Part shown: piece after piece, positions 1 through 64,000 of the stretch
How the letters are laid out: each line of letters opens with the position of its first letter
How positions within the stretch are numbered: the stretch's first letter is position 1
Assembly: GCA_029262455.1 (NCBI GenBank)
Contig: JAJCZJ010000020.1
Location: forward strand, 325,078-389,077
DNA from: Deltaproteobacteria bacterium
Lineage (GTDB): Bacteria > Desulfobacterota > Binatia > HRBIN30 > CADEER01
DNA: 64,000 bases
Direction: 5' to 3'
Notes under the pieces: model-generated
What the model was told of the DNA's origin: nothing
Database searches by the model: none
The model's input: the letters and a program-made list of their open reading frames with translations, nothing else
Translations under genes and position numbers: made by a program

Positions 1-3000
1 GTCAGATTCCAGAGTGAGAAACGTGACTGTGTCGCGCCCGACTCGATACGGGACTCGCGGATCACATGCCTCAAAGCGGCAAGGTACGATGGCCTGGCCA
101 CTTGGGACAACCTGGCGGGCCTCAAGGTCATACACGTACAGGACGTCGTCCTCGACGTCTCCGTCATCGTTTAGAGGCTTTCCGCCCTGAGAGGCCTCGC
201 TGACTCGATAAGCGAGCAAGGTGGGTGCACAACGATCTTCGTCTCCGCAGTCAGCCTCGGAAGCGCAGGGGCAGCCCGTCGCCCAACAGAACTTTGGACC
301 GAAGACGAAATCCTCGACTGCGAATCCCCCGCCAATGCTCAAGGGGGCATCGCGTTCCGCGTCATAGAGCTGCAGAACCCGATCCTCGACGTCATCGTCC
401 CCATTCAGGTCTTCAGAGCTGGTCTCGGACCGCTCTTCGGCGATGAACGCAACGAACGGCCCCGACGCTTCAATCACGTCGGCTCTCATTTCGACATTGA
501 CCCACGACTCCGGCGCAAGCATCGCCTCGACACCGTGAACACGAACAAAACCATCGCCATCGATCACAGCGATCCACTCAGAAGACATGGATACGTCGGT
601 CGCGATCAATTCCAAACTGACGTCCTCGCCGCCGACAAATCGATGCACCACACCACCATTGAAACTCCCGGTTGCCTCCAAATTCGCCACCGACCCAGCA
701 GGTCCTTCGGGAACCAGATAGCTCGCTCCGCCATTCGCCACCGACACAATCCCAGCAGGACCCAGGATCCGAGTCTCATGGTTACCCGTATCCACTACGT
801 AGAGAACCGTGTCGTTGAAGTCTCCATCCCCCGAATGGTCTACATCACTGCCCTGGATCTGATCACAGCCATGCACAAACACCTGAACAGACTCGTCGCC
901 GTCCGGGCCTAAAACCGCCTGCACTTTAGATTCGAAGACGACAAAATCGCCATCTGCGGAAATCGTCGGAGTAATATGATCAGTCGATCCCAGCACATCG
1001 GCGAACGAAAAAGAGCTGGTCTTGCTAACGAGGGCTGTCATGCCGGTCAACGAATCGTGAATGAACACACCGCCGACGCCTGGGGAATCAGACGGCAGCA
1101 AGGCCGTTGAATTGGTCTCGAAGACTACGAATCGACCATCAGCAGAAATCGACGGCCGATCACTCAATCCGCTCGCTTGCTCACCGCCGGAACCAACAGA
1201 CACACGGCGCGTTACGCCCTCCCCCCGATCTCGAACGAAAACGTCGAAGTCGTTGTTCGTGTCCCCGGCAACGTGCAAAGACCCGTGATCTGCGAACGCA
1301 ACAAATCGCCCATCGCGAGATAGGACGGGAAAGATCCCGCCCGTCGGAACCCGCCGGCCTGACGGGTCAAGCGTTAATCTCTCGTTGGCAGCCGTCCGAT
1401 CATTGAACTCACCGTCGCCATCCGGGTCCCTTTCACGCACATAGAGGGCAAGCCCATTACCAGAGTTTGGACCGCTAGTATCGTTGGGGGTCATGAGCTC
1501 ATCAACAGCCTGAAACACCGCCACCTTCCCGTCTGCCGAGAGTGCGGGTGGGCGAACCGCGGATCTTGTCACCTCGAAGTTCTGGTCCCGGTTGAGGATC
1601 TCACTCGCATCGACATCGTAGTTCCAAACACGCGCATTTTTGAGCGTGCCAAACGCTACAGACCGACCATCGCTCGAAACAAACGAAAGCCCATCAGACA
1701 CGCGGGTACTACCAAATTGCTCTCCGTTTTCATCGACGCTGACCAGCTCCGTATAGACAGAGTCGGGCTCGTCGAATATTCCATCGCCGTCAAAATCTCG
1801 GTCATGAAGAAAGACGTCCCAGCCACACGCGCCCTCACGCGTGTCCCAGTCGACAGAGCACTCGTTCCGGCAGTCCTCGTCAAGACAGAGAGCTACACAC
1901 TTTTCGAAAACTTGACAAGAATTCTCCGCACAGTTGACATCGCCGACAGCGAGATTCGAAGCGAGGCTTTGAAAGACAACGAACCTCCCGGTTTCGGAGA
2001 GCACCGGATCCACACTGAAACAGTTTGCTGGCTCGCGATTCAACCCTCGATTGATCAAGATATTCGCTACATCGCCTGCTTCATCAAAAGTACCATCGCC
2101 GCCAACGTCACGATCACGGACGAAAACACCGCCCCAAAAAGGCGTCTCAACGTCAGCCGCAATCGCCTCGCTGAGCGAAACGAACGCAACATATCTCCCG
2201 TTCGCCGAAATCGAAGGAAGCCCCGCACCCCCGGTGGGATTGAGATCCGGGTCAGTGCTCACGATATGCACGTCGTCGCTCCGACATGCCGCCCGTTCGC
2301 TCGTGCGTACGAAAACCCGCCCCTCCGATACCACGACGCTTCTGCCGTCTACGATTGGAGCAGCATCGACAGCGATAGACTTCGAGAGGTCCACCGAATT
2401 TCCCCCGATCTCGTAAACACGAAGAATCGAGTCAAACTCATCGCCGTCCTGGTTCTTGTCCCTATTCCCTGGTGCCCCCTGAGCAGGTTCGGATTCGAGA
2501 ATCGCGAGAACACCTCCGTCAGTTGCAAGTGCCGGCAAACGAAATGGCCCCTGGGAGACACGCACCACCGCACGACCGCTTTCAGCCTCCTCGCCCAATG
2601 CCTGCACCTCCCCCGTGCTGCGGTCGAATAGGAGAACAACATCATCGTCGGCGTCCTCATCACCGTTCACATCGCGACCGTCAACTCCCTCATCCAGCAC
2701 AACAACCAAGGCTTCGTCACTCAGTGTCAGCCCATCAATCGCGACCGGAAACCCCGCTGTCATCTGGAAGCCAACACAACGACTCCCCGCGCACTGGGCG
2801 TCACTGGTGCAAGGGGCCCCCGAGGCCACACCGGCCTGACAGATACCCTGCTCGAGTCCTGCCGATCCTGAGGTCGCCAGGTCGCCAGTGTCCTGTTCGA
2901 GCAACCGCCGGACCAGAATCGGCCCAAACCCCAAGTGATAACGCGAGGCGAAGTCAAATATTGGGTCGCACTCGTCGCCAGCACACCCTGGAGCGCGACG

Positions 3001-4053
3001 CAGGATGCGGAGCACGGTGCGCGCCGCGTCGACAGTGCCGAAGACGATCGATGCGTCCGACACGCTGCCGTCGGTCCGAGGGTCGAAAACGGGCGGGAGT
3101 AGAGACCCTTCTGGCGACAAGGACTGCAGGAAGTCATTGCTGGGGATTCGGATCGGCGCTGGGTCATCGGGAAACGCCGGGATCGCCAACGCCCCACTCA
3201 GGAGACGCCCGGCCCGTAACAATGGCGACGGCAATACGCCACTCCAGTCCATCGACAATAGGAGATTCCCTTCAGCGTCGGTTGTCATACGAAGCTGCGA
3301 GGCCCCGGGGGCGCAGGGCGGAACAGGATCAAAGCAAAGAGCCTGGAAGTTATTTTCGGGCGGGAGCGCAGTGAAGGATCCAAAGAGCTCGTGTGGCGAG
3401 TCGTCGCAGCTACCATTCGCGGCAAACAGCGAATCGATACACGCCAATCCCTGCGGCGCGGCGGTACAGTCAGCCGTCGCCGCGGCACAAGGCAAAGGAC
3501 TATTGGCAAGACTGACCACAATGCGTGCTGGACCTGCCAGAGTGAGATCGTCAGTGTCGGTACCCACCAGCTCATCCGTATCTGGGAAGACAAACCGAAG
3601 CTTCTTGTCGCCCTCAAGGCTGATCGACGGCACTGCCGCTCCCGGGTCAATCTCGACGCACGAAGTCCCACCAGTCAGGGCCATACACTGCGCGAGCTGC
3701 GGTCGGAGGGAGCTGCAATCGGTAGCCAACGTAACCGCACTAGGCGGCCCACCTGGCGGGATAAAGAAGACCGTAACAACAAGATCTTCGACCAGATCCC
3801 CAAAGGTCGGCACATCCCCATCACACAATGGGCTCAACGTGACTTCGACAACATCGCCAGGGCCAGCGTGCGGACGATCCAGGCTCCCGACTGAGCCGCG
3901 GAGATTCTTCGACACACCCGGAATCACGTTACACGCCGCACCCGCATCCCGAGGCGCCATCAACAACACAGTCACGATCAGCAACGGAACGAAACAGCGG
4001 TACGAGTCGAGATCGGTACGATTCGTGACGAGACTTGCAGCAAACTGAAACAT
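1..4053 (-). CDS. Large secreted repeat protein with PD40/TolB-like beta-propeller repeats and Cys-rich modules; ATG at 4051-4053, 3' end lies beyond window position 1 (partial)
   Basis: Manual translation of the minus strand from the ATG (plus-strand 'cat' at 4051-4053) gives an open frame to the window edge. It begins MFQFAASLVTNRTDLDSYRCFVPLLIVTVLLMAPRDAGAAC (signal peptide). Recurrent motifs SISADGRFVVFES / SISANGRYVAFVS / LSADGKVAVFQA / ISADGDFVVFES match PD40/WD40-like TolB propeller repeats, with many DxDGDG segments. It is absent from the ORF track because no stop occurs inside the window. The overlapping plus-strand ORFs give Arg-rich nonsense. Confidence 0.6.
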   Translation of the reverse strand, partial: MFQFAASLVTNRTDLDSYRCFVPLLIVTVLLMAPRDAGAACNVIPGVSKNLRGSVGSLDRPHAGPGDVVEVTLSPLCDGDVPTFGDLVEDLVVTVFFIPPGGPPSAVTLATDCSSLRPQLAQCMALTGGTSCVEIDPGAAVPSISLEGDKKLRFVFPDTDELVGTDTDDLTLAGPARIVVSLANSPLPCAAATADCTAAPQGLACIDSLFAANGSCDDSPHELFGSFTALPPENNFQALCFDPVPPCAPGASQLRMTTDAEGNLLLSMDWSGVLPSPLLRAGRLLSGALAIPAFPDDPAPIRIPSNDFLQSLSPEGSLLPPVFDPRTDGSVSDASIVFGTVDAARTVLRILRRAPGCAGDECDPIFDFASRYHLGFGPILVRRLLEQDTGDLATSGSAGLEQGICQAGVASGAPCTSDAQCAGSRCVGFQMTAGFPVAIDGLTLSDEALVVVLDEGVDGRDVNGDEDADDDVVLLFDRSTGEVQALGEEAESGRAVVRVSQGPFRLPALATDGGVLAILESEPAQGAPGNRDKNQDGDEFDSILRVYEIGGNSVDLSKSIAVDAAPIVDGRSVVVSEGRVFVRTSERAACRSDDVHIVSTDPDLNPTGGAGLPSISANGRYVAFVSLSEAIAADVETPFWGGVFVRDRDVGGDGTFDEAGDVANILINRGLNREPANCFSVDPVLSETGRFVVFQSLASNLAVGDVNCAENSCQVFEKCVALCLDEDCRNECSVDWDTREGACGWDVFLHDRDFDGDGIFDEPDSVYTELVSVDENGEQFGSTRVSDGLSFVSSDGRSVAFGTLKNARVWNYDVDASEILNRDQNFEVTRSAVRPPALSADGKVAVFQAVDELMTPNDTSGPNSGNGLALYVRERDPDGDGEFNDRTAANERLTLDPSGRRVPTGGIFPVLSRDGRFVAFADHGSLHVAGDTNNDFDVFVRDRGEGVTRRVSVGSGGEQASGLSDRPSISADGRFVVFETNSTALLPSDSPGVGGVFIHDSLTGMTALVSKTSSFSFADVLGSTDHITPTISADGDFVVFESKVQAVLGPDGDESVQVFVHGCDQIQGSDVDHSGDGDFNDTVLYVVDTGNHETRILGPAGIVSVANGGASYLVPEGPAGSVANLEATGSFNGGVVHRFVGGEDVSLELIATDVSMSSEWIAVIDGDGFVRVHGVEAMLAPESWVNVEMRADVIEASGPFVAFIAEERSETSSEDLNGDDDVEDRVLQLYDAERDAPLSIGGGFAVEDFVFGPKFCWATGCPCASEADCGDEDRCAPTLLAYRVSEASQGGKPLNDDGDVEDDVLYVYDLEARQVVPSGQAIVPCRFEACDPRVPYRVGRDTVTFLTLESD

Positions 4054-4377
4054 TCCCACCCCCGTCGTGCGTCTAGTCTAACAGATAGTACTCGTTCTCT
4101 ACTGAGCAATTCCCGCGCCACCCCGAAGACCCGCTTAGCACTAAAGCTCACTTCGACCGGAGTGGGCAAACGTCTTCTCACTCGATCCGCCGACGAGCAG
4201 ATTGCTACCCGGTGCCATCCGCCCGGCATCGCCCAGGCCGAGCTGAGTGAGGGCGGCACGAAACTTGACCTCCCTCCAAGCCATGACTCGACACAGCTTC
4301 GGTTCGATCGAAAAGGCTTACGAAACGATCGGCCCCCGAGAGCTCAATCAGGGAAGGGAACGCTCGGCGAGCGGCCC

Positions 4378-4388
4378 AAGGAGAGGAG
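4378..4388 (+). promoter_or_regulatory. Ribosome-binding site (aaggagaggag) 5 nt upstream of ATG 4394
   Basis: Strong Shine-Dalgarno-like purine run read directly from the sequence; the spacing is appropriate. Confidence 0.5.
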
Positions 4389-4393
4389 CACCA

Positions 4394-5590
4394 ATGACAA
4401 ATCTTGTTCAAGGACTCGTAAACGATCAGCGATCACGGATAGCCAAAATCGAACATGCCTCGGCGCCGAGGCATCGGACCAACCGGGCCAGCCGGTACGT
4501 CCTAGCCGCGTACGCCGCCCTCGCGATCGGCTTGGCTGGCACTTCCATCGCCTACGCCGAGTGCACAACTCGGATCGAAGGCAACAACTTCATCATTGAG
4601 GGGTGCAACGTTCACGTCCGGGATGGCAGCGGCGGTACCGACTGCGACACTTTGGCCGGCTGCAGCGGTCTCGGCAACATCGTACTCGGCTACAATGAAG
4701 ACACCGGGGACCCAAGCCCCAGAGGCGGCCAGCACAACTTGGTGGTCGGCCCTGACCACAGCTACACGAGCTCGGGAGGCTTGGTTGCCGGCCGGTCGAA
4801 CACTGTGAGTGGTGCAAACTCTTCGGTGTTTGGCGGCGGCGGGAATGTCGCTAGCGGCCTTGCTTCGTCGATCACTGGGGGAGGACTAAACATCGCAAAC
4901 GGCTGGGCCGTCACTGTCGGCGGCGGAATCAGGAATAAAGCCACCGGACCGTTCTCGACAGTTGCCGGCGGGTCCGACAATTGGACCCCCGGTCTCTTCA
5001 GCTCGGCCACGGGAGGCTTCGGAAACACAGCAGCCGGAGACCGGTCAGCAGTCACAGGCGGGTCCGAAAACACCGCGTCAGGATTCGCTTCAAGTGTCGT
5101 CGCTGGAATCGACAACGCAGCCACCGGAGCTGGTGCTTCGGTGGTCGGCGGTCGGACGAACATCGCTAGCGGCAACGGCAGCACGGTCTCGGGCGGCGAG
5201 AACAACACCGCGCAGGGCATCTCTTCCTCTGTGTCCGGTGGTGGCGACTCAGATCCAGCCAACGGGAACATAGCGTCTGGCGACTATGCGTCGGTATCCG
5301 GCGGAGGAAAGAACCAAGCAAGCGGCCCGTACGCTGCCGTCAGCGGCGGCGCAAACAACAATGCTAGCGCGGAACTGTCGAGCATCAACGGCGGCGCCGG
5401 CAACATCGCGAGCGGACAGTCCGCGACGGTCAGCGGTGGCGTTTCGAACGAGGCGTCGGGTTTGGAGTCGGTCATCAGCGGCGGCGTCCAGAATACGGCC
5501 GACGACATCGGTTCGACAGTAAGCGGCGGCGATCAACTGACGACGACGAGCCTCTTCGATCATCAGCCAGCTTGCAGCTGCGGGCCTTGA
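4394..5590 (+). CDS. Membrane-anchored/secreted Gly-Ser-Asn-rich repeat protein, Hep_Hag/YadA-head-like 14-residue repeats
   Basis: Frame of ORF 4247..5590; the internal Met preceded by a Shine-Dalgarno sequence is the likely start. The N-terminus has a hydrophobic anchor (YVLAAYAALAIGLAGTSIAYA). The remainder is a periodic x-S-x-V-S-G-G-x-x-N-x-A-S-G repeat (e.g. SAVTGGSENTASGFASSVVAGIDNAATGAGASVVGG), typical of beta-roll/YadA-head repeats. Confidence 0.45.
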   Translation: MTNLVQGLVNDQRSRIAKIEHASAPRHRTNRASRYVLAAYAALAIGLAGTSIAYAECTTRIEGNNFIIEGCNVHVRDGSGGTDCDTLAGCSGLGNIVLGYNEDTGDPSPRGGQHNLVVGPDHSYTSSGGLVAGRSNTVSGANSSVFGGGGNVASGLASSITGGGLNIANGWAVTVGGGIRNKATGPFSTVAGGSDNWTPGLFSSATGGFGNTAAGDRSAVTGGSENTASGFASSVVAGIDNAATGAGASVVGGRTNIASGNGSTVSGGENNTAQGISSSVSGGGDSDPANGNIASGDYASVSGGGKNQASGPYAAVSGGANNNASAELSSINGGAGNIASGQSATVSGGVSNEASGLESVISGGVQNTADDIGSTVSGGDQLTTTSLFDHQPACSCGP

Positions 5591-5680
5591 TTCGGGCTCC
5601 GTCCACACTCCGAAGCACTGTCTTGCAGCCGTCGAGCCCATTCCGTGGCCAGCAAGTTCAGTACACATCGCGCACCTATC

Positions 5681-5687
5681 GGGAGGA
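5681..5687 (+). promoter_or_regulatory. Ribosome-binding site (gggagga) upstream of ATG 5693
   Basis: gggaggaagacaATG read directly from the sequence. Confidence 0.45.
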
Positions 5688-5692
5688 AGACA

Positions 5693-7879
5693 ATGAAACA
5701 GCGAACAAAACACGTCCGCAAACCCGCGACCTCAAAATCGATGGTGATCATCGTATCGGTCGCACTCTCGTTGTCGCTACACGTCGCGACGGCCGACGCA
5801 GCTGTCTGTAACGCTGCGGATCTCTGCAGCCCAGGTCTGACCCTCTGCACGATCAACGGCACACACGAAATCGGCGACTTCTGCGAGCTCGATTTTCGCG
5901 GTCTGGCCGTTGCCAAGGTCGTACTGAACGGAACGCTGCAATCCGAAATCCCTGGTGGAGGTTTCGACATTCTCTCCAACGAGTTCACCCTGAACGGGAC
6001 GATCGCTGCATCTGGATCGATCGACGACACCGGCGGATCTATTTGGATCAACGCCGCGGGCGATTTCATACTCGCCAGCGGAAGGATCAATGTCTCCGGC
6101 CCGTCAGGCGCCGGAGACATTGACATCACCGCGACCGGGTCTGTCGACCTCCTGTCCGGCAGCGGCGCTGGGTTGCGCGCCGAGGGAACTACGCGAGAGG
6201 CTGACGGCGGAGCCGTCGCGATTGATGCCACGGGCCCCCTGCGCATTCATCGCAAGATCGCTACCTCCGGCGGCAACGACTCGAGCGGCGGCGACATCAA
6301 TCTCCGCGGCGCCACGATTGATATCGACGCTGAGCTCGATGTCCGCGCAAACTCCTCCGGATTGATCGAAGTGCTGGCAACTGGCGACCTGGAGATCGGC
6401 CCTAGCGGTCGCCTGCTGACGAAGGCCGTGCCCTTCGAGGACTCGGCGTCGTCCGCCGGAGATGTCGACCTCTTCTCTTTCGAAGGTAGCATCCTCATCG
6501 ACGGACAGATCGATGTCGACGGCGCCGCCGACACCGACGGCGCCGTCGTTTACCTCGACGCCGAGACCGACCTCACAGTGAACGGCGAGATTTTCGCAAG
6601 AGGAGGCAGCCTCTCAGCGAGTGGCGGTAGTATCGAAGCCTTCGCTAAGGGCGATCTGTCACTCTCCGGAAAGCTGTCGGTCGACGGCAACGGCGGCGAG
6701 AACGACGCCGGAGCCATCTCGATCGATGTCGACGGAGTTGCGCAAGTCACGGGTGAAGTGTCGGCAAACGGCGGTGCTCTATTCGGAAGCGGCGGATACA
6801 TCGACATCTTCGCAGACCAACTAAGCGTTCAGTCGCCAAGTAGTCTCCAAGTCAACGGTGGCGGCGGCGGCGGCTCTATCTTCGCAGAATCCCGCGCCGG
6901 CGACGCGATAGTCGGCGGTACTATGAAAGCAAACGGAACGGGAGGTAGCTTTGCCGGCGACATCGAGGTCCAAGCTCGCTGCCTGGTCGAAATCGGCGGA
7001 ACTGTAGAGGCCAAAGGAGAACCCGACGGTGCGATAACCCTCCAAGGCGAACAGATCTCAATTCTCTCCAACGCCAAGTTGATGGCAGCCTGCGGTCCCG
7101 CCGCTGACTGTATCCTCTTCCGAATCCGCCAAGTTTCTCCGACGAATCCAGACGTTCATCCACAGGCCATGGTCGATCCTCCTCCAACCGTCCAAGAGAT
7201 CCCCACGCTTCCAGCCTGTATCCCGCCAACACCGACACCAACCAGCACGCCGACAGCGACGCCCACCGCGACGCCGACCGCGACCGCAACCCCGACGGCG
7301 ACAGAATTACCCAGCGCAACCGCGACACCGACCCTAAGCACTCTGTGCGATACGGAGCCTAGGGACGATTGCGCCGAAGCGACGAGATCGTCCCTGTTGA
7401 TAAGGACGGACGCCGATCCAGAGCGCCAGAAGCTCATTTGGAAATGGTTGGGCGACGACCCCAACGGTTCTTTTTCGTTCGGCGCTCCCGACTCCATGAC
7501 GCGGTACCAATTCTGTGTGTACGAACAAATCGACCTCTTCGCGGCGCTTGAAATACCTCCCGCAACGACTTGCGGAACGAAACCGTGCTGGAAGCGCCTC
7601 GGGCCTACCTCCGAGCCACGGGGCTTTCGCTACAAAGATACCGATCTATCTTCAGACGGAATTCGCGTCCTACTCCTCAAAGCCAGCCAGGCAGGGACAA
7701 CGAAAGCAAAGGTCCTAGCAAAGGACGAAAACCTTCCATTCCCGTCTGCACTGGCGCTGGCACCTGAGGTCACGGTACAACTCGTCAACGATCTGGCCGC
7801 TAGTCCCTGCTGGTCGACGACGTATCAAGAAGAAGATGTGGTTCGGAACGACGACTCGCAGTTCAAAGCAAAACGTTGA
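5693..7879 (+). CDS. Secreted parallel beta-helix-like repeat protein with Pro/Thr-rich linker and C-terminal Cys-containing domain
   Basis: Signal peptide MKQRTKHVRKPATSKSMVIIVSVALSLSLHVATADA. Long run of G/D/S/I-rich pseudo-repeats (DIDITATGSVDLLSGSGAG..., IDIDAELDVRANSSG..). PT-linker PTPTPTSTPTATPTATPTATATPTATELPSATATPT. Start refined from ORF 5645..7879. Confidence 0.5.
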   Translation: MKQRTKHVRKPATSKSMVIIVSVALSLSLHVATADAAVCNAADLCSPGLTLCTINGTHEIGDFCELDFRGLAVAKVVLNGTLQSEIPGGGFDILSNEFTLNGTIAASGSIDDTGGSIWINAAGDFILASGRINVSGPSGAGDIDITATGSVDLLSGSGAGLRAEGTTREADGGAVAIDATGPLRIHRKIATSGGNDSSGGDINLRGATIDIDAELDVRANSSGLIEVLATGDLEIGPSGRLLTKAVPFEDSASSAGDVDLFSFEGSILIDGQIDVDGAADTDGAVVYLDAETDLTVNGEIFARGGSLSASGGSIEAFAKGDLSLSGKLSVDGNGGENDAGAISIDVDGVAQVTGEVSANGGALFGSGGYIDIFADQLSVQSPSSLQVNGGGGGGSIFAESRAGDAIVGGTMKANGTGGSFAGDIEVQARCLVEIGGTVEAKGEPDGAITLQGEQISILSNAKLMAACGPAADCILFRIRQVSPTNPDVHPQAMVDPPPTVQEIPTLPACIPPTPTPTSTPTATPTATPTATATPTATELPSATATPTLSTLCDTEPRDDCAEATRSSLLIRTDADPERQKLIWKWLGDDPNGSFSFGAPDSMTRYQFCVYEQIDLFAALEIPPATTCGTKPCWKRLGPTSEPRGFRYKDTDLSSDGIRVLLLKASQAGTTKAKVLAKDENLPFPSALALAPEVTVQLVNDLAASPCWSTTYQEEDVVRNDDSQFKAKR

Positions 7880-9401
7880 TGCGCGCGGCGGAACCGCCAC
7901 TGGAGCACAGGCCATCTGCCTCCTGGTCGGTTCCGTCGTTGCCTATTCGACGACATTCGCACCCTGGAACGCTTCCGCACTGTCATGGATCGCCCTGACT
8001 CCCCTATTCTGGATCCTACAAAGCCAGACACCGGCCCAAGGCGCTCTCATTGGCCTGGCCTGGGGGACGGGCGCCATTTGGGGTGTCGGCTACTGGGTCC
8101 CTTCAGCCCTCGCGCATTACTACCAGCAGCCTCTGTGGTTCGGTTACCTGTTCGCCATCGGCGCGTCGCTTATCTTCGCGGGATCTTACACCGCTGGGTT
8201 CGCCGCCTGCGCGGCGTACGTCAGCTCGAAGCGATCGGGTTTGGCTAGAATCTTGACGGTCACTTGCCTGTGGGTCGCATGGGAACTAGCGCGAGCGCGT
8301 CTACTGACCGGCGACCCCTGGCTGCTCAGCGGATACGGCATCCTCACCTACAATCATCTGGCACAGACCGCAGACATCGGCGGTGTTTACATGCTTTCGT
8401 TCCTAATCGCACTGGTCAACGCAACCATGGCCGAGGTGATCGCGACCCGACCACTACAAAGAATTGTACCGCTTGCATTGATGACCGCCTGCATTCTGGT
8501 CGTCGCCAATGGTTACGGCTCTTTTCGGCTTCATCAACCTTTCCCATCTGAACCCGAGCTTGCCATCGCGGTCGTCCAGGGAAACAACGACGTCGGTTCC
8601 CAGTGGGAGTCCAAACATTACGGCCAAGGCTTGCGCACCTATCTTCAGCTCAGCACTGACGCTGCCGACAGCAAGCCCCGCTTGCTCGTATGGCCTGAAA
8701 ACGCGGTCACATTCTTTCTTGCGCACGAACCGACTTATCGATCGATAATCGGCAGAACCCTAAGTAGTCTCAACGCGGACCTGATCATCGGGACACCACA
8801 CTTCGAATCGGAAGATCCCGCACGACCGATCTATTTCAATTCAGCTTTCTACCTCTCAAAGAACGGCGAGATTCGCGACCGCTACGACAAAGTGCACCTG
8901 TTGCCCTTCGCAGAATATTTCCCACTCCACGCGATCGGGCTGTTGCGAAGAAACTTCGCGCGCGTCCGGTCGTTCGAAGAGGGGCGGGAGACCCGTCCCC
9001 TCGATACACAGTTCGGCCCAATCGCCACCTTGATCTGTTTCGAGGGCATCTTTCCTGAACTCGCACGCAGTCAGATGAACCAGGGAGCTTCCCTCCTTGT
9101 CAACCTATCAAACGACGCTTGGCTCGGCTCCACCATCGGTGCCGAACAGCACCTCTCGATGGTCGCTCTACGCGCCATCGAGAACCGTACATGGGTCATA
9201 CGCGCAACGACGACCGGCATCTCAGCGATCGTCGCCCCCGACGGACGCGTGGTGGCCCGAACAAACTCCCTCGAGAAAGCCTTGCTCCAGAAAACGGTAA
9301 TCCCGATGCAGATTTCGACTTTCTACAAACGGTGGGGCGATCTGTTCGCTTACGCGTGCTTGACATTCGCCGTCATCGGCACGGCAACTCGCCGCCACTG
9401 A
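7836..9401 (+). CDS. lnt: Apolipoprotein N-acyltransferase
   Basis: 521 aa. N-terminal multi-TM region followed by a CN-hydrolase domain with the Lnt catalytic motifs LVWPENAV (Glu), YDKVHLLPFAEYFP (Lys) and LICFEGIFPE (Cys). It overlaps the 3' end of the upstream gene by about 44 nt, so the true start may be a downstream non-ATG codon. Confidence 0.75.
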   Translation: MWFGTTTRSSKQNVDARGGTATGAQAICLLVGSVVAYSTTFAPWNASALSWIALTPLFWILQSQTPAQGALIGLAWGTGAIWGVGYWVPSALAHYYQQPLWFGYLFAIGASLIFAGSYTAGFAACAAYVSSKRSGLARILTVTCLWVAWELARARLLTGDPWLLSGYGILTYNHLAQTADIGGVYMLSFLIALVNATMAEVIATRPLQRIVPLALMTACILVVANGYGSFRLHQPFPSEPELAIAVVQGNNDVGSQWESKHYGQGLRTYLQLSTDAADSKPRLLVWPENAVTFFLAHEPTYRSIIGRTLSSLNADLIIGTPHFESEDPARPIYFNSAFYLSKNGEIRDRYDKVHLLPFAEYFPLHAIGLLRRNFARVRSFEEGRETRPLDTQFGPIATLICFEGIFPELARSQMNQGASLLVNLSNDAWLGSTIGAEQHLSMVALRAIENRTWVIRATTTGISAIVAPDGRVVARTNSLEKALLQKTVIPMQISTFYKRWGDLFAYACLTFAVIGTATRRH

Positions 9402-9573
9402 ACTCGGGCTGTGATCTGGGGAAGCGATAGCGCATTCCGACACCATCTCGGGTACAACTGCCATGTCCAAAGCTACCGACAAGCCTGTATTGAAAACGAA
9501 GCGAGAAATTGTAGGCTCCTGAATGTCTCTGGGCCCGACGCGACTTTTCGCCGAAAACTGCCCAGCACTCTTT

Positions 9574-9579
9574 AAGGAG
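9574..9579 (+). promoter_or_regulatory. Ribosome-binding site (aaggag) 8 nt upstream of ATG 9588
   Basis: Read directly from the sequence. Confidence 0.5.
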
Positions 9580-9587
9580 CGGTTCTC

Positions 9588-10637
9588 ATGCGCAGCGCCA
9601 AAGACTTCTTCAAACCCCTAGCGATCGGTGCCCCGGAGCCACTTCGCGAAGTTCCGTTCCGGCCTTCGCGCATGATCCATTTTTTCGATCCGAGCAATCC
9701 GAAGATGGCGGCGAAGGTGCCGGACATCGCGAAACGCTGCGATGTCGTCCTCGGCAATCTCGAGGATGCTGTCGCCGCCGACCGCAAGATTGCCGCGCGC
9801 GAGGGGCTGGTCAAGATCGGCCGCGACACCGATTTCGGCAATGCGCAGCTGTGGACACGCATCAACAGCTTGGACTCACCTTGGGCGCTGGACGATCTCA
9901 CCCAACTCATCTCTGAAATTGGCGACAAGTTGGACGTGATCATGATCCCCAAAGTCGAAGGCGATTGGGACATTCACTACGCCGACCGCCTGGTCGCCCA
10001 ACTCGAGGCCCGTGCCGGACTCAAGAAGCCTCTGCTCTTCCATGCAATTCTCGAAACGGCCACCGGCGTCAGCAACGTCGAAGAGATTTGTGGCGCTAGC
10101 CCGCGCATGCAAGGGCTCTCGCTCGGACCGGCTGACCTCGCCGCGTCGCGGCGAATGAAAACGACACGGGTCGGCGGCGGGCACCCAGGATATATCGTCC
10201 GCACCGATCCCGACCCGGCCAACGAAGACGCGCCCCGCCCTACCGCGCAACAAGATCTTTGGCACTACACCTTGGCGCGCATGGTCGACGCCTGTAACGC
10301 ACACGGCATCCTGCCGTACTACGGACCGTTCGGCGACATCAAAGACACCCTCGCTTGCGAGGACCAGTTCCGAAACGCCTTCCTCCTGGGATGTGTCGGG
10401 GCGTGGAGTTTGCACCCGGTTCAGATCGACATCGCCAAGAAAGTCTTCTCTCCCCCCGCCGAGGAAGTGCTGTGGGCCAAGCGGGTCATCGCCGAGATGG
10501 GTGACGGCACCGGCGCCGTCATGATCGACGGCAAGATGCAGGACGACGCCACGTTCAAGCAGTGCGTCGTCATGGTCGACCTGGCCGAAAAGCTCGCCGC
10601 CAACGACGACGATCTCAAGAAGGCTTACGAACTCTAG
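9588..10637 (+). CDS. HpcH/HpaI aldolase / citrate lyase beta-subunit (CitE) family protein, possibly malyl-CoA lyase-like
   Basis: 349 aa with a TIM-barrel CitE-like pattern ([12 protein letters not shown]..., [17 protein letters not shown]). Family-level call from motif recollection. Confidence 0.55.
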
Positions 10638-10644
10638 TCGTCGC

Positions 10645-11613
10645 TCATCTCTGGGCGCCGGCGGCCACGTAGGCGACCGTGTGCCCATCATCGCGGAGAC
10701 TCGCAAAGACATCTTCGAGTCGGTCCCCGCCGCCGCTCAGGTATGTGTCGTAGAACGCAATCATCACCTCTGCGGCGACGTCGAGCAACGGATCCGGTTG
10801 CTCTAAGAAGCGTTCGATCATGTTGACGTGATTGCCGCCAACCATCTCGATGAGGATCTTGGGAGCCTCGAGTGCCGCGTGAAAATCGCGCGAAGCTTGT
10901 GGTGGGATTGGGAAATCGACGTCGCCCTGGAAGGTCAATGTCGGTGGACCAGCCGCGCCGAACGGTTCGCCAAAAAATGGAGCGACGGCGGTCGCGGCGG
11001 GCTCGACGAACACTGTGGCCGCGATCCGGGAATCGGCACAACAAGGCGATCGGGTTGCCGCGATCACAGTCGTTCCGCCGAGAGAGTGCCCCATGGCACC
11101 GACACCGCGGTCGTCGACGCGCTGATACAATGGATCGCCCGGATCGTTGCTCGCCTCGAGTAGCGCGTTGACAACAACCGACAGGTCCTGTGGTTGCTCG
11201 CGAACATCGCCAATGCCGCTATTAAAGCCCCCCGGGGCGTCCTGATTCGTCAGCGGGAAGGCAACGGCGACGGCTATGTAGCCGGCCGCCGCCAGACGTT
11301 GTCCGATCGCATCAAAGCGTTCCGTCCTGCCACCGAAACCGTGAGCGAGCAGGACGAGCCTGCAGCGACTACCGCGGCACGCCGGCCGACTCAGTGGCGT
11401 GGCGGCGTACCAGAGCCGGGTTTCCAGCACCCGATCAATGCGCCCCGCAAAGTCGCCGTTTGGCGGCGTTGCCCGTGTCGAGTCGGTGATCGTGCGTGTT
11501 TCTTCGATCACATCTTCAAGAGCGACGTCGGTCGGAAAACCGCCACCGTCGTCATCCCCACACGAGATTGCGAGCGACGCAGCCGCAACCACGACCACGA
11601 TTTGTTTCGCCAT
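10645..11613 (-). CDS. Alpha/beta-hydrolase fold lipoprotein (serine hydrolase, GHSLGG nucleophile elbow)
   Basis: ORF 10645..11871 trimmed to the internal Met MAKQIVVVVAAASLAISCGDDDGG (lipobox LAISC). GHSLGG motif present. Resembles dienelactone hydrolase/PAF-acetylhydrolase-like esterases. Confidence 0.55.
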   Translation of the reverse strand: MAKQIVVVVAAASLAISCGDDDGGGFPTDVALEDVIEETRTITDSTRATPPNGDFAGRIDRVLETRLWYAATPLSRPACRGSRCRLVLLAHGFGGRTERFDAIGQRLAAAGYIAVAVAFPLTNQDAPGGFNSGIGDVREQPQDLSVVVNALLEASNDPGDPLYQRVDDRGVGAMGHSLGGTTVIAATRSPCCADSRIAATVFVEPAATAVAPFFGEPFGAAGPPTLTFQGDVDFPIPPQASRDFHAALEAPKILIEMVGGNHVNMIERFLEQPDPLLDVAAEVMIAFYDTYLSGGGDRLEDVFASLRDDGHTVAYVAAGAQR

Positions 11614-11741
11614 GAGCCGGTCGCTTGCCAGATACCTCATCGGGCGCAGTCCTCCCTGTAGCCATCGTTGAAGTCGAATGAACAGACCCGTGGATATACT
11701 TCGACGGCTGCGAGCAGTACAGCACCGCGATCCGAACCCGA

Positions 11742-13133
11742 TCACAGTGCAGGCGACGGTCTCGAGACCCACCACAACCGCGCGCTCAACAAGCACGCTG
11801 CCGTGGCGAGACCAGCGAGTAAGCCATACCACACACCCGTAGCACCAATCGGGGTAAAAAGCCCGAGCCAAGCGGAGACGGGAAACCCGACCAACCAGTA
11901 GCTGACGAATGTGATGTACATCGGCAAGCGAACATCTTTCAGCCCACGCAGCGCTTGGTTGGCGGAAACCTGTGTCGCGTCAAAGAGGGCGAAGGTCGCC
12001 GCAATCGGCAGGAACGACGATGCAAGACCGAGCACTGTCGCGTTCAACGGGTCAGCCGCATCGAGGTAGAGTCCCGCGATCCCGGTGGGGACCGTCATCG
12101 CCGGCACCGCTACGAACATGATCGCTCCGATGCAAGACAGGATGGAAACCACCGCTGCGCGGCGCACCCCCGCTGCGTCGCGCGCACCCGCCATGAGTCC
12201 GACGCGCACCCCGCCGGCCATCGACAAGCCCAACGGCATCATGAACGCAAGCGCCGCGACATTGAGCGCAACTTGGTACGCAGCCATTTCGTCGATGCCG
12301 ATGCGTCCCATCAGGAAGACAGCCGCGTTGAACAACATCGCCTCGAAAAACATGGTGAAGCCGATGGGCCAGCTCAGCTGCACCAACTCATCGAGGCTCA
12401 CCCAACAGGGCTTGGAAAAGTTCGAGAAGAGCGCAAAGCGCCGGCTCGCAGATTCCAGATTGATGTAAGCGACGAGAGAGAAGAAGCCAGCGGCGTGCGA
12501 GATCGAGGACGCGATCCCAGCTCCCACGAGTTCGAGCCGGGGAAATCCCCAATTGCCGTAGATGAGCAGCCAATTGAGGAGCGCGTTGAGCAACGTCGAA
12601 ATGACGATAATGACAAGCGGTGCGCGCGTCCGTTCGATCGCAGCAAGAAAATTGCGCAGCGCCACGACTCCGAGAGCAAACGGCAATCCCGCGGCGAGCG
12701 CTAACACGTAGGGCTCGGCCATCGCAGCCGGGAGAGCCGGCTGACCGAGAATCTGGGCGATCTCCTCCGTAAAGAGAAAGGTGATCGACAGGATCGGGAT
12801 ACAGACGCCAATCGTCCACAACCCCATGCGCACCGCTCGTCGCACGCTCGCGGTATCATCTGGATCGGCACCGAGCGCCTGGGAGACCATCGGCGACACG
12901 GCCATCGCCGGACCGAAGCCGAAAAGAAACATCGCGTAAAAAATGACTTGGCCAAGTGACGCGCTCGCCAACGCCTCCGGCCCGAGCCGACCGATCATCA
13001 AGACGTCCACGGTGTTGATGGAGAACTGGACGAGCTGCGTCAGTCCCATCGGGATGCCGATGGCCAGGAGCGCAAGAAATTCGCGCCGCCAGGGGCCCGC
13101 TGGAGTGTTCGATCGGTTCGCTGAAGTCGCCAT
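11742..13133 (-). CDS. MATE family multidrug/sodium efflux transporter (NorM-like)
   Basis: 463 aa with 12 predicted TM segments. N-terminal signature GIPMGLTQLVQFSINTVDVLMIGRLGPEALASASLG typical of MATE proteins. Confidence 0.75.
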   Translation of the reverse strand: MATSANRSNTPAGPWRREFLALLAIGIPMGLTQLVQFSINTVDVLMIGRLGPEALASASLGQVIFYAMFLFGFGPAMAVSPMVSQALGADPDDTASVRRAVRMGLWTIGVCIPILSITFLFTEEIAQILGQPALPAAMAEPYVLALAAGLPFALGVVALRNFLAAIERTRAPLVIIVISTLLNALLNWLLIYGNWGFPRLELVGAGIASSISHAAGFFSLVAYINLESASRRFALFSNFSKPCWVSLDELVQLSWPIGFTMFFEAMLFNAAVFLMGRIGIDEMAAYQVALNVAALAFMMPLGLSMAGGVRVGLMAGARDAAGVRRAAVVSILSCIGAIMFVAVPAMTVPTGIAGLYLDAADPLNATVLGLASSFLPIAATFALFDATQVSANQALRGLKDVRLPMYITFVSYWLVGFPVSAWLGLFTPIGATGVWYGLLAGLATAACLLSARLWWVSRPSPAL

Positions 13134-13432
13134 GATATTCGACCGAAGATGCTACAAGAGGCTAGCTGGCGATAGGGCCTCGATTTCGACGATCGACGAA
13201 CCATCGCGCGCGATCGCGCATGAGACCAGAAGTGGCGGCGAACCACGACGTGTGCAGTCGGCCAGCTTAATCCCAACCTACGTCAACCCAAAATCCTGGC
13301 TCGCTTCCTTGCAAGCCAGGGAACTTCCGAGTCAGATCGTTGGTTCTCCTGTCGGCAATACGCTTTGACGAACCGTCCAAAGAATTGGACGCGGTGCAAT
13401 CTGCCAACGGTCATCAATTCCCACACCAATCA

Positions 13433-13439
13433 AAGGAGC
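13433..13439 (+). promoter_or_regulatory. Ribosome-binding site (aaaggag) upstream of ATG 13446
   Basis: Read directly from the sequence. Confidence 0.5.
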
Positions 13440-13445
13440 ATACTC

Positions 13446-15086
13446 ATGAAGGCAAGTGACCTATTGGTCCGCGCCCTGGAGAACGAGGGGGTCGAGTACA
13501 TCTTCGGCATTCCCGGCGAAGAGAATCTCGATTTACTCGAATCACTCAGATCCTCAAAAATCCGCTTGATCCTGACACGCCACGAACAGGCAGCTGGATT
13601 CATGGCCGCAACGGTCGGCCGGCTCACCGGCAAGGTCGGCGTGTGTCTATCGACGCTCGGACCAGGCGCGACCAACTTCATGACCGCCGCATCCTACGCT
13701 TTGCTGGCCGGACTGCCGGTCTTGTTCATCACAGGTCAAAAGCCAATCAAGAAGAGCAAACAGGGACGTTTTCAGATCATCGACATCGTGCGGATGATGG
13801 AGCCGGTAACCAAGCTCAGCAAGCAGATCGTCGACGGCAACAACATCCCCTACTTCGTACGCGAAGCCTTCCGCGTCGCCCGACAAGAGAAACCCGGGCC
13901 AATCCATCTGGAACTACCGGAGGATATCGCGGCCGAAGAAGTCGACCGCCATCCGTTTGCAGTGACCGAGCCGACACCGCCGGGAGCGAGTCACTCCGCT
14001 CTCAAACACGCCGCAGAATTGGTCATGCAAGCCAAGCGCCCGCTGCTCTGCGTCGCGGCCGGCGCAAACCGGCAAGACACACGCGCCGCGCTCGAGCAGC
14101 TGATCAACAACACCGGACTATATTTCGTAACCACTCAAATGGGCAAAGGCGCGGTCGACGAACGCCACGACCGTTTTCTCGGCACGACAGCTCTTTCGAG
14201 TGACGACTACGTTCATTGCGCCATTGAGCGTGCGGACCTCATCGTCAACTTCGGTCACGACCTGAGCGAAAAACCGCCGTTCTTCATGAAGGAGGGGGGT
14301 CGAACCGTGATCCACGTGTCCTACTCACCGGCCGAAATGGACGACGTGTACTTCCCGCAACACGAGGTGATCGGCTGCACCGCGGCCAACGCGACATCCC
14401 TGAGCGATCTCATCAAGCCCTCGGAGCATTGGGATCTCGACTACTTCGCAAGGGTCAAAGAGCAGGTCGATACGCACGTACTGCACCACTTCGGCGACGA
14501 ACGCTTTCCGTTCCTGCCACCGCGCGCTGTGCACGAGGTGCGCTCCGCGGTGAAGAGCGACGCCATCCTTTCGCTGGACAACGGTATGTACAAGATCTGG
14601 TTCGCCCGAAACTACCAGGCGCACGCCCCGAACACCGTGCTGCTCGACAATGCCCTGGCGACCATGGGCGCCGGTCTACCGGTCGCGATCGGGGCCAAAC
14701 TTCTCCGGCCCGATCGCCAGGTGATAGCCGTCTGCGGCGATGGCGGCTTTATGATGAACTCACAGGAATTGGAAACCGCGGTCCGACTCGAACTGGATCT
14801 CGTCGTCCTCGTGCTACGCGACGACTCCTACGGAATGATTCGCTGGAAGCAGGAGTCCGTCGGCTTCCCCGACTGGGGGTTGGAGTTCAAGAACCCCGAC
14901 TTCGTTCGCTACGCCGAATGCTACGGCGCCACGGGACACCGCGTGAAAGAAATCGGCGGTCTCGAAGAAACAATGCGCCGGGCGTTGGCCGCGGGCGGAG
15001 TCCATCTGATCGAAGCGCCGATCGACTACTCGGAAGACAATCACGCGCTCGGAGAGGCCCTGCGCGAAAGAACATGTGCAATCTGA
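13446..15086 (+). CDS. Thiamine-pyrophosphate-dependent enzyme, acetolactate synthase-like (catabolic ALS/sulfoacetaldehyde acetyltransferase family)
   Basis: Start refined to MKASDLLVRALENEGVEYIFGIPGEENL (TPP enzyme N-terminal Pyr domain). A central domain and a C-terminal TPP-binding region GDGGFMMN are present. About 547 aa. Confidence 0.65.
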   Translation: MKASDLLVRALENEGVEYIFGIPGEENLDLLESLRSSKIRLILTRHEQAAGFMAATVGRLTGKVGVCLSTLGPGATNFMTAASYALLAGLPVLFITGQKPIKKSKQGRFQIIDIVRMMEPVTKLSKQIVDGNNIPYFVREAFRVARQEKPGPIHLELPEDIAAEEVDRHPFAVTEPTPPGASHSALKHAAELVMQAKRPLLCVAAGANRQDTRAALEQLINNTGLYFVTTQMGKGAVDERHDRFLGTTALSSDDYVHCAIERADLIVNFGHDLSEKPPFFMKEGGRTVIHVSYSPAEMDDVYFPQHEVIGCTAANATSLSDLIKPSEHWDLDYFARVKEQVDTHVLHHFGDERFPFLPPRAVHEVRSAVKSDAILSLDNGMYKIWFARNYQAHAPNTVLLDNALATMGAGLPVAIGAKLLRPDRQVIAVCGDGGFMMNSQELETAVRLELDLVVLVLRDDSYGMIRWKQESVGFPDWGLEFKNPDFVRYAECYGATGHRVKEIGGLEETMRRALAAGGVHLIEAPIDYSEDNHALGEALRERTCAI

Positions 15087-15090
15087 GGAG
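15085..15090 (+). promoter_or_regulatory. Ribosome-binding site (gaggag) upstream of ATG 15097
   Basis: Read directly from the sequence. Confidence 0.45.
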
Positions 15091-15096
15091 ATAGGG

Positions 15097-16482
15097 ATGT
15101 CCATCCGAATCGAAGCGGCCTACGACGGAAGCCTGATCGAGGAACTGCCACTGCACACAGAAGCCGAGGCCATCGAGATGATGAGCGCTGCCCACGCCGC
15201 GTACATGGATCGCACTCGGTGGCTGCCGGCCCACCAGCGCATCGCCATTCTCGAGAAAGTAGCCGACGCAATTTCGTCACGCACGGAAGAGTTGGCCCTG
15301 CAGGCAGCCCGAGAAGGAGGCAAGCCGCTGCAAGATTCCCGCGTCGAAGTCGCCCGGGCTGTAGACGGTGTGAAGACCGCGATCGAGACATTGCGGCAAT
15401 TGGGTGGCACAGAAATTCCGATGGGCATCACCCCTTCGTCTGCGGGACGGACTGCGCACACCTACCGCGAGCCACGCGGTGTGGTGCTGGCGATCAGCGC
15501 CTTCAACCACCCCTTCAACCTGATCGTGCACCAAGTCGTCACCGCAGTGGCGGCAGGATGTCCGGTGGTGGTCAAGCCCGCCGCCACCACTCCCTTGTCT
15601 TGCCGATCCCTCGTACGGATCGTGCAAGAAGCGGGACTGCCGACCGATCTGTGCCATTTCGTCTTGTGCGAGCGAGATGTTGCTGAACGCCTTGTGACCG
15701 ATCGGCGAACGGCTTTTCTCACATTCATCGGCTCAGCCCGGGTCGGCTGGAGTCTGCGCTCGAAGTTACCACCCGGGGCGGCATGTGCCCTCGAGCACGG
15801 CGGTGTGGCACCAGCAGTCGTCGATGCTACGGCCGACATCGACGATGCCCTGCCGCTCCTCGTCAAAGGCGGCTTCTACCACGCCGGCCAGGTCTGCGTG
15901 TCGGTCCAGCGCATCTACGTCGACGACACGATCGCAGACGACTTCGTGCAGGGCTTCGAGCAGCAAGTGCGCGACCTGAAGGTCGGCGATCCTACGGATC
16001 CCGGTACCGAGGTCGGCCCGTTGATCCTGCCGCGCGAGGTCGACCGTGTAGACGAGTGGGTCAAGGAAGCTGTCGCCGCGGGCGCCGAACTGCGATGCGG
16101 CGGCGAGAGAGTTTCACCCCACGTCTACGCCCCAACGATTCTCGTCGATCCACCCGACGACGCACGCGTCACAACTTCCGAGATTTTCGGGCCCGTGGTT
16201 TGCGTCTACCGATACAAAGATCTCGACGAGGCGGTGCGGAGGGCCAACGCCCCCGACAGCTACTTCCAGGCGTCGGTCTTTACGCAGCGACTCGATGTCG
16301 CCTTGGATCTGTCCAGGCGCTTGAATGGCATGGCGGTGATGGTCAACGATCACACCGCCTTTCGCGTCGACTGGATGCCGTTCGGCGGGCACCGCCAATC
16401 CGGTCTCGGTCGCGGCGGCATCGGATACACGATCGAAGACATGTCGATCGAGCGCATGGTGGTCTTCCGAACGCCGCATTGA
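15097..16482 (+). CDS. NAD(P)+-dependent aldehyde dehydrogenase
   Basis: ALDH-family pattern (catalytic Cys region GQVCVSVQRIYV; Glu region LEHGG-like ALEHGGVAPAVV). Overlaps or is coupled with the upstream TPP-enzyme gene. Confidence 0.7.
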   Translation: MSIRIEAAYDGSLIEELPLHTEAEAIEMMSAAHAAYMDRTRWLPAHQRIAILEKVADAISSRTEELALQAAREGGKPLQDSRVEVARAVDGVKTAIETLRQLGGTEIPMGITPSSAGRTAHTYREPRGVVLAISAFNHPFNLIVHQVVTAVAAGCPVVVKPAATTPLSCRSLVRIVQEAGLPTDLCHFVLCERDVAERLVTDRRTAFLTFIGSARVGWSLRSKLPPGAACALEHGGVAPAVVDATADIDDALPLLVKGGFYHAGQVCVSVQRIYVDDTIADDFVQGFEQQVRDLKVGDPTDPGTEVGPLILPREVDRVDEWVKEAVAAGAELRCGGERVSPHVYAPTILVDPPDDARVTTSEIFGPVVCVYRYKDLDEAVRRANAPDSYFQASVFTQRLDVALDLSRRLNGMAVMVNDHTAFRVDWMPFGGHRQSGLGRGGIGYTIEDMSIERMVVFRTPH

Positions 16483-16732
16483 GAAAGCCCGTGTGGCATA
16501 CGCGGTTTGACGAATCGGCAGAATGGGCTAGTTCTTCCACAATGGTTAGACTCCTGCCTCCCACTGCCACAACGATGTTCTCGTCGACCTACCCGGCGGC
16601 TCTTTCGAACGCCGAGGCGACGTCATTGGCGGCGTTCGCCATGCTAGGGGTTTACCGACTCGGAAAGCCAGGCCACTGGGCCTGAGAAACCGCCCGCTCG
16701 GCCTCAACATCTAAGACCACGACAAAGGGCGT

Positions 16733-18856
16733 ATGGTTTCAGAAAACCAAGTCGGTTCGAGTTTGCGCTGGTGGGCCATCGTCGGGCTTGGGATCGCAGG
16801 ATATCTCGCTGCCTTCGCCCTATGGCAGATCTCGGACACCGAGCTGCCGGCAACCGGACCACCGGGACGCGGCGCTGATCTGAAGTCGTACTTCCTTCCC
16901 GGTATGGCTTTCATTCGCCAGTCATTGCTCGACGGCGAGCTGCCGCTTTGGAATCCATACGCACTGGCCGGCTCTCCGTTCATCGCGCTACACCACCCGG
17001 GCGCTCTTTACCCACTGCTCGTCGCCTTCGCTCCCCTGCCCCCACACCTAGCCATCGCTGCGCACGGACTCCTCCACCTCGCACTCGCGGGCATTTTCAC
17101 CGCCGTCTACGCGAGAAAAGTCGGCCTGCAGGCCGGAGCCTGTCTCGCTGCAGGCCTTGCGTACATGGGTTCCGGGCCCTTGATTACGGCCCTGTTCAAC
17201 ACTGCCTACCTGTCGACCTTCGTCTGGCTTCCGGCGATCCTTTGGGCCATCGAGCACCTTTGCGACAGGCCAGGTCGACTTGCAGCGGTGCGAATGGCTG
17301 GCGCGATCGCCCTTTGCTTTCTCGCCGGGCACGTACAGGCCTTTGTCTATTCAGTCCAATTCGCTGCGCTCTATGGAGCCGCCCGGTTGTTCGCCTCACA
17401 ACCGAGACAACGCTGGCTAGCCACCATCGGGTGGAGCTTTGCAGCGGGCCTACTAGCTGTTGGATTAATCGCCATACAGCTACTCCCAACGGCAAGCCAT
17501 GCAGCTTCGGCGGCTCGCAGTTTGGAGGGCCTTGTATACAATCTAGCCCGCTGGTCTCAGCTGCGATGGACGGCACTGCCGGAAATTCTCGCCGGCCAAG
17601 GCCACTACCCGTTCAGTCTGCCGTTCCTTTTCGCCCCTTTGGTCGTCGCAGCGCTGTTGTCGAGCCAGCGCATGGTCGCCGCAACGCTCTTGGCGATCTT
17701 CCTCCTTTGCTTCGACTTCATGACCGGGGGGCATGCCTTTGGTTCCAGATTCTACTACGCCCTCCCCGCTGGAAATCTGTTTCGCTTCCCCACGCGCATG
17801 GACTTTGCCTATCACTTCGCAGCCGCCACACTTATCGGATTCGGGGCGAATTTCTTTATCCTGCAGGCCAAGCGACGGAGTTCCCGATTCGCGCTCATCG
17901 CTAGCATCCTGATTCCTTCGCTCCTGGCGATCGACCTATTCTCGCGCAATCGTCTCCCGTATCACTACGACCTCTGGAGCGACCCGTTCTCAACCAGTGC
18001 CGTAGACAACACGGTCGATCTAGCCGCGACCGCCGGCTACGATCGGATGTTCATTCAGAACCACGCCTGGGTGACCGTACCGCTCAAGTTCGGGACGCTG
18101 CGCGGCGTTTTCGCTCTGCCGGATTACGATCCGATGCCACCTGGCCTCTACACTGAGTTCTTCGAAGTGCCAGGTGCGCTGTGGCACGGCCGACTCGAAG
18201 TCGTCGATCCGTGGCCAGGAAAGCAGAAAAACCGAAACCTGCAGCCGGCCAGCAGGCTCGACCTACTCAGTGTTCGTTACTACGTTGACGCACGGACAAA
18301 CGCTGTCAGAACCGGCCCCAACGGCATGGCTACCGTGGCCAAAGCCCACCGCATTCGCAGAGGCCCCCCCGCGGCTTACAAGCGCGAATCGGCCCTGCCT
18401 CGGACCTACATCGTCAAGGACGTTATCGCAGCGACGTCGGACGATGAAGCCTTGGCGCGAGTCAAAGCGCTCGACTTTGACCCCAGGCAAACCGCTGTTG
18501 TCATCGGCACCGACGCATTTCCATCAACACCGCTGAGCCCTGACGACAGCGCCCGGATCACCGCCTTCAGGCGCAACGATGTCTCGATCGAAGCCTCTTG
18601 CACTTCCGATTGCCTGCTCGTACTCACAGACCTCTACGACCCAGACTGGTCCGTGCACGTCGACGGAGCACCGCGCGAACTCCTGCGCGCCAACTACCTG
18701 GTGCGCGGAGTCCGACTCGAGGCGGGAACCCACAGGGTCGACTTCCACTACCGCGCGCCCGCGTTCTGGACCGGCGCGGCGACCACCTTGATCACCATGA
18801 CCATCGCCATATACCTGGCCGCAAGCGGACGACGGAGGCCCTCTCGTGAGCCCTGA
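16733..18856 (+). CDS. YfhO-like GT-C fold membrane glycosyltransferase, paralog 1 of 3
   Basis: 707 aa. About 450 aa of multi-TM N-terminal region followed by a soluble C-terminal domain ending YDPDWSVHVDGAPRELLRANYLVRGVRLEAGTHRVDFHYRAP. Strongly similar along its whole length to the ORFs at 18846 and 21936. Confidence 0.5.
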   Translation: MVSENQVGSSLRWWAIVGLGIAGYLAAFALWQISDTELPATGPPGRGADLKSYFLPGMAFIRQSLLDGELPLWNPYALAGSPFIALHHPGALYPLLVAFAPLPPHLAIAAHGLLHLALAGIFTAVYARKVGLQAGACLAAGLAYMGSGPLITALFNTAYLSTFVWLPAILWAIEHLCDRPGRLAAVRMAGAIALCFLAGHVQAFVYSVQFAALYGAARLFASQPRQRWLATIGWSFAAGLLAVGLIAIQLLPTASHAASAARSLEGLVYNLARWSQLRWTALPEILAGQGHYPFSLPFLFAPLVVAALLSSQRMVAATLLAIFLLCFDFMTGGHAFGSRFYYALPAGNLFRFPTRMDFAYHFAAATLIGFGANFFILQAKRRSSRFALIASILIPSLLAIDLFSRNRLPYHYDLWSDPFSTSAVDNTVDLAATAGYDRMFIQNHAWVTVPLKFGTLRGVFALPDYDPMPPGLYTEFFEVPGALWHGRLEVVDPWPGKQKNRNLQPASRLDLLSVRYYVDARTNAVRTGPNGMATVAKAHRIRRGPPAAYKRESALPRTYIVKDVIAATSDDEALARVKALDFDPRQTAVVIGTDAFPSTPLSPDDSARITAFRRNDVSIEASCTSDCLLVLTDLYDPDWSVHVDGAPRELLRANYLVRGVRLEAGTHRVDFHYRAPAFWTGAATTLITMTIAIYLAASGRRRPSREP

Positions 18857-21008
18857 GAACCCCGACGCGAGTTCAGATGCCGTTCGGAACAACCGCCACG
18901 CAACCTTGCGATGGTGGTTGGTCGTCGGGCTCGGGATCGGGGGATTCCTCGCTGCGTTTATCGTCTTCCGCCTACTCGACCAGAGCCTTCCGCTCACCGG
19001 CCCGCCGGCGAACGGCGCCGACCTAAAGTCCTATTTCATTCCGGCGATGGCGTTCATGCGACAGGCCTTCTTCGACGGCGAGCTGCCCCTGTGGAACCCG
19101 TACCAACTCGCCGGGTCTCCGTTCATTGCGCTCCATGGACCAGGCGCGCTCTACCCGTTGCTCTTCATCTTCACTCCACTACCGCCCCACGTCGCGCTGA
19201 TCGCACACGCCCTGCTCCACTACGTTCTCGCTGGACTGTTCAGCGCGCTGTACGCGCGAAAGATCGGTCTACCAAGTGCCGCATGTCTCGTGGCTGGACT
19301 CGCGTACGTGGGCTCGCCGCCACTCGTCGACGCCGCATTCAACACGGGATACCTGTCGACCTTCGTCTGGCTTCCGGCGATCCTGCTGGCAGTCGAGAGC
19401 ATCTGCGACACGCCCGGGCGTCGGACGGCGGTTCTCCTAGCCGGAGTCCTGGCGCTCTGCTTTTTGGCCGGACACCCCCAGGCGTTCGTTTATTCCGTCT
19501 TCATCGCCGCACCCTACGGCGCCCTGCGCCTGTTGACCTCCCAACCTTCTGCAAAGTGGGTGTCGATTCTCGTCTGGAGTACGACAGCAGGCTTGCTGGC
19601 GGCTGGTCTGATGGCGATACAGATCCTACCGACCGCCAGCCACGCCAACACCGCCGCCAGAAACCTCGACGGTCTCAACTATCATCTCGCACGATGGTCG
19701 GCCCTGCGATGGCATCATCTACCTAGCCTTCTCACCGGCCAAGACGGCCCCCCGCTCGGTCTACCATTTCTCTTCGCGCCCCTAACCATCGCTGCGCTCT
19801 TCTCGCGCCAACGCGTACTCGCGCTGACTCTGCTGTCGATCTTTCTATTGTCCTTCGACTACATGACCGGCGTCAGCGCACTCGGGTCAAAACTCTACTA
19901 TGCCTTGCCTGCGGGGAATCTGTTTCGTCTCCCCCAACGAATGGCATTTGCGTACCACGCGCTTGCCGCTGCATTAATGGCGCTCGGCGTGAGCGCCGTA
20001 ATCTCCGGAGCCAAACGCTGGGGATCTACCCTCGCGATCATCGCGGCAATCACGATCCCGGCGATCCTCGCACTCGATCTCTTCGTCCGTAATCCACTTC
20101 GTTTTCGCTACGACCTCTGGCGCGCCCCCTGGTCGGTCCCCGGAGCCGCAGAAACCTCACCCCTATTGAACGCAGCCGGCTTCGACCGACTTTTCATCCA
20201 GAATCGGGCCAAAGTAACAATACCGCGAAAATTTGGAATGTTGCATCGAGCGTTCATCCTGCCGGACTACGATCCGTTGCTCCCCGGCATCTACCGCCCG
20301 TTCTTTCAGATCCCGCCGAAAGGGCTGTGGCACGGTACCCTCGACATTGTCGATCCGTGGCGCGGCAGACCGCTAAATTCTGTGCGCAAGCCGATTCTGC
20401 AACCCCCAACACGCCTCGATTTACTCAGCGTTCGCTACTACGTGGATGCTCGCCACGGAGCCGCTAGCGACCCGAAAAAACTAGGCCCGGCCTCCCAACT
20501 CGCGGACATCCACGTCGGGCAACACGCTGTCTACAAACGTGAGACGGCAGTGCCCCGCACGTACATCGTGAAGGACATCGTCGGTGTGAATTCGGAGGCA
20601 GATGCCTTGGCGAGAGTGCACGCCCTCGACTTCGACCCTGCTCGGACGGCCATTGTCGTCGGTCCCCCTGCACAATCCTCAGAAACTCCGGCGGCGAACG
20701 AAGGGGCGCGCATCACGTCTTTTCGCCGCAACGACGTTCGCATCGAAGCATCCTGCAATTCGGATTGCCTGCTCGTCCTGACCGACCTGTACGACCCCGA
20801 TTGGTCAGTTCAGGTCGACGGGCAACCTACAACGTTGCTGCGCACCAACTACTTGGTTCGTGGCGTCCGGCTCAACCCTGGAACCCACACCGTAGATTTC
20901 CACTATCGCGCCCCCGCCTTCTGGACCGGTGCTGCGATCACGCTTGCGGCGCTGCTGGTGTCAGGCTACCTCGCCCTGTCCGGAAGAGAACATAAGCGAG
21001 TCGGCTAG
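18846..21008 (+). CDS. YfhO-like GT-C fold membrane glycosyltransferase, paralog 2 of 3 (GTG start overlapping upstream stop)
   Basis: 720 aa. Shares LRWW..VGLGIGGFLAAF, GADLKSYF, DGELPLWNPYQLAGSPFIALH, NTGYLSTFVWLPAIL and a C-terminal YDPDWSVQVDG motif with paralog 1. Confidence 0.5.
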   Translation: MSPENPDASSDAVRNNRHATLRWWLVVGLGIGGFLAAFIVFRLLDQSLPLTGPPANGADLKSYFIPAMAFMRQAFFDGELPLWNPYQLAGSPFIALHGPGALYPLLFIFTPLPPHVALIAHALLHYVLAGLFSALYARKIGLPSAACLVAGLAYVGSPPLVDAAFNTGYLSTFVWLPAILLAVESICDTPGRRTAVLLAGVLALCFLAGHPQAFVYSVFIAAPYGALRLLTSQPSAKWVSILVWSTTAGLLAAGLMAIQILPTASHANTAARNLDGLNYHLARWSALRWHHLPSLLTGQDGPPLGLPFLFAPLTIAALFSRQRVLALTLLSIFLLSFDYMTGVSALGSKLYYALPAGNLFRLPQRMAFAYHALAAALMALGVSAVISGAKRWGSTLAIIAAITIPAILALDLFVRNPLRFRYDLWRAPWSVPGAAETSPLLNAAGFDRLFIQNRAKVTIPRKFGMLHRAFILPDYDPLLPGIYRPFFQIPPKGLWHGTLDIVDPWRGRPLNSVRKPILQPPTRLDLLSVRYYVDARHGAASDPKKLGPASQLADIHVGQHAVYKRETAVPRTYIVKDIVGVNSEADALARVHALDFDPARTAIVVGPPAQSSETPAANEGARITSFRRNDVRIEASCNSDCLLVLTDLYDPDWSVQVDGQPTTLLRTNYLVRGVRLNPGTHTVDFHYRAPAFWTGAAITLAALLVSGYLALSGREHKRVG

Positions 21009-21114
21009 GCGAAACGACCTTCCGCCGTCCAGCGCAGGATCGGCTCTTGCGAGCCGAACAATCGCCGAGGCCCCCGACGCACGTAACCCCTGGAAGCGTG
21101 AAATCATCCAGACT

Positions 21115-21939
21115 ATGTTATCTCGGATGAGCCAAGGAGCGACATTCCCAACTCCCCCCCTCTCTGTGGTAATACCGGCCTTCGAGGAGTCCAGTCGCAT
21201 CGGCCCTCCACTCGCAAAAATTTGCCAGTATATTGCACAGAACCACCCGGGCACTGAGATCATCATCGTCGACGACGGCAGTCGCGACAGTACCTCGGAA
21301 ACGGTTGAGAAGCTCGCCCCGGATCTGCCATGCCCGGTCACCCTGTTGCGCTATGAGAAAAATCGCGGCAAGGGCTACGCGCTGCGCGTAGGTTTCGCGC
21401 ACAGCAGCGGGCAGCGCGTCCTGTTTACCGATTGCGATCTTTCGACGCCGATCGAGGAACTCGATCGGCTTCTCCCCGCGATCGAGGATGGCGCCGATGT
21501 GGTGATCGGCTCGCGGAAGATGACCGGTGCCGACATCGTCGTTCATCAAAAATGGTACCGCGAGCGGCTCGGCAAAGTCTTTACGTTTCTCGTCAACATC
21601 GCAATCGCCAACGTCAGCGACGCAACGTGCGGTTTCAAGCTCTTCGACGGTGACGTTGGCCGGAAACTCTTCGCACTCGGTCAAATCGACGACTGGAGTT
21701 TCGACGCCGAAATCCTCTTCCTAGCCAGCCGACAGAACCATCGCATCGTCGAGATTCCCGTAACCTGGCGCGATGCCGAGGGCACAAAAGTCCGCCTTGG
21801 CCGCGACGCGCTCGCGGCCCTGACTGGGCTGATGCGCATTCGATGGCTGGCGCTGCGCGGCGTCTATCGGGAGGCTGCTTCTCCGAGCCTGGACTCCTCC
21901 GTCGAAGTCAAGATGCTGCCTGACCGGCTCATATCGTGA
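21115..21939 (+). CDS. GT2 polyprenyl-phosphate glycosyltransferase (GtrB/CsbB/DPM1-like)
   Basis: Start refined to MLSRMSQGATFPTPPLSVVIPAFEES. Motifs IIVDDGSRD, YEKNRGKGYAL, DCDLSTP (DxD) and DDWSFDAEILFLA match dolichyl/undecaprenyl-phosphate sugar synthases. Confidence 0.65.
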   Translation: MLSRMSQGATFPTPPLSVVIPAFEESSRIGPPLAKICQYIAQNHPGTEIIIVDDGSRDSTSETVEKLAPDLPCPVTLLRYEKNRGKGYALRVGFAHSSGQRVLFTDCDLSTPIEELDRLLPAIEDGADVVIGSRKMTGADIVVHQKWYRERLGKVFTFLVNIAIANVSDATCGFKLFDGDVGRKLFALGQIDDWSFDAEILFLASRQNHRIVEIPVTWRDAEGTKVRLGRDALAALTGLMRIRWLALRGVYREAASPSLDSSVEVKMLPDRLIS

Positions 21940-24116
21940 GCACAGGTAGTTCCCCGCAACTCGTCAAGCAGACAAACGTCGATTCCTGGCAGTGGTGGAC
22001 ACTCGTAGGGCTGGGGCTCGGCGCCTTCCTCGCGGTATTCATAGCACTTCGGCTCACGGACCCCACATTGCCTCCAAGCGCGCCGCCGGCCCGCGGTTCC
22101 GACCTCAAGTCCTACTTCCTCCCCTCGATGGTGTTCATTCACCAATCACTGATGGATCTCGAGCTGCCACTCTGGAACCCGTTCCAGCTCGCCGGCTCTC
22201 CGTTCATCGCCAGCCATCACCCCGGCGCCCTCTATCCCCTGCTCGTCGTGTTCGCACCGCTACCTCCACATCTGGCGCTCGCCGCCCACGCACTCCTCCA
22301 CTACGCACTCGCCGGTATATTCACTGCCCTATACGCACGAAAAATCGGCGCCCAGGCCGGTGCTTGCCTCGCTGCCGGAGTTGCCTACATGGGTTGCGCA
22401 CCAATGGTGAACGCCGCCTTCAACACCGCCTATCTGTCGACCTTCATCTGGCTGCCGGCGATTCTGCTGGCCATCGAGCACATGTTTCAGAAACCCGGCC
22501 GCCGGGCAGCCGTGATATTGGCCGCCACACTTTCCCTCAGCTTTCTGGCCGCGCATGCGCAGGCATTCGTTTACTCGGTCGAAGTTGGCGCACTCTACGG
22601 AATCGCACGACTGGCCGCGTCGCAGCCAAGAGCGCAATGGCCACGCATCGCGGGTTGGAGTATCGCTGCCGGATTGATCGCCGCGGGGCTGGTCGCGATC
22701 CAGTTGCTTCCCGCAGTCGAACACGCATCCGCCGGCGGGCGCAATCTCGAAGGCGTCAACTACGGTATCGCTCGTTGGCCTGGTCTCTATTGGCAGCAGG
22801 TCCCTCGAATCCTCTCCGGACTCGACCATCGAGGCACAGGTGTCCCCTTCCTTTTCGTCCCCTTAGCCATCGCGGCAATTTTTTCCCGCTGGCGGACACT
22901 TGCCCTCACGTTCCTCGTAATCTTCTTTCTCTGCATCGATTTCATGGCCGGATCCACCGGATTCGGGTCAAAGTTGTACTACGCTCTTCCCGCCGGAAAT
23001 TTGTTTCGCTTTTCAACCCGAATGGGATTCGCATATCAGCTCGTCGCCGCTGTCATCATGGGCCTCGGCACCAGTGCGGTCATCACGCGATCACAACGAT
23101 GGGGCCCAAAAGCAGCAGGCGCCGTCGGCATCGCACTTCCTGCCCTCCTCGCTCTCGATCTCTTCTGGCGCAATCCCCTGCCCTACCGATTCGACCTGTG
23201 GAGCGACCCGTGGGACGTGAGCGCCGTCAACGCCACCGCCGATCTAGCGAAAACCACCGAATACGACAGACTCTTCATTCAGAATCACGCGTGGGTGACC
23301 GTTCCAACGAAAGTCGGGATGCTGCACAGTGCCTTCGTCGTCCCGGACTATGACCCGCTACTGCCGGGGGCTTACAAGCACATGTTCGGGTCTGGTTCGA
23401 AAGTTGTCTGGCAAGGGCGCCTCGATATGGTCGATCCATGGCCTGGCGAGAGAAAGAAAAACCACAAGCCCCCCGTCCTCCAACCACCCACGCGACTCGA
23501 TCTGCTCAGTGTTCGGTACTACGTCGACGCCCGCACAATCGCGAGGCTAGGTCCTACCAAGCTGGGATCCGTTTTAGACGCCAAACAGATCCGCGAGGGA
23601 CCACCGCCGGTCTACGAACGCACGACTGCGTTGCCGCGTACCTACATCGTCAAGAATGTGATTGCCGTCGCGTCCGAGGACGATGCTCTGAAGCACGTGC
23701 ACGAGCTCGCCTTCGACCCGACCGAAACGGCTATCGTCGTCGGGAACACCACCCTAGACACGCAGCCGCTGACTGCAGACGATCAGGCTCACATCACGTC
23801 GTTCCACCGCAACGACGTATCCATCGAAGCATCCTGCACTTCGGAATGTTTGCTCGTCCTAACCGATCTCTTCGATCCCGATTGGACTGTGCATGTAAAC
23901 GACCAGCCGCACGAAATATTGCGCACGAACTATCTGGTACGTGGCGTCCGCTTGGAAGCGGGTACCCATCGCGTCGATTTCCACTACCGCGCGCGAGAGT
24001 TCTGGAAAGGCGCAATCATCACTCTCGCAGCACTCCTGGTTTCGGCGTACCTGCTGGCAACGGGCGACCCGACTCTCCACCGCCCTGCGACCAACACCGC
24101 TCGCAGTACCGGCTGA
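21936..24116 (+). CDS. YfhO-like GT-C fold membrane glycosyltransferase, paralog 3 of 3 (GTG start overlapping GT2 stop, GTGA)
   Basis: 726 aa with the same conserved blocks as paralogs 1 and 2. C-terminal FDPDWTVHVNDQPHEILRTNYLVRGVRLEAGTHRVDFHYRAREF. Confidence 0.5.
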   Translation: MSTGSSPQLVKQTNVDSWQWWTLVGLGLGAFLAVFIALRLTDPTLPPSAPPARGSDLKSYFLPSMVFIHQSLMDLELPLWNPFQLAGSPFIASHHPGALYPLLVVFAPLPPHLALAAHALLHYALAGIFTALYARKIGAQAGACLAAGVAYMGCAPMVNAAFNTAYLSTFIWLPAILLAIEHMFQKPGRRAAVILAATLSLSFLAAHAQAFVYSVEVGALYGIARLAASQPRAQWPRIAGWSIAAGLIAAGLVAIQLLPAVEHASAGGRNLEGVNYGIARWPGLYWQQVPRILSGLDHRGTGVPFLFVPLAIAAIFSRWRTLALTFLVIFFLCIDFMAGSTGFGSKLYYALPAGNLFRFSTRMGFAYQLVAAVIMGLGTSAVITRSQRWGPKAAGAVGIALPALLALDLFWRNPLPYRFDLWSDPWDVSAVNATADLAKTTEYDRLFIQNHAWVTVPTKVGMLHSAFVVPDYDPLLPGAYKHMFGSGSKVVWQGRLDMVDPWPGERKKNHKPPVLQPPTRLDLLSVRYYVDARTIARLGPTKLGSVLDAKQIREGPPPVYERTTALPRTYIVKNVIAVASEDDALKHVHELAFDPTETAIVVGNTTLDTQPLTADDQAHITSFHRNDVSIEASCTSECLLVLTDLFDPDWTVHVNDQPHEILRTNYLVRGVRLEAGTHRVDFHYRAREFWKGAIITLAALLVSAYLLATGDPTLHRPATNTARSTG

Positions 24117-24157
24117 GCATCGGCTCACCCAACAAACCGGCCCCACACGCCAAGCCT

Positions 24158-24916
24158 TCACAGGATCTCCCAGCCTTCACAATAGAGATCCTGCCAATTT
24201 CGAGGGCCTGCCGGTTTGAACCAAGTGCGTGGGGCGACAGTCGGCCCACCGCCAAGCCAAGCCGCCCACCAGCTATAGGTACTGTTCGCAATGACATGGG
24301 CGTGGCACAGCGCCATCGCGCACATGTCGACATGTGCGTCGTTCCCCGAGACGACGACCTGGCTGTCAAAGTGCCGACGACACCAGTCAGGGTCATCAGA
24401 GAAGACAATCGGGCTGTGACCTTCGAACCTTGCCAACGCTTGCCTGTACCACGACAAAGGCAGATTGGAGTGGATCCGGCTCTTATCCGTGTAATCGCCC
24501 CGACGCACGTGAACCGACACACGTGAAGTGCGAACGCCGGCAAGCACCTCCTCTGCCCGTTCCCGCACTTCGTCGGTGAATGTGAAGTTGCTTCGCACAA
24601 TCTCTTCGCAATGCGCGAAATACTTGGGACTCTGGTAGTAACCCAAGAGATCGAAGTCGCGCCGCTCGCTGAGGCCGAACACCTCCCGCGAGAACGAGAA
24701 GCGAGGCTCGCGAAAGCTTTCTACGGGCGGCGGGACAGATTCGTCGAGAACCGAACCGAGGATGAAACCCCGAGCAAGATCGGACGCCGAGATCGGCGCG
24801 CACGGATCGTGGCCGGTAATGATCGATGCACCCAAGACGGCAGCATATTGAAACATCTGGTTTCCCAAACGCCCCTGAATCCCAATAGAGTTATGTCCGA
24901 GTCTCGCCACGTTCAA
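24158..24916 (-). CDS. GT11 alpha-1,2-fucosyltransferase (FutC/WbgL-like)
   Basis: The GRLGNQMFQYA N-terminal hallmark, VHVRRGDY and HVIANSTYSWWAAWL are the three canonical GT11 motifs. Confidence 0.7.
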   Translation of the reverse strand: MNVARLGHNSIGIQGRLGNQMFQYAAVLGASIITGHDPCAPISASDLARGFILGSVLDESVPPPVESFREPRFSFSREVFGLSERRDFDLLGYYQSPKYFAHCEEIVRSNFTFTDEVRERAEEVLAGVRTSRVSVHVRRGDYTDKSRIHSNLPLSWYRQALARFEGHSPIVFSDDPDWCRRHFDSQVVVSGNDAHVDMCAMALCHAHVIANSTYSWWAAWLGGGPTVAPRTWFKPAGPRNWQDLYCEGWEIL

Positions 24917-24940
24917 CCATGAGTGAATCAGCGCGGGCGG

Positions 24941-27472
24941 TCAAAGTCCGATCACGTGCGTAATGGCGGGAATGGGCTTCGCCAAGGCCGGCAGGCGGAT
25001 CCCAATGTGGACCGTCGCCAACTCGCCTGTCGTTCCGGGAGCGAAACGCGGCTGCACCTCGACACACTTGCCGTTTCGAATCGGACGCGGCGCCGACGCC
25101 GGCTTCTTGCCGTCGAGGAGGAACTTGACGCCGGCCTCCAACATCGCCTGGCCGCACTTCTTCTTCGAACAACACACCGCAACAAATCCCAAGCGCATCT
25201 GCGGCATCGAGAACGTCAGCCAGCCTGCCTGCTGCGAAGCGCGTGTCACCAGCCCCGCGCACGCTGCGGGGTGCCGGCACTCGGGCATGCTGCGTTCGTT
25301 GTCGGGAATGTAGCGCCCGCCCTCCTCCGCCTTCCATCGTGTCCAACCCGCGTCCGAAGTTTGCGCAAGAGCCCGGTGCGGATTCTTCTCAGCCATCGCA
25401 TCGAGGCGCGCGAAGTGCTGTTCTCCAAACGTCGGCACTTCGTAGTTGGTACACCGCGGCGGTTCAGAAACCGCACACCACTCCGCCGGGCAAGCCAGCG
25501 GCTTGGGCAGGACCGAGGCCGACGGCTGACGGGGACGCTTCGGCCAGCGCACAGTCGGATAAGGCTCAGCAGAAACTCGACCCAACGCCAGGAGCAACGC
25601 GTCCGAAAGTTTGTACGCCAGCGCGTCGGCAGTCGTCTGAAACAGAAGCGGACCGGGATGCCAATTGCGGAACACGACGCCCAACGACTGGCGGCGCCGT
25701 TCAGACACGCCCGCTGCCTCCCCCTCCCGCGTCGTCTCGTGAAGCGTGTCACCAACCACACCCCACTCCTTGCCGGGGTAGCCAACGCTCTTGATGCCAC
25801 GCTCCATACAGAGCACATCCGCGCCAAACGGACCGTAGACATCAAGCAACACCTGGTCCTCGGCCGGCAGACGCGAGCAGTCATGCGTATAAAGAATCTG
25901 CGGCACCGGGCTGCGCTCCATCAGCAGCGACCAGCGATAGAATAGCTCGTGGTAGAGCTGGAGATCTTCCGCGGAGCTGCCGGCCTCGAAATAGGTCCAC
26001 GAGTAGTGCGTCATGTCGACGTCGTCGCCCACCAGCGTGCGCAAACACCAAACCTGGTTATCGAACGAGTCGCCGCAATCCCCACCCTGGCCGGTGTTCC
26101 GCACTTCAAACTCGACGCCGGCGGTATTCCAGACCGGAGCCATCAGGCGTTCGAGCTGGAGCTGGTAAGAATCGTAGTGACAGTTGTCGAAACCCGCGGT
26201 CACCGAGCTTCCGATCGTGCCGATGACGAAGCGGTCTCGCCAAACCAGGGCCCGCGCAAGCTTGTCAGCCAAGAAGTCGATTCCTTGCTGGTAGCGGCGG
26301 TCGTTTGGTTGCAAATACCAAGTCTTACGCAACACATCGGGACCACCGTAATAGTCCTCGAGCATCGAGCGCATCTTCTCCACCTCGGCCCGGATTACGG
26401 CATAGCGGGCGCCCTCTGCGTCGGAATCGCCGGCACCGCCTCCTTGTCGCAGCGAGAGTTTCTCGCGAACTGCCGGAACAGCGATCAGCTCCCGCCAAAA
26501 CGCACGCGCAAAGCGCTCGCCACTGTCGCGATTCAGGTGTGAGCCGTCGCTCGTTGCCAAGTCCGCGACGTCGGGCAAAACGACCGGAACCCCGAGAGCA
26601 TCGCCCAAATGAGGAAGATGGCCGGTCTGGGTTTGCGCGTAGGGAGTGAGAGTCACCACCATGAGAGCACCGCGCGATCTCAGTTCACTCTGGAGTTCTC
26701 GCGCTGCCGGCACCACTCGGTCGTAGTTCCGGTCCTCCCGAGTCCAGCCAACCGCATAACTCGCAGCCGGCTCAACTGCGGGTCGCCACCAACCAGTTCG
26801 CGAAGACCGATAGATGACCCATTGCGAAGCGATCTCATCGCCAAACCAATCCAGCTTCGGCACAATGGTGTGAAGCCAACGCTGCAAGCCCCACCGAGCC
26901 CGGGTCTCGATCCATAGCTTGTGGGCCTGCCACCAAGTCAACTGCATCGCCGCGACCGCACGATCCGACACTCGATCGCCGAAGAAGTGCGGCCCGCCGG
27001 CGACGACCACCACCTTCGGTCGCAGATCATGTCGACGGATCAGCTCCAGGGCAAAACCCAGCCCTTCCGAGTGCCCCATGCCGAGAGAAAAGACTCTTGA
27101 CCCCATCACCTCAGCGGCAGGCACTATACCGTCCTCACGCAGACCGAGCGGCATGCGCGAATTACCGATGAAGAGAACATCGGCCCGGCGCGCGTTTGAA
27201 ACCGAGTCTCCGATGTCGTGAAACAGCGCGACATGACTCAGTTCATCACCAACCGAATACGTGAAGAACGCGTCGTCCCCCGGCACCTCGAACGACGGCA
27301 TCCACTGCATCCGGGCCTGGCGCCCATCGGGCAAGGACAACTTCGGTAAGAGCAATGCCGTCAGCACAAAAGAAGAAAGAAAAAGAAGAACCGCGGATGA
27401 ACGCTGATCAACGCTGATGCGCCGCGGGAAGCCACGGCTGACATCGGACGATCTGCGTTCACCTGCGTTCAT
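24941..27472 (-). CDS. Large periplasmic partner of MBOAT with two SGNH/GDSL-hydrolase-like regions (AlgJ/AlgX/PatB-like O-acetyltransferase component)
   Basis: ORF 24941..27571 trimmed to Met 34 (MNAGERR...) so that it does not overlap the MBOAT stop at 27498. N-terminal TM segment. FIGNSRMPLG and TIGSSVTAGFDNCHY blocks resemble SGNH block I. Immediately downstream of the MBOAT on the same strand. Confidence 0.45.
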   Translation of the reverse strand: MNAGERRSSDVSRGFPRRISVDQRSSAVLLFLSSFVLTALLLPKLSLPDGRQARMQWMPSFEVPGDDAFFTYSVGDELSHVALFHDIGDSVSNARRADVLFIGNSRMPLGLREDGIVPAAEVMGSRVFSLGMGHSEGLGFALELIRRHDLRPKVVVVAGGPHFFGDRVSDRAVAAMQLTWWQAHKLWIETRARWGLQRWLHTIVPKLDWFGDEIASQWVIYRSSRTGWWRPAVEPAASYAVGWTREDRNYDRVVPAARELQSELRSRGALMVVTLTPYAQTQTGHLPHLGDALGVPVVLPDVADLATSDGSHLNRDSGERFARAFWRELIAVPAVREKLSLRQGGGAGDSDAEGARYAVIRAEVEKMRSMLEDYYGGPDVLRKTWYLQPNDRRYQQGIDFLADKLARALVWRDRFVIGTIGSSVTAGFDNCHYDSYQLQLERLMAPVWNTAGVEFEVRNTGQGGDCGDSFDNQVWCLRTLVGDDVDMTHYSWTYFEAGSSAEDLQLYHELFYRWSLLMERSPVPQILYTHDCSRLPAEDQVLLDVYGPFGADVLCMERGIKSVGYPGKEWGVVGDTLHETTREGEAAGVSERRRQSLGVVFRNWHPGPLLFQTTADALAYKLSDALLLALGRVSAEPYPTVRWPKRPRQPSASVLPKPLACPAEWCAVSEPPRCTNYEVPTFGEQHFARLDAMAEKNPHRALAQTSDAGWTRWKAEEGGRYIPDNERSMPECRHPAACAGLVTRASQQAGWLTFSMPQMRLGFVAVCCSKKKCGQAMLEAGVKFLLDGKKPASAPRPIRNGKCVEVQPRFAPGTTGELATVHIGIRLPALAKPIPAITHVIGL

Positions 27473-27497
27473 CTGCGGTTCAAATCCCTTGCTCGGC

Positions 27498-28907
27498 TCA
27501 AAACTGGAAGTAAATGAACTGCTGTTCCGTCGTGTACAGCGCAAGGACCGCCGCCAACATGGCACCGGCATAGATCGGCATCTCGAAGCGCTTCATTCCG
27601 AGTCCCGAGCTCCGGATCATTGCGGACCGCAAGTGAAGCGCCACGACCGGAGCGACGAAATACCAACCGAGTACTGTCAGATCGTCTAGGGAGCCAAGCC
27701 CACCACCAACCAACGAGACGATCCCCGCCACTGCATTGCCGACAACTCGCGTGCTCTGCGATAGATCCTCGGCGCGGAACAGGCCCATGCTCAGGATCCA
27801 CGTCACTTGCACGACGAGATACCAGCCCATCGAGGCCAGACGTCCCTGAGGTCCGCGCGAGAAACCCAAGGTCCGCTCGATCGCGAGCGCCAGCCCGTGC
27901 AACGCCCCCCACATCACGAAGGTCCAACTCGCACCATGCCAAAGTCCAGCGATCACCATGACCGCTGTGACGTTCACCAACGTGCGAGCTCGTCCGTGCC
28001 GGTTCCCCCCCAACGGGATGTACAGGTAGTCGCGGAACCAACGCGAGAGCGTGATGTGCCAACGACGCCAGAAATCGCTGAAGGTTGCCGCGATGTAGGG
28101 AGCGTCAAAATTGATCGGCAAGCGAAAGCCAAGCTGATAGGCAAGCCCGCGCGCAATGTCGGTATATCCCGCGAAGTCACAGAACAGCTGGCAGGAGAAA
28201 AAGGCGAGCATCGAGAGAGCCAGCAATCCGCCACCGGTTTCCGACGCGGCGCTCTCCCAATGCGTATCGACGACGCGTCCGAGGTTGTCAGCGACGACGA
28301 CCTTGAGAAACAGGCCGCGAACGATCAGGTAGGCGCCTTCGAAGAAGACTCTACCTCTGAAACCACGGTCGCGTTCCAACTGATAGAGAAAATCCCGCGC
28401 TCGAACGATCGGGCCCGCGACGAGCTGCGGAAAGAAGGCGATATAGCAGGCGAGTCGGACAAAGCTTTTCTCAGCCGGGATGTCGCCGCGGTAAACGTCG
28501 ATCGTGTAGCTCATCGACTGAAACGTATAGAACGAGATCCCAATCGGGAGGACAATCTCCGGATCCACAAACTGCCAAAGGCCCGAGGTCGCAATGTTCT
28601 GCGCCACAAAGCCACCGTACTTGAAGTAGCCGAGCAGCCCCAGATTGAGCAGCAGAGAAAGCGAAAGAATGCCCTTGCGCCGTGCCGTAGCCGACCCTGG
28701 CGCAGCGGCAATCACGCGGGCAGCGAAATAGTCGACACACGTGCTGAAGAGAATGAGGGCGAAGTACTTGGGGACGTGCCAGGAATAAAACGCCCAGCTC
28801 AGCAACAAGAGCCCGAAGACGTACGATCGGTTCGATCGGCGCGTCGCACCGCGCAGCGCCAACGCCAAAAAGAACAGGAACAAGAAAGAGACAGAAAGAA
28901 AGCTCAC
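27498..28907 (-). CDS. MBOAT family membrane-bound O-acyltransferase (AlgI/DltB/PatA-like)
   Basis: 469 aa, multi-TM. Conserved GISFYTFQ, FWRRWHITLSRWFRDYLYIPLGGNR and the His in WHGASW. Confidence 0.75.
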   Translation of the reverse strand: MSFLSVSFLFLFFLALALRGATRRSNRSYVFGLLLLSWAFYSWHVPKYFALILFSTCVDYFAARVIAAAPGSATARRKGILSLSLLLNLGLLGYFKYGGFVAQNIATSGLWQFVDPEIVLPIGISFYTFQSMSYTIDVYRGDIPAEKSFVRLACYIAFFPQLVAGPIVRARDFLYQLERDRGFRGRVFFEGAYLIVRGLFLKVVVADNLGRVVDTHWESAASETGGGLLALSMLAFFSCQLFCDFAGYTDIARGLAYQLGFRLPINFDAPYIAATFSDFWRRWHITLSRWFRDYLYIPLGGNRHGRARTLVNVTAVMVIAGLWHGASWTFVMWGALHGLALAIERTLGFSRGPQGRLASMGWYLVVQVTWILSMGLFRAEDLSQSTRVVGNAVAGIVSLVGGGLGSLDDLTVLGWYFVAPVVALHLRSAMIRSSGLGMKRFEMPIYAGAMLAAVLALYTTEQQFIYFQF

Positions 28908-29405
28908 GTTTTCGGCGCCGGATTGAAGTGCGAAAACACATAGCGGCCGGAGAGGCAGATGTCAGCGACCGAGGACATCGGGGGTAGTGGGTCACTTTGA
29001 TCCTGAGCTCGGCGCAACCGGAGCGAAGTTGGGAGGGCACGGCACCGCCGAGCCTTTCCGGGGTGGAGTCTTGTCACAGCTACCACCCGCAGGAGCTATG
29101 CGCGGCTCGGCGGCGCCGCGCCCTCCCGGGACCCGGCTGCTCCCGTCCGCTTCGATCAAACCGACCCACCACCGGACATCGAACGCGGTACGCGTATTCT
29201 CCCTCGAAGGCCCGTTCCAAGGCGGCCTCATTCACACCCCGGTCGTAACGCAGCAAGGAGCCGTCTGCATACGCGCGCTGCGCTGTTTCCGGGTCTATGG
29301 AAATGCCACTCCGTTCCGCATTCATTTCCGTCATTTGCAGTTTCCGACACAAACCAATCCGCCCTCTTGCGGAGCCACCCAGGTCGCGCCAGGATCGCAT
29401 CCCTT

Positions 29406-30590
29406 ATGCCGAAAGAAGAGATCGAGGTCGAGGTTCGGGTTCGGCTGCGCGGAGGGCATTCCTACGATCTCACCCTATCATCCAACTCCGCTCTTCTGCG
29501 CGACTTGATCACGACGCTCGGCGGGTCGAGAAACTCGGTCCAGCCCCGACTCTTCCAGCTACCCCTCGACGGCGGCCAAACCTCCGCAACATTCGCCAGC
29601 GATCAGATATCAGCGATCGACACCCGTCCGCCACTCGACTGGAACACCATCACAACTGGTACGGAAGAGCGGTCCGCAAAAAGCCTCGGCGATGGTCCGC
29701 CTCTCGTCCTACGCGGCGCCCGCAACATTACACGCCAGCCATCCTACGAGGCAGCAGAGCGACGAGCGCGGCGGCTGATGGAACCGTTCGTGGCGCATCG
29801 ACAAGCCCGCCGTGCCGCACTGAAGAGCACTTGCGACGAGCTCGGCGGAAACACCTTCGTCGTCTCCCCCTTCAACCAAGGCTTCGTCCCGCTACTGCGC
29901 AACTGGGCCGCATCCTGTGATCGTTCCGGCATCGACTGCCGCGCCAGGACGGTACTGTTTCCGACCGACAACGGCGCCGACACTGCAGCACGCGAGCTCG
30001 GATTCGCAACCCTCTTCGACGGCGTCTCGTTTGACGGTGCCCCGCGCGACGCTATCAAAGTCTACGGGGACGCCCACTTTGCCGATTGTGTCTTCGCCAA
30101 GCTCGGCGCAGCAATCGACATGCTCGCTCTCGGCTACGACATCCTACTCCAGGATATGGATCTCGTCTGGTTCAAAGACCCGCTCCCCGGACTCAAAACT
30201 CGAGCGATGGCCGACGATCTGGACTTACAGTTCATGCGCGACATGAATCCGCGCTTCCAGCCGCTGTACTACAACTCCGGCTTCGTATTTATGCGCAACA
30301 ACGAATTCACCCGCCAAACCTGGAACACCATCTTCGACGCCTTTGCGGCGGTCGTGTTCTACCGCTCCGATCAAACCGTCGTGAACCAGGTCGTCGACTG
30401 CTACAAAGAGCGAGGATTGCGAGCCGCCCGTCTTCCAGATCGCTACGTAGATGGACAACTGCTGATCCGGGCCCAAACAAAACGCCGGCCTCTACCGCCA
30501 GATTCGATCGTGGCTCACGTCAACTGGACCGGAAACCTTGCCGAGAAGATCGCTCGGCTCAAAGCACTCGAACTGTGGTTCATCGACTGA
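29406..30590 (+). CDS. Novel ~80-aa N-terminal domain fused to a nucleotide-diphospho-sugar transferase (Nucleotid_trans/GT77-like) domain
   Basis: Start taken at MPKEEIEVEV (internal Met of ORF 29367..30590; weak RBS, start uncertain). C-terminal domain has LLQDMDLVWFKDP (the DxD...W motif of the Nucleotid_trans family). The N-terminal 80 aa are homologous to the N-terminus of the 36641 protein and to an internal segment of the 41978 protein. Confidence 0.5.
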   Translation: MPKEEIEVEVRVRLRGGHSYDLTLSSNSALLRDLITTLGGSRNSVQPRLFQLPLDGGQTSATFASDQISAIDTRPPLDWNTITTGTEERSAKSLGDGPPLVLRGARNITRQPSYEAAERRARRLMEPFVAHRQARRAALKSTCDELGGNTFVVSPFNQGFVPLLRNWAASCDRSGIDCRARTVLFPTDNGADTAARELGFATLFDGVSFDGAPRDAIKVYGDAHFADCVFAKLGAAIDMLALGYDILLQDMDLVWFKDPLPGLKTRAMADDLDLQFMRDMNPRFQPLYYNSGFVFMRNNEFTRQTWNTIFDAFAAVVFYRSDQTVVNQVVDCYKERGLRAARLPDRYVDGQLLIRAQTKRRPLPPDSIVAHVNWTGNLAEKIARLKALELWFID

Positions 30591-30673
30591 TCGATGCAAA
30601 TCACTTGCCGTGTCACAAGTTTTCCCCTTTTAAGCTTGACAGGAAGTCAGCGAACGTCGAGACTGCCTCCCGG

Positions 30674-31942
30674 ATGCCGACATTTGTTGGCGACACCTTA
30701 CCGGAGGCGCTTCGAGCCTTGGACTGCTCAAAATCCATCGAAACTCGTGTCCTGCCGCGCGCAGTGGCCTTCGGTCGCTTGCTTCTCGCTATCGCGGCGG
30801 CACTTGCCGTGGTGACAGCTCCGCATAGGGCGCCGGCAGCCCAGATCAAGTTCACGGGATTTGCCCAAATCAACGGCGCCCCGAGCGGACCGTTCGCAGC
30901 ATTCACAATGAATGAGGTCGTCGATATGACGATCACGATCGACGAGACTACGGCCGATTCGAATGGCGCCGGCGGCGCCGGATCATACAGCGATCCGACC
31001 TCGACCGCATTGTTCGAGGGACAGACCTCCGTGCAGATGGTCACTTTCACCGGCTTCGGCTTCGAACTCCTCGATTCGACGCGACTCGACCCGGCCAACG
31101 GCCTCGTCTCATCGAGCCCGAGCGCGGCGTACGTCGAGGACTGGGACCTGACCAACCTGTCGCCGATTTCGAACGTCGACGACCTTCCGACCATCATTGC
31201 CGAGTTGCCCAATGTGAACATTGGAACCGTCAGCGCCAACTTTTCGATACAACAACTGCCCGCCGGCCCGACCACGCTCTTCCTCGGGCTCAAGCCAACC
31301 GTCACGGTCACCGACTTTTGCGGCAACGGCATCGTCGAGGCCCCGGAAGCGTGTGACGATCCGGTGTGTTGCAACCCGACCTGCACCGCAATCATAGCGA
31401 ACGGAACTGAATGCCGCGCTTCAGCCGGCGTCTGTGATGTGGCCGAGACCTGCAGCAACGGCGCATGCCCCGTCGACGGCTTCGCCTCGATCGGCACCGT
31501 GTGCAACCCGTCATTGGGCGTCTGTGATCCAGAGGAAGTGTGCAGCGGCTCGAGCGCGGAATGCCCGCCGGACACGCTGACTCAGTTCACCTGTGGCACG
31601 ATCTGCGGCGCCCCGGTAGACGAGTGCGACGTTGCCGACATCTGCGTCTCCGGCAACGTCGATTGCCCACCGATGGGGACAATGTGCACACCGACACCGG
31701 TTCCGACTCCGACGCCCACGCCCGTTCCCGAAAATGGGTCCGGGGACGGGGCTTGCAGCGACGGTCTCGACAACGACAACGACAACCTCATCGACTGCGA
31801 CGACCCTGATTGCCTCGACGTCGAGGCATGCGAAACCGTGCACGCACCGACGCTCTCGCCAGGTGGATTGACGATCACCGTGCTCATCCTCGCCCTCATC
31901 GGCTTGTTGGCGATGGGGCGGGCAGTGCTCCGGAAGAACTGA
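30674..31942 (+). CDS. Secreted Cys-rich repeat protein (CGNG...ECDD myxo-type/disintegrin-like repeats) with PT linker and C-terminal TM plus basic tail (possible sorting signal)
   Basis: Internal ATG of ORF 30086..31942; the true start may be a nearer GTG. Repeats CGNGIVEAPEACDD, CRASAGVCDVAETCSNGACPVDGF and CNPSLGVCDPEEVCSGSSAECPPD, a TPTPVPTPTPTPVP linker, and a tail APTLSPGGLTITVLILALIGLLAMGRAVLRKN. Confidence 0.5.
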   Translation: MPTFVGDTLPEALRALDCSKSIETRVLPRAVAFGRLLLAIAAALAVVTAPHRAPAAQIKFTGFAQINGAPSGPFAAFTMNEVVDMTITIDETTADSNGAGGAGSYSDPTSTALFEGQTSVQMVTFTGFGFELLDSTRLDPANGLVSSSPSAAYVEDWDLTNLSPISNVDDLPTIIAELPNVNIGTVSANFSIQQLPAGPTTLFLGLKPTVTVTDFCGNGIVEAPEACDDPVCCNPTCTAIIANGTECRASAGVCDVAETCSNGACPVDGFASIGTVCNPSLGVCDPEEVCSGSSAECPPDTLTQFTCGTICGAPVDECDVADICVSGNVDCPPMGTMCTPTPVPTPTPTPVPENGSGDGACSDGLDNDNDNLIDCDDPDCLDVEACETVHAPTLSPGGLTITVLILALIGLLAMGRAVLRKN

Positions 31943-31962
31943 CGGCCGAGGTGCCTGATCAA

Positions 31963-32469
31963 ATGAGCGACTCCAAAAAGACAAGAAAGCAGCTAATCGA
32001 AGAACTCGAACAACTTCGTGGTCAAGTCGCGCAGCGACAGCAGTCGCAGTCGGACAACAGTGCACCGGCGCTTGCCGGCGACGTTTCACGACGCACCGCG
32101 CTAAAGGTCGCCTGGACCGCGCCGGTCATTTTGGCAATCCCTCTCCAGGCCGATCGCTCTGGCGCCCAACCTCCGGTCGGAACGGTGGCCCCGGGCTGTC
32201 CCACCATGACCCCGACCAACGCGGCCCCTCCGACTAGCTCGCCGACCTTGTTCCCAACGACCGCTGAGCCGACGATTTCGCCGACTCAACCAGTCCCGAC
32301 CACCAGGTTGCCAACGTCCAGTCCCACGAACGACCCGACATTGCGTCCGACCACCAGCCCGACGATCCCTGCCCCGACGGCTATGCCGACGGCGAGGCCG
32401 ACCACCAGCCCGACGATCCCTGCTCCGACGCTTTCCCCGACCCCTGGTTTCCCGACGCTTTCCCCGTAA
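31963..32469 (+). CDS. Small exported Pro/Thr/Ser-rich protein, paralog A (coiled-coil N-region plus SRRTALK Tat-like motif)
   Basis: Internal Met of ORF 31810..32469: MSDSKKTRKQLIEELEQLRGQVAQRQ...DVSRRTALKVAWTAPVILAIPLQ followed by PTTSPTIPAPT-type repeats. A paralogous N-terminus is found at 45413..45892 on the opposite strand. Confidence 0.5.
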   Translation: MSDSKKTRKQLIEELEQLRGQVAQRQQSQSDNSAPALAGDVSRRTALKVAWTAPVILAIPLQADRSGAQPPVGTVAPGCPTMTPTNAAPPTSSPTLFPTTAEPTISPTQPVPTTRLPTSSPTNDPTLRPTTSPTIPAPTAMPTARPTTSPTIPAPTLSPTPGFPTLSP

Positions 32470-32611
32470 TCATCGGCGGTCAGCCCGCAATTCGGTTGAG
32501 AAACCGCCGTCGCTTTCTTCAGAGGACTTTCATCGTCCCCGCCCAATCGTGTCGAACACCATACCGGGCCTCATCCGCGTCAGCGCAAGCACCGTTCCGA
32601 AAAGCTAGCAA

Positions 32612-33976
32612 ATGTCGTCAGGAAACAGCGTAGAAACGCCGCCTACCAACTCTGGAGACTCCCCACGAGCACGGGGTGCGGCGGCTCGGCGGGTACGTCC
32701 GCGGCAGCGGGGCGGGCTCGAGACTTTCGAAGTACACAACGAAATCGTCGTGCTTCCCGGCGAGGGGGACCGCGTTTACGCGCTGAACGAGTCCGGTAAG
32801 GAGATCTTCGGCCTCTGCGACGGTCGCCACACCCTAGAGGCAATGGTCGACCAACTGGCGTCGAGGTACGACGCGCCTGACGTCGCGATCATGGGCGACG
32901 TGTCCGCAGCGATATTCGACCTCCACGGCCTCGGGCTGGTCGATATTCCTCCACCGGCTGACGCAGCTGCATCGATCGAGCCGCAGACCTCGGTCAAGGC
33001 ACGACCCAACGTGCGTTTCGTCTTCGGCATAGAGGACGTGCCCTATTTCCACTGGCAGCTTGCCATCCTCTTCGAGTCGCTCGTCGGCCAATTGCCCGAC
33101 GGTTGGGACGTCACCGTCGTCGTTTGCAACGACGAAGCACCGATTTCCGACGAGCTCATGAAGATCGTTTCCGAGTACGGTGTTCGCATCATGACCGGCA
33201 CCAGTCTCGCCGATCGCCACAGTCTCGACTTCGCCGGCGGCGGTGATCGCTACGTTCCGATGAACCGAGTCGAAGCACTCAGCGTCATTCGGCAAATCGT
33301 CGAACCCGAAGACGTCGTTTGCCTTCTGGACACCGACGTCTTCCTGTACGGCAACCTTCAAGAACAACTCTTCCCGACCGGCAACGCAATGGCCCGCAAC
33401 TGGATCATCTCCGAAGATCGGTACTTCGCGTTCTCGACCAACAACGAACGAGGACTGTCGCTCCCGAAGCTGCTCGAAGCCCTGGGGTGCGAGCAGGAGT
33501 TCAAACCCGGTGGCGTAGCGGTCTTCTTGACGGGAGAGACGATCCAACGCGAGCGCGTCATCCCCGACATTTTCCGTTTCCTTCAGGTTCTGTTCCTGCT
33601 CGGGAAAATCGTCGACGCACCAGCGCACGGCGTTTGGGTCGCCGAAATGGCATGCTTCGCAATGGCCATGTACCCCAACGAAATCGACTACGAGCTTCTC
33701 GACATCCCGCAATTCGCCGTCCAGGAGCAGCATGCTGAAGTCGCCCCCGACGGTTCGTTCTTCCACTACTACACCGACATCAACGACGGCGGGGGATCAA
33801 ATGGTCCGTTTTTCGAATCGCAGTGGCATAAACAGTTATTTCACCAGTCCAACATGCTCCTCGAAGACTTCGACAGCTTCAGAGTGAACGCCAAAGGCCG
33901 CCTCGAGCAGCGCTTCTTCGAAATCGCCGACAAGGCGAGAAAGCGCCTTTACGGCATCGAACGCACGGGCAAGTAG
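32612..33976 (+). CDS. PqqD-like (RRE) domain fused to a DxD-containing putative glycosyltransferase domain
   Basis: Residues ~36-112 (FEVHNEIVVLPGEGDRVYALNESGKEIFGLCDGRHTLEAMVDQLASRYDAPDVAIMGDVSAAIFDLHGLGLVD) match the PqqD/RiPP-recognition-element pattern (LNETA..IWELCDG..T..EI...L...Y......DV..FL..L...GLI). The C-terminal domain has DTD and acidic motifs. Confidence 0.5.
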   Translation: MSSGNSVETPPTNSGDSPRARGAAARRVRPRQRGGLETFEVHNEIVVLPGEGDRVYALNESGKEIFGLCDGRHTLEAMVDQLASRYDAPDVAIMGDVSAAIFDLHGLGLVDIPPPADAAASIEPQTSVKARPNVRFVFGIEDVPYFHWQLAILFESLVGQLPDGWDVTVVVCNDEAPISDELMKIVSEYGVRIMTGTSLADRHSLDFAGGGDRYVPMNRVEALSVIRQIVEPEDVVCLLDTDVFLYGNLQEQLFPTGNAMARNWIISEDRYFAFSTNNERGLSLPKLLEALGCEQEFKPGGVAVFLTGETIQRERVIPDIFRFLQVLFLLGKIVDAPAHGVWVAEMACFAMAMYPNEIDYELLDIPQFAVQEQHAEVAPDGSFFHYYTDINDGGGSNGPFFESQWHKQLFHQSNMLLEDFDSFRVNAKGRLEQRFFEIADKARKRLYGIERTGK

Positions 33977-33980
33977 AGCC

Positions 33981-34598
33981 GTGTTGTCAATGTTCGATAC
34001 GCCCGCACACCTCGAGCAGCAGACGCGCGAGCAACAGGCCGCAGCCCGGTACTGCGGGCTCGGCTTCAAAAAGGCCACGCTGCCCTCCGAGGTCTTGCAA
34101 CGGTTGCGCCAACACCTGGAAACGAACAGCCGCCGATTCCGCGCCGAGGAGCCCATCGACTACCTCGTCAACCCGGACCCCGGGAAGATTCCGGCCCTTT
34201 ATTTCGAGGACAAAGAATTCAACGCCACCCTAAGTCGCGAGCTACAAGGATTGCACGAAGAGTGGGCCGGAAGGAGTCTGACCGAGTCCGCCTGCTACGG
34301 CATCCGCGTCTATCAACGCGGCAGCTTTCTCTACAACCACGTCGACCACACCGACACACACATCATCAGCTCTTCGATCTGCGTCGACCACCGCCTCGAC
34401 AAGCCGTGGCCCCTCTACGTCGAGGATATCGACGGCAATCCCCACCAGATCGATCTCGACCCTGGCGACATACTGTTCTACGAGGGAGCCCGCCTGCGAC
34501 ACGGCCGTGCCTATCCACTCGAGGGTGACTACTACGCATCCATTTTCGTCCACTATCGACCCGCAAATCTCTGGTCTTCGCGGCTCGTTGGCACCTAG
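33981..34598 (+). CDS. 2OG-Fe(II) oxygenase superfamily protein (PhyH/P4H-like)
   Basis: YNHVDHTD (HxD) followed by a distal H in LRHGR and a jelly-roll-like spacing. Alternative ATG start at 33990. Confidence 0.55.
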   Translation: MLSMFDTPAHLEQQTREQQAAARYCGLGFKKATLPSEVLQRLRQHLETNSRRFRAEEPIDYLVNPDPGKIPALYFEDKEFNATLSRELQGLHEEWAGRSLTESACYGIRVYQRGSFLYNHVDHTDTHIISSSICVDHRLDKPWPLYVEDIDGNPHQIDLDPGDILFYEGARLRHGRAYPLEGDYYASIFVHYRPANLWSSRLVGT

Positions 34599-34640
34599 TC
34601 GCCGATTTCGTTAAGAACACCCGAAAACGCAGTATTACTC

Positions 34641-36644
34641 GTGAGACATCTACTCTATACAAACTACCAGTCCGGTCAGTCGGGTTTGAGCAACGGCATC
34701 ATGTCGATCGAGCTGGGCGTGGTCCTCGCGTTCCTGACGAATCGGTTTCTCCTGCTCGATGGCAACATCTCCCCGCCGGCCAATATCGTGTCGTACGGCG
34801 ATCGAGTCGACAACAGCCAGCCGAGCCGCGTCACCGACCTGATCGACCTACCGGTCGCCTGGAGTGAGCCAGGAAGCGTCGACGTGTCCAAGTTGCCGTT
34901 CCTCGAATTGAGCGACGACCATCTGGGGAGTGCCGCGTTCTATGTCCCCGGCACCGTCGACATCCGATCCGCCGACGCGGAAGCGTTCGCCAACGGCAGG
35001 ACAGTGTGGCTCAACGCTGGCGGCTCGCTCGACGAGATCCCGGTGCTGCGAGTGTCCGAGGATCACAGCAAAGACAATCTTCGATACAATCTCAACTACT
35101 ACTCGTACTTCTTCTACCTCGACGACGAAACGCGTCGCTCCGTCTACCGCATGCTCGAGCGGATGCAACCAAAGCAGGACCTAGGGGAGCTGGCGAAGCG
35201 CGTCGCCGGCGATCTCGGAGCATTCAACGCGGTGCACTTGCGACGCGGTGACTTCAAGGTGACCTATGGAGTCACCACCCTCGACCGTCAACCTTGGGAA
35301 GCAATCGAGGCGCTCGAGCATCACTTCAAACGCGACGACACTCTGGTCTTCGTGACCGACGAGCGCGACGACCCGTTCTTCGACGAGATCAAGAAGGTCT
35401 ATACGCATCACGTATTCATCGATCACCACATCCTCGACGACTACGAGAAGGACTTCGCCGCATTGCAGCACCGCGACAGCATCGCCTTGGCCTATCTTTC
35501 CCAGCTCGTGGCGGCCGAATCCGCCGACTTCATTGGCACCATGACCAGCACGTTCACCGCCATCATCCAGCGCTACCGCGGCAATCGCGGCAAGGCCGAG
35601 AGTTTCAAGTACCTTTGGAACGAGCTCCCGGACGACGGCGATCGTCTCGAACGCGGCCGTCATCCGGTTAGTGAGTGCGTCCCGATGGACCGCGGCATGA
35701 TGGTCGAAGAGTCGTCGGGTCCGTACTCATGGAATCGCTACAACAAGAGGATCGCCGCCAACTGGATGCGCGAATGGCCCGAAAGTTTTCTGACCCAAGA
35801 GAGCCTCGAAACCGGCAAATTGACGACCGGGGCCAGCCCCGTTGCCCGCCCCATCGTTCTGGTTCGTCCCGAAAGGACGAAAGTCGAGGTCGCGTTCGAC
35901 GGCTTGAGCATCATTCTAAACTCGCAAGTGCCTCGCGTTGCGACCAAGCTGAGCGAAGCCTTCGAATCACGCCAAGCTGCGAGTCCAGCGAACGTCATCG
36001 GGGAGTTCGAGGTTGCTGAAGAAGACGGCGACTTCCGTCTTCTGCAACGCGGCCAGGAAATCGCCACCGCAGCAAGCTACGAGGAGTTGGCGCGCACGTT
36101 AAAACTCCGCATGGTGCCGATCTTTGTCGGTGCGCGCCGCCGGCACGTGTGGCTGGAAGCTTTTTCCTTCCGTAGAGCAGGCCATGCGCTGGTTCTCGCC
36201 GGCGACATGGGTCCTCCATCGGACTGGCTGCCGGACGCCATGTGCTCGAACGGCTGGGAGCTGCTGTGGGACGAGATCGTCCCGATCCGCCTGGAAGACT
36301 GTACCGTCACACCGTTCGGCCGCACGACCTGGCCGAAGGGCGCAGCCCTGCGCATCGACCGTACGCCCTGTCGCGTCAGCGGCCTGATCGTCACCAGCCG
36401 ACAAGTCCAGCGCCGCGACACCTTGACCGTCTTGTCCCCAGCCACCGGGGTGGCGGAGTTGATCGGCCGCTGCGTCGACTTCCGCACCGACCGCAAGCGG
36501 GCGGTAGAACGCCTGTGCAAGCTGGTCGAGAAACGAACCGTAGGCAGACTGTCCTTCAGCCGCGCCGAGACCGCTGTCGATCTCCTCACGCGCCCCTTCC
36601 TCGACGCGGAGCGTGAGTCCGCCCACGGTACAAAGTCTGCATGA
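34641..36644 (+). CDS. Fucosyltransferase-superfamily GT-B (O-FucT-like) domain plus ~250-aa C-terminal domain of unknown function
   Basis: N-terminal QSGLSNGIMSIELGVVLAFLTNRFLLL resembles the GGLxNQ block of O-FucT/POFUT-like GTs. HLRRGDF matches the H-x-R-R-G-D motif shared by GT11/GT23/GT65/GT68. The C-terminal region has no recognised motif. Confidence 0.45.
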   Translation: MRHLLYTNYQSGQSGLSNGIMSIELGVVLAFLTNRFLLLDGNISPPANIVSYGDRVDNSQPSRVTDLIDLPVAWSEPGSVDVSKLPFLELSDDHLGSAAFYVPGTVDIRSADAEAFANGRTVWLNAGGSLDEIPVLRVSEDHSKDNLRYNLNYYSYFFYLDDETRRSVYRMLERMQPKQDLGELAKRVAGDLGAFNAVHLRRGDFKVTYGVTTLDRQPWEAIEALEHHFKRDDTLVFVTDERDDPFFDEIKKVYTHHVFIDHHILDDYEKDFAALQHRDSIALAYLSQLVAAESADFIGTMTSTFTAIIQRYRGNRGKAESFKYLWNELPDDGDRLERGRHPVSECVPMDRGMMVEESSGPYSWNRYNKRIAANWMREWPESFLTQESLETGKLTTGASPVARPIVLVRPERTKVEVAFDGLSIILNSQVPRVATKLSEAFESRQAASPANVIGEFEVAEEDGDFRLLQRGQEIATAASYEELARTLKLRMVPIFVGARRRHVWLEAFSFRRAGHALVLAGDMGPPSDWLPDAMCSNGWELLWDEIVPIRLEDCTVTPFGRTTWPKGAALRIDRTPCRVSGLIVTSRQVQRRDTLTVLSPATGVAELIGRCVDFRTDRKRAVERLCKLVEKRTVGRLSFSRAETAVDLLTRPFLDAERESAHGTKSA

Positions 36645-37630
36645 CAGACCAAGCAACCGCACCGCGCCAGATCGACATCCGCATCTCCACCATCGGCGGG
36701 CACGAGTATCGGTTGAATCTCCGCGAAGACGCCGTCCATTTGCGCGACCTCTTTACTCGATTCGTCAACCGACCGGCGACTGGGGCTGTCCGAGCTCCTG
36801 AATTCATCCAACTGCCCCTCGACGGAGGCAACGCTTCCTGCACGATCGCCGTCGATCAGATTGTGTCGATCGTCACCACGCCACCAGTCGTCATCGAAGT
36901 GCAACAACCCGCCGTCGAGCCAAACGTAATTCCAGATGTGCCGGCAGTGGTCGCGCCACCCCAGATCCGGCGCGCACACTACACGGTGATCGACGACTTT
37001 CTCACCGTCGATGAGCACCGAGACATGCTGGCGTTGGCATTGAGCGAGAAGGACAGCTTCGAACCCGGTACGGTGCAGGGTGAACCGAGTCCACACCGAC
37101 GAAACAGCGTCATCATGAACTTCGCAGACTCGGCGCACGGAACACTGCTGACAAGTCGTCTGCTCGTTTGGTTTCCATTGATCGCAAAGGCGCTGAAGGA
37201 ACCACTGTTTCCGCTCAAGACGGTCGAGTCGCAACTGACCGCCGCCAACGACGGAGACTACTATAAGCCTCACCTCGATACCGACGGGAAGACCCCCGAT
37301 TTCCGGGTCATCGCGTGCGTCTACTATTTCTTCCGCGAGCCAAAAGGGTTCACGGGCGGCGACCTACGCCTCTATGATTCCATCGAAACAGGTGGCGAAA
37401 TCTGTCAGGCGGATTCCTTCCAAGACATTCGGCCGGCAAGCAATCGCTTGGTCGCATTCACCTGCGAGACCTTCCACGAGCTGCTCGCGACTCGCTGCCC
37501 GTCCAAGGATATCGAAGACAGTCGTTTTGCGGTGACCGCGTGGTTTCACCGCAGCGGCGCACCGGACCCCGACGCCAAGTTCGGTTGGGGACATTATCGT
37601 TGCGGCGAAGTTCCGGAGGCACTGCGGTGA
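36641..37630 (+). CDS. Novel ~80-aa N-terminal domain fused to a prolyl-4-hydroxylase-like 2OG-Fe(II) oxygenase
   Basis: C-terminal domain has YYKPHLDTD (HxD), GGDLRLY, NRLVAF..ETFHEL (second His) and RFAVTAWF (2OG-binding Arg), which is the P4H pattern. The N-terminus IDIRISTIGGHEYRLNL...LRDL...QLPLDGGNASCTIAVDQIVSIVTTPP is paralogous to the N-terminus of the 29406 protein. ATGA overlap with the upstream gene. Confidence 0.6.
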   Translation: MTDQATAPRQIDIRISTIGGHEYRLNLREDAVHLRDLFTRFVNRPATGAVRAPEFIQLPLDGGNASCTIAVDQIVSIVTTPPVVIEVQQPAVEPNVIPDVPAVVAPPQIRRAHYTVIDDFLTVDEHRDMLALALSEKDSFEPGTVQGEPSPHRRNSVIMNFADSAHGTLLTSRLLVWFPLIAKALKEPLFPLKTVESQLTAANDGDYYKPHLDTDGKTPDFRVIACVYYFFREPKGFTGGDLRLYDSIETGGEICQADSFQDIRPASNRLVAFTCETFHELLATRCPSKDIEDSRFAVTAWFHRSGAPDPDAKFGWGHYRCGEVPEALR

Positions 37631-37802
37631 GCAACGCGAGGGCTCGCTGCTCGAGACCACCGATCCTCGCGCTTTCGACCAAAGGTAGCGAAGGCGCGCC
37701 CCCCGCCGCACCGGGTACTGTCATCAGCAGCCGGCGAGTCAGCCACCTCGCTTTCGCAGGCTTGACCGAAGCCCCCGGGATCAGAGGCAGAGTGCGTTTG
37801 TC

Positions 37803-38930
37803 ATGATCTTCACGGTTTTCGTCGCACCGGTCGAACCAACGCAACAGTGGCGTGCCGATCTCCTCGAATACTCATGGCGACGCATCAAGCAGAGCGGCGA
37901 ACTGATCCGGCTGGCGCCAACCGCCCCCGGACGCGCACCAGGTAGCAGAGGGAGAGTCGGGAGAACCGTCAAAACGTTCGACTGGAACCCCCACCCGTAC
38001 ACCCAGGACGTGTACGCCGGCTATCAGACAACCGCCGGCGTACTCGAGTGGTTGTTCAACGAGCCGGCCGAAGGAACAGTCCTTTTGCTGGATTCGAGCT
38101 GCATCCTACGCCACCCGGTTACAGCAGAGGTCGAACCAGGCCACGTGCGCGGGTCGTCGTGGCCGGAGATCCCACTTGGCACGGACGGCCCATTCGGCCT
38201 GCATGATGATCTGAAGTTTCTCGAATCCTATTGCGTCAACCGCAAGCTCCCCCTCGCTCCCGTGCGGATGCCGATTTTGATCCACACGGCGGACCTGCGA
38301 AAAATCGCGGCGCGCTGGCTCGAGCTTACGGCGTTGATTCGATCCCATGCCGTAGGCGTTCACGGAAAATACCTTCATGCAGATCGCGTCGCCTACACCG
38401 TCGCCGCCGCCGAATACCGCATCCTCCACACCCTTGACGACCTCGGCACTACGACGTCGGATACCGGCAAAGACGTTCCGATCGTCGACTACAGCACACC
38501 GATCAAGTCCAAACAGGGAGAGATCGTCTGGGACCGAAAGGTCTATCGACCATGGGAGGCAGTCTACACCGAAAATGCGCGCGCAGGCGCAGGCAGAGAC
38601 GTACTCGGGATCCTGAACGAGATGGTGACGCGCCGCGAATCGGGAGCCGAGCTTGCGGCAACACGTCCACAGCGGTGCTACGGGGTGCGGGAAGCACGAA
38701 TTCTCGACGACATTCATCTCGAAGTACCTGGGTGTGCCGACTTGATGTCGCTGAATCAATCCGCGGCTGCCATCTGGGAGCTGTGCAACGGCGAGAACAC
38801 ACTCGCCGAGATCGTCAGCGAGCTCGAGAGACAATTCGACGCGTCACGCGAAACCCTCATGACATCCGTCGAATCGACGGCGAGGGATTTGGAAAGCTCA
38901 GGTGCCATCGAGCTGGAGGAGCTGTTCTGA
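37803..38930 (+). CDS. Unassigned N-terminal (possibly glycosyltransferase) domain with C-terminal PqqD-like (RRE) domain
   Basis: C-terminal 83 aa ILDDIHLEVPGCADLMSLNQSAAAIWELCNGENTLAEIVSELERQFDASRETLMTSVESTARDLESSGAIELEE match the PqqD pattern. N-terminal ~290 aa begin MIFTVFVAPVEPTQQWRADLLEYSWRRIKQSG. Confidence 0.5.
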   Translation: MIFTVFVAPVEPTQQWRADLLEYSWRRIKQSGELIRLAPTAPGRAPGSRGRVGRTVKTFDWNPHPYTQDVYAGYQTTAGVLEWLFNEPAEGTVLLLDSSCILRHPVTAEVEPGHVRGSSWPEIPLGTDGPFGLHDDLKFLESYCVNRKLPLAPVRMPILIHTADLRKIAARWLELTALIRSHAVGVHGKYLHADRVAYTVAAAEYRILHTLDDLGTTTSDTGKDVPIVDYSTPIKSKQGEIVWDRKVYRPWEAVYTENARAGAGRDVLGILNEMVTRRESGAELAATRPQRCYGVREARILDDIHLEVPGCADLMSLNQSAAAIWELCNGENTLAEIVSELERQFDASRETLMTSVESTARDLESSGAIELEELF

Positions 38931-40156
38931 TGGCATCCAAAGCAAAACCAAGCGCCAAAAAGTCCGTGCCGACCACAAAAACAAAGCACGCAGCAAAACG
39001 TGCCAAAGCCTCGGCCAAGAAAACAGCCAAAGCGCCGCCCGGAAAAGCCACGACAGCACGGGCGAAGAAGACCACCAAGACTCCGGCCTCCAAGAGCCCC
39101 AAAACCCGGACCCAAAGGACCCGGGCCCAAAAGCCCCGGGCCCGCAAAGCCGCGCTCAAAGTATCGCAAACGGTGTCGCCCAAAGGATCGCAAACGACTT
39201 CGAAGACGGAGCGAACGACCCCATCGCCTCGCGCAAAGTCGCGGCAGGCCACAAAACAACCCCAGATCTTCGTGTCGATCGCCTCCTACCGCGACCAGTT
39301 TCTTCACTTCACCATCGAGTCGGTGCTCAAACAGGCGACGTACCCAGAACGGTTGACCTTCGGCCTCTGCTGGCAAGCCGACGACACCGAGCAACTCGAT
39401 CAATACCTGCACGATCCGCGTTTCCGCATTCGCAAGTACCCGTACTACGCGAGCCTCGGCTACGGTTGGGCAAGAGCCGAGATCCAAAAACTATACGCCG
39501 GCGAAGAGTACCATCTACTGATCGATTCTCACACGTATCTCGCCAAGGGGTGGGACGAGAATCTGATCGCGCAACTCGAGAGCAAGCCGGGCGAGAAGCC
39601 GCTACTGACGACCAGCTCACCCCCTTTCACCTTCGACAATGACGGCAACGTCGTAATCCCGTGGCAAGGGACCGAACACGACGGCGTGCCGCTGATGAAG
39701 TGCGCACGAATCCAACCGGCAGGGTGGGTCGACATCCAGATGTCCAATGAGCGCAAGTCCACCAAACATCAAACCACCGGATTGGTGTGCTGTAACTTTG
39801 TCTTCACGCACGGGGCTTGGATCCGCGAAGTGCCCGAGGATCCGGCGATGATCAACGCCGGCCACGAGTCAGCCCTTTCGGTTCGTACCTTCACCCACGG
39901 ATACGACATCTACCTGCCCGACGAAATTCAAATCTGGCACCTCGACTACAACAACTACCCGAACGGTGAGCGCAACAAGGTATGGGAAGCAAAGTCCGAC
40001 AGTTGGCAGTCTGAGGGCACCGAGATCATGCTGCGGCGGCTGCAAGCGCTGTTCTACAACCGCGGCGACCGCGCCTCGCTCGGCCGCTACGGACTCGGTC
40101 GATCCCGCACCGTAGCCGACTGGGCGGAGATCACCGGACTCGACCTCAGTGACTGA
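38930..40156 (+). CDS. GT60-like (Glyco_transf_GlcNAc / Skp1-Hyp and mucin-Thr GlcNAc-transferase family) enzyme with ~110-aa Lys/Ala/Thr-rich histone-H1-like N-terminal tail
   Basis: ATG overlaps the upstream stop (TGATG). Tail MASKAKPSAKKSVPTTKTKHAAKRAKASAKKTAKAPPGK... Catalytic region starts IFVSIASYRDQFLHFTIESVLKQATYPERLTFGLCWQADD, which I recognise as the N-terminal signature of the GT60 family from memory (needs HMM confirmation). Paralogous to 46893..47900. Confidence 0.45.
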   Translation: MASKAKPSAKKSVPTTKTKHAAKRAKASAKKTAKAPPGKATTARAKKTTKTPASKSPKTRTQRTRAQKPRARKAALKVSQTVSPKGSQTTSKTERTTPSPRAKSRQATKQPQIFVSIASYRDQFLHFTIESVLKQATYPERLTFGLCWQADDTEQLDQYLHDPRFRIRKYPYYASLGYGWARAEIQKLYAGEEYHLLIDSHTYLAKGWDENLIAQLESKPGEKPLLTTSSPPFTFDNDGNVVIPWQGTEHDGVPLMKCARIQPAGWVDIQMSNERKSTKHQTTGLVCCNFVFTHGAWIREVPEDPAMINAGHESALSVRTFTHGYDIYLPDEIQIWHLDYNNYPNGERNKVWEAKSDSWQSEGTEIMLRRLQALFYNRGDRASLGRYGLGRSRTVADWAEITGLDLSD

Positions 40157-41942
40157 CGTCGACTCCGCACTACTGCCAATTCCCCAACCCGAGTGGCGTG
40201 CTTCTTTATCCGGCGACGGCGCGGCAGTTGATGTCCTGATTTTAAGCAAGGACCGCGCCTGCCAACTCGACGGACTGCTGCGCACGATGCGCGCGTTCCT
40301 GACCATCCCACACCGGAAATACGTACTGTACAAGACGTCTAATTTGGCGTTCGAGCGCGGCTACGACATGCTCCGCCGGTGGAATCCCGAGGTCGAGTTC
40401 ATCGACGAGGCGCAAACGTTTCGACAATGCTACCTCGACCTCGTGGCAAGGATCGCCGCCGGGCCTGGTCGCTACTGGATGCCGGTGATGGACGACATGA
40501 TCTTCACTCGCACGTTCACCGCACAGCCACTCATCGACCTCCTCGACACAGACGAGGACGTGCTGGCGATCTCTCTGCGCCTCGGCGAGAACATTACCTA
40601 TTGCTACACCCGAAACGCTCCAACCACACCTCCGGACTTCAGCAACGGACACCGTTGGGAATGGAGAACAGCCAGCCCAGGCTACTGGAACTATCCAATG
40701 TCCGTCGACGCCAACATCTACCGCACGGCGGAAATGGCCGAATACATCCCGACCCTCCAATTCGGCAAGGCTGAAGTCATCGAGGCACGCATGGCCGGGG
40801 TGCCCTTGAACCGCCCCCATATGCTGTGTGAACCGACCCCCAGCGTACTCAATCTCGCGATCAACCGCGTTCAACACACCTTCAAGAATCGGCACGGCAC
40901 AATCACGCCAGAAGCCCTGAACGGCGCTTTCCTCGCGGGTTTCGCGATGGATGTGCGCCCGTTGCTGGGTCGAACCTTCAACGCCTGTCACGTCGAGGTC
41001 GAGCTGTCCTTGGTCCCCGATGCGCGCGAGCGCCCCGGCGCAACGCCCCTCTCTTCGACCGGCTGGAAACCACAGCGAAACGGCGCCGTCGTCGTGACCG
41101 AGAGCCATGCTGTCGTGACGCTCAAGAGGAACGGAACGAAGCTCAAACTCAATCAGAGCGCCGAAGAGATCTGGAAACTGTGCGACGGAACACGAACGCC
41201 CGAGGACATCCAAAACGAGCTCGCGCAACATTTTGACGCAACCCCGCGCCAGCTTCACAGCGGCGTACGAAGCGCCCTGGCGAATTTCATCAATCACGGC
41301 CTTCTCCGTCAGGAACGCCCGGAAGGCGCATACCGCCGCATCGACCTGCGCCAGATTCCCTGCTTCGTGATCAATTGCGAAGCCGATGCTGAGAAGGACA
41401 CGTTGATGAAGCGTCAGCTCGCTGAGCTCGGGATACCGTACGAACGTGTACCCGGGATCGCCGCAAGCCCGGATTGGGTCGGCGTCGCGCTGTCGCACCT
41501 CAAAGTGCTTCGCCTGACCCGCTCGACGACACCCTTCCTGGTGCTCGAGGACGATTGCTTGTTCAACGACCGCTTCCAACCAGTGTGGCAAGTACCGGTC
41601 GAGGCCGACGCCCTGTATCTCGGCGTTTCCGAGTTCGGCCTCGAGACCCCCGGTCACTTCAGCTGGGGCCGCCGGCGCAAGAACCAATGGAGACCCTACG
41701 ACCGGTCCTTCCTCCGCATTTTCAACATGCTCGCACGCCATGCGGTCGTGTACCTTTCCAACGACTACTGCGAGCAAGTCATCCAATCGCAAATCGAAGC
41801 ACTGACGAATCGAAGTTTGCCGTACCCTGGGGACATCGGCTGCGCGATGCTGCAAGCATCGCACGTCGTCCTGACCCCGAACGAACCGATCTGCCGGCAA
41901 ACCGGTCGTGACTCGACCGTGCGTCCGTTGCCGGAGCTCTGA
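40149..41942 (+). CDS. Three-domain enzyme: GT-A (GT2-like) domain - PqqD-like (RRE) domain - GT25 family glycosyltransferase domain
   Basis: GTG start overlapping the upstream stop. N-terminal VDVLILSKDRACQLDGLLRTM and a DDM motif (GT-A). Residues ~312-388 VVTLKRNGTKLKLNQSAEEIWKLCDGTRTPEDIQNELAQHFDATPRQLHSGVRSALANFINHGLL (PqqD-like). C-terminal CFVINCEADAEKDTLMKRQLAELGIPYERVPGI matches the GT25 N-terminal motif (LPS GT25 / collagen Hyl-galactosyltransferase family). Confidence 0.5.
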   Translation: MTDVDSALLPIPQPEWRASLSGDGAAVDVLILSKDRACQLDGLLRTMRAFLTIPHRKYVLYKTSNLAFERGYDMLRRWNPEVEFIDEAQTFRQCYLDLVARIAAGPGRYWMPVMDDMIFTRTFTAQPLIDLLDTDEDVLAISLRLGENITYCYTRNAPTTPPDFSNGHRWEWRTASPGYWNYPMSVDANIYRTAEMAEYIPTLQFGKAEVIEARMAGVPLNRPHMLCEPTPSVLNLAINRVQHTFKNRHGTITPEALNGAFLAGFAMDVRPLLGRTFNACHVEVELSLVPDARERPGATPLSSTGWKPQRNGAVVVTESHAVVTLKRNGTKLKLNQSAEEIWKLCDGTRTPEDIQNELAQHFDATPRQLHSGVRSALANFINHGLLRQERPEGAYRRIDLRQIPCFVINCEADAEKDTLMKRQLAELGIPYERVPGIAASPDWVGVALSHLKVLRLTRSTTPFLVLEDDCLFNDRFQPVWQVPVEADALYLGVSEFGLETPGHFSWGRRRKNQWRPYDRSFLRIFNMLARHAVVYLSNDYCEQVIQSQIEALTNRSLPYPGDIGCAMLQASHVVLTPNEPICRQTGRDSTVRPLPEL

Positions 41943-41977
41943 TCGAACGAGCCGTTCCTCCAAGCCGGATCCATACA

Positions 41978-44900
41978 GTGAAAAAGGGCACAATCCACGA
42001 TCTCTTCTCCCGCACCGCTTGCGTCGTGTCCGACAGGCACCGATTCATCTATTTGACGGCGCAAAACGCCACGTCTTCCCTGAAGGCCGAGCTGTCGAAC
42101 GAGCACTGCGGCGGCGTTGTCCTCGCCCGCGCACAGGTGGCTGATAAACTCTGGAACCAATACTTTACGTTCGCCTTCCTGCGCGACCCGCTGACGCGCT
42201 TTCTCTCCGCCTATCAGGAAGTGTCTCTGCACATGGAGCGTGACAAACTCGAACCGCGCCCTTTCGGCCGGATGCCCGACGGCCTCGATCGCTTTCAGGC
42301 ATTTCTCGCGGACGTCGAGCAGAACGGTCCGTGGAACGAGCACATTGCACTCCAGCTAGCCTTCGTCGAGCGCCGAAGAATCGACTTTTGGGGGCTCGTC
42401 GAAACGCTGCAAGACGACTTCCAACAAATCTACACCCGGCTGGGATTGGGGACCTGTCCCGTTCTGCCAAAACGCCGCTCTCGCAGCGGCCGTGAGGAAA
42501 AGGACGGCATCTCGCGCTTCGCCTTCCATCCGGAGGACCTCGATGCGACGACAATTGAGCGCATCTACGACCTCTACCGTGAGGACGTCTTGCTGATTCG
42601 AGCGGTTCGCCCCGACGCACCTGAAATGCAGCCGCACTCAACCCGTGCCGCACCGCCCCCCGGAATGGTGCAGGTGGCGATCGCCCTGGCCAACGGCGGC
42701 GAATACTCCCTCGAACTTCCGCCCGGCCAACCAGAGCTGGGCGCTCTGCAAGCTGTGGTATCACCACAACAATCCGATGGACGTTTTCTCGGCCCGCAAG
42801 TTCTGCAGGTTCCACTGCGTGGTGGCAATTCCGCGCTGACGTTTTCCACGCAGCACCTCGTTCGTCTCGAGCTACGCCCCCCCGACGCCCGAGAACTGCG
42901 CCGAATCGAGGCGCCGGCCACCGGCACGGGCAACTCCGGAGTGAATCTAATAAACGTCGGGAACAAGCGGCCGCCAACCGAGGACCCATCGAGCAATATC
43001 GACGAGGCGCATCTCGGTGGCTACATTCGTGCGGCCAATACACCGATTCTCCACAGCGCCGCAGGCCCACACGGGGACCGGGGAACCTGGAATCCGCTGC
43101 TGTGGCGTTGGGCAATCGAAGATCTCGACGTGCGATCAGTGATCGATATCGGATGCGGCGAGGGACACGCCGCCGGATTTTTCTCCGACGGCGGGTGTGA
43201 AGTGCTCGCGCTCGATGGCAGCCTTCAAGCGCGCTATTCCAGCGTTGTTCCAGATCGCCACGTCGTACACGACTTCGTCGAGGGACCTTTCGTCCCAGAG
43301 AAAAGCTTCGACATGGCCTGGACCTGCGAGTTCGTCGAACACGTCGAGGCGCGTTTTCTCCACAATTTCCTGGCTACGATCGCATCGAGCCGCAAGTACG
43401 TGATGATGACGTTCGCCAGCCCGACACAAACAGGCTGGCATCACGTCAATTGCCAAGAACAGGGTTACTGGGTCGATCAGTTGGGACGCCTCGGGTTTCG
43501 CCTGGACGACGATCTAACCGAGAGAGGCCGAGCCTTGGCTCACTCTCATTTTCGCGAACGTGGCCTGGTCTTCGTCCGGCACCATCGAAAAGGCGAGTCA
43601 TCGAAGTCCACAGAACCGTCGCTGCGCGCGACTGCCGAGAGTCACTGTCTCGACCCGCTGCCGGTCCAATCCATGCAGGTCGCACAGCGCGAGAGCGATG
43701 CCTTCTACCTGTTTGTCGACATCTTCGTGCATCCGACCGCACCGAGAATCGTGGCGATCTCACCACCCTATGGCGAAGACTGGAATCCTAACGTTGTCGG
43801 CATCGACTACGATGCCGTCGACCTTGTATTCGGTGACATACGCGTCCGCGGCCGCTGCCTGCGGCACCGTCTCGACTCCTGGGAGCCTTGCATGCTTCTC
43901 GAGTTCGAGGACGAAGACCTAACAGAGCGCATTCGGGCCAACGACGAGATCAACGTCACGATCGAGGCCGGCTCGCATTCGTCGTCCTTCGTCCTGACGA
44001 CCCGCCCAGCGCCAGCCTACGATGTCGCAATGAGCCTCGTCGTACGCAACGAAAACCGCTGGATCCGCACGTTTCTCGACTACTACCTCGACTGCGTCAA
44101 AGCCGACCACGTCTTCATCTACGACAACGGAACGTCGGAACAAGACCAGCTGCTTTCCATTCTTCACCCGTACCGAGAGCGCGGGCAAGTGACGTACATC
44201 CCGTGGGATTTTCGCTGGCGCAACCGCATCGACCGCAAGATGATCGGCCAACCGACACAGGAGGCTCACTCCCTTGCAAGATTCGCAAACACCGGGTGGA
44301 TCGGCTTTCTCGACATCGACGAGTTCCTGCGCTTGCCGCACAGCACCCTGCCACAATTTCTCGCTCGCTTCGCGTCCGCGGAGGTCGACGGACTCTCGTT
44401 CGGTATCCGGTGGTTTTCTTACGAGGGCCCGCTTGCACTCGATGAGATTACGAGTGTGCCACTGCAATTCCTCCACTCGCGCCGCAATGAGCTCGGCCGA
44501 AAACGGCAGAAGTTCTTCGTCAAAGGCGGCGGCTCGAAGTTTCTTCGCTTGCATTGGCTCGAAGACGGAGGTCGCGAACTGCCCATCGACGACACCGAGA
44601 TCTACTTTCACCACTACGATCAACGTCCCGGCCGTTTCGAAGAAGGAAAGCAAATCGGAGGAGCGCGCGACGAATACATGCTGCGCTTCGCCGACCAGCT
44701 CTCGCGCCCCGAGCGGCACAGAGCCCCTCTAACCGAGAGAGGATGGATCACCCACATCAACTCTTCGATCGAACGCGCCGAACGCGACACCTCCAAACTC
44801 ACCCCGGAAGTCCTCGCCGTCGACGGCATGTGCGGGCGCTACACCCGTCACTTCTACAACAACCTCTGCAGCTTCGGAGGATGCCGCTACCTCGAGATCG

Positions 44901-45385
44901 GCAGCTATCACGGGGCCAGCACCTGCGCGGCAATCTTCGGCAACGACGTATCCGCCGTGTGCATCGACAATTGGACACAGTTTCACGGCAAGCGAAGCCG
45001 CTTCGAGGATGCCCTACGACGCTTCCGAGGAGATCGCTCGGTCCGAGTCATCGAGCAAAACTGCTTCGAAGTAGACGCCTCAAGCCTCGGCCCATTCGAC
45101 ATCTATCTCTACGATGGCGACCACAGCCAGCAGAACCAGTACCGAGCCTTGCAGCACTTCGTTCAGACGCTGGCCAAGCTCGCCGTAGTCGTCATCGACG
45201 ACTGGAATCGTCGGCATATCCGTCGGGGGACACAGGACGCGATTCGGGACCTCGAACTCGATGTAATCTTCGACCGAGAGATCCTACTGCCAACCGACCA
45301 GACGGCGGATGAAAACCGTGACGCTGGAGCGCGAACTTGGTGGAACGGACTCTACATCATGCTCGTTCGCAGTAGAACGCAGTAG
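41978..45385 (+). CDS. 1135-aa five-domain enzyme: sulfotransferase (Sulfotransfer_2-like) - novel ~80-aa domain - class I SAM methyltransferase - GT-A glycosyltransferase (DIDEFL) - TylF/CmcI-like O-methyltransferase
   Basis: GTG start. Five domains are visible:
- (1) 5'-PSB-like RFIYLTAQNATSSLKAEL and 3'-PB FLRDPLTRFLSAY, carbohydrate sulfotransferase motifs.
- (2) MVQVAIALANGGEYSLELP...LQVPLRGGNSALTFSTQHLVRLELRPP, homologous to the N-termini of the 29406 and 36641 proteins.
- (3) RSVIDIGCGEGHAAGFFSDGGCEVLALD, methyltransferase motif I.
- (4) HVFIYDNGTSEQ...GWIGFLDIDEFL, GT-A DxD.
- (5) FDIYLYDGDHS, Methyltransf_24 (TylF/MycF-like) motif. Confidence 0.55.
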   Translation: MKKGTIHDLFSRTACVVSDRHRFIYLTAQNATSSLKAELSNEHCGGVVLARAQVADKLWNQYFTFAFLRDPLTRFLSAYQEVSLHMERDKLEPRPFGRMPDGLDRFQAFLADVEQNGPWNEHIALQLAFVERRRIDFWGLVETLQDDFQQIYTRLGLGTCPVLPKRRSRSGREEKDGISRFAFHPEDLDATTIERIYDLYREDVLLIRAVRPDAPEMQPHSTRAAPPPGMVQVAIALANGGEYSLELPPGQPELGALQAVVSPQQSDGRFLGPQVLQVPLRGGNSALTFSTQHLVRLELRPPDARELRRIEAPATGTGNSGVNLINVGNKRPPTEDPSSNIDEAHLGGYIRAANTPILHSAAGPHGDRGTWNPLLWRWAIEDLDVRSVIDIGCGEGHAAGFFSDGGCEVLALDGSLQARYSSVVPDRHVVHDFVEGPFVPEKSFDMAWTCEFVEHVEARFLHNFLATIASSRKYVMMTFASPTQTGWHHVNCQEQGYWVDQLGRLGFRLDDDLTERGRALAHSHFRERGLVFVRHHRKGESSKSTEPSLRATAESHCLDPLPVQSMQVAQRESDAFYLFVDIFVHPTAPRIVAISPPYGEDWNPNVVGIDYDAVDLVFGDIRVRGRCLRHRLDSWEPCMLLEFEDEDLTERIRANDEINVTIEAGSHSSSFVLTTRPAPAYDVAMSLVVRNENRWIRTFLDYYLDCVKADHVFIYDNGTSEQDQLLSILHPYRERGQVTYIPWDFRWRNRIDRKMIGQPTQEAHSLARFANTGWIGFLDIDEFLRLPHSTLPQFLARFASAEVDGLSFGIRWFSYEGPLALDEITSVPLQFLHSRRNELGRKRQKFFVKGGGSKFLRLHWLEDGGRELPIDDTEIYFHHYDQRPGRFEEGKQIGGARDEYMLRFADQLSRPERHRAPLTERGWITHINSSIERAERDTSKLTPEVLAVDGMCGRYTRHFYNNLCSFGGCRYLEIGSYHGASTCAAIFGNDVSAVCIDNWTQFHGKRSRFEDALRRFRGDRSVRVIEQNCFEVDASSLGPFDIYLYDGDHSQQNQYRALQHFVQTLAKLAVVVIDDWNRRHIRRGTQDAIRDLELDVIFDREILLPTDQTADENRDAGARTWWNGLYIMLVRSRTQ

Positions 45386-45412
45386 AAACGCCGCAAATAT
45401 CGAAACCGGGAA

Positions 45413-45892
45413 TTACTCCTCGCCCTTGGTTTCTTTTCCCACGGGAGCCGGTCGGCCCTCGTCGTCATCCGAAGCAATGAGCTTTTTAGCACCGAAGCCA
45501 AAGAGCGCCGCTGCGGCCACAGCCGCGGCGCCGCCTGAAACCACAGGCGCATCGACTGCTGCCTGAAAGGCGGTCGGAACCGCCGTACTGGGAAGGCCCG
45601 GATCGAGGACCGTCGGGACCTGCGTCGGTGCGGCAGTAGGATTGAGGCAAAGTGACGGCGAATTGGTACATTGCGTCGTCCCAGCTTCGACAGGCGCGAC
45701 GAATCCAAGATCAGACGAGACCGGTACCGATAAGATCACCGGCGTTACCCAGGCAATCTTGAGCGCCGAGCGCCTTGAAATATCGTCGGAAAAAGTCGGC
45801 CGCGCCGCCTTCCCGTCCGTCACCAGCTCGCCCCGCAGCCGCTCGATCTCCTCGAGAAGCTCCTTTTTCGTCTTCGTTCCGTCACCCGCCAT
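45413..45892 (-). CDS. Small exported Pro/Thr/Ser/Ala-rich protein, paralog B (coiled-coil N-region plus SRRSALK Tat-like motif, C-terminal hydrophobic segment)
   Basis: Internal Met of ORF 45413..45997, preceded by gagggtc. MAGDGTKTKKELLEEIERLRGELVTDGK...DISRRSALKIAWVTPVILSVPVSS, then a PT-rich region with two Cys, then AAAVAAAALFGFGAKKLIASDDDEG. Confidence 0.5.
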   Translation of the reverse strand: MAGDGTKTKKELLEEIERLRGELVTDGKAARPTFSDDISRRSALKIAWVTPVILSVPVSSDLGFVAPVEAGTTQCTNSPSLCLNPTAAPTQVPTVLDPGLPSTAVPTAFQAAVDAPVVSGGAAAVAAAALFGFGAKKLIASDDDEGRPAPVGKETKGEE

Positions 45893-46048
45893 TATAGACC
45901 CTCTCCAATGCTGCCGCTGCCATAGCAAGAATCCGACCCAAATCCCAGGCCTGCGACATCGATTTCCTGGATTCGCGGTGAGACACCCCCTGCGCACTCG
46001 TAGCAGCGGCTCGGCAGCCTATCCCGATCAAGTGGGAGAATGGGCGTG

Positions 46049-46744
46049 TCATCCCACCCCGCAGACCTCCCGACCCGTGGCTTCACGATAGTAGGACACA
46101 TCCTCGGCGCAAATGCGCAAAGCCAGTTCTCGCGTCTCCCCATCATAGAAAAGCTCCGGAACCGGCATCCCGTGCCGGCGAAGCCAGCCCGGGGAACGAT
46201 CTGTCGCGCGCTCTCGAATCGTCACGTCCTGCGGCGAAGGATTCTCGTGCAGGACCGGCGCGGAAACCGAAACTCTCTCGTTTAAGCTCGCCAGCCCCCG
46301 CGAGAGATCTTCCACCGCAACGACTTCGTCGAAGTCTATCTGATGCGTGTTTCGGACCTGCGGCACCAAATGGTGCTGGGGTTCGATCCCGCGGGTCTGA
46401 ACATGCTGCAAGGTGTAGAGGAACTTGCGAAAGCTCTTGTCCCGCAGCGAGAGCTTCCGGTCATCGTCGGCAAAGCACCACAACGTTTCATCGCGCACGA
46501 CCCACAAGGTGTAGAACCCGACGAGTCGGCGAAGCGGATCGCGCACAAAGAAGACCTTCCAATAGTCACGACAGCGGTCGATGTCGCCGTGCCAAATCAG
46601 GAAAGCGTCAAGGTCTTCGACCGGTTGCTTCGTCTTCTCCTCAATCGCTGCCTTGCACCACGATCGGATGCTGTTCGAACCACACTTGGGACTATAGACG
46701 GCAAGTACTTCGAGTGGATCCGCGGCTAGGAAGAAGTGGGCCAT
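46049..46744 (-). CDS. Carbohydrate sulfotransferase-like protein (Sulfotransfer_2/3 family); possible N-terminal extension through the heptad repeat to a GTG at 46900
   Basis: From MAHFFLAADPLEVLAVYSPKCGSNSIRSW (5'-PSB PKCGS) and FFVRDPLRRLVGFY (3'-PB). The ORF-track version starts at a GTG at 46898-46900, 5 nt upstream of the preceding gene's stop, which is a coupling-type overlap. That start would add (T-S-H-E-S-P-V)n repeats to the N-terminus. Confidence 0.5.
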   Translation of the reverse strand: MAHFFLAADPLEVLAVYSPKCGSNSIRSWCKAAIEEKTKQPVEDLDAFLIWHGDIDRCRDYWKVFFVRDPLRRLVGFYTLWVVRDETLWCFADDDRKLSLRDKSFRKFLYTLQHVQTRGIEPQHHLVPQVRNTHQIDFDEVVAVEDLSRGLASLNERVSVSAPVLHENPSPQDVTIRERATDRSPGWLRRHGMPVPELFYDGETRELALRICAEDVSYYREATGREVCGVG

Positions 46745-46759
46745 GGGGATTCTATGTGT

Positions 46760-46878
46760 GTGATTGGTGACTGGTGATTCGTGACTGGTGACTGGTGATT
46801 CGTGACTGGTGACTGGTGATTCGTGACTGGTGACTGGTGATTCGTGACTGGTGACTGGTGACTGGTGACTGGTGATTG
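46760..46878. repeat. 17 tandem copies of a heptanucleotide (GTGACTG/GTGATTC; 21-nt super-unit x4) between the GT60-like gene and the sulfotransferase
   Basis: Read directly: gtgattg gtgactg gtgattc gtgactg gtgactg gtgattc ... gtgactg gtgattg. On the minus strand this is CAGTCAC/GAATCAC. In the reading frame of ORF 46049..46900 it encodes the heptad TSHESPV five or more times. Confidence 0.8.
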
Positions 46879-46892
46879 GTTGGGCAAAAGTT

Positions 46893-47900
46893 CTACACAC
46901 CGGCGCCGGCCTGGTACTCTTCGAAAGTGACGCAGCTCTCCCAGTCGGACGGCGACCGGATTGTCACTGGGTCGGGGTTCGCGCCACTAAACGCATCCGG
47001 ATGCGCGCGTTTGGCTCGGAAGTCAAAGCCCGAAAAAATCTCGTAGTCCCGCAAGGTCCGCACCCGACCGAAACCGTACGGTCCGGGCAGCGGTGATTCA
47101 TAGCTCGAGAGCAGCTGTTCCAAACGGGCAAACGCCTCGCGGTTGCGGCGCTCGACGACGTCTTCCCCCTGCTCCCAATGGCGCCGCGGCGGCCCGTCGT
47201 TGTGCTGCATGTGCCATGCCACGACTTCCGTTGGAAGAAAGAAGTCGTACCCCCAGGTGTACGAACGAATGGTCACATTCAGCTCTTCGCCCCAATAGTA
47301 TTGTCCGGGATCCTGCGGCACCTCGACATTCCAGATGCCGCGCGAGAACGCGAAGTTGCCGTTGACAAACCGTGTACGCCCCGGCTTCTTGACGTTGGGG
47401 GCTCCAAAGTCGAACCACGGCGCCCAATGGTCCGACGCGCTCCAGCCGCTCACCTTGGTCGTCGGCACACCCATTTCAGTACGACGCTGCGGCACACCAT
47501 CCTCGTCGTACCAGAATAGGGGAGCATTCATGCTGAGAACGGGTTTCTCACTGGGGAGAGCCTCCAGCATCTCGATCAGCCGCGCGTCCCAGTCGGGCTC
47601 GAGCTTCATATGGGAATCGATCTGCAGAGTGTAGGGTTCACCTCGCCACAGAGACTGCGCAATATTACGCGCCCAGGGGCCGCCCTGGCTTGCCGCAATC
47701 GTCGTATCCACAAACCGAAACCGCGGATCTCGGCGAAAATCCTCCAACGGCACCGGCGCTTTTGGGTCACGCTGCCAGCAAATTCCGAAACGCAGCGAAT
47801 CTGGAGCACTTGCCGTTTCGATCGCGTCACGCAAGGTGCGCGGCAACTCGGGGTCCGTGTACGACGCGATCGCGACGAAGATCTGAGGGTGGGAAGCCAC
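46893..47900 (-). CDS. GT60-like (Glyco_transf_GlcNAc family) glycosyltransferase, paralog of 38930..40156 without basic tail
   Basis: GTG start (MASHPQIFVAIASYTDPELPRTLRDAIETASAPDSLRFGICWQRD). Collinear similarity with the 38930 protein (IFV[AS]IASY.D, [IL]CWQ, DSH, W...E, WH). Confidence 0.45.
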   Translation of the reverse strand: MASHPQIFVAIASYTDPELPRTLRDAIETASAPDSLRFGICWQRDPKAPVPLEDFRRDPRFRFVDTTIAASQGGPWARNIAQSLWRGEPYTLQIDSHMKLEPDWDARLIEMLEALPSEKPVLSMNAPLFWYDEDGVPQRRTEMGVPTTKVSGWSASDHWAPWFDFGAPNVKKPGRTRFVNGNFAFSRGIWNVEVPQDPGQYYWGEELNVTIRSYTWGYDFFLPTEVVAWHMQHNDGPPRRHWEQGEDVVERRNREAFARLEQLLSSYESPLPGPYGFGRVRTLRDYEIFSGFDFRAKRAHPDAFSGANPDPVTIRSPSDWESCVTFEEYQAGAGV

Positions 47901-48115
47901 GATTCATACTCTTGCCGAAGCCAAGGTCGCACCGCAAGTGACAGAGACACCCGTCTATAGCCGCTCCACCGCTTGAATCTTGGTCGAGGACTCGGGATTC
48001 CAAACAACCTCCTCATGGCTCCAAGATCGGGATCTTCGCAGACAATCGACCCGCAAGGTTGCCCGAGCCACTGCGAGCGCGGCCGCAAACCCACCCGATC
48101 CACTCGACCCCCGGA

Positions 48116-49114
48116 TCAGACCTTGTGGGCGAGCCCCTTTTCCCGCGCCGTGTACTGATCGAAGATCCAGGCGTAGGTTTTCTCGATACCGTCGCGCAAT
48201 GAAGTAGACGGAGCCCAACCGAGCTTCTCAATGATCATCGTGTTGTCGCTGCTCCGCCCGTCGACACCCTTCGGAGCATCCAGTTTATAGGTTCGCTCGA
48301 GCCGAATTCCGGCAATCTCTTCGACGACATCGACCAGATCATTGATGGACACTGTCTCACTTGAGCCGAGATTGATCGGGTCCGAGACACTGCTCTCCAT
48401 CAGCCGACGAATTCCCTCGATGCAGTCATCGATGTACGTAAACGAGCGACCCTGGTTTCCATCGCCCCAGATTTCAATGCGATGATCGCCGCGGACTTTT
48501 GCTTCGATCACCTTTCGACAGATCGCCGCGGGTGCCTTCTCGCGACCACCGTCCCAGGTCCCATGAGGCCCATACACATTGTGGAAGCGAGCCACTCGCG
48601 TCCGCATCCCAAAGTCCTCCATGAAATGGCGGCACATACGCTCGGAGAACAGCTTCTCCCACCCGTACCCATCTTCCGGCATCGCCGGGTACACGTCGTC
48701 CTCTTTCAAGGGAGTGACATCATAGCCACGTTGCTTGTCCGCCCTGTATACGCATGCCGACGACGCGTAGAAAAAGCTCTCGGTGCCGCACACATTCGCA
48801 GCTTCCAACAGATGGGTATTGATCAAGACGTTGAGCATGCACAGAGCCTTGTTGCTCTCGATGAAGCCCATGCCGCCCATATCACAGGCCATCTGGTACA
48901 CGACTCCGACCCCCTCGCAGACATCCATGCACGGACTCCGCAACCGCAGATCCAGCTGCCGATTGTCGACGTCGTCGAAGCACTGGTACCACTCTTCGAT
49001 CGGTTTGAGATCGACCGCGCGTAGGTTGGGCTCACCACGCTGGCGCAAGTCGGCAACAATCTGCCCCCCGATAAACCCGCCCGCGCCTGTGACTAGAACA
49101 GTAGAAGCAACCAT
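48116..49114 (-). CDS. gme: GDP-mannose 3,5-epimerase (plant GME-type extended SDR; produces GDP-L-galactose/GDP-L-gulose)
   Basis: 332 aa. Collinear matches to plant GME as I recall it: TGAGGFIG, MACDMGGMGFIESN (AADMGGMGFIQSN), FFYASSACVY, GYGWEKL, FHNVYGPHGTWDGGREKAPAAICRK (FHNIYGPFGTWKGGREKAPAAFCRK), SDNTMIIEKLGWAP (SDNNLIKEKLGWAP). Confidence 0.75.
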   Translation of the reverse strand: MVASTVLVTGAGGFIGGQIVADLRQRGEPNLRAVDLKPIEEWYQCFDDVDNRQLDLRLRSPCMDVCEGVGVVYQMACDMGGMGFIESNKALCMLNVLINTHLLEAANVCGTESFFYASSACVYRADKQRGYDVTPLKEDDVYPAMPEDGYGWEKLFSERMCRHFMEDFGMRTRVARFHNVYGPHGTWDGGREKAPAAICRKVIEAKVRGDHRIEIWGDGNQGRSFTYIDDCIEGIRRLMESSVSDPINLGSSETVSINDLVDVVEEIAGIRLERTYKLDAPKGVDGRSSDNTMIIEKLGWAPSTSLRDGIEKTYAWIFDQYTAREKGLAHKV

Positions 49115-49228
49115 GGTCAGTCTGTATTTGCCTCTAACAGCTCACGTTGCAAGGATCAGCCGGGAACAATCGATGCATTCACTTCCTCATGCTTCGCCCG
49201 AAAGAGTAGACTCGAAGGTCAGGCAACA

Positions 49229-51316
49229 ATGACTGAGAAATCGCCCTGGCATGACGCTCTGAAGCTGGCGGCGTCAGGAAGTCGCAACGGAGTAGCGGCC
49301 ATCGTAGACGAGGCGCTCGCGGCTTCTGCTGTCAGCTCGAAGTACGAAACTATAGCTGCGAGAATCTTCCTTCTCGCCGCAGACTTCCCAAAGGCCGTCG
49401 CAGCTTGGGAACGTGCTCGACAAAAGGCGCAGACGGACGAAGACACTCGTGAGGTGAACATCGTGCGCGCGCTCGTTTCAGGGATGCTCGGAGACTTCGC
49501 GACCTCTCTGGACACCTACCACCAAGTCGTCAACGAGGGTTCCGACATCGCAACAATCCTCGCCGCAATCGAGGTCGCAGTGCGCGCCGAAGCCTGGGAA
49601 AAAATCCAACGTTGGCAACCGATCCTGGAAAAGCACGCGTCAGCAAAGCTCGAGCACAACCTGCGCCTCGCCGATCAGCTTCGACTCGCTGGCCGAGTCG
49701 ACGATGCTCGAGCGCTCATCCTCAGAGCCGTCGCGGCATCGACAGATCCGAAGGTCGCCAGGCCAGCGGCCGCACAACTTCTGATCGTCTGCGGCGCCTA
49801 CGACGAAGCGAGGCAGCTGTTCGAAGCACAGATCTCAGCAGGCGTAGCCTGTGCTTCGTCTCATGCGGGCATGTCTACCCTTCAGCTGTGGCACGGAGAC
49901 GTGGGCACCGCGTTGCAGGCCGCAGCAAACGCCTGCCGAATCAATCCGGAACTGAAGACAACGCGAAAAGTTGAGGCCATTGGGAAACTTCTCGACGGGG
50001 AGCACGCAGCGGCCATCGAGGCTTTGGACTCTTTGGTGAACTCCGGCGAAGCAAACGATGCTGAAACTCATGCATGGCGCGCTGAAGCGCTTGTGAGACA
50101 GGGCAAACACGATCTCGCAATGGCTGCCGCGCGCAACGCTGGAGATCTCAGTCCAGATCACGCCACTTTCATCGCGGTGCGCGTCATCGAAGCGCTCACG
50201 GCAGTACGCAGCGGGCGACGACCAACGGGAGACGGCACACTCGTCCGTGCCGTTGAGGTGCTCTGCGGTGCGCGCGACGCGTCTCTGCTACGAAAAACAA
50301 TGCGGCGCGTCGCGGCCGGTCCCTGGATGGGTCCGGACAGAGTATTGGCAGCTGGGACACGGTGGCTCCGCCGCATCGGGATCCCTGTCGCCGAAATCGC
50401 CACACCGGCGGAGGTCGAATCCATTTTGGAACGAAGTCTGGAGGCCATGGGTGGAAATCGTAGCCCCTTTCATCCGACACGAGTGGAGGGTGGAAAGCTC
50501 AAGCCGCTGCGCGTCGAAGCGCCGCCGCGCACACTCGTGAGAGATGCCCAACACGCGGTTCGGTTCGGCGGCTACGAGACCGCGCGCCGACGGCTCGACC
50601 TATTGATCGAGCGTTACCCTGGCTGGCCGCAGCCTTGGTACTACCGCGCCGAGATCTTGATGTGGCTCGGTCGCTACGACGAAGCTCGGGAAGACCTGGA
50701 GATCGCCCTGTCCCGGAAGCACAGTGATCCGGAAATCGAACACGGATACTGGCACCACATCGGCCTCGCCGGCGTGCATCTCATGCAAGGGAGACCCGAG
50801 ATCGCGCTGCGAACCATTGATCGCGTGCGGCGCCGTATGATCGGATCTCCGGCCCAACCGTACTACGCCTGGCGCGGCGAGATCCTTCGAGCCTTGGGAC
50901 GAAGCGAAGAAGCAAGGGATGCGCTGCAGGAGGTTTGCCCACCTGGCGGTCGCCGTCTCGGTTCGTGGCTTACGTTGGCAATGGTCTGCCACGATCTCGG
51001 AGAAACTCAGCGAACCAGGCAGATCCTCGTGCAAGCGGCGGAGAGCGCACCATCCTTGATGCTCGACCTTGCGCGGTCACCACAAGTCGCCCGATCTCTC
51101 AATCGGCTACAAGGTCAATCCGGCTGCGACACACTGTCGGACCGGGAGGTTCTCGAACTCCTAGCTCGAATGACAAAAGCTCTGCGCGGCAATCGCAGTG
51201 CCTCTTGTGTCACCTTTGTCGACTCCGATGGGAGTCTCCGTGCGATCCCACCGAACGGCTTCTACGAAAACGTCGCCCGACACATCGAGATTGATGGCAT
51301 TCGCGCCAAGTTGTAG
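49229..51316 (+). CDS. Ala/Arg-rich TPR-like repeat protein
   Basis: 695 aa, all-alpha, with repetitive helical hairpin patterns (e.g. WYYRAEILMWLGRYDEAREDLEIAL, YYAWRGEILRALGRSEEARDAL). No catalytic motif recognised. Confidence 0.4.
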   Translation: MTEKSPWHDALKLAASGSRNGVAAIVDEALAASAVSSKYETIAARIFLLAADFPKAVAAWERARQKAQTDEDTREVNIVRALVSGMLGDFATSLDTYHQVVNEGSDIATILAAIEVAVRAEAWEKIQRWQPILEKHASAKLEHNLRLADQLRLAGRVDDARALILRAVAASTDPKVARPAAAQLLIVCGAYDEARQLFEAQISAGVACASSHAGMSTLQLWHGDVGTALQAAANACRINPELKTTRKVEAIGKLLDGEHAAAIEALDSLVNSGEANDAETHAWRAEALVRQGKHDLAMAAARNAGDLSPDHATFIAVRVIEALTAVRSGRRPTGDGTLVRAVEVLCGARDASLLRKTMRRVAAGPWMGPDRVLAAGTRWLRRIGIPVAEIATPAEVESILERSLEAMGGNRSPFHPTRVEGGKLKPLRVEAPPRTLVRDAQHAVRFGGYETARRRLDLLIERYPGWPQPWYYRAEILMWLGRYDEAREDLEIALSRKHSDPEIEHGYWHHIGLAGVHLMQGRPEIALRTIDRVRRRMIGSPAQPYYAWRGEILRALGRSEEARDALQEVCPPGGRRLGSWLTLAMVCHDLGETQRTRQILVQAAESAPSLMLDLARSPQVARSLNRLQGQSGCDTLSDREVLELLARMTKALRGNRSASCVTFVDSDGSLRAIPPNGFYENVARHIEIDGIRAKL

Positions 51317-51498
51317 TGCCCGCTCAAATCCTCCGATACCAGCCGACTGCTACGGAGCAAAGCAAGTAGTGCGCTTGGCCCGTTTTGCGAGACAGGAGCC
51401 TGCTATTCGGGGGCCGGGGGTGGATACGGCTGGGTGCGCCGAACTCGTGGGCATCACCGGGTGGGCGCTCGCACCGTCGGCCTGCTATCGTGTCGGTC

Positions 51499-52260
51499 AT
51501 GAACGAGAACCTCTCGAAAAATCCACACCTGGCAGCGCTCCTCGTAGCCATGCTCGCGACGACCTCCGCCCTAGCCGAACCGCCGCCAGCCTATTTGAGC
51601 GCGGCAGTTGCCAATCCCGATCGCAACGCCGCCGACCGTGCCAGGGATGAGAATCGCAATCCCGCTGAAGTGCTTGCGTTCTTCGGGATCGAACCAGGCA
51701 TGACGGTGGTCGACCTCATGGCGGGTCGGGGCTACTACTCGGACCTGCTGTGTCGCGCTGTCGGCGACACAGGCAAAGTCTTCGTACATAACAATCGCTT
51801 CGTGCTAGAGCGCTTCGCCGAGAAAGCCGTCGCCGAGCTGGTTGCAAAGCCCGAGTTCGCTCATTGCAAGAGGTTGGATCGCGAGCTGGACAATCTCGGC
51901 CTTGGCGACGGGACCCTCGACGCTGCCGTCATGGTGTTGTTCTACCACGACACCTATTGGCAGAAGACTGATCGGACAAAGATGAACGCGGGCATCCTTC
52001 GAGCGCTGAAACCAGGCGGCGTTTTTGGAGTCGTCGACCACCACGCTGAGCCGGGCTCCAAAGACCGCGATGTGAGCACACTACATCGAGTCGAGGCCAC
52101 CATCGTGAAGCGTGAAATCATCGACGCCGGATTCGTTCTCGAAGCGGAGAGCGAGCTACTCCGCCATCCCGACGATGATCGCACGCTCAACGTCTTCAAG
52201 CCGGAGATACGCGGCAAAACAGACCGCTTTATCTACCGCTTCCGCAAGCCGACCGAGTAG
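51499..52260 (+). CDS. Signal-peptide-bearing class I SAM-dependent methyltransferase-like protein
   Basis: Internal Met of ORF 51385..52260: MNENLSKNPHLAALLVAMLATTSALAEPPPAY (signal peptide), then VVDLMAGRGYYS (motif I-like) and LKPGGVFGVVDH (motif post-I/II). Confidence 0.5.
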   Translation: MNENLSKNPHLAALLVAMLATTSALAEPPPAYLSAAVANPDRNAADRARDENRNPAEVLAFFGIEPGMTVVDLMAGRGYYSDLLCRAVGDTGKVFVHNNRFVLERFAEKAVAELVAKPEFAHCKRLDRELDNLGLGDGTLDAAVMVLFYHDTYWQKTDRTKMNAGILRALKPGGVFGVVDHHAEPGSKDRDVSTLHRVEATIVKREIIDAGFVLEAESELLRHPDDDRTLNVFKPEIRGKTDRFIYRFRKPTE

Positions 52261-52266
52261 CACGAC

Positions 52267-53163
52267 ATGACTTCCAGTGACACGAACGGCAAGCGGGTCC
52301 TCGTCGCCGGGGCAACAGGTTACCTCGGCAAGTTTGCAGTCCAGCAGTTCAAGCGGCGCGGATACTGGGTTCGAGCTCTAACCCGCAGCGAGGAGCGACT
52401 GCGACGCGGCGGCCCGTTCACGGCTCCCGCCATCGCACCAGAAGACTGCGACGAAATCTTTGTGGGTGAGGCTACAAAACCGGAGACGCTCGCAGGCCTG
52501 CTGGACGGAATCGACATTGTCTTCTCGTCGATTGGGATCTCGCGCCAACGCGACGGCCTGACCTTCGAGCAGGTCGACTATCAGGCCAACCGCAATCTGA
52601 TCGACCTTTGCTCAGGGACGTCGGTCGAAAACTTCGTCTATGTCTCCATGCTCGGGGCAGAGCAGATTTCCAACCTTGCCATCACCATCGCGCACGAACG
52701 GGTCGTCGAAACATTGCGCACCTCTGGTCTCGAATACACCATTGTCCGGCCCTCCGGGTACTTCTCCGATATGGGAGTACTGCTGGATATGGCAAAGCGT
52801 GGTCGGGCGTTGTTGGTCGGCAGCGGGAACAACCGCTTTACCCCTATCCACGGTCGCGACCTCGCCGATGTTTGCGTCGACGCGGCCGCCGGAAGTGATC
52901 GAGAGGTCGAAGCCGGCGGCCCTGAGACGATGACCCAACGCGAAGCCGCCGCGCTGGCATTCGACGTTGCGGGCAAGCCGGTGAAGATGACCGTCATACC
53001 CCTGTGGCTGGCCAAAGGATTGGCCCGAACCATCGGGCTGCTCAACACACAGTTCGGCGATCTCGCAGAGTTCATCGTCACCGCCGGTGAAGTCGACGCC
53101 GTCGCTCCAACACGCGGCAGAACCACCCTGCGCAGCTACTTCGAGAGCTTGAACGATAGTTGA
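52267..53163 (+). CDS. NAD(P)-binding NmrA-like/atypical SDR oxidoreductase
   Basis: VLVAGATGYLGKFAVQQFKRRGYWVRALTR Rossmann motif. About 298 aa. Confidence 0.6.
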   Translation: MTSSDTNGKRVLVAGATGYLGKFAVQQFKRRGYWVRALTRSEERLRRGGPFTAPAIAPEDCDEIFVGEATKPETLAGLLDGIDIVFSSIGISRQRDGLTFEQVDYQANRNLIDLCSGTSVENFVYVSMLGAEQISNLAITIAHERVVETLRTSGLEYTIVRPSGYFSDMGVLLDMAKRGRALLVGSGNNRFTPIHGRDLADVCVDAAAGSDREVEAGGPETMTQREAAALAFDVAGKPVKMTVIPLWLAKGLARTIGLLNTQFGDLAEFIVTAGEVDAVAPTRGRTTLRSYFESLNDS

Positions 53164-53226
53164 GGACGCCGGCACAACGAGGTGCCAACGCGCCGACATT
53201 GCTCAGCACCCCGCAACGGCCTGCGG

Positions 53227-54837
53227 CTAGTGGTCCCGAGCTTTCCCAGCCGAACCCGGTCGCCCTTGGGCAAACCAGGCGTGCTCGGGACGAGCGAGGA
53301 TCTCTGCAATCAGCGTATCGATCGCCGACGCCGCCACACCCTCACCGCGCGCTGCCGCATGCTCGGCGATCTCACGCGCTTGCGGCAGTAGCTCCTGATA
53401 AAATCGTTCCGCAACCTCGTACATCCCGTGCCACTGAGTGTAGTCCGGCGCCATCATCGCCGCACCCATGCGCGCGCGACGGCCTTCGTGGTGCCAGAGG
53501 TAGAACCAGGTCCATTCGATCTCCTCATCAAAGGGAGTCGCCGTGATCAGATCGTTCGTCTTGAGCGCCTTCATGATCGACTGACCTGGCGCTGCAAACT
53601 TCTCGTTGTAGAGAGTCACGAGATCGTCATACTGCCGGTAAAACCCGCTCGTGTGGTCGTCCGTGTGGCAGTGCGAGCAAACTTCGCGCATCCGTCCGCG
53701 CTTATCGGCGGCGCTATCGGTCACCAGCTCACGCCGCTTCTGTGGGTCGAGCTCACGTACAATCGCCCCATCTTTATCGGTGTCCATCTGCAGACTCAGA
53801 GGCGGTCGGTTGTTCCAAGAGATCCGCTCGCGCGGATCATGCGTGATCTTGCCACCGTTTCGTGAGTGTCCAGACATGTGGCAGGTAGCGCAGGTCGGTG
53901 CCTGCGCGTAGTCGCGGCCGAGCACCCAGCTGTCGCCGTCCAGGTCCATGTCTTCGCGCAGGTCGCGGTAGGCGACACCGTGCTTCGACTCCTCATAGAT
54001 CTCCTTTTGCGGATGGTCGGGTCCGAGGTGGCATTTGCCGCAATTCTCCGGCTGTCGCGCACGTCGCGGCGAAAAATCGTGACGGCTGTGGCAGGCGGAA
54101 CACGAGCCGCGTGATCCGTCGAGGTTCAACCGGCCAATTCCCGTATTCGGCCAAGTCCCGGTGTCGAGGAGCGGACGGCCATTGTCGTCGCGCAGCACGC
54201 GAGCAACCGCGTCGAGGTCCGTTGGCTTGCCGTCAACGCCAGGCTTCAAGTCCACAAACGTGATCGACTCCCCGGTGGTCGCTCGCAGTGCGACCTTGCT
54301 CCCGTGGCATTGCTGGCAGCCAGAGAGGGCTGCGGCCATACCGTCGACTTCATCTCCTCGCGCAATTGCTTCGGGCGAATGTGGTGAAAAAGCCACGCGA
54401 GAGCCCTCGACCGTCTCGGCGAGAAAGTTGTCCAACGAGGCAAGGATGTTGCCGGCCGCAGCGTGATGACTCCGCTCGAACTCGTCGGCCACCTGCGGGT
54501 GACATCCCGCACAATCGCGCGGCGTTACGATCGTCGCTATGTCTGCGCCGTAATGGGAGAACGCATCCGCCTCATCGCGTTCGGCTCGGTGACAGTCTAG
54601 GCAGGCGACACCGACCTCCGCGTGCTTGCTGCTGCGCCAGTGCGTCACGATGCCGGGATGTGCTTGACTGTGGCAGGCTACACAGCCCTCGCTACTCGAA
54701 GCCACCGAAATGATCGGCTCGCGCATCCCACCCTCTACTTCGCGTCGTACGATCTCCATGCGTTGCACGAAGAACAGAGAACCGACGAAGATCAGGGCCG
54801 CTGCGATCAGCACCAGTCGTTTGGCGTTCAAATCCAT
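53227..54837 (-). CDS. Membrane-anchored octaheme c-type cytochrome (hydroxylamine-oxidoreductase/multihaem family-like)
   Basis: N-terminal TM segment (LVLIAAALIFVGSLFFV) and eight CxxCH motifs: CVACH, CLDCH, CAGCH, CQQCH, CSACH, CGKCH, CATCH, CSHCH. Confidence 0.6.
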   Translation of the reverse strand: MDLNAKRLVLIAAALIFVGSLFFVQRMEIVRREVEGGMREPIISVASSSEGCVACHSQAHPGIVTHWRSSKHAEVGVACLDCHRAERDEADAFSHYGADIATIVTPRDCAGCHPQVADEFERSHHAAAGNILASLDNFLAETVEGSRVAFSPHSPEAIARGDEVDGMAAALSGCQQCHGSKVALRATTGESITFVDLKPGVDGKPTDLDAVARVLRDDNGRPLLDTGTWPNTGIGRLNLDGSRGSCSACHSRHDFSPRRARQPENCGKCHLGPDHPQKEIYEESKHGVAYRDLREDMDLDGDSWVLGRDYAQAPTCATCHMSGHSRNGGKITHDPRERISWNNRPPLSLQMDTDKDGAIVRELDPQKRRELVTDSAADKRGRMREVCSHCHTDDHTSGFYRQYDDLVTLYNEKFAAPGQSIMKALKTNDLITATPFDEEIEWTWFYLWHHEGRRARMGAAMMAPDYTQWHGMYEVAERFYQELLPQAREIAEHAAARGEGVAASAIDTLIAEILARPEHAWFAQGRPGSAGKARDH

Positions 54838-54859
54838 GGAATCCCCCGTGGTCTTCGCC

Positions 54860-55906
54860 TCAGTGGGCGACGGCCGCCTCCCAAATCATGAGAACCGAGA
54901 TCAGGACAACGGCCAACAGACCAATCCAAACACTCGCTTCGGAAAATCTCGTTTTTCGACGAATCAAGTCGTCGATAAAAGGCCAACAGAACATCGTGAA
55001 GACCACGAAGCCCATGCTGAGAATGGCCACGGTTCCGGAAAAAAGTTTCAGCCAACGAAACGCCACATAGAAGAACCACTCGGGTTTGATCACTTCGGGA
55101 GTCGTCAACGGATCGGCCAAAGGACCCATCGTGGCCGGGAACACAGTCGCCAACGCGCTCAGGAGAACCATCAACGACAGTCCGATGGTCAGCTCCATAT
55201 AGACGTGATCGGGGAACAGATTGAACGTTCCACCTCCGTCCGGCTCCTCCTCGAACGAGAGCTCGCTGACACCCTGCAACCGGACGATCGCGATGTGCAC
55301 AACGATCAACAGAGTCAGAATGATCGGCAACACCGCTCCGTGAAGGACAAAGAAGCGCGCCAGGGTATGGCTATTGTACGAATCGCCTCCGAGCAGCATG
55401 CGCTTGACGGTCGACCCGATCAGGGGAACGCCATCGGCGATGTTGGCGCCGACCGTCGCCCCCCAGTAGCTCAGCTGCTCATAGACGAGGCTGTAGCCGG
55501 TGAAGGCAATCGTCAGAGTGCAGACGAGCATCGACATACCGATCATCCAGTTGATCTCGCGCGGCTTGCGATAAGCCCCGGAAAAAAACACCCGCATCTG
55601 ATGGAGCACGATCGCGGCGATCATGAAGGTTGCGCCCCACTTGTGCACGCTCCGGACGTACCAACCAAATGGGACTTCGTCGGTGACATAGGCCACCGAC
55701 TGGTACGCGCGCGACGGCGACGGTTCGTAGTAAAAGGCGAGCAACAACCCCGTCACGATCTGAATCGCGTAGAGGTACGCCGGCGTACCTCCGAGGGCGA
55801 ACCACCATCGCTTCATGTGATTCGGCACCGGCTCGTTGGTGAGCCAACGTAAATCCTCACCGCTCACATCGAGTCGTTCCCCGAACCAATGGCGCACCGA
55901 CATCAT
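54860..55906 (-). CDS. Cytochrome b (Rieske/cytochrome b complex subunit)
   Basis: GWYVRSVHKWGATFMIAAIVLHQMRVFFSGAYRKPRE and downstream His-containing helices are typical of cytochrome b / b6. Confidence 0.75.
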   Translation of the reverse strand: MMSVRHWFGERLDVSGEDLRWLTNEPVPNHMKRWWFALGGTPAYLYAIQIVTGLLLAFYYEPSPSRAYQSVAYVTDEVPFGWYVRSVHKWGATFMIAAIVLHQMRVFFSGAYRKPREINWMIGMSMLVCTLTIAFTGYSLVYEQLSYWGATVGANIADGVPLIGSTVKRMLLGGDSYNSHTLARFFVLHGAVLPIILTLLIVVHIAIVRLQGVSELSFEEEPDGGGTFNLFPDHVYMELTIGLSLMVLLSALATVFPATMGPLADPLTTPEVIKPEWFFYVAFRWLKLFSGTVAILSMGFVVFTMFCWPFIDDLIRRKTRFSEASVWIGLLAVVLISVLMIWEAAVAH

Positions 55907-55915
55907 GCTCTGCCC

Positions 55916-56455
55916 CTAGGTCCGAAGCGCGCCCGTAGTGGACGGGATCAAGTCGGCTTCCGCCAACTCGATGAAAAGAAGGTTTCCTTCGACCTTTAGA
56001 TTGTACGGGATCAGATCGAGCCCCTGCTCCCCTGGCGGGCCACCCGTACCCTTGCCGGTCGAATCAAACACACCATTGTGACAGGGACAGAAATAGCGTT
56101 GGTCCCTACTCTGCCAATGAACCTTGCACCCGAGATGCGGGCAGACGTCCGAAAGCGCAGTGAATGTCACCGCGTCGACGTCATCGGCCTGGCGCGCAAT
56201 CACGACAGTCGCGCCGCTCGGTGTCGTATACTGAATCGTGCCCTCGACTCCCAGCCGGTCCAAGTCGCCGACATAGAGCCATTGCCCGAGGTTGCGCTGC
56301 GGCGGATAGAGGAACCTCGCGGCCAGTGAGGCAAACCCACCATAGGCCGTGACTAGGCTGACGAACAAACCACCCGACAAGAGCCTGGCAAAAAAGGCGC
56401 GACGCGGCGGTTGCTCCGGAATCTTCTTCCCCGATGACTCCTGCAGTATTGCCAT
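55916..56455 (-). CDS. Rieske [2Fe-2S] iron-sulfur protein with Tat signal
   Basis: Tat motif PRRAFFARLL. Rieske boxes CPHLGC and CPCHNG. Confidence 0.75.
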   Translation of the reverse strand: MAILQESSGKKIPEQPPRRAFFARLLSGGLFVSLVTAYGGFASLAARFLYPPQRNLGQWLYVGDLDRLGVEGTIQYTTPSGATVVIARQADDVDAVTFTALSDVCPHLGCKVHWQSRDQRYFCPCHNGVFDSTGKGTGGPPGEQGLDLIPYNLKVEGNLLFIELAEADLIPSTTGALRT

Positions 56456-56458
56456 GAC

Positions 56459-56908
56459 CTATGCGACAGCCGACGACGCGTTTGCCAGACGCTGTCCAAG
56501 AAAACGCAGGCAATCGGTTTCGCTAACCAGGCCCACGATCTCGTCCCCCGCCGCACCGCCGACGACAGGCAAACAACCGATGCGCTTCTCCAACATCGTC
56601 GCGACAGCATGCCGAAGCGGCGTCGTCTCGCGCGCGGTTTCGACATGCCTGGTCATCACGTGGCGAACTTCAATCTTTGAAAGCCATTCACGTTGTGGCC
56701 CCGGCTCGAACTCAAGCACTGACGAGATCGCAGCGCGGAATAAATCTCGCTGCGAAAGGATTCCGGCAAGGCGGTTGTTGACCACTACAGGCATATGGCG
56801 GATTCGGCCAAGCCGCATGATGTCATCGGCCAGATCGAGGGCGTCATCCACCTTTAGAGTGACGACCTCGCCCTGCATGATGTCTCTCAGAATCGGTTCA
56901 TCAGACAT
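56459..56908 (-). CDS. CBS-domain pair protein
   Basis: 149 aa. Two CBS-like segments (IRHMPVVVNNRLAGILSQRDL; IGCLPVVGGAAGDEIVGLVSETD). Confidence 0.6.
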   Translation of the reverse strand: MSDEPILRDIMQGEVVTLKVDDALDLADDIMRLGRIRHMPVVVNNRLAGILSQRDLFRAAISSVLEFEPGPQREWLSKIEVRHVMTRHVETARETTPLRHAVATMLEKRIGCLPVVGGAAGDEIVGLVSETDCLRFLGQRLANASSAVA

Positions 56909-57393
56909 GACAGTGACATCAGCAATTGTCGTACCGTCATTCCGCTGGTCCGTACGAACAGCGAACGAGAACAGGGATTCTCAAAATCACTGCTGGCAGC
57001 CGCTGGGTTTCTCACGTATGGGAAACCTGAATTCCAAATTCTCTGACCTGCGCGGTGGGTGGTACGACAAATCTAGTAGGGTCAGTGCGAGTCGTGCGCC
57101 GGCATCGAGGCAAAGGTATTTCGCCAAGTCGATCAAGCTTCTCTACGCCGCTTACTTCGGCGCGCTGAACACCTATTCAGCAGCAGCGCTCCAGTCGATC
57201 CAGAAGAAGGTGCCGATCTACGTACCCGACTTGGCGTTCGGCGTGCTAGGCGTCAGCCCTACCGAAGTAGCCCGACGCACTCGTCCGCGCAGGTGAACAA
57301 CCCGTCCGACGAATAACGTCGGCCGATGCCGCCCTCAGATCGTTGGTAACATTTTCTTGCTGCAATCCAGCAATCCTGGTCTACTTCGAACTG

Positions 57394-58962
57394 ATGAAAC
57401 AGACTCACCTCGTATTCCTCGCGCTGGGCCTCAGCACCCTATGCACGCACCCGATCGCGGCGCAGATCGAACCCATTGGCAACAGTATTCAAGTCGGTAC
57501 CAACGACGGCACCAACCAATTTCTGCCAACGGTCGCCGCGGCGCCGAACGGCAACTTTGTGGTTGCTTGGAGTCGTGCATTTGACTTCCCATTCATGGGG
57601 CAGATGATCCCGGTGCGCCAGCTACAAGCGCGCGCCTTCGACAGCGCCGGAGCGCCAGTGGGCTTCGAATTCAACATTCGTTCGGGGTACCAAACCGCGT
57701 TCATTCCAGACGCCACCGCGATCGATGGCGGATTCGTTGTGGCTTGGGAAAAACAGTTTGACTACGGCGTCCACGCGATAAAGCTCGACGCGTCGGGAAG
57801 CGCGCCCACCGGAGCGGAGTTTCTCGTCGACTCCACGGTTGTTTACAACAACCCGCCCGGCGAACCCGGCGACACCCTCAACCCGGAACAACCTGTCGTC
57901 GCTGCGACTGCCAACGGCGGTTTCGTCGTCGTGTGGTCCCGCGTCTACCTCGAGTGGCCCCCCACTGGAATCAGAGAGGGGCGTGGTGTGCACGGACGTC
58001 TCTATGACAGCAACGGCACGCCGGGTTCGAAGTTTCAGGTAAACACCACCCAACCAATGGAACACGCAGCCGCGGGACGCGACGTCGCCTCGGATCCCTC
58101 TGGAAACTTCGTTGCCGTCTGGGACTTTGAGAACGACGACGCAATCTTCGGGCAACGGTTTAACTCGAACGGGACACCGGTCGGCACCGAATTCTCAGTG
58201 AGCGGTCCGCCGGACACTCGCACCGACCCATCGACCTGCATGCACTCTGACTCCAGCTTCGTCGTCGAGTGGACGGCAACGGACGGCTCGGGGAACCCAC
58301 GCATTCAAGCCCAACGCTTCGACAGCGGTGGCACTTCCCAAGGCACAGATTTTCGAGTCAGCTTACCTTCGGCGACCTCAGCGCAGTACGGAGAGATTGT
58401 TTGCACCGGCGATGGCGGCTTCACCATTGCCTGGGACGAGCCCAGCGGCTTCTTCGGCCGTCGTTACGACGCCGCGGGCGATCCAGTCGGGACACGGGTA
58501 TCGTTACATGCGTCCGGACAGTCGCTTGACTCGCGTCCGCGCCTCGCGGCGCAGACGTTTCCCAATCTACTGATGGTGCATGACAGCAGCGCTATTACCG
58601 CTCAGCGAATGCGGGCGTCAGGAGAGGGATTCCCGGTCGACAGCTTCAAATGCTACAAGGCTATCGACCGAGAGGCGCCGCCGTTTCAGTCGCTGAGTGT
58701 AACGCTGGCGGACCAGTTCGCCATCAACGACGGCACTTTCAAGGTCGTCAAACCGCGCCTCCTCTGCAACCCCGTGGCAGTGGACAGCGAGGGGATTAAC
58801 CGACCTGACGAACACCAGGTTTGCTATAAGATCCGCGGACCAAGAATAGACCGCGACGAGAGACCCCTCATCTCCGTGAGCAGCGACTTCGGGGTTTCGC
58901 AGCTGGAGATCGTCAGACCATTGTACTTGTGCATACCTTCTCTCAAGACGGTACTTCCCTAG
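57394..58962 (+). CDS. Secreted repeat protein with six or more NG[NG]F[VT][VI][AV]W modules (beta-propeller/beta-sandwich-like), unknown function
   Basis: Signal peptide MKQTHLVFLALGLSTLCTHPIAAQ. Repeats NGNFVVAWS, DGGFVVAWE, NGGFVVVWS, SGNFVAVWD, DSSFVVEWT, DGGFTIAWD, each followed by QRF/GRRYD-like segments. Confidence 0.45.
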   Translation: MKQTHLVFLALGLSTLCTHPIAAQIEPIGNSIQVGTNDGTNQFLPTVAAAPNGNFVVAWSRAFDFPFMGQMIPVRQLQARAFDSAGAPVGFEFNIRSGYQTAFIPDATAIDGGFVVAWEKQFDYGVHAIKLDASGSAPTGAEFLVDSTVVYNNPPGEPGDTLNPEQPVVAATANGGFVVVWSRVYLEWPPTGIREGRGVHGRLYDSNGTPGSKFQVNTTQPMEHAAAGRDVASDPSGNFVAVWDFENDDAIFGQRFNSNGTPVGTEFSVSGPPDTRTDPSTCMHSDSSFVVEWTATDGSGNPRIQAQRFDSGGTSQGTDFRVSLPSATSAQYGEIVCTGDGGFTIAWDEPSGFFGRRYDAAGDPVGTRVSLHASGQSLDSRPRLAAQTFPNLLMVHDSSAITAQRMRASGEGFPVDSFKCYKAIDREAPPFQSLSVTLADQFAINDGTFKVVKPRLLCNPVAVDSEGINRPDEHQVCYKIRGPRIDRDERPLISVSSDFGVSQLEIVRPLYLCIPSLKTVLP

Positions 58963-59031
58963 CGCGAACTCAAGGACGCCAATGCGGCGGCACAGACGGC
59001 ACCACCCGTCGCGGAGGCAATCAACTAAGCT

Positions 59032-60456
59032 ATGGGCGACGAGATCAATCAGCGCTACTACGACGCCGATGACTTCAGCGACTTTCGACACAATCTCGAT
59101 GAGGAAACAGCGCTACTCGGCAATCTCTTTCAACAAGACGACTTCAGCAAGCGCGGAGACATGGCAGGCTTCGAGCTCGAAGCCTGGCTGATCGACGACC
59201 AGGGGGATCCATTCCCGGACAACGAAAGTTACCTGAAGGCCCTCGACAACCCACTCGTCGTTCCCGAGCTCGCTAGGTTCAACGTCGAATTGAACGGAAG
59301 CCCGACTGCCCTCACTGGCCGGGTGTTTTCACGCTTGCAAGATGAACTCGATGCAACCTGGCGATCCTGCCGCAAAGCAGCGGACCGATTGAAGTGTCAC
59401 CTCCTGACAATCGGTATCCTGCCGACCGTCAAGGAAGCCATGTTGTCGGACGAGTACATGTCGCACATGGTCCGCTATCAGACGTTGAATGATCGGGTCA
59501 TGGCGCTGCGCGACGGAAAGCCGCTCGAGCTCAACATCGAAGGCACGCCCAACCTCCTCGCGACACATTCCGACGTCATGCTCGAGGCCGCCGCCACGTC
59601 GTTTCAGGTCCACCTGCAATGCCTGCCCGACCGGGCGGTGCGCGACTTCAACGCGTCGCTGATCGCGTCTGCACCGATGGTCGCCGTCTCGGCGAATTCA
59701 CCCTTTCTGTTCGGACACGCGCTCTGGGACGAAACCCGCATCCCGCTATTTGAACAGGCAGTTGACCTCGGCGAGCGATTCCCGTCCAGAGTCAGTTTCG
59801 GCAAGAGCTATGTAAACGAGTCGCTCTTCGAAATCTTCGAAGAGAACCAGCGCGAGCATCCGATCCTGATTCCGGCGGTCCAGGAGCAACCGGCGAACCA
59901 ATTCGCTCACGTGCGCTTCCACAATGGGACACTGTGGCGTTGGAATCGCCCCTTGATCGGCTTCGATTTCGACGGCCAGGTGCATCTGCGGATCGAACAC
60001 CGGGTCATTCCAGCCGGCCCCACGATCAAGGATTGTATCGCCAATTGCGCCTTCTACTTTGGTTTGGTGCGCGGCTGGGGCCTGGACAAGGAGCCACTGG
60101 AGAACCACATCCCCTTCGAAGTCGCGCGCGACAACTTCTACAACGCCGCCCGATACGGTTTGGGCGCTCGGGTCCGATGGTCGCGCGATGGCACCGAGAG
60201 TGAAGTCTCGATTCGATCCCTGATCATCGACGAACTATTGCCAATCGCTCGCGCCGGCCTTCAGTCGAGATCAATTCCGGACTCGGAGATCGACGACTAC
60301 CTGGGAGTGATCGCAGCGCGCGCCGAATCGTCACAGAACGGCGCGGCCTGGCAACGGCGTTGGATCGAAGAGAACGGTCCAGACTTCAACGGTCTGGTCC
60401 TCGCATACCGCGAACAACAGAACCGGGGTTGCCCGGTTCACGAATGGACGCTTTAA
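59032..60456 (+). CDS. Glutamate-cysteine ligase family 2 (GCS2/YbdK-like) carboxylate-amine ligase
   Basis: 474 aa with the pattern of the GCS2 family (ELNGSP, HVHLQC, SANSPFLFG). Call from motif recollection only. Confidence 0.4.
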   Translation: MGDEINQRYYDADDFSDFRHNLDEETALLGNLFQQDDFSKRGDMAGFELEAWLIDDQGDPFPDNESYLKALDNPLVVPELARFNVELNGSPTALTGRVFSRLQDELDATWRSCRKAADRLKCHLLTIGILPTVKEAMLSDEYMSHMVRYQTLNDRVMALRDGKPLELNIEGTPNLLATHSDVMLEAAATSFQVHLQCLPDRAVRDFNASLIASAPMVAVSANSPFLFGHALWDETRIPLFEQAVDLGERFPSRVSFGKSYVNESLFEIFEENQREHPILIPAVQEQPANQFAHVRFHNGTLWRWNRPLIGFDFDGQVHLRIEHRVIPAGPTIKDCIANCAFYFGLVRGWGLDKEPLENHIPFEVARDNFYNAARYGLGARVRWSRDGTESEVSIRSLIIDELLPIARAGLQSRSIPDSEIDDYLGVIAARAESSQNGAAWQRRWIEENGPDFNGLVLAYREQQNRGCPVHEWTL

Positions 60457-60465
60457 GTCCGTCTC

Positions 60466-61461
60466 GTGCAAGAGCTTACAACCCTCCCGAAGCACCTACT
60501 GGAATGCCCTGCGACCGAGCTCAAGGCGCTGCTGGGTGGACCAACTCTGCTGCACTTGCAGGGAGAGAAAGAGCCGGCGCTCTTCGTCTCACTGCTCCTC
60601 CACGGTAACGAGGTGAGCGGATGGGACGGCCTTCGCCGCCTGCTGGCGGCGAATCCGGACTTGCCGCGGTCGATGTCGATTTTCATTGGAAACATAGACG
60701 CCGCGGAGCAACGCGTCCGCACACTGCCGAATCAGCAAGACTTCAACCGAATCTGGCGCGGTGCGACCGGCCCAGAAGGACAGATGGCGGCATCCGCCCT
60801 CCGGTCGATGACCGCGCGCAAGCTCTTTGCCGCCGTAGACTTGCACAACAATACTGGACGCAACCCCCACTACAGCGTGCTCACTGACCTGAGCGCCAGC
60901 AACTTCGGGCTGGCGTACCTGTTCTCAAACAATGCCGTCTACATCCGAGAGCCCGACACGGTGTTGACCAGCGTGCTCTCCGAACACTGTCCAGCAATCG
61001 CGCTGGAACTCGGCCCGGTCGGCGATCCGAGATGCGCCGAACGCTCGTACGACTACCTCACAAGACTTCTCCAACTCGAAGAGGTGCCCACGGCAACCCC
61101 CGACAACTTCAACCTCTTCCGTACCGTCGTACGCGTACACATCCCCGAGGGCATCGAGTTCTCGTTCGCTGACACCCCCACAGACAGCGGCGAGCTCGTA
61201 CTCACCGCGGGCATCGAGAGCATCAACTTCCACGAGATGCCCGCCGGCACGAGCTTCGGCCTCACCAACCGGCCCCTGAACGAGTCCCTCCGGGCCCTCG
61301 ACGTGGTTCACGACGATGTTACCGACCGGTACTTTCAGGTGACGGACAACGAGATCCGCACAAGAAAAAGTATCGTACCCGCCATGTACACCACCGACCC
61401 TCAGGTCATTCGGCAGGACTGCTTGTGCTACTTCATGGAACGAATCACCGGGCTTGTTTGA
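60466..61461 (+). CDS. Succinylglutamate desuccinylase/aspartoacylase (AstE/AspA) family zinc hydrolase-like protein
   Basis: LLLHGNEVSG (HGNE metal-binding motif of the AstE_AspA family), an internal His, and about 331 aa. Confidence 0.5.
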   Translation: MQELTTLPKHLLECPATELKALLGGPTLLHLQGEKEPALFVSLLLHGNEVSGWDGLRRLLAANPDLPRSMSIFIGNIDAAEQRVRTLPNQQDFNRIWRGATGPEGQMAASALRSMTARKLFAAVDLHNNTGRNPHYSVLTDLSASNFGLAYLFSNNAVYIREPDTVLTSVLSEHCPAIALELGPVGDPRCAERSYDYLTRLLQLEEVPTATPDNFNLFRTVVRVHIPEGIEFSFADTPTDSGELVLTAGIESINFHEMPAGTSFGLTNRPLNESLRALDVVHDDVTDRYFQVTDNEIRTRKSIVPAMYTTDPQVIRQDCLCYFMERITGLV

Positions 61462-61541
61462 CGGATCAGAGCCAACCGTCTTCATGACGACACGGGATGG
61501 AATGGCGTTCAACTGGTTGAACGCCAGCCGTTGGCCGTGGC

Positions 61542-62876
61542 CTAACGAATCGGTTGGAAATCGAGATTCGGGAGCTCACGTATTGCCGGCCGCAGCAGCA
61601 GCTCCTGCATCAGGGTTCGCCGATGCAGGCAACGGATCAACTCTGCATCGCGACTGCGGTCATCTTCCCAGACGAAACGCTCGAGTTCCGAGTCGGCCTC
61701 AGCCCAATCGCCGACGGATTTTCCAACGAGAACCGACACCAGCGCGAGATCTTCCTTGTCGGCAGCATCGCCCCAGAGGTCGACGGAGCGCGCCGCCTGC
61801 GCCATACGCAGCGCGGTTCCGAACTCATAGTCGGTCCTTTCGCGCTCGAGGGTTTTCACGAGCAGCTCGAACATTCCCGCGTGCCGCGATTCGGCCGCCT
61901 CGGGCAGCGCCACGGAATCGAGCTCAACTCCCTCGACACCGGCAATCGTCTCGATCGCCATGCGCCCAAACACCAGATACCAACTGAGGTACTGCGGAAG
62001 ATTCAGTCCGGCGAAAGGCTTGGCACACACTGCGGCCACCGCCATCGGCGTGTTCAACGAGAATCGCGCCGAGTGGTAGGCAATGACGCCGAGATCGATC
62101 TCTTCTCCGGTAATCTCTGCGTACTTGCGATACGCCCGTGCGATATCCCCGAGTGGTTCCGAAACATCGCGACCACGAAAAGCAGCCAGGTCGCCGAGCG
62201 GATCGCCGAGATGCGATAATTCAAAATCGAGAACAGCCGTCACCTTTCCGTCGTCGAAGAGAAACTGCGCCGCGTCCCCGGTTACGAACGTCGTCCGACT
62301 GCGATGCATCGGCACATTGCGCTTGAGCCAAAGCAAAGCAAACTCGATCAGCGGCTCCGGTCTCTGCTTGCCCTGTCGATAGCCCTTTTCCCAGACCGGC
62401 AAGTCGTCGAGCCCGATCTGCCGTGCCCCCTCGGGGCGTTGCAGACCGATCGCGTCGAACGCCGCCAGATCGATCGAGTGCATGCGTGCCAAGATAGCGA
62501 CGTACTCGTCCATCACCGCGCAACGCTCCGCTTCGTCCTGAGCGGTTGCCAGGTTCGCCCGACCGGGGGCACAGGCCATGACGATACCGCGAGGATCTTC
62601 GCAGAAACCGTAGAGCCGAGGCACAGGAATCCCGTGGTCTTCGAGAACCCGCATCACCTCGTACTCATGCCGGATGTCGTATGTCCCCTGCCCCATCTCA
62701 CGGTCGCCACGGTAGTAGACTCGCACGACCTCACCGTCGCATTCGACCTCGAGAAACCACGCCGGACGCCAGCGCGGTTGGCGTTCGACGCGAAGCGCCC
62801 GACCGCCAACCATGCGGCCAACTTCCGCGAACACGCGCTGCCAGCGATCCTCCTTTACTTGCTCGACTGGGATCAT
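61542..62876 (-). CDS. Phosphotransferase-family kinase (APH/choline-kinase-like fold)
   Basis: ORF 61542..62990 trimmed to internal Met MIPVEQV, preceded by aggagggg. Brenner-like HRD-equivalent DFELSHLGDPLGDLA and the overall APH pattern. Confidence 0.45.
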   Translation of the reverse strand: MIPVEQVKEDRWQRVFAEVGRMVGGRALRVERQPRWRPAWFLEVECDGEVVRVYYRGDREMGQGTYDIRHEYEVMRVLEDHGIPVPRLYGFCEDPRGIVMACAPGRANLATAQDEAERCAVMDEYVAILARMHSIDLAAFDAIGLQRPEGARQIGLDDLPVWEKGYRQGKQRPEPLIEFALLWLKRNVPMHRSRTTFVTGDAAQFLFDDGKVTAVLDFELSHLGDPLGDLAAFRGRDVSEPLGDIARAYRKYAEITGEEIDLGVIAYHSARFSLNTPMAVAAVCAKPFAGLNLPQYLSWYLVFGRMAIETIAGVEGVELDSVALPEAAESRHAGMFELLVKTLERERTDYEFGTALRMAQAARSVDLWGDAADKEDLALVSVLVGKSVGDWAEADSELERFVWEDDRSRDAELIRCLHRRTLMQELLLRPAIRELPNLDFQPIR

Positions 62877-63097
62877 ACCCCTCCTGGGTTGCAAGGTCCG
62901 ACTCTGAGTTGGCTCGACGCACCGCACAATGCAAGCGAGCAAGCGATGACAAGCGAAGAAACCCAGATATCGGTTCACTGGGCGCTCCAAATCTGGGTCG
63001 ACGCCGAAAGGTTGCGTCCTTACCTGGGGAGGCGTTATTGTCCGAAAGCGTGTCGCATTTTTGACCGCGAGCTAGGCAACCAAGGGGGGACATCGCA

Positions 63098-64000
63098 TGA
63101 AGACTCGGACCAGGAGTTTTGTGTTTGCGTTAGCTGCGTCGATCGTGATCGCCAGCGGAAGCGCCAGCGCCAATACCGTTACACAAAACACATCGTGGAC
63201 GATTGACCGCAGCGGCACCGGCACAACCTACCGCGTCGTCGCCTACGGCGATTCAATCTACGCTGGGTACTACGGCTCGATCTCGAGGGTAGCCCGGCGA
63301 GCCGCACCCTGGATCGAGGGCGAATACCTCTCGGCACATTGGAACGCCGACATCGAAGTCATCCGCCGCACGAAGTCAGGAGCTGTCGCCTCCGACATTT
63401 ATCAAAACAAAATCGTCGCGGAAGATTCCCACATGCAAAGCGCGAACACCCGCGTCGTCACGTTCGAGATGTGCGGTAACGACGGCCTGCAAGCGCGGTC
63501 GGACTTCGCCGGCCAGTCGGGAACCTGCAACTACGCCCCGTTGGACAATGCGTTGGCGAACTGCACGACCTACCAAGAGCTAGCGATGCAGTACATCAAT
63601 GCCAACGCCCATGCCAACACCGAACTCAAGATCGTCGCCAACCTTTACTATCCGGGTTACGACGCCGACAACGGCTTGGCGAACTGCAACGATCCAACGA
63701 CCGGCCAGCCACCGAGCAGGCAAGACATCATGATGCCGTATCTCGTGCGCATGAACTGGCGGGCCTGCAACTTCGCCAACACTTACGGCTTCGAGTGCGC
63801 CGACAGTTTCGCGGAGTACATGGGCGCCGACTACGACACCAACGGCGACAGCCTGATCGACTCGGACGCGCTGCGCTACGTGCAAGGCGAGAGTGAAGCG
63901 GACTACGTGACCCGGCTGACACAAACTCTGCGCTCAACGGTGCGTGACGCCAGCTTCCACTTCGTAAACAACACGACTAGCTTCGACTACATCCAGTCGG
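63098..64000 (+). CDS. Secreted GDSL/SGNH-family lipase/esterase-like protein (3' end beyond window)
   Basis: Manual translation: MKTRTRSFVFALAASIVIASGSASA (signal peptide), VAYGDSIYAGYYG (GDS block I), open to the window edge. Not in the ORF track because no stop occurs in the window. Confidence 0.55.

What the first reader, a model, noticed from the sequence alone, without database searches (positions are those of the whole stretch)
29406..47900. Candidate undescribed bacterial system: hydroxylation, O-glycosylation, sulfation and methylation of Pro/Thr-rich exported proteins, with enzyme classes paralleling the eukaryotic Skp1/extensin/mucin pathways
Within about 18 kb, mostly in one translationally coupled plus-strand operon (32612->45385, with overlaps ATGA, TGATG and GTGACTGA), the sequence encodes:
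- two P4H/PhyH-like 2OG-Fe(II) oxygenases;
- two GT60-like enzymes (the family that puts GlcNAc on Skp1-hydroxyproline or mucin-Thr);
- a GT77/Nucleotid_trans-like enzyme;
- fucosyltransferase-superfamily enzymes (the O-FucT-like gene here and a GT11 just upstream at 24158);
- GT-A/GT2 and GT25 domains;
- two carbohydrate sulfotransferases;
- two methyltransferase domains;
- three PqqD-like peptide-recognition (RRE) domains fused to the glycosyltransferases.

The island also contains two paralogous small proteins (31963-32469, plus; 45413-45892, minus, 27 nt beyond the operon's last gene). Each has a conserved N-terminal coiled-coil plus SRRxALK segment and a divergent Pro/Thr/Ser-rich C-terminal region, the composition expected of Hyp/Thr O-glycosylation targets. 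A plant-type GDP-mannose 3,5-epimerase sits immediately beyond, at 48116.

P4H + GT60 + GT2 + alpha1,2-FucT + GT77 are the five enzyme classes of the Dictyostelium Skp1 hydroxyproline glycosylation pathway (PhyA, Gnt1, PgtA, AgtA). P4H plus arabinosyl/galactosyl transferases act on plant extensins. Finding all of them clustered with RRE domains and candidate substrates in a bacterium is, to my knowledge, not described.

The RRE fusions argue that modification is leader-guided, as in RiPPs, and cytoplasmic. The Tat-like motif would then export the already modified product.
Basis: partly seen in the sequence, partly recalled or inferred. Interest (0 to 1): 0.9.

Follow-up and report, generated by a model that had tools for sequence, protein, structure and literature searches.

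The report
Leader-guided bacterial mucin-like protein glycosylation
This is a conserved but undescribed bacterial gene cluster in which soluble enzymes of families otherwise known from plant and protist protein glycosylation, several carrying a peptide-leader-binding domain, sit next to small exported proteins made of Pro-Thr repeats that are very probably their substrates.

Summary
Three PqqD/RRE domains, two GT60, GT77-like, GT11, GT92, two sulfotransferase and two methyltransferase domains and one P4H-type 2OG oxygenase are solid; the O-FucT-like and GT25 hits are sub-threshold. The neighbouring gene is a clear GDP-mannose 3,5-epimerase. The gene overlaps are exactly as described.

New here:
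- One RRE-fused enzyme (E) belongs to a divergent branch of the plant hydroxyproline O-arabinosyltransferase family. Its model has a GT8-like GT-A domain plus a lasso-type RRE.
- The core order precursor-A-B-C-D-E-F, with a second GT60 and the epimerase nearby, recurs in many loci from at least six bacterial lineages, including the cultured Elongatibacter sediminis and Ca. Nitrotoga.
- A small precursor gene lies directly upstream of A in 23 of 27 loci that show that position, and elsewhere in two more loci.
- The precursors form a family of about 55 clusters. Each has a conserved N-terminal helix, an invariant twin-arginine WxxPV segment, xPT repeats and one of a few C-termini.
- None of the enzymes has a signal peptide or membrane helix.

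Best reading: cytoplasmic, leader-guided hydroxylation and O-glycosylation (here also sulfation and methylation) of PT-repeat proteins, followed by export, probably by Tat. No chemistry has been shown. I found no published description.

The parts
31963..32469 (+). Precursor A (168 aa). It has an N-terminal helix KKTRKQLIEELEQLRGQ, a spacer, SRRTALKVAWTAPVILAIP (res 42-60), then about 100 aa with 20 PT dipeptides.
   Evidence: Homologues sit directly upstream of gene A in 23 of 27 loci that show that position. PT dipeptides: 20 observed against 7.5 expected from composition.
45413..45892 (-). Precursor B (159 aa). Same leader, a shorter PT region, then a C-terminal Ala/Gly-rich hydrophobic segment, KK and an acidic tail (tail-anchor type).
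   Evidence: The same type and position occur in L004, and the same type in L016 and in P0148-P0150, P0162, P0163.
32612..33976 (+). A: N-terminal PqqD/RRE (res 44-110) plus a 330-aa domain with invariant DTD. It is a probable GT-A glycosyltransferase, possibly HPAT/SGT-like.
   Evidence: PqqD at 7.6e-14 and in 9/9 homologues. C-domain: no PDB or Pfam hit. HPAT hits in only 2/9 homologues at E about 0.08. hhalign against the E N-domain gives E = 0.078 over 173 colinear columns.
33981..34598 (+). B: a 205-aa core protein of unknown fold with invariant HxD...H. It is a possible Fe(II) double-stranded beta-helix oxygenase.
   Evidence: Alignment. No hit in Pfam, NCBIfam or PDB, and none against D. 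Conserved next to A in all loci.
34641..36644 (+). C: an O-FucT-like (GT65-type) N-terminal half plus a C-terminal half weakly similar to HprK-related kinase A, without the Walker-A lysine.
   Evidence: PF10250 at 25.5 bits (below cut-off). Weak or faint hits in homologues. TIGR04352 at 27.7 bits over res 500-570. No GK[ST] in 9 homologues.
36641..37630 (+). D: a new ~75-aa N-terminal domain plus a P4H-type 2OG-Fe(II) oxygenase (invariant H211-x-D213, H279, R295).
   Evidence: PF13640 at 3.9e-15. The only PDB hit is prolyl 4-hydroxylase 6t8m at 4e-5. Alignment.
37803..38930 (+). E: an HPAT-like (GT95-related, GT8-like GT-A) glycosyltransferase plus a C-terminal RRE.
38930..40156 (+). F: a GT60 (PF11397) glycosyltransferase with a window-specific ~100-aa Lys/Ala/Thr-rich N-terminal extension.
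   Evidence: PF11397 at 5e-44. Homologues are about 305 aa.
40149..41942 (+). G: a new N-domain (possibly GT-A) plus a central RRE plus a GT25-like C-domain. Accessory.
41978..45385 (+). H: sulfotransferase + ~75-aa domain + methyltransferase + GT92/GT2-like + methyltransferase. Accessory.
   Evidence: The domain set varies between loci and is fused to G in L008, L013 and L014.
46049..46744 (-). I: Sulfotransfer_2 enzyme. The true start is probably ATG at 46744.
   Evidence: PF03567 at 4.6e-8. Homologues align from residue 53. Start position.
46893..47900 (-). J: the second GT60 glycosyltransferase, part of the conserved core.
   Evidence: PF11397 at 1.1e-43. 58-78% identical homologues in L002-L004, L008, L009, L011, L013, L014 and L016.
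48116..49114 (-). K: GDP-mannose 3,5-epimerase, supplying GDP-L-galactose or GDP-L-gulose. Part of the conserved core.
   Evidence: PDB 8sg0 and 2c59 at E about 1e-92. Homologues in L008, L009, L011, L013, L016 and many metagenome loci.
29406..30590 (+). The ~75-aa domain plus a GT77-like Nucleotid_trans glycosyltransferase. Accessory.
   Evidence: PF03407 at 4.2e-15. N-domain homology to D at 5.8e-11.
24158..24916 (-). GT11 (alpha-1,2-fucosyltransferase family) glycosyltransferase. Possibly belongs to the system.
   Evidence: PF01531 at 2.3e-28. Its conservation in other loci was not examined.
24941..28907 (-). A DltB-like MBOAT (27498-28907) and an 876-aa single-pass membrane protein (24941-27571). 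They may acylate the exported product.
   Evidence: TIGR04091 at 3e-45 and PF03062. Both genes recur with the cluster in L008, L009, L011 and L014. Transmembrane prediction.

Best explanation
The cluster encodes a leader-guided pathway that decorates small ribosomal proteins made of xPT repeats.

Proposed steps (all inferred from domain identity and anatomy):
1. The precursor is synthesised with a long N-terminal extension: an amphipathic helix, an acidic spacer and an invariant [ST]RRxxL..WxxPV[IV]L segment.
2. Soluble cytoplasmic enzymes dock on this extension. Docking is through their RRE domains (A, E, G) and perhaps through two other recurrent modules: a new ~75-aa domain in D, H and the GT77-like enzyme, and a degenerate HprK-like domain in C.
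3. The P4H-type oxygenase D, and perhaps B, hydroxylates prolines of the PT repeats.
4. The HPAT-like enzymes (E, perhaps A) and the two GT60 enzymes (F, J) attach the first sugars to hydroxyproline and/or threonine.
5. The O-FucT-like C, the GT77-like enzyme, GT11, GT25 and GT92 domains extend the glycans. The donors include GDP-L-galactose or GDP-L-gulose made by epimerase K.
6. In this window's extended version the glycans are also sulfated (H, I) and methylated (H).
7. The finished protein is exported, most likely by Tat, because the leader has twin arginines, a weakly hydrophobic stretch and an AxA-type end. Signal peptidase then removes the leader, so no dedicated protease or transporter is needed.
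8. The product is a mucin-like or extensin-like periplasmic or surface glycoprotein. Some paralogues, such as precursor B, stay tail-anchored in the inner membrane. The MBOAT pair may acylate the product outside the cell.

Shown here: domain identities, folds of E and the RREs, conserved gene order, the precursor family and its motifs, and the absence of export signals on the enzymes.
Inferred: every chemical step, the identity of the modified residues, which leader element each module binds, and the export route.
For: Domains.

Enzyme D: invariant HxD..H..R, and its only PDB relative is a prolyl 4-hydroxylase.

Localisation: no signal peptide or transmembrane segment in A-K.

Synteny: found in Binatia, Gammaproteobacteria (including cultured Elongatibacter sediminis), Ca. 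Nitrotoga, Myxococcota, Spirochaetaceae and others.

Precursor position: directly upstream of A in 8 of 9 loci from the first rounds that show that position (counting the window), and in 15 of 18 metagenome loci with any upstream sequence. L004 and L018 carry the precursor elsewhere in the cluster.

Precursor family: a leader profile built from the window alone found 68 cluster representatives in 1.84 billion proteins. In 55 of them the RR...WxxPV motif is present; these are small proteins with the leader at or near the N-terminus, followed by xPT repeats. PT dipeptides are 2-7 times more frequent than composition predicts. Most c-regions end in AxA-like motifs and carry a basic residue.

Leader motif: WxxPVI parallels the lasso leader motif YxxPxL (PMC10368454). 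That this motif is what B1-type RREs bind is my recollection.

No polysaccharide export, polymerase or priming genes, no protease and no ABC exporter were seen in the conserved core.
Against: - No experimental datum exists.
- The window's own E copy scores only 12.4 bits on HPAT.
- A's catalytic domain, B, G's N-domain and the ~75-aa domain match nothing known.
- O-FucT and GT25 are sub-threshold.
- The TAT_signal model gives only 7-12 bits. The strongly conserved 'h-region' is unusual for a signal peptide and could be purely an enzyme-recognition motif.
- Whether Tat can carry a long, heavily glycosylated, disordered chain is unknown.
- Three metagenome loci (L048, L058, L067) show no precursor upstream of A.
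- RREs normally serve peptides far shorter than these cores.
Confidence: 0.65

Rival explanations
1. Bacterial proteoglycan. The PT-repeat protein is only a primer or anchor, and the many glycosyltransferases build long sulfated, methylated polysaccharide chains on a few sites. The biology would then be that of a capsule or matrix polymer carried by a protein, not a densely O-glycosylated mucin.
For: There are many transferase domains and two sulfotransferases. E's closest fold is glycogenin, a self-priming enzyme. A GT92-like domain is present; GT92 includes chain-building galactan synthases (my knowledge). An MBOAT pair typical of polymer acylation is nearby.
Against: The minimal Nitrotoga core has only about five transferases and no sulfotransferase. 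The repeats offer tens of equivalent PT sites, and repeat number varies freely. No processive synthase or polymerase is present.
Confidence: 0.15
2. Classical small RiPP. The precursor is cleaved into short modified glycopeptides with signalling or antibiotic activity, as with plant CLE or PSY peptides or the glycocins.
For: There are three RRE domains of lasso type. The precursor gene sits first in the operon. Plant HPATs act on small CLE peptides (PMC8012813).
Against: No protease, cyclase or ABC exporter is in the conserved core. Cores are 30-200 aa of variable repeats with conserved C-terminal anchors or tails, which fits a structural protein. Peptidase_C25 genes follow the cluster in only two loci.
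Confidence: 0.08
3. Ordinary polysaccharide or LPS glycan cluster. The small PT-rich genes would be unrelated neighbours or regulators, and the PqqD-like domains would bind something other than a peptide.
For: The window region is rich in other glycan genes: three YfhO GT-C genes, GT2, GT11 and a TPR protein.
Against: The precursor co-occurs with gene A across phyla. The RRE fold is identical to leader-binding B1 proteins. P4H-type and HPAT-type enzymes act on proteins. No flippase, polymerase, priming transferase or export genes are in the conserved core.
Confidence: 0.05
4. The product is modified as proposed but is not a Tat substrate. The RR-WxxPVIL segment would be purely an enzyme-docking motif or a signal-anchor, and the protein would stay cytoplasmic or membrane-bound, or leave by another route.
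For: The TAT_signal HMM is far below its cut-off. The hydrophobic stretch is unusually conserved and matches the lasso leader motif. KR variants exist.
Against: The RR pair is almost invariant and sits in an [ST]RRxxLK context. Hydrophobicity is low (KD 1.31). Most members have a basic residue and an AxA-like end 12-25 residues after the Trp. C-terminal tail-anchors with the basic residues on the inside fit known Tat tail-anchored proteins (my knowledge).
Confidence: 0.25

Closest known systems
Plant hydroxyproline-rich glycoprotein pathway (P4H, HPAT/GT95, SGT1/GT96, RRA-XEG113/GT77) acting on extensins, AGPs and CLE peptides
   Same: Both have a P4H-type oxygenase, an HPAT-family transferase, a GT77-like transferase and Pro-rich repetitive substrates. 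A GDP-mannose 3,5-epimerase of the plant type is present.
   Different: The enzymes here are soluble and cytoplasmic, with no type II anchor, and are fused to RRE domains. The substrate motif is xPT rather than SPPPP. Guidance comes from a removable leader. The host is bacterial, and no arabinose-donor genes were seen.
Skp1 prolyl hydroxylation and glycosylation in Dictyostelium and Toxoplasma (PhyA, Gnt1/GT60, PgtA, AgtA/GT77, Gat1/GT8)
   Different: The Skp1 pathway modifies one proline of a folded protein; here there are tens of repeat sites in a disordered exported protein. The Skp1 pathway has no RRE or leader. GT11 is present rather than GT74. There is no Skp1 here.
RRE-dependent RiPP pathways, especially lasso peptides (B1 proteins TbiB1/TfuB1, HPr-kinase-like tailoring enzymes)
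   Same: The RRE fold superposes at 1.7-2.0 A. The precursor gene comes first. A conserved leader precedes a variable core. The leader motif WxxPVI parallels YxxPxL. There is a weak HprK-like domain.
   Different: There is no B2 protease and no cyclase. The cores are protein-sized repeats. The tailoring is glycosylation. The leader doubles as a probable export signal. RRE-glycosyltransferase fusions have so far only been listed bioinformatically (PMC7470986, PMC12710340).
Serine-rich repeat adhesin glycosylation with accessory Sec export in Gram-positive bacteria (GtfA/B, Gtf3, GlyE and others)
   Different: The enzyme families differ, with no GtfA/B. There is no SecA2/SecY2. Hydroxylase and RRE guidance are unique here, and the hosts are Gram-negative lineages.
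Tat substrates held by signal-peptide-binding chaperones (REMPs such as TorD), and Tat tail-anchored proteins
   Same: The proposed logic is the same (my knowledge): cytoplasmic maturation while proteins bind the twin-arginine signal peptide, then export. The precursor-B type resembles tail-anchored Tat cargo.
   Different: The maturation step is glycosylation rather than cofactor insertion. The binders are enzymes. Tat dependence was not tested, and the TAT_signal model is not met.

Membership tests
RRE-dependent RiPP pathway | PqqD-like RiPP recognition element in the modifying enzymes | tested here: met
RRE-dependent RiPP pathway | Adjacent precursor gene with a conserved leader and a variable core | tested here: met
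RRE-dependent RiPP pathway | Dedicated leader peptidase and/or exporter in the cluster, and a peptide-sized product | tested here: not met
   None is present in the conserved core. The cores are 30-200 aa.
Lasso peptide cluster | B2 cysteine protease and asparagine-synthetase-like cyclase C | tested here: not met
   No such domains appear in any gene of the window region or of the related loci.
HPAT / GT95 hydroxyproline O-arabinosyltransferases | Match to the family profile PF23452 | tested here: inconclusive
   24/40 E-family members match at E<=0.01 (best 2e-9). The window copy scores 12.4 bits against a cut-off of 23.9. The fold is GT8-like GT-A.
HPAT / GT95 hydroxyproline O-arabinosyltransferases | Transfers L-arabinofuranose to peptidyl hydroxyproline | not testable with these tools
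   Needs enzymology. No UDP-arabinose mutase or 4-epimerase gene was seen in the cluster.
GT60 (Skp1-Hyp or mucin-Thr alpha-GlcNAc transferases) | Match to PF11397 above the curated cut-off | tested here: met
   F scores 151.6 bits and J 150.4 bits against a cut-off of 21.
Prolyl 4-hydroxylase-type 2OG-Fe(II) oxygenase | HxD...H iron triad, a 2OG-binding Arg/Lys and a family profile match | tested here: met
   D: PF13640 at 57 bits, invariant H211, D213, H279 and R295, and PDB 6t8m at 4e-5. B: the triad-like motif only, with no profile match.
Skp1 glycosylation pathway | Skp1 as substrate and a PgtA-type GT2/GT74 enzyme | tested here: not met
   No Skp1-like or GT74 gene is present. The substrates are PT-repeat proteins.
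Twin-arginine (Tat) signal peptides | S/T-R-R-x-F-L-K motif, a weakly hydrophobic h-region, and a c-region with a basic residue and AxA | tested here: met
   The [ST]RRxxLK motif is near-invariant, maximum KD is 1.31, and most of 55 members have AxA-like ends and a basic residue.
Twin-arginine (Tat) signal peptides | Match to the TAT_signal profile (PF10518) above its cut-off; Tat-dependent export | tested here: not met
   Scores are 7-12 bits against a cut-off of 22.7, covering only the RR part. There is no NCBIfam hit. Export itself cannot be tested here.
GDP-mannose 3,5-epimerase | Close full-length similarity to characterised GME | tested here: met
   E = 1.8e-93 and 3e-92 to 8sg0 and 2c59 over residues 6-326. 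The next family scores 1e-26.

The most novel reading that the evidence does not exclude
Bacteria possess a widespread, leader-guided machinery for hydroxyproline and threonine O-glycosylation of repeat proteins. It would be built from the same enzyme families (P4H, GT95-like, GT60, GT77, GT8-like fold, GME) that eukaryotes use for extensins, AGPs, CLE peptides and Skp1. On this reading it is the prokaryotic source, or a sister lineage, of those eukaryotic toolkits. It would also be the first case in which a RiPP-type leader is at the same time a Tat signal peptide, so that enzyme binding to the signal times export.
Probability: 0.3. Interest if true: 0.95.

Novelty: new variant of a known kind. 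Interest (0 to 1): 0.85.

Why it matters
Hydroxyproline-linked glycans and GT60- or GT95-type protein glycosylation are treated as eukaryotic inventions. A conserved bacterial pathway built from these families would change that view.

- It would give soluble, expressible relatives of plant HPAT and protist Gnt1/PhyA enzymes, which are otherwise hard to study.
- It would provide leader-addressable glycosyltransferases for engineering defined mucin-like or extensin-like glycoproteins in bacteria.
- It would add a new class to the RRE-dependent pathways, one whose product is a protein-sized surface polymer rather than a small peptide.
- It would give a concrete, testable example of export timing by enzymes that bind a signal peptide.
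- Carriers include a nitrite oxidiser (Ca. Nitrotoga) and widespread sediment lineages (Binatia), so the product may be an important but unseen part of their cell envelopes.

Tried and rejected
- Sequence and profile searches of the PDB with A's C-domain, B, E's N-domain and G's N-domain found nothing. C and J also found nothing.
- Profile-profile comparisons were not significant: A-C against E-N (E = 0.078), G-N against E-N, and B against D. I therefore do not claim that A is HPAT-like or that B is a 2OG oxygenase.
- A word-based search of the 5.8-billion-protein set with the 85-residue leader found nothing. The exhaustive HMMER search later did.
- The AFDB Foldseek library was unavailable, so plant HPAT models could not be compared directly.
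- The G model was poor (pLDDT 52). Only its RRE match is used.
- No tRNA, Rfam RNA, promoter or terminator signal above chance, and no stable structure after precursor A.
- Composition is uniform, so there is no sign of a recently acquired island.
- Eight literature searches found no description of this system.
- I considered a lasso peptide cluster, a polysaccharide locus and a defence system. None was supported by gene content.

Full report
**1. The observation**

The plus-strand genes from 32612 to 45385 are tightly packed. The quoted overlaps are present: ATGA at 36641, TGATG at 38928 and GTGACTGA at 40149.

Pfam and NCBIfam scans confirm these assignments:
- Three PqqD domains: A residues 44-110, E 314-369, G 330-386.
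- Two PF11397 (GT60) enzymes, F and J, at about 150 bits each.
- A PF03407 Nucleotid_trans enzyme at 29406-30590.
- A 2OG-FeII_Oxy_3 oxygenase (D).
- Sulfotransfer_2 in H and in I.
- Two methyltransferase domains and a GT92/GT2_4 domain in H.
- GT11 at 24158-24916.

The gene at 48116-49114 is an unambiguous GDP-mannose 3,5-epimerase. It matches plant GME structures at E about 1e-92, while the next family scores 1e-26.

Some calls are weaker than stated:
- O-FucT in C scores 25.5 bits against a cut-off of 31.5.
- GT25 in G scores 17.5 bits against a cut-off of 24.
- B has no database support at all, only an invariant HxD...H motif.

None of the enzymes A to K has a signal peptide or a convincing membrane helix.

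**2.

*Enzyme E.* Its N-terminal 300 residues belong to a divergent branch of the plant hydroxyproline O-arabinosyltransferase family.
- The window copy scores only 12.4 bits on PF23452.
- Of 40 family members scanned, 24 match at E<=0.01 (best 2e-9), and all 40 carry PqqD.
- An AlphaFold model built on these 40 sequences is confident (pLDDT 92.9).
- The RRE part of the otherwise poor G model does the same.

*A shared new domain.* A ~75-residue domain without any Pfam match is shared by the N-terminus of D, the N-terminus of the GT77-like enzyme and the middle of H.

*The C-terminal half of C.* It weakly resembles HprK-related kinase A (27.7 bits) but lacks the Walker-A lysine in all nine homologues aligned.

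*More conserved neighbours.* A DltB-type MBOAT and an 876-residue single-pass membrane protein (24941-28907) travel with the cluster in L008, L009, L011 and L014.

**3. Comparative evidence**

The window itself comes from an unnamed NCBI contig of 410 kb, which is also present as a Logan contig. The closest named relative of G is in a Candidatus Binatia MAG (68% identity).

G is rare, with 25 homologues. E has more than 200 cluster representatives.

Contexts were fetched from genomes and metagenomes and mapped with BLAST. They show a conserved core: precursor, A, B, C, D, E, F, with J sometimes inserted before E. J and the epimerase K lie nearby.

The core occurs in these lineages:
- Binatia.
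- Gammaproteobacteria, including the cultured Elongatibacter sediminis.
- The nitrite oxidiser Ca. Nitrotoga CP45.
- Myxococcota and Spirochaetaceae.

G-family genes or fragments were also seen in a Lysobacterales and a Fibrobacterota MAG.

The Nitrotoga locus is minimal. It has J, the precursor, A-F and K, and lacks G, H, I and the GT77-like gene. Sulfation and methylation are therefore accessory.

**4. The small proteins**

*Position.* A gene of the same kind lies directly upstream of A in L002, L003, L008, L009, L011 (cut by the contig end), L013, L014 and L016. In L004 it lies opposite the end of H, as precursor B does in the window. In L018 it follows a free-standing PqqD gene.

Among the metagenome loci, 18 had some sequence upstream of A:
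- 15 carry a precursor there. Two of these are cut by the contig end, and two have KR instead of RR.
- L048, L058 and L067 do not.

*Family size.* A profile made only from the first 65 residues of the two window proteins was run against 1.84 billion representatives. It found 68 hits at E<=0.001. Most are proteins of 100-280 residues with the match starting at or near residue 1. Fifty-five have the RR...WxxPV motif.

*Shared anatomy*:
- An N-terminal helix, (K/R)T(K/R)xxL(I/L)xE(L/I)ExLR.
- A variable, often acidic spacer.
- [ST]RRxxL(K)..W(V/I)(A/T/S)PV(I/V)L(S/T)(V/I)P.
- After 12-25 more residues, usually an AxA-like motif preceded by a basic residue.
- Then xPT repeats (SPT, FPT, MPT, APT, KPT), in which PT dipeptides are typically 2-7 times more frequent than composition predicts.

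*C-termini* fall into a few types:
- (I/V)PVE(L/I)x(D/E)F(D/E)(I/V)x.
- An Ala/Gly-rich hydrophobic segment followed by KK and an acidic tail.
- AFPAAAP...ALFxF.
- ...ALGSAR...

Precursor A in the window lacks any of these tails. One database entry fuses a sulfotransferase to a precursor (P0158).

**5. Mechanism**

The enzymes need nucleotide sugars, PAPS, SAM and 2-oxoglutarate, and they have no export signals. Modification must therefore be cytoplasmic (inference).

Three enzymes carry an RRE of the type that binds leaders by strand addition. The best conserved part of the precursor is its N-terminal extension.

The segment WxxPVI has the spacing of the lasso leader motif YxxPxL (PMC10368454). 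That the lasso motif is what B1-type RREs recognise is my recollection, not something I verified here. I infer that the RREs bind this segment, and that the other recurrent modules may bind the N-terminal helix. This was not tested.

A P4H-type oxygenase sits next to an HPAT-family transferase and two GT60 enzymes. GT60 is a family whose characterised members glycosylate hydroxyproline of Skp1 or threonine of mucins (established knowledge). This makes Pro hydroxylation and O-glycosylation at PT units the most economical reading.

The conserved epimerase implies GDP-L-galactose or GDP-L-gulose as a donor. These would suit fucosyltransferase-like enzymes such as C and GT11 (inference).

Several features fit a Tat signal whose removal by signal peptidase would also remove the leader:
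- Twin arginines.
- Low hydrophobicity (KD 1.31).
- A basic residue and an AxA-like motif in the c-region.
- The absence of any dedicated protease or exporter.

The tail-anchor paralogues resemble known Tat tail-anchored proteins (my knowledge). However, the TAT_signal profile is not reached (7-12 bits), and the conservation of the hydrophobic stretch is atypical. I put Tat export at a little over one half.

**6. Comparison with known systems**

The system works like three known things at once:
- RRE-dependent RiPP maturation.
- Plant and protist hydroxyproline glycosylation.
- The cytoplasmic glycosylation of serine-rich repeat adhesins before specialised export.

It is a member of none:
- It lacks a RiPP protease or exporter, and its product is not peptide-sized.
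- It lacks Skp1 and GT74.
- It lacks the membrane topology of the plant enzymes.
- It lacks GtfA/B and the accessory Sec system.

RRE-glycosyltransferase fusions have been listed by RRE-Finder-type surveys without characterisation (PMC7470986, PMC12710340). Eight full-text searches found no description of this cluster, of bacterial HPAT homologues, or of Tat-type RiPP leaders.

**7. Verdict**

I rate it a new variant of known kinds (leader-guided modification; cytoplasmic glycosylation before export). Its chemistry is new for bacteria, and its phyletic spread is notably wide.

Confidence:
- That the PT-repeat proteins are the substrates of the cluster: about 0.8.
- For the full mechanism as stated: about 0.65.

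Interest is high. The prediction can be tested directly in a cultured organism, and it bears on the origin of eukaryotic hydroxyproline glycosylation.

Noticed in passing
window 46760-46880: A 21-nt tandem repeat (GTGACTGGTGACTGGTGATTC, 5.8 copies, 96% matches) fills the gap between the stop of J and the probable true start of sulfotransferase I (ATG 46744). If translated from the upstream GTG it would give five HESPVTS repeats.
   Followed up: partly
window 38930-39240: The GT60 enzyme F carries a ~100-residue Lys/Ala/Thr-rich, highly basic N-terminal extension. It is absent from its ~305-residue homologues in other loci.
   Followed up: no
window 30674-31942 (+); also L002 15-2432, L003 317-2038, L020: A secreted Cys-rich protein ends 21 nt before precursor A, in Binatia-type loci only. 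It has disintegrin-like and acidic double-disulfide repeats, a PTPVPTPTPTPVP linker, and a C-terminal hydrophobic plus basic tail reminiscent of exosortase-type sorting signals. It could be a second, leaderless glycosylation target.
   Followed up: partly
window 16733-24116: Three YfhO-family (GT-C) membrane proteins and a GT2 gene lie just upstream. This set is typical of extracytoplasmic glycosylation from lipid-linked sugars. Whether it acts on the exported PT-repeat protein is unknown.
   Followed up: no
window 36662-36910, 29409-29651, 42650-42943: A new ~75-residue domain (pattern GGxxYxLxL...LQLPLxGGxxAxxF...PP) is shared by the P4H-type oxygenase, the GT77-like enzyme and H. It has no Pfam match and is possibly another substrate-docking or assembly module.
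   Followed up: partly
window 36140-36644 (C, residues 500-667): The C-terminal half of C is weakly HprK-related-kinase-like, but the Walker-A lysine is missing in all nine homologues. It is a probable pseudokinase that might bind the precursor.
   Followed up: partly
protein P0158: A 450-residue database protein fuses a Sulfotransfer_2 domain to a complete precursor (leader plus MPT/SPT repeats plus a PVELQSFTID tail). It is either a natural fusion or a read-through call.
   Followed up: no
L057 3366-3800, L064 3241-3663: Precursors in these loci have SKRD instead of [ST]RR before the WVAPxxxAVNLP segment. These are natural KR variants of the twin-arginine motif.
   Followed up: no
L019 8868-17448; L013 16975-19573: L019 holds a decayed cluster (truncated D, then E and F only) beside two transposase genes. 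In both L013 and L019 a Peptidase_C25 (gingipain-like) gene and a ~138-residue gene follow the cluster.
   Followed up: no
L018 8094-12090: A variant sub-cluster has a free-standing 68-residue PqqD, then a precursor, D, E and an epimerase. It lies next to a second A-B-C-D-E set and to JmjC, Asp/Arg-hydroxylase and sulfotransferase genes.
   Followed up: no
window 24941-27571 (-): An 876-residue protein with one N-terminal membrane helix and no family match. Its two halves occur as separate genes elsewhere: the N-half beside the DltB-like MBOAT, and the C-half beside J in L014.
   Followed up: partly

What the first reader, a model, noticed from the sequence alone, without database searches (positions are those of the whole stretch)
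29406..29650. Novel ~80-aa domain shared by three otherwise unrelated enzymes (copy 1: N-terminus of the GT77-like protein)
Three segments align over about 75 residues:
- A (29406 protein): IEVEVRVRLRGGHSYDLTLSSNSALLRDLITTLGGSRNSVQPRLFQLPLDGGQTSATFASDQISAIDTRPP
- B (36641 protein): IDIRISTIGGHEYRLNLREDAVHLRDLFTRFVNRPATGAVRAPEFIQLPLDGGNASCTIAVDQIVSIVTTPP
- C (41978 protein, internal): VQVAIALANGGEYSLELPPGQPELGALQAVVSPQQSDGRFLGPQVLQVPLRGGNSALTFSTQHLVRLELRPP

Shared positions are GG[HE]xYxLxL, LRDL, QLPL[DR]GG, [ST]AxFxxxQ[IL] and a terminal PP. I do not recognise this as any named domain.

It is attached to a glycosyltransferase, a hydroxylase, and a sulfotransferase-methyltransferase megaenzyme. 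That distribution suggests a common targeting, substrate-docking or carrier module, perhaps a beta-grasp-like fold.
Basis: seen in the sequence. Interest (0 to 1): 0.75.

Follow-up and report, generated by a model that had tools for sequence, protein, structure and literature searches.

The report
Unnamed domain on protein-glycosylation enzymes
Three unrelated enzymes in this gene cluster share a real, widespread but so far unnamed ~75-residue protein domain; it normally sits in front of a bacterial prolyl hydroxylase and most likely helps tether enzymes to the proline/threonine-rich protein they modify.

Summary
The three segments are homologous (Smith-Waterman z = 13-26; 0 of 2000 shuffles reach the score) and are the only copies in the window.

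The domain ("D") is not private to this locus. A profile search of 1.84 billion proteins gave 109 full-length hits. A genome scan gave at least 571 relatives, mostly filamentous cyanobacteria.

D always lies directly N-terminal to a catalytic domain, joined by an 11-57-residue Pro-rich linker. The usual partner is a PHD-type prolyl 4-hydroxylase.

The window belongs to a conserved cassette in Proteobacteria and Myxococcota:
- a precursor with a Tat-like leader and Pro/Thr repeats
- a PqqD-glycosyltransferase
- a D-prolyl hydroxylase
- an HPAT-PqqD protein
- a GT60 glycosyltransferase

Here D also precedes a GT77 and a methyltransferase-GT92 enzyme.

My best reading, which is inferred and not shown, is a non-catalytic substrate-docking module that works alongside the PqqD recognition elements. 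The main rival is an oligomerisation module.

The parts
29421..29633 (+). Domain D, copy A. It is the N-terminus of the D-GT77 protein. The HMM envelope is about 29409-29648.
   Evidence: Its nearest relative elsewhere is the D of another D-GT77 protein, P0041.
36671..36886 (+). Domain D, copy B. It is the N-terminus of the D-prolyl-hydroxylase. The HMM envelope is about 36644-36910.
   Evidence: It is orthologous to the D of D-P4H proteins in 86 of 86 fetched loci.
42668..42883 (+). Domain D, copy C. It lies inside the multi-enzyme, between the sulfotransferase and the first methyltransferase. The HMM envelope is about 42641-42889.
   Evidence: It is 56% identical to the D of P0015, which has the architecture D-MT-GT92-MT.
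29406..30590 (+). Host gene A: D + linker + GT77-type glycosyltransferase (PF03407, residues 181-385).
   Evidence: E 3.9e-15. The same architecture occurs with the same accessory genes in L091.
36641..37630 (+). Host gene B: D + Pro-rich linker + PHD/PhyA-type prolyl 4-hydroxylase. Its ATG overlaps the stop codon of the upstream gene (ATGA).
   Evidence: 2OG-FeII_Oxy_3, E 3.9e-15. (profile vs PDB: 6t8m prolyl 4-hydroxylase E 8e-15, EGLN1 about 1e-6). (junction sequence).
41978..45385 (+). Host gene C: Sulfotransfer_2 - D - Methyltransf_23 - GT92 - Methyltransf_24.
   Evidence: Orthologous multi-enzymes in L006, L007, L008 and L091 also carry D.
31963..32469 (+). Putative substrate (precursor) gene. 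It has an N-terminal amphipathic helix, a twin-arginine-like SRRTALKVAWTAPVILAIPLQ segment, and then Pro/Thr/Ser-rich repeats.
   Evidence: Homologous precursors lie directly upstream of the PqqD gene in L001, L003, L006, L007, L009, L010, L011, L072 and L078.
32612..33976 (+). PqqD (RRE) + putative glycosyltransferase. Core cassette gene.
   Evidence: PqqD E 7.6e-14. Position conserved in related loci.
33981..34598 (+). 205-residue core cassette protein with no family match. It contains HVDHTD and a distal RHGR, which could mean a second small dioxygenase (inference).
   Evidence: Conserved as 'fam 25' in the cassettes.
34641..36644 (+). 667-residue O-FucT-like + HprK-related protein. It is translationally coupled to D-P4H, and in other genomes it is fused to it.
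   Evidence: O-FucT, weak. (HprK_rel_A, weak). Fusions P0005, P0011, P0029 and P0048.
37803..38930 (+). Hydroxyproline O-arabinosyltransferase-family (HPAT) domain + C-terminal PqqD.
   Evidence: PqqD. (36% identity, E 3e-83, to L003 7274-8419). That L003 protein hits Pfam HPAT at 4e-15; the window protein itself reaches only E 0.13.
38930..40156 (+). GT60-type GlcNAc transferase (PF11397) with a long basic Lys/Thr/Ala-rich N-terminal extension.
40149..41942 (+). 597-residue protein with an internal PqqD and a weak GT25 match. In other genomes it is fused to host gene C.
   Evidence: Fusion P0113 in L006.

Best explanation
The three segments are copies of one autonomous, so far unannotated domain of about 75-80 residues, which I call D. 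Its predicted order of elements is b1-b2-a1-b3-b4-b5.

D is the hallmark N-terminal module of a large family of PHD/PhyA-type prolyl 4-hydroxylases. An 11-57-residue Pro-rich flexible linker joins it to the catalytic domain.

The window carries a conserved cassette found in Proteobacteria and Myxococcota. The cassette encodes these products:
- a precursor with a twin-arginine-like leader and Pro/Thr-rich repeats
- a PqqD-glycosyltransferase
- a 205-residue protein
- an O-FucT/HprK-like protein
- D-P4H
- HPAT-PqqD
- a GT60 glycosyltransferase

Its predicted job is to hydroxylate prolines and O-glycosylate the repeat protein. In this lineage D has also been placed in front of two accessory tailoring enzymes, a GT77 and an MT-GT92-MT enzyme.

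Proposed mechanism (inferred, not shown): D is a non-catalytic recruitment module. It binds a segment of the substrate protein and so holds the repetitive substrate close to the catalytic domain that follows it. This would parallel the PqqD-type recognition elements on the other enzymes of the cassette, although D is structurally unrelated to them.

Shown:
- homology of the three copies
- the family and its distribution
- the domain architectures
- the predicted fold
- absence from the domain libraries
- the conserved cassette

Inferred:
- that D binds anything
- that its ligand is the precursor
For: Homology and family:
- The three copies are significantly similar.
- There are 120 hits, 109 of them full-length, among 1.84e9 protein representatives.
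- At least 571 genome relatives exist, and D is present in 86 of 86 fetched loci.

D is an independent folding unit:
- The AlphaFold model has pLDDT 88.9 and pTM 0.77.
- Complete 106-residue stand-alone D genes exist in L089 and L090.
- The linker is 11-57 residues (median 21) and 18% Pro.

Placement on enzymes:
- D is attached to at least four unrelated catalytic folds and always lies directly N-terminal to one. The counts are P4H 47, Methyltransf_23 7, GT77 2 and GT92 1.
- D is kept in that position even when genes fuse into multi-enzymes that already contain PqqD, as in P0102 and P0113.
- D subtypes are orthologous by enzyme type. Window D_A pairs best with the D of another D-GT77, and D_C with a D-MT-GT92-MT at 56% identity. 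The fusions are therefore old and maintained.

Within the cassette:
- Enzymes carry either PqqD or D. PqqD is on the 454-residue GT, the HPAT and the GT25-like protein. D is on the P4H, the GT77 and the MT-GT92 enzyme.
- All are expected to act on the same conserved precursor.

One D is enough:
- Core cassettes carry a single D, on the P4H only, as in L087, L009, L010, L072 and L078.
- The ancestral role therefore cannot be to join different D-tagged enzymes.

From my own knowledge: collagen prolyl 4-hydroxylase also carries a separate peptide-substrate-binding domain N-terminal to its catalytic domain.
Against: - No binding was tested.
- In cyanobacteria D-P4H is a lone gene among housekeeping genes (purH, hflX, grx, gshB, ftsZ). 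No precursor-like gene lies within +/-10 kb. If D binds a substrate there, it is not the cassette precursor.
- No conserved exposed aromatic cluster of the kind typical of proline-rich-peptide binders is evident. The conserved positions are mostly hydrophobic core plus Gly/Pro turns.
- The only protein that joins D directly to PqqD (P0053) is a deletion derivative of two adjacent genes. It is not a dedicated adaptor.
- The precursor's N-terminal helix is not universal, since it is absent in L072. A simple 'two leader motifs for two binding domains' scheme therefore fails.
Confidence: 0.42

Rival explanations
1. D is a self-association (homo- or hetero-oligomerisation) module. It would dimerise the lone hydroxylase in cyanobacteria. 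In the cassette it would bring the D-tagged enzymes (P4H, GT77, MT-GT92) together into one assembly that reaches the precursor through PqqD-bearing partners.
For: - Gene fusions of D-bearing and PqqD-bearing cassette proteins (P0102, P0113, and the O-FucT-like + D + P4H fusions) indicate that these enzymes work together physically.
- This reading explains the lone D-P4H in cyanobacteria without needing a special substrate.
Against: - Core cassettes have only one D, so hetero-assembly cannot be the ancestral role.
- D is retained inside multi-enzymes where covalent fusion should make a docking domain unnecessary.
- D always precedes a catalytic domain rather than sitting at free termini, as dedicated docking domains usually do.
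- No oligomer prediction was run.
Confidence: 0.25
2. D is a regulatory or structural accessory of the enzyme it precedes. It could be a small-ligand sensor, a lid or an intramolecular chaperone, and it would contact the catalytic domain rather than the substrate.
For: - D is strictly adjacent to a catalytic domain.
- Stand-alone D genes exist, as they do for some regulatory subunits.
Against: - The partners have four unrelated folds: a double-stranded beta-helix oxygenase, a Rossmann-fold methyltransferase, and GT-A-type GT77 and GT92. A shared intramolecular interface is therefore unlikely.
- The linker varies from 11 to 57 residues and is Pro-rich, which points to a loose tether rather than a packed interface.
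- No conserved polar pocket residues stand out. His18 is only 48% conserved.
Confidence: 0.12
3. D is a highly diverged PqqD-type RiPP recognition element.
For: - Its size is similar, at about 80 residues.
- It shows the same habit of being fused to tailoring enzymes.
- It occurs in a cluster that already holds three PqqD domains.
Against: - No match to PqqD models in Pfam or NCBIfam at E <= 10.
- hhalign of the D profile against the cluster's own PqqD domains gives probability 0.4%.
- The predicted b-b-a-b-b-b order differs from the three-strand plus three-helix winged-helix of PqqD (the PqqD fold is from my own knowledge).
Confidence: 0.02
4. D is a beta-grasp (ubiquitin-like) carrier or modifier domain, and is itself modified, for example at the conserved T-x-P-P motif at its C-terminal end.
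For: - The secondary-structure order b-b-a-b-b(-b) resembles beta-grasp.
- T73, P75 and P76 are 81%, 91% and 73% conserved, next to a prolyl hydroxylase.
Against: - None of those structural hits is significant. No ubiquitin, ThiS or MoaD appears in the top lists.
- In cyanobacteria no transferases accompany D-P4H.
- The conserved prolines sit at the domain boundary, where they are expected on structural grounds.
Confidence: 0.05

Closest known systems
PqqD-type RiPP recognition element (RRE, PF05402)
   Same: - It is an ~80-residue non-catalytic module fused to, or encoded beside, tailoring enzymes.
- It occurs in the same cassette, on the enzymes that lack D.
- D is proposed to play a parallel recruiting role.
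   Different: - No sequence or profile similarity.
- Different predicted fold.
- D's main home is a lone prolyl hydroxylase outside any RiPP-like cluster.
- Peptide binding by D has not been shown.
Peptide-substrate-binding domain of collagen prolyl 4-hydroxylase alpha subunit (from my own knowledge; not tested here)
   Same: It is a separate, non-catalytic domain placed N-terminal to a prolyl 4-hydroxylase catalytic domain. It binds proline-rich substrate and helps the enzyme act on repetitive substrates.
   Different: That domain is all-helical (TPR-like) and about 100 residues long. D is mainly beta with one helix. No homology was detected.
Rv3208A/TB9.4 (PDB 7rur) and Sm/Hfq/SH3-like small beta-barrels
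   Same: - Two of 89 D sequences touch Pfam SM-ATX at E 0.015.
   Different: - The scores are marginal, and Foldseek finds nothing at E <= 0.001.
- In D the helix lies between b2 and b3. In Sm proteins it lies at the N-terminus.
- Rv3208A has no known function, so it offers no functional inference.
Skp1 hydroxyproline-glycosylation pathway of Dictyostelium/Toxoplasma (PhyA, Gnt1/GT60, AgtA/GT77) and plant Hyp-O-arabinosylation (P4H, HPAT, GT77 arabinosyltransferases). This is the closest known context, not the closest domain (pathway details from my own knowledge).
   Same: The window combines a PHD/PhyA-type P4H, an HPAT-family enzyme, GT60 and GT77.
   Different: - The system is bacterial.
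- The enzymes carry PqqD or D modules.
- The predicted substrate is a Pro/Thr-repeat protein with a twin-arginine-like leader.
- I found no description of such a system in the literature I could search.

Membership tests
PqqD / RiPP recognition element | Significant match to PF05402 or to the NCBIfam PqqD models | tested here: not met
   There is no hit at E <= 10 for the three copies, and none among 89 family members. The cluster's genuine PqqD domains score 1e-11 to 1e-14.
PqqD / RiPP recognition element | Profile-profile similarity to bona fide PqqD domains | tested here: not met
   hhalign of A3 (D) against A5 (six PqqD domains from this cassette type) gives probability 0.4%, E 0.17, with 17 columns aligned.
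PqqD / RiPP recognition element | Winged-helix architecture: a three-stranded sheet followed by three helices | tested here: not met
   [not shown]
PqqD / RiPP recognition element | Binds the leader region of the precursor peptide | not testable with these tools
   This needs binding assays or complex prediction.
Beta-grasp (ubiquitin-like) fold | b-b-a-b-b core order of secondary-structure elements | tested here: inconclusive
   The order b1-b2-a1-b3-b4-b5 is compatible. The strand order within the sheet could not be inspected because no coordinates were available.
Beta-grasp (ubiquitin-like) fold | Significant structural superposition on known beta-grasp proteins | tested here: not met
   - Foldseek gives TM <= 0.38 and E > 0.7 for protein L/G, EapH2 and superantigens.
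- No ubiquitin, ThiS or MoaD appears in either list.
Sm / SH3-like small beta-barrel | Significant structural match to Sm/Hfq or SH3 barrels | tested here: inconclusive
   - Foldseek finds nothing significant.
- Pfam SM-ATX is touched by 2 of 89 members at E 0.015.
Any curated domain family (Pfam-A 2025, NCBIfam r20) | Match above or near the curated threshold | tested here: not met
   Searches give nothing. Public names of full-length members describe only the oxygenase half: '2OG-Fe(II) oxygenase', 'Tpa1-like proline 4-hydroxylase', 'SM-20-related protein'.
PHD/PhyA-type prolyl 4-hydroxylase (host protein B, not D itself) | 2OG-Fe(II) oxygenase domain with the H-x-D...H iron triad and homology to solved prolyl hydroxylases | tested here: met
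   - PF13640 matches at E 3.9e-15.
- H211, D213, H279 and R295 are invariant in the family alignment.
- The profile against PDB finds 6t8m prolyl 4-hydroxylase at 8e-15, EGLN1 at about 1e-6, and 4iw3. All matches start after profile position 108.
- Prolyl (rather than other) specificity was not tested.
GT77 (host protein A, not D itself) | Match to PF03407 Nucleotide-diphospho-sugar transferase | tested here: met
   E 3.9e-15, 56.8 bits against a cutoff of 22, covering residues 181-385.

The most novel reading that the evidence does not exclude
D is a new, structurally distinct class of substrate-recognition element, unrelated to the PqqD/RRE fold. It would guide a PHD-type prolyl hydroxylase and late tailoring enzymes onto a ribosomally made Pro/Thr-repeat protein. 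That would make it one half of a two-adaptor system (PqqD + D) in an undescribed bacterial pathway that builds plant- and protist-like hydroxyproline O-glycans in the cytoplasm on a protein bearing a twin-arginine-like leader.
Probability: 0.3. Interest if true: 0.8.

Novelty: new variant of a known kind. Interest (0 to 1): 0.6.

Why it matters
D is a conserved protein domain present in hundreds of sequenced bacteria, including well-studied cyanobacterial genera. It has no name, no structure and no assigned role.

If D is a recognition or recruitment module, three things follow:
- It adds a second adaptor type to the RRE paradigm for enzymes that modify ribosomal products.
- It gives a handle for finding the unknown substrates of a large family of bacterial prolyl hydroxylases.
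- It marks a conserved bacterial cassette that combines P4H, HPAT, GT60 and GT77. These enzymes are otherwise known from plant cell-wall and protist Skp1 hydroxyproline glycosylation. Bacterial hydroxyproline O-glycosylation of a mucin/extensin-like protein would become directly testable.

Tried and rejected
Searches that failed or gave nothing:
1. The word-indexed homology search returned nothing with either the 3-copy or the 89-sequence domain alignment. This happened even though family members are in that collection. Only the exhaustive HMMER search worked.
With the 3-copy alignment it gave 98 pattern matches but no confirmed relative. It succeeded only with full-length D-P4H.
3. AFDB50 Foldseek was unavailable, so structural neighbours were sought only among solved structures.
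4. Five literature searches found no description of the domain or the cassette. Searches for 'ScmC' and 'Rv3208A' gave nothing useful.

Ideas considered and rejected or weakened:
5. Divergent PqqD/RRE was rejected.
6. A beta-grasp fold is not supported.
7. I first took 'stand-alone D is common' at face value, since 34 hits are <= 150 residues. Most are truncated metagenome fragments whose tails begin the oxygenase 'IDNFL' motif. A few complete stand-alone genes are real.
8. I considered P0053 (D+PqqD, 196 residues) as evidence for a dedicated two-module chaperone. Its two halves match the D of a D-P4H gene and the PqqD end of the neighbouring HPAT-PqqD gene, so it is a deletion derivative.
9. 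The idea of 'two conserved leader motifs for two binding-domain types' is weakened. The N-terminal helix is missing from the L072 precursor although both domain types are present there.
10. No further diverged copies of D exist in the window.
Full report
**1. Observation**

The three quoted peptides are in the window exactly as written.
- Copy A is residues 6-76 of the protein 29406..30590(+), nt 29421-29633.
- Copy B is residues 11-82 of 36641..37630(+), nt 36671-36886.
- Copy C is residues 231-302 of 41978..45385(+), nt 42668-42883.

Local alignment scores are 134 (A-B), 85 (A-C) and 86 (B-C). Shuffled sequences average about 23 +/- 4.5, giving z = 25.7, 13.2 and 14.5. None of 2000 shuffles reached the observed score in any pair.

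HMMs built from the three copies, and later from 89 family members, each recover exactly these three sites in the six-frame translation. The next hit has E > 0.1.

**2. The hosts are unrelated enzymes**

- Protein A has a PF03407 (GT77-type) transferase domain at residues 181-385.
- Protein B has a 2OG-Fe(II) oxygenase domain at residues 198-303.
- Protein C contains Sulfotransfer_2 (10-206), Methyltransf_23 (382-473), GT92 (688-880) and Methyltransf_24 (972-1076), with the shared segment between the first two.

A profile of protein B's family against PDB sequences places the catalytic half with PHD-type prolyl 4-hydroxylases. The hits are 6t8m (E 8e-15), EGLN1 (about 1e-6) and 4iw3. Every solved relative starts after profile position 108, so none carries the shared segment.

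**3. It is an unnamed domain**

- The three segments alone give no Pfam or NCBIfam hit, even at E <= 10.
- Scanning all 89 aligned family members individually against Pfam at E <= 10 gives nothing consistent. At most 2 members touch any family.
- The family profile finds nothing in PDB sequences. The best E is 0.7.
- Public names of full-length members describe only the oxygenase half: '2OG-Fe(II) oxygenase', 'Tpa1-like proline 4-hydroxylase', 'SM-20-related protein'.

I call the domain D.

**4. It is a real and widespread family**

The word-indexed protein search found nothing. The exhaustive HMMER search of 1.84 billion cluster representatives gave 120 hits at E <= 1e-3 and 21 at E <= 1e-10. 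Of these, 109 contain a full-length D and 11 are repeat-protein artefacts.

- The closest to the window are Gammaproteobacteria MAGs (Halieaceae, Congregibacter, Lysobacterales; 44-48% identity).
- Most of the rest of the 80 kept are filamentous cyanobacteria such as Nostoc, Microcoleus, Fischerella, Calothrix and Planktothrix.
- D is present at the N-terminus of the oxygenase in all 86 loci held at that point.

**5. Fold**

With three sequences AlphaFold gave pLDDT 77. With the 89-sequence alignment it gave pLDDT 88.9 and pTM 0.77, with the same topology: b1 7-14, b2 19-25, a1 29-39, b3 49-54, b4 59-64, b5 68-74.

hhalign of D against the cluster's own PqqD domains gives probability 0.4%. D is not a diverged RRE.

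**6. Architecture rules**

Pfam scans of the 109 full-length hits found these partner domains:

| Partner domain | Number of hits |
|---|---|
| 2OG-FeII_Oxy_3 | 42 |
| Methyltransferases | 7 |
| PqqD | 6 |
| GT92 | 3 |
| O-FucT | 3 |
| GT77 | 2 |
| Sulfotransfer_2 | 2 |
| FUT8-like | 2 |
| JmjC/cupin | 1 |
| GT25 | 1 |
| DUF5672 | 1 |

Classifying what follows D directly gives P4H 47, Methyltransf_23 7, GT77 2 and GT92 1. One hit is followed by the PqqD end of an HPAT-type gene (see section 9). The rest are truncated or unknown.

So-called internal copies are always D plus its downstream enzyme, fused behind another cassette protein. Examples are O-FucT-like + D + P4H, PqqD-GT + D + P4H, and PqqD-GT25-...-D-MT-GT92-MT.

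The linker between D and the oxygenase is 11-57 residues, with a median of 21, and is 18% Pro.

The window's D_A is most similar to the D of another D-GT77 protein. D_C is most similar, at 56% identity, to the D of a D-MT-GT92-MT protein. The fusions are therefore old and orthologous by enzyme type, not recent local duplications.

Many hits of <= 150 residues are truncated metagenome fragments. Complete 106-residue stand-alone D genes do exist.

**7. Conserved positions (numbering of window protein A)**

- Hydrophobic core: V10, L14, L24, L31, L34, F63, L68.
- Turns: G16-G17(-H18), D27-S28-P29, G57(-R58), P75-P76.
- Polar positions: Q51, S65, T73.
- P53 is also conserved.

**8. Genomic context: two settings**

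(a) Proteobacteria, Myxococcota and metagenome loci. These are the window, L001, L003, L006-L011, L072, L078, L087, L088 and L091. They share a cassette in a fixed order:
- a small precursor
- a PqqD-glycosyltransferase of about 450 residues
- a protein of about 210 residues
- an O-FucT/HprK-like protein of about 680 residues
- D-P4H
- an HPAT-family + PqqD protein
- a GT60 GlcNAc transferase
- often a multi-enzyme, a GT77, sulfotransferases and an epimerase

The window's 375-residue protein is a full-length orthologue (36% identity, E 3e-83) of a protein that passes Pfam's HPAT threshold.

The precursors share a [ST]-[RK]-R-x-x-[LV]...W-x-A-P-V-[IV] segment that resembles a twin-arginine signal, often followed by an A-x-A-like site. 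Pro/Thr-rich repeats come next. Most, but not all, also have an N-terminal amphipathic helix. The window's precursor is 31963..32469.

Core cassettes contain one D, on the P4H. The window type adds D on the GT77 and on the multi-enzyme.

(b) Cyanobacteria. Here D-P4H is a lone gene among purH, hflX, glutaredoxin, gshB, ftsZ, ankyrin and DUF4079 genes. There is no PqqD gene and no precursor-like ORF within +/-10 kb.

**9. Mechanism**

Shown:
- D is an autonomous, conserved module.
- It is flexibly tethered directly upstream of catalytic domains of at least four unrelated folds.
- It is retained in that position in fusion proteins that already contain PqqD.
- Within the cassette it is distributed complementarily to PqqD.

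Inferred: D is a non-catalytic recruitment module that binds part of the substrate protein and keeps it near the following catalytic domain. I put this at about 0.4.

The main rival, at about 0.25, is self-association, either P4H dimerisation or assembly of D-tagged enzymes. Gene fusions of cassette proteins and the lone cyanobacterial context favour it. Single-D core cassettes and the retention of D inside multi-enzymes count against it.

A regulatory or intramolecular role is less likely, at about 0.12, because of the variable Pro-rich linker and the diversity of partner folds.

Neither reading is tested. The cyanobacterial context shows that if D binds a substrate, the ligand cannot be the cassette precursor everywhere.

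I withdrew one piece of apparent support. P0053 (D+PqqD, 196 residues) is a deletion derivative joining the D of a D-P4H gene to the PqqD end of the neighbouring HPAT-PqqD gene.

**10. Comparison with what is known**

Functionally the nearest concept is the PqqD-type RRE. D fails every testable membership criterion for that family.

From my own knowledge, the peptide-substrate-binding domain of collagen prolyl 4-hydroxylase is the closest analogy for a separate binding domain N-terminal to a P4H. That domain is all-helical.

The enzyme set (PHD/PhyA-type P4H, HPAT, GT60, GT77) recalls protist Skp1 and plant extensin hydroxyproline glycosylation (my own knowledge). I found no paper describing the bacterial cassette or the domain.

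**11. Verdict**

- The shared unnamed domain is real.
- It is widespread rather than local.
- It is primarily a prolyl-hydroxylase N-terminal domain.
- A beta-grasp fold is not supported.
- A docking role is plausible but unproven.

Novelty: a new domain family that is probably a new variant of the known recruitment-module kind. Interest: 0.6.

Noticed in passing
window 31963-32469 (+): This is a putative substrate gene. It has an N-terminal amphipathic helix, a twin-arginine-like 'SRRTALKVAWTAPVILAIPLQ' segment, and then about 100 residues of Pro/Thr/Ser repeats. A GAGG lies about 10 nt upstream of the ATG. Homologues sit directly upstream of the PqqD gene in nine related loci. The leader looks like a Tat signal with an N-terminal extension, which would fit export after cytoplasmic modification (speculative).
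   Followed up: partly
window 30674-31942 (+): This is a predicted secreted protein between the D-GT77 gene and the precursor. It has a signal-peptide-like N-terminus and Cys-rich repeats, with a weak Pfam Disintegrin hit (E 1.2e-7, below the cutoff). It also has a 'PTPVPTPTPTPVP' linker and a C-terminal hydrophobic anchor. It could be a second Pro/Thr-linker substrate.
   Followed up: no
window 34641-36644 and 36641-37630 (+): The stop codon of the 667-residue O-FucT/HprK-like gene overlaps the start codon of D-P4H (ATGA). In other genomes the two are one polypeptide (P0005, P0011, P0029, P0048). The C-terminal part weakly resembles HprK-related kinase A (TIGR04352, E 1.3e-6), a family seen in other PqqD-containing peptide-modification cassettes.
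   Followed up: partly
window 33981-34598 (+): This 205-residue core cassette protein has no family match. It contains 'NHVDHTD' and a distal 'RLRHGR', which could be the iron and 2OG motifs of a second small dioxygenase. If so, the cassette has two oxygenases, and which one makes hydroxyproline is open.
   Followed up: no
window 38930-40156 (+): The GT60 GlcNAc-transferase homologue carries an N-terminal extension of about 130 residues. The extension is extremely basic, rich in Lys/Thr/Ala/Ser, and of low complexity.
   Followed up: no
window 16733-24116 (+): Three consecutive YfhO-family membrane proteins flank a GT2 (at 20929-21939). This is the gene set of an extracytoplasmic, lipid-carrier-dependent glycosylation system. 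It lies just upstream of the cassette and could add sugars after export.
   Followed up: no
window 27498-28907 (-): An MBOAT-family membrane O-acyltransferase lies next to an 876-residue ORF with no family match (24941-27571, -). Both are adjacent to the D-GT77 gene.
   Followed up: no
window 46049-49114 (-): A second sulfotransferase, a second GT60 (PF11397, E 1e-43) and an NAD-dependent epimerase/dehydratase lie on the opposite strand directly after the multi-enzyme. The same accessory genes recur in L006, L087 and L091.
   Followed up: partly
L009 5474-5974, L010 5605-6003, L011 5234-5689: The Halieaceae-type precursors end with a conserved C-terminal motif, 'VIPVEIS-x-FDI[SK]'. The window's precursor lacks it. 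It could be a sorting or recognition tag.
   Followed up: no
L004 838-1428 and L005 361-951 (P0053): A complete 196-residue gene joins the D of a D-P4H gene to the PqqD end of the neighbouring HPAT-PqqD gene. It was found in two independent metagenomes. It looks like an in-frame deletion that removed both catalytic domains. Whether it functions is unknown.
   Followed up: yes
L089 / L090 1644-1964: A complete stand-alone D gene of 106 residues lies next to a phage-integrase-family gene. No oxygenase domain is present on these 2.3-2.5 kb contigs. Three distinct 50%-identity clusters of this type exist (P0051, P0058, P0065).
   Followed up: partly
L041 10022-11301: One cyanobacterial locus (Microcoleaceae) has two D-oxygenase genes in tandem.
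   Followed up: no
L034 and L048, D-P4H linkers: Some cyanobacterial linkers between D and the oxygenase are built of short '(E/P)-(I/V)-P' repeats, for example 'PAEVPPEVSPEIPSEIPPEIPAIP'. They may be simple spacers or pseudo-substrates for the hydroxylase.
   Followed up: no
window 53227-55906 (-): A multi-haem cytochrome c gene and a cytochrome b gene lie downstream. They appear unrelated to the cassette.
   Followed up: no

What the first reader, a model, noticed from the sequence alone, without database searches (positions are those of the whole stretch)
32717..32947. PqqD-like RiPP-recognition-element domain fused N-terminally to a putative glycosyltransferase (first of three RRE fusions in the operon)
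Residues 36-112 of the 32612 ORF fit the PqqD pattern closely (LNESGKEIFGLCDGRHTLEAMVDQLASRYD....DVSAAIFDLHGLGLV). RRE domains normally guide leader-peptide-dependent RiPP tailoring enzymes. Fusion to a DxD-type transferase implies leader-guided peptide or protein glycosylation. Three independent fusions exist (here, 38679-38927 and 41082-41312), each to a different catalytic domain. That pattern argues for a shared recognition mechanism rather than chance similarity.
Basis: partly seen in the sequence, partly recalled or inferred. Interest (0 to 1): 0.75.

Follow-up and report, generated by a model that had tools for sequence, protein, structure and literature searches.

The report
Leader-guided glycosyltransferase for PT-repeat proteins
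The gene really does fuse a peptide-recognition (RRE/PqqD) domain to a glycosyltransferase, and it is the first enzyme of a widely conserved, undescribed bacterial operon that appears to hydroxylate and glycosylate a proline/threonine-repeat protein with enzymes otherwise known from plants and protists.

Summary
Residues 37-111 of ORF 32612-33976 are a PqqD-type RRE: Pfam gives 52 bits against a 23.4 cutoff, and the AF2 model superposes on the lasso RREs TbiB1 and TfuB1 at 1.7-1.8 Å. Residues 134-447 are a GT-A glycosyltransferase with a GT8-like fold and an invariant DxD. Its sequence family is tiny, isolated and unnamed. The two other RRE fusions are also real. One is fused to an HPAT-family (plant hydroxyproline O-arabinosyltransferase) domain. 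The other is fused to a GT25-like domain.

Across 47 loci from about 8 phyla, the gene sits in a fixed cassette:
- small protein
- RRE-GT
- 205-aa protein
- 667-aa O-FucT-like protein
- PhyA-like prolyl 4-hydroxylase
- HPAT-RRE
- Gnt1-like GlcNAc-transferase

The small proteins share an N-terminal leader with a helix and (S/T)RRxxL..WxxPV(I/V)L. The WxxP part fits the known PqqD-type recognition sequence W/Y/LxxP/L/I. Their tails are hypervariable (A/S/T)-P-T repeats.

Best reading: cytoplasmic, leader-guided Pro hydroxylation and O-glycosylation of a mucin- or extensin-like protein, followed by export. The export signal looks Tat-like, but Tat HMMs do not hit.

Binding, chemistry and export are all inferred. 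No paper describing the system was found.

The parts
31963..32469 (+). Candidate substrate/precursor 1 (168 aa). It has a leader helix (residues 6-20), S42-RRTALKVAWTAPVILAIPL-61 (nt 32086-32145), and a PT-rich core (about nt 32170-32466).
   Evidence: Sequence. The leader is aligned with 25 orthologues, with E14, R43, R44, W51, P54 and V55 invariant. The tail is 29% Pro and 27% Thr with 20 PT dipeptides. No Pfam or NCBIfam family hits it.
32612..33976 (+). The finding: an RRE-glycosyltransferase fusion protein (454 aa).
32720..32944 (+). PqqD-type RRE domain (residues 37-111).
33011..33952 (+). GT-A glycosyltransferase domain with a GT8-like fold (residues 134-447). The DxD motif is at nt 33329-33337 (D240-T-D242). 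The invariant H385 is at nt 33764-33766.
33981..34598 (+). Conserved 205-aa protein, cupin/2OG-oxygenase-like by motif only (H120-V-D122 ... H174).
   Evidence: Present in 46 of 47 loci directly after the RRE-GT. Invariant motif. No Pfam or PDB sequence hit.
34641..36644 (+). 667-aa protein with a weak O-fucosyltransferase-like N-terminal half and an HprK-related-kinase-like C-terminal segment whose P-loop looks degenerate.
   Evidence: PF10250 E 1.3e-5, below cutoff. TIGR04352 E 1.3e-6, far below cutoff. Present in 44 of 47 loci.
36641..37630 (+). Prolyl 4-hydroxylase-like 2OG/Fe(II) oxygenase with an extra N-terminal domain of about 90 aa.
   Evidence: PF13640 E 3.9e-15. Its only PDB sequence hit is DdPhyA 6T8M, the Skp1 prolyl hydroxylase. 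H211-x-D213, H279 and R295 are invariant.
37803..38930 (+). Second RRE fusion: HPAT-family GT-A domain (residues 1-285) plus a C-terminal RRE (residues 287-373, nt 38661-38921).
   Evidence: PqqD E 1.9e-13. 32 of 46 family members hit PF23452 HPAT, best 2.1e-9; the window copy reaches only E 0.13. AF2 pLDDT 93.4. Foldseek gives GT6-type GT-A matches.
38930..40156 (+). Gnt1-like polypeptide GlcNAc-transferase (PF11397) with a Lys/Ala/Thr-rich N-terminal extension of about 120 aa.
   Evidence: PF11397 E 2.1e-44. Present in 41 of 47 loci.
40149..41942 (+). Third RRE fusion: an unknown N-terminal domain, an RRE (nt about 41082-41312), and a GT25-like C-terminus.
   Evidence: PqqD E 3.6e-11 and GT25 E 0.0038. 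Present in only 8 of 47 loci.
41978..45385 (+). 1135-aa multidomain tailoring enzyme: sulfotransferase, a docking-like domain of about 80 aa, methyltransferase, GT92 and methyltransferase.
   Evidence: internal domain alignment.
45413..45892 (-). Candidate substrate/precursor 2 (159 aa). It has the same leader (ISRRSALKIAWVTPVILSVP), a shorter P/T/A-rich core, and a C-terminal hydrophobic segment followed by a charged tail.
46893..47900 (-). Second Gnt1-like GlcNAc-transferase paralogue.
   Evidence: PF11397 E 1.1e-43. A paralogue is present in 41 of 47 loci.
29406..30590 (+). GT77-type nucleotide-diphospho-sugar transferase (PF03407) with the same N-terminal domain of about 80 aa as the P4H.
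   Evidence: PF03407 E 4.2e-15. Domain alignment.

Best explanation
ORF 32612-33976 encodes a soluble cytoplasmic two-domain enzyme. Its N-terminal PqqD-type RRE is proposed to dock onto the conserved leader of the co-encoded small protein(s) at 31963-32469 and 45413-45892. The most likely contact is the invariant W-x-x-P-V-(I/V)-L stretch. Docking would hold the hypervariable (A/S/T)-P-T repeat region next to the C-terminal Mn2+/DxD GT-A (GT8-like, probably retaining) glycosyltransferase, which would add or extend an O-linked sugar.

The enzyme would work together with the rest of a fixed cassette:
- a PhyA-like prolyl 4-hydroxylase
- an HPAT-family transferase with its own RRE
- one or two Gnt1-like GlcNAc-transferases
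- an O-FucT-like protein
- in this genome, further GT, sulfo- and methyl-transferases

The proposed product is a heavily Hyp- and/or Thr-O-glycosylated mucin- or extensin-like protein. It would be made in the cytoplasm and then exported, probably through the (S/T)RRxxL(K) + h-region + AxA segment that resembles a Tat signal.

What is shown: the domain identities and folds, the conserved catalytic motifs, the conserved synteny, and the leader/core architecture.

What is inferred: RRE-leader binding, the acceptor residue and sugar, the order of steps, and the export route.
For: RRE identity:
- Pfam 52 bits.

GT identity:
- D240 and D242 are invariant.

Synteny:
- tblastn over 47 loci gives RRE-GT 47, p205 46, p667 44, Gnt1-like 41, P4H 36 and HPAT-RRE 35, in the same order. 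Most absences are at contig ends (gene tables).
- The loci come from Binatia, Gamma-, Beta- and Alphaproteobacteria, Acidobacteriota, Myxococcota, Nitrospirales, Thermodesulfobacteriota and Spirochaetaceae.

Precursors:
- Small ORFs ending just upstream of the RRE-GT were found in 32 loci, plus 4 more with a relaxed pattern.
- R43, R44, W51, P54 and V55 of the leader are invariant.
- Tails are 27-254 aa, 21% Pro and 20% Thr, and 65% of prolines are followed by Thr.
- PqqD/FusE/McjB/StsC-type RREs are reported to bind W/Y/LxxP/L/I (PMC12710340).

Partner enzymes:
- P4H: PF13640, DdPhyA as the only PDB sequence hit, and an intact HxD...H...R.
- HPAT PF23452 in 32 of 46 family members.
- PF11397 at E 2e-44.

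No signal peptide or hydrophobic N-terminus is visible in the enzymes (sequence). Their cosubstrates (2OG, Fe2+, NDP-sugars) are cytoplasmic (established knowledge).
Against: No binding, activity or product data exist. AF-Multimer could not be run.

The 'precursors' are 84-331 aa proteins, larger than classical RiPP precursors. No leader protease is present in the cassette.

Tat-signal HMMs do not hit the leaders. The RR pair lies 28-56 residues from the start in all but one leader, which is unusually far. No source annotates these proteins as Tat substrates.

The GT domain has no sequence link to any characterised GT family, so donor and acceptor are unknown.

The window's own HPAT-like copy scores below the Pfam threshold.

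Some members of the GT family lack an RRE, so docking is not obligatory for the fold.
Confidence: 0.68

Rival explanations
1. The RRE domains bind the leader mainly as hold-back ('proofreading') chaperones for a Tat-type signal, as TorD and DmsD do for cofactor enzymes. They would prevent export until modification is complete. Substrate selection by the catalytic domains would rely on the PT repeats themselves.
For: The invariant WxxPV(I/V)L lies inside the presumed h-region, directly after (S/T)RRxxL. Bufferin precursors carry a signal peptide that is dispensable for modification, although an RRE-containing partner is needed (PMC11626156).
Against: The Tat nature of the signal is unproven. 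Covalent fusion of RREs to three different catalytic domains is more simply explained by substrate recruitment. The two roles do not exclude each other.
Confidence: 0.15
2. The PqqD-like domains do not bind the small protein. Instead they mediate enzyme-enzyme assembly or bind another ligand, and the upstream small ORF is simply a co-regulated secreted PT-rich protein recognised only through its repeats.
For: Some relatives of the GT domain occur without an RRE or fused to other GTs. The P4H and two other enzymes carry a different recurrent domain of about 80 aa that could be the real docking module.
Against: The RRE fold superposes on leader-bound lasso RREs. The leader carries the recognition-type motif. 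Leader conservation (62% identity in the RR..W..P block) contrasts with core hypervariability across phyla.
Confidence: 0.12
3. The cassette builds a polysaccharide or lipid-linked glycan (EPS/LPS-type), and the PqqD hits are functionless relics.
For: The window is rich in envelope-glycan genes: three YfhO-like proteins, a GT2, an MBOAT and an NDP-sugar epimerase.
Against: The core partners (P4H, HPAT and Gnt1 homologues) belong to protein-directed families. The RRE is highly conserved in more than 180 homologues. A precursor-like gene is always adjacent.
Confidence: 0.04
4. Chance similarity or a mis-called ORF.
For: None beyond the weak ribosome-binding site upstream of the ATG at 32612.
Against: E 7.6e-14. 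More than 180 full-length homologues. A confident two-domain model.
Confidence: 0.01

Closest known systems
Lasso-peptide RREs (TbiB1, TfuB1, McjB N-domain) and PqqD
   Same: Same winged-helix beta3-alpha3 fold at 1.7-1.8 Å over the whole domain. Same Pfam family. The candidate leader motif WxxPVxL resembles the W/Y/LxxP/L/I recognition sequence reported for this RRE group.
   Different: Here the RRE is fused to glycosyltransferases, not to or beside a protease, cyclase or radical-SAM enzyme. The partner 'peptide' is a 100-330 aa repeat protein. There is no PQQ or lasso machinery, and the TIGR03859 and lasso NCBIfam scores are below cutoff.
Skp1 hydroxyproline glycosylation pathway of Dictyostelium and Toxoplasma (PhyA, Gnt1, AgtA/GT77, Gat1/GT8)
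   Different: This system is bacterial. The target is a repeat protein with tens of potential sites, not a single Pro of Skp1. Recognition is apparently through a leader and RRE. The product is apparently exported.
Plant extensin/CLE-peptide Hyp-arabinosylation (P4H, HPAT/GT95, RRA and XEG113/GT77)
   Same: A P4H, an HPAT-family domain (PF23452) and a GT77-type transferase occur together. The substrate is a Pro-rich repeat. Pathway from PMC7933510.
   Different: The plant enzymes are Golgi membrane proteins without RREs. The plant sequon is Ser-Hyp3-5, whereas here it is (A/S/T)-P-T. The sugar is unknown here.
Bufferins and other signal-peptide-bearing RiPP precursors
   Same: The precursor carries an export signal at the N-terminus, and an RRE-containing partner acts before export (PMC11626156; PMC12710340).
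   Different: Bufferins use a Sec signal and MNIO chemistry on Cys. Here the signal is Tat-like, has a long helical n-region, and the chemistry is hydroxylation and glycosylation.
Cytoplasmic glycosylation of serine-rich repeat adhesins (GtfA/B, GlyE and others) in Gram-positive bacteria
   Different: No RRE or leader logic, Ser/Thr acceptors only, no P4H, and export through accessory SecA2/Y2 (own knowledge).
RRE-glycosyltransferase fusions noted by the updated RRE-Finder
   Same: An RRE fused to a GT, as a class of architecture (PMC12710340).
   Different: Those fusions are to PF00535 (GT2). The present GT domain matches no Pfam family, and the cassette is not described there.

Membership tests
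PqqD/RRE superfamily (PF05402) | HMM match above the curated threshold | tested here: met
   52.2 bits against 23.4, full-length profile match.
PqqD/RRE superfamily (PF05402) | [quoted passage not shown] | tested here: met
PqqD/RRE superfamily (PF05402) | Binds the leader of a co-encoded precursor | not testable with these tools
   Indirect evidence only: an adjacent precursor with an invariant WxxPV motif of the reported recognition type.
Bona fide PqqD (PQQ biosynthesis chaperone, TIGR03859) | Equivalog HMM above cutoff and a pqqABCDE context | tested here: not met
   35.7 bits, below the cutoff of 46. No pqq genes are in the neighbourhood.
GT-A glycosyltransferase, GT8-like clan | GT-A Rossmann-like fold closest to GT8/GT24 structures | tested here: met
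GT-A glycosyltransferase, GT8-like clan | DxD metal/nucleotide-sugar motif | tested here: met
   L238, D240 and D242 are invariant in 46 sequences.
CAZy GT8 (Pfam PF01501) as a sequence family | Sequence-profile membership | tested here: not met
   No Pfam GT hit for residues 130-454 even at E<=10. The profile search of 1.84 billion proteins finds only 59 relatives, none named.
RiPP biosynthetic gene cluster | Precursor with a conserved leader and a variable core next to RRE-bearing tailoring enzymes | tested here: met
RiPP biosynthetic gene cluster | Short peptide product released by a leader peptidase | tested here: inconclusive
   Precursors are 84-331 aa. No protease is in the cassette. 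An AxA-like site follows the hydrophobic block.
Twin-arginine (Tat) signal peptide | (S/T)-R-R-x-Phi-L-K consensus followed by an uncharged h-region and an AxA c-region | tested here: met
   R43 and R44 are invariant, L47 at least 90%, followed by 13 or more uncharged residues and R..A(H/Q)A(Q) in most sequences. This is a pattern-level match only.
Twin-arginine (Tat) signal peptide | Match to Tat-signal HMMs (PF10518/TIGR01409) and RR near the N-terminus | tested here: not met
   No hit in the window proteins or in 10 leaders at E<=10. RR lies at positions 28-56 except in L011.
Hydroxyproline O-glycosylation pathway | Prolyl 4-hydroxylase with an intact HxD...H...R | tested here: met
   PF13640 E 3.9e-15. 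DdPhyA hit. Invariant H211, D213, H279 and R295.
Hydroxyproline O-glycosylation pathway | Homologue of a Hyp-directed initiating GT (HPAT/GT95 or Gnt1/GT60) | tested here: met
   PF11397 E 2e-44 and 1e-43. PF23452 in 32 of 46 family members, best 2.1e-9; the window copy gives E 0.13.
Hydroxyproline O-glycosylation pathway | Hyp and Hyp-linked glycan present on the product | not testable with these tools
   Needs mass spectrometry. PF11397 also contains Thr/Ser-directed enzymes (PMC8724618), so Thr-linked glycans are equally possible.

The most novel reading that the evidence does not exclude
This would be the first bacterial hydroxyproline-O-glycosylation system. It would be a RiPP-logic machine in which RRE domains fused to glycosyltransferases read the h-region of an extended Tat signal peptide. 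That reading would couple cytoplasmic hydroxylation and multi-step glycosylation of extensin- or mucin-like PT-repeat proteins to export quality control. It would also represent the prokaryotic reservoir from which the eukaryotic PhyA/Gnt1 (Skp1) and P4H/HPAT/GT77 (plant cell-wall) pathways were drawn.
Probability: 0.3. Interest if true: 0.92.

Novelty: new variant of a known kind. Interest (0 to 1): 0.78.

Why it matters
If the model is right, RRE-guided tailoring extends from small peptides to whole secreted glycoproteins, and to glycosyltransferases and prolyl hydroxylases.

Bacteria from at least eight phyla would then make Hyp- and/or Thr-glycosylated repeat proteins using homologues of enzymes thought of as plant or protist specialities. 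That gives a testable route to the origin of eukaryotic hydroxyproline glycosylation.

The work also defines three things:
- a new sequence-isolated GT-A family
- a portable leader (WxxPVIL) that could be used to direct glycosylation to designed substrates
- a possible link between leader recognition and Tat export

Two cultured hosts carry the cassette, Elongatibacter sediminis CH-27 and Luminiphilus syltensis NOR5-1B, so the model is directly testable.

Tried and rejected
- The afdb50 fold search, intended to test plant HPAT/SGT1 relatives of the GT domain, was unavailable.
- hhalign of the RRE-GT family against the HPAT-RRE family aligned only the RRE domains. The idea that the target's GT domain is itself HPAT- or SGT1-like was therefore dropped.
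- A GT-domain profile search of 1.84 billion proteins found no link to any named family.
- BLASTP of the 205-aa protein against the P4H found no similarity. PDB sequence searches of the 205-aa protein, the 667-aa protein, the Gnt1-like protein and the N-domain of the 597-aa protein found nothing.
- Tat-signal HMMs gave no hits.
- I tested whether the recurrent domain of about 90 aa on the P4H tracks the leader's N-terminal helix. It is retained even where the helix is absent (L011, L037, L039, L043), so there is no correlation.
- An exact-sequence look-up of the window's own contig failed, and cluster names were empty.
- Six of the ten permitted literature searches were run, on RRE, glycosyltransferase, hydroxyproline, Tat, Gnt1, bufferins and HPAT. 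None found a description of the cassette.
- The PqqD-proper and lasso-RRE equivalogs are below their cutoffs, so the protein is not filed there.
Full report
**Observation**

The finding's coordinates (32717-32947) are residues 36-112 of ORF 32612-33976 (+, 454 aa), and the quoted peptide is there. Pfam PF05402 (PqqD) matches residues 44-110 over the entire profile, at E 7.6e-14 and 52.2 bits against a gathering score of 23.4.

The true-PqqD equivalog TIGR03859 and the lasso, GeoRSP and SCM PqqD models all score below their cutoffs. The domain is therefore a PqqD-family RRE, not PqqD itself.

The two other claimed fusions are equally real:
- ORF 37803-38930, residues 314-369, E 1.9e-13.
- ORF 40149-41942, residues 330-386, E 3.6e-11.

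The three RREs are about 28% identical to each other. The RRE-GT and HPAT-RRE families align RRE to RRE by hhalign at 98.7% probability, including a shared 'RPxRxG' pre-strand.

**Structure of the target**

An AF2 model built on 46 homologues (pLDDT 85, pTM 0.77) shows three parts:
- strands 37-41, 44-48 and 56-58, followed by helices 60-68, 75-83 and 90-106
- a disordered linker at 118-126
- an alpha/beta domain at 134-447

The C-domain superposes on GT8-clan GT-A transferases:
- UGGT catalytic domain, 15.0
- glycogenin, 14.9
- WbbM and LARGE1
- the Skp1 alpha-galactosyltransferase Gat1, 14.2
- GlyE, 13.5

L238, D240 and D242 (the DxD) and H385 are invariant in 46 sequences.

In sequence, the GT domain belongs to no Pfam family even at E<=10. 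A profile of the GT domain alone finds only 59 relatives among 1.84 billion representative proteins. None is named. A few lack the RRE, or are fused to GT61 or GT25 domains. It is a small, isolated, uncharacterised GT-A family.

**The family and its neighbourhood**

More than 180 full-length homologues exist at 48% identity or above. All are annotated only as 'PqqD family' or hypothetical.

A genome scan returned 43 loci from:
- Binatia (closest at 71-72% identity, so the window is probably from Binatia)
- Gammaproteobacteria, including the cultured Elongatibacter sediminis CH-27 and Luminiphilus syltensis NOR5-1B
- Nitrotoga
- Alphaproteobacteria
- Acidobacteriota
- Myxococcota
- Nitrospirales
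- Thermodesulfobacteriota
- Spirochaetaceae

tblastn of the window's proteins against all 47 loci held shows one fixed order (gene tables):
- small ORF
- RRE-GT (47 of 47)
- 205-aa protein (46)
- 667-aa protein (44)
- P4H (36)
- HPAT-RRE (35)
- Gnt1-like (41, usually with a second paralogue nearby)

Most gaps are at contig ends. The third RRE fusion (8 loci) and the 1135-aa multidomain enzyme (5 loci) are accessory.

**Partner enzymes**

ORF 36641-37630 is a 2OG/Fe(II) oxygenase (PF13640, E 3.9e-15). Its only PDB sequence hit is 6T8M, the Dictyostelium Skp1 prolyl 4-hydroxylase PhyA (PMC7864055). H211-x-D213, H279 and R295 are invariant.

The N-domain of the 375-aa protein is a confident GT-A fold (pLDDT 93.4; Foldseek GT6-type hits). 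32 of 46 family members match Pfam PF23452 'Hydroxyproline O-arabinosyltransferase family', best 2.1e-9. P0172 scores 27.2 bits against a cutoff of 23.9. The window copy itself reaches only E 0.13.

ORFs 38930-40156 and 46893-47900(-) match PF11397, the Gnt1/polypeptide alpha-GlcNAc-transferase family, at E 2e-44 and 1e-43.

ORF 29406-30590 is PF03407, the GT77 type.

These are the enzyme families of two eukaryotic pathways:
- the protist Skp1 Hyp-glycosylation pathway: PhyA, Gnt1, AgtA/GT77, Gat1/GT8 (PMC8724618)
- plant extensin arabinosylation: P4H, HPAT/GT95, RRA and XEG113/GT77 (PMC7933510)

**The candidate substrate**

In 32 loci a pattern search found a small ORF, in nearly all of them ending just upstream of the RRE-GT (in L015 it lies elsewhere in the locus). 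A relaxed search found four more. The window has two copies: 31963-32469 (+, 168 aa, starting 21 nt after the preceding stop) and 45413-45892 (-, 159 aa).

An alignment of 26 leaders shows two conserved blocks, 'KTKEELLAEIEALR' and '(S/T)RRxxL..W(V)APV(I/V)L(S/T)xP'. E14, R43, R44, W51, P54 and V55 are invariant.

Downstream, the sequences are hypervariable in length (27-254 aa) and repeat unit. They are uniformly 21% Pro and 20% Thr. 65% of prolines are followed by Thr, and most are preceded by Ala, Ser or Thr.

No Pfam or NCBIfam family covers these proteins, and the sources that name any of them call them hypothetical or uncharacterised.

The updated RRE-Finder study reports W/Y/LxxP/L/I as the recognition sequence of the PqqD/FusE/McjB/StsC RRE groups (PMC12710340). 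The invariant W-x-x-P-V-(I/V)-L fits it. It also parallels the lasso YxxPxL motif (own knowledge) bound by the very structures that best match this RRE.

**Export**

The block (S/T)-R-R-x-Phi-L-(K) is in register with the Tat consensus. It is followed by 13 or more uncharged residues, and then by a basic residue and an A-x-A-like site.

The enzymes have no visible signal sequences, and they need cytoplasmic cosubstrates. Modification before export is therefore the simplest reading.

Several points weaken the Tat assignment:
- Tat HMMs do not hit.
- The RR pair is unusually far from the N-terminus.
- No source annotates these proteins as Tat substrates.

I treat Tat export as plausible, at about even odds, and not established. 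Bufferins give a precedent for RiPP precursors that carry an export signal and are modified with an RRE-containing partner (PMC11626156).

**Mechanism proposed**

- Shown: the two-domain architecture, an intact DxD, the conserved cassette, and the leader/core organisation.
- Inferred: the RRE docks on the WxxPVIL stretch of the leader and presents the PT repeats to the GT domain. The P4H converts Pro of P-T units to Hyp. The HPAT-like and Gnt1-like enzymes initiate O-glycans on Hyp and/or Thr. The GT8-like domain of the target and the other GTs extend or add further sugars. The product is then exported and the leader removed.

The position of the RRE-GT in the reaction order, and its donor and acceptor, are unknown.

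**Rivals**

- The RREs act mainly as signal-peptide hold-back chaperones.
- The RREs mediate enzyme assembly, while another recurrent domain of about 80 aa does the docking.
- The cassette makes a polysaccharide.
- The similarity is due to chance.

The last two are contradicted. The first two cannot be separated from the main model without binding experiments.

**Novelty**

RRE-GT fusions have been noted only generically, and for PF00535. Six literature searches found no description of this cassette, its precursors or bacterial HPAT homologues. The library searched is not exhaustive.

I classify this as a new variant of a known kind. The known kind is RRE/leader-guided post-translational modification. 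Here it is applied to a repeat glycoprotein and uses eukaryote-type hydroxyproline-glycosylation enzymes.

Noticed in passing
window 29406-29680, 36641-36925 and about 42650-42940: A second recurrent domain of about 80-90 aa ('GGxYxLxL...L..L...QLPLDGG...T....I..I...PP') is fused to three different enzymes: the GT77-like protein, the P4H, and internally in the 1135-aa protein. The copies are 27-38% identical and match no Pfam family. It may be a second substrate-docking module. It is retained on the P4H in all loci, whether or not the leader's N-terminal helix is present.
   Followed up: partly
window 32470-32611, compared with L005:3960-4210 and L030:9850-10030: Precursor 1 stops about 25 codons before the C-terminal '...ALF(R/S)FDD' motif of its closest Binatia relatives. 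The 142-nt spacer still aligns with their 3' coding region. This suggests a recent truncation or decay of the C-terminal motif in this genome.
   Followed up: partly
precursor C-termini in L001-L045 and window 45413-45560: Precursor C-termini fall into clade-specific types. Gammaproteobacteria have 'IPVE(I/L)x(D/E)F(D/E)(I/V)(S/G)'. Myxococcota have 'PTLGMGAAPDSRP..G.(V/I)ALGSARA'. Binatia, Nitrotoga and window copy 2 have a hydrophobic segment, a basic cluster and an acidic tail, reminiscent of PEP-/IPTL-CTERM sorting signals or Tat tail anchors.
   Followed up: no
window 38930-39290: The Gnt1-like GlcNAc-transferase carries a Lys/Ala/Thr/Pro-rich, histone-H1-like N-terminal extension of about 120 aa. 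The extension is absent from orthologues, which are 300-306 aa. It contains a 15-nt tandem repeat at 39096-39143.
   Followed up: no
window 46760-46880 (-): A 21-nt tandem repeat (5.8 copies, 96% matches) encodes 'SPVTSHE' repeats at the N-terminus of the 283-aa sulfotransferase ORF.
   Followed up: partly
window 36140-36350 (residues 500-570 of ORF 34641-36644): The C-terminal part of the 667-aa protein weakly resembles HprK-related kinase A (TIGR04352, E 1.3e-6), a family that accompanies PqqD proteins in the GeoRSP and SCM cassettes. The Walker-A position reads 'AGDMGPPSD', so it is probably a pseudo-kinase.
   Followed up: no
window 16733-24116, 24941-28907 and 48116-49114: The cassette is embedded in a larger envelope-glycan island. 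This includes three YfhO-like GT-C membrane proteins with a GT2 (a possible extracytoplasmic glycosylation step), an MBOAT with an adjacent 876-aa protein, and an NDP-sugar epimerase that also accompanies the cassette in 22 of 47 loci.
   Followed up: partly
window 30086-31942 (+): A Cys-rich repeat protein with weak disintegrin-like hits ends in a 'PTPVPTPTPTPVP' stretch and an 'APTLSPGGL...TM...RKN' C-terminus that resembles an IPTL-CTERM sorting signal. It lies directly upstream of precursor 1. A Calx-beta/IPTL-CTERM protein lies near the cassette in Elongatibacter (L001 4431-6029).
   Followed up: no
L002 17036-21311: In a TARA Oceans scaffold, the third RRE is part of a single 1837-aa protein together with methyltransferase and GT92 domains. 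This shows that the RRE is shuffled modularly among the tailoring enzymes.
   Followed up: no
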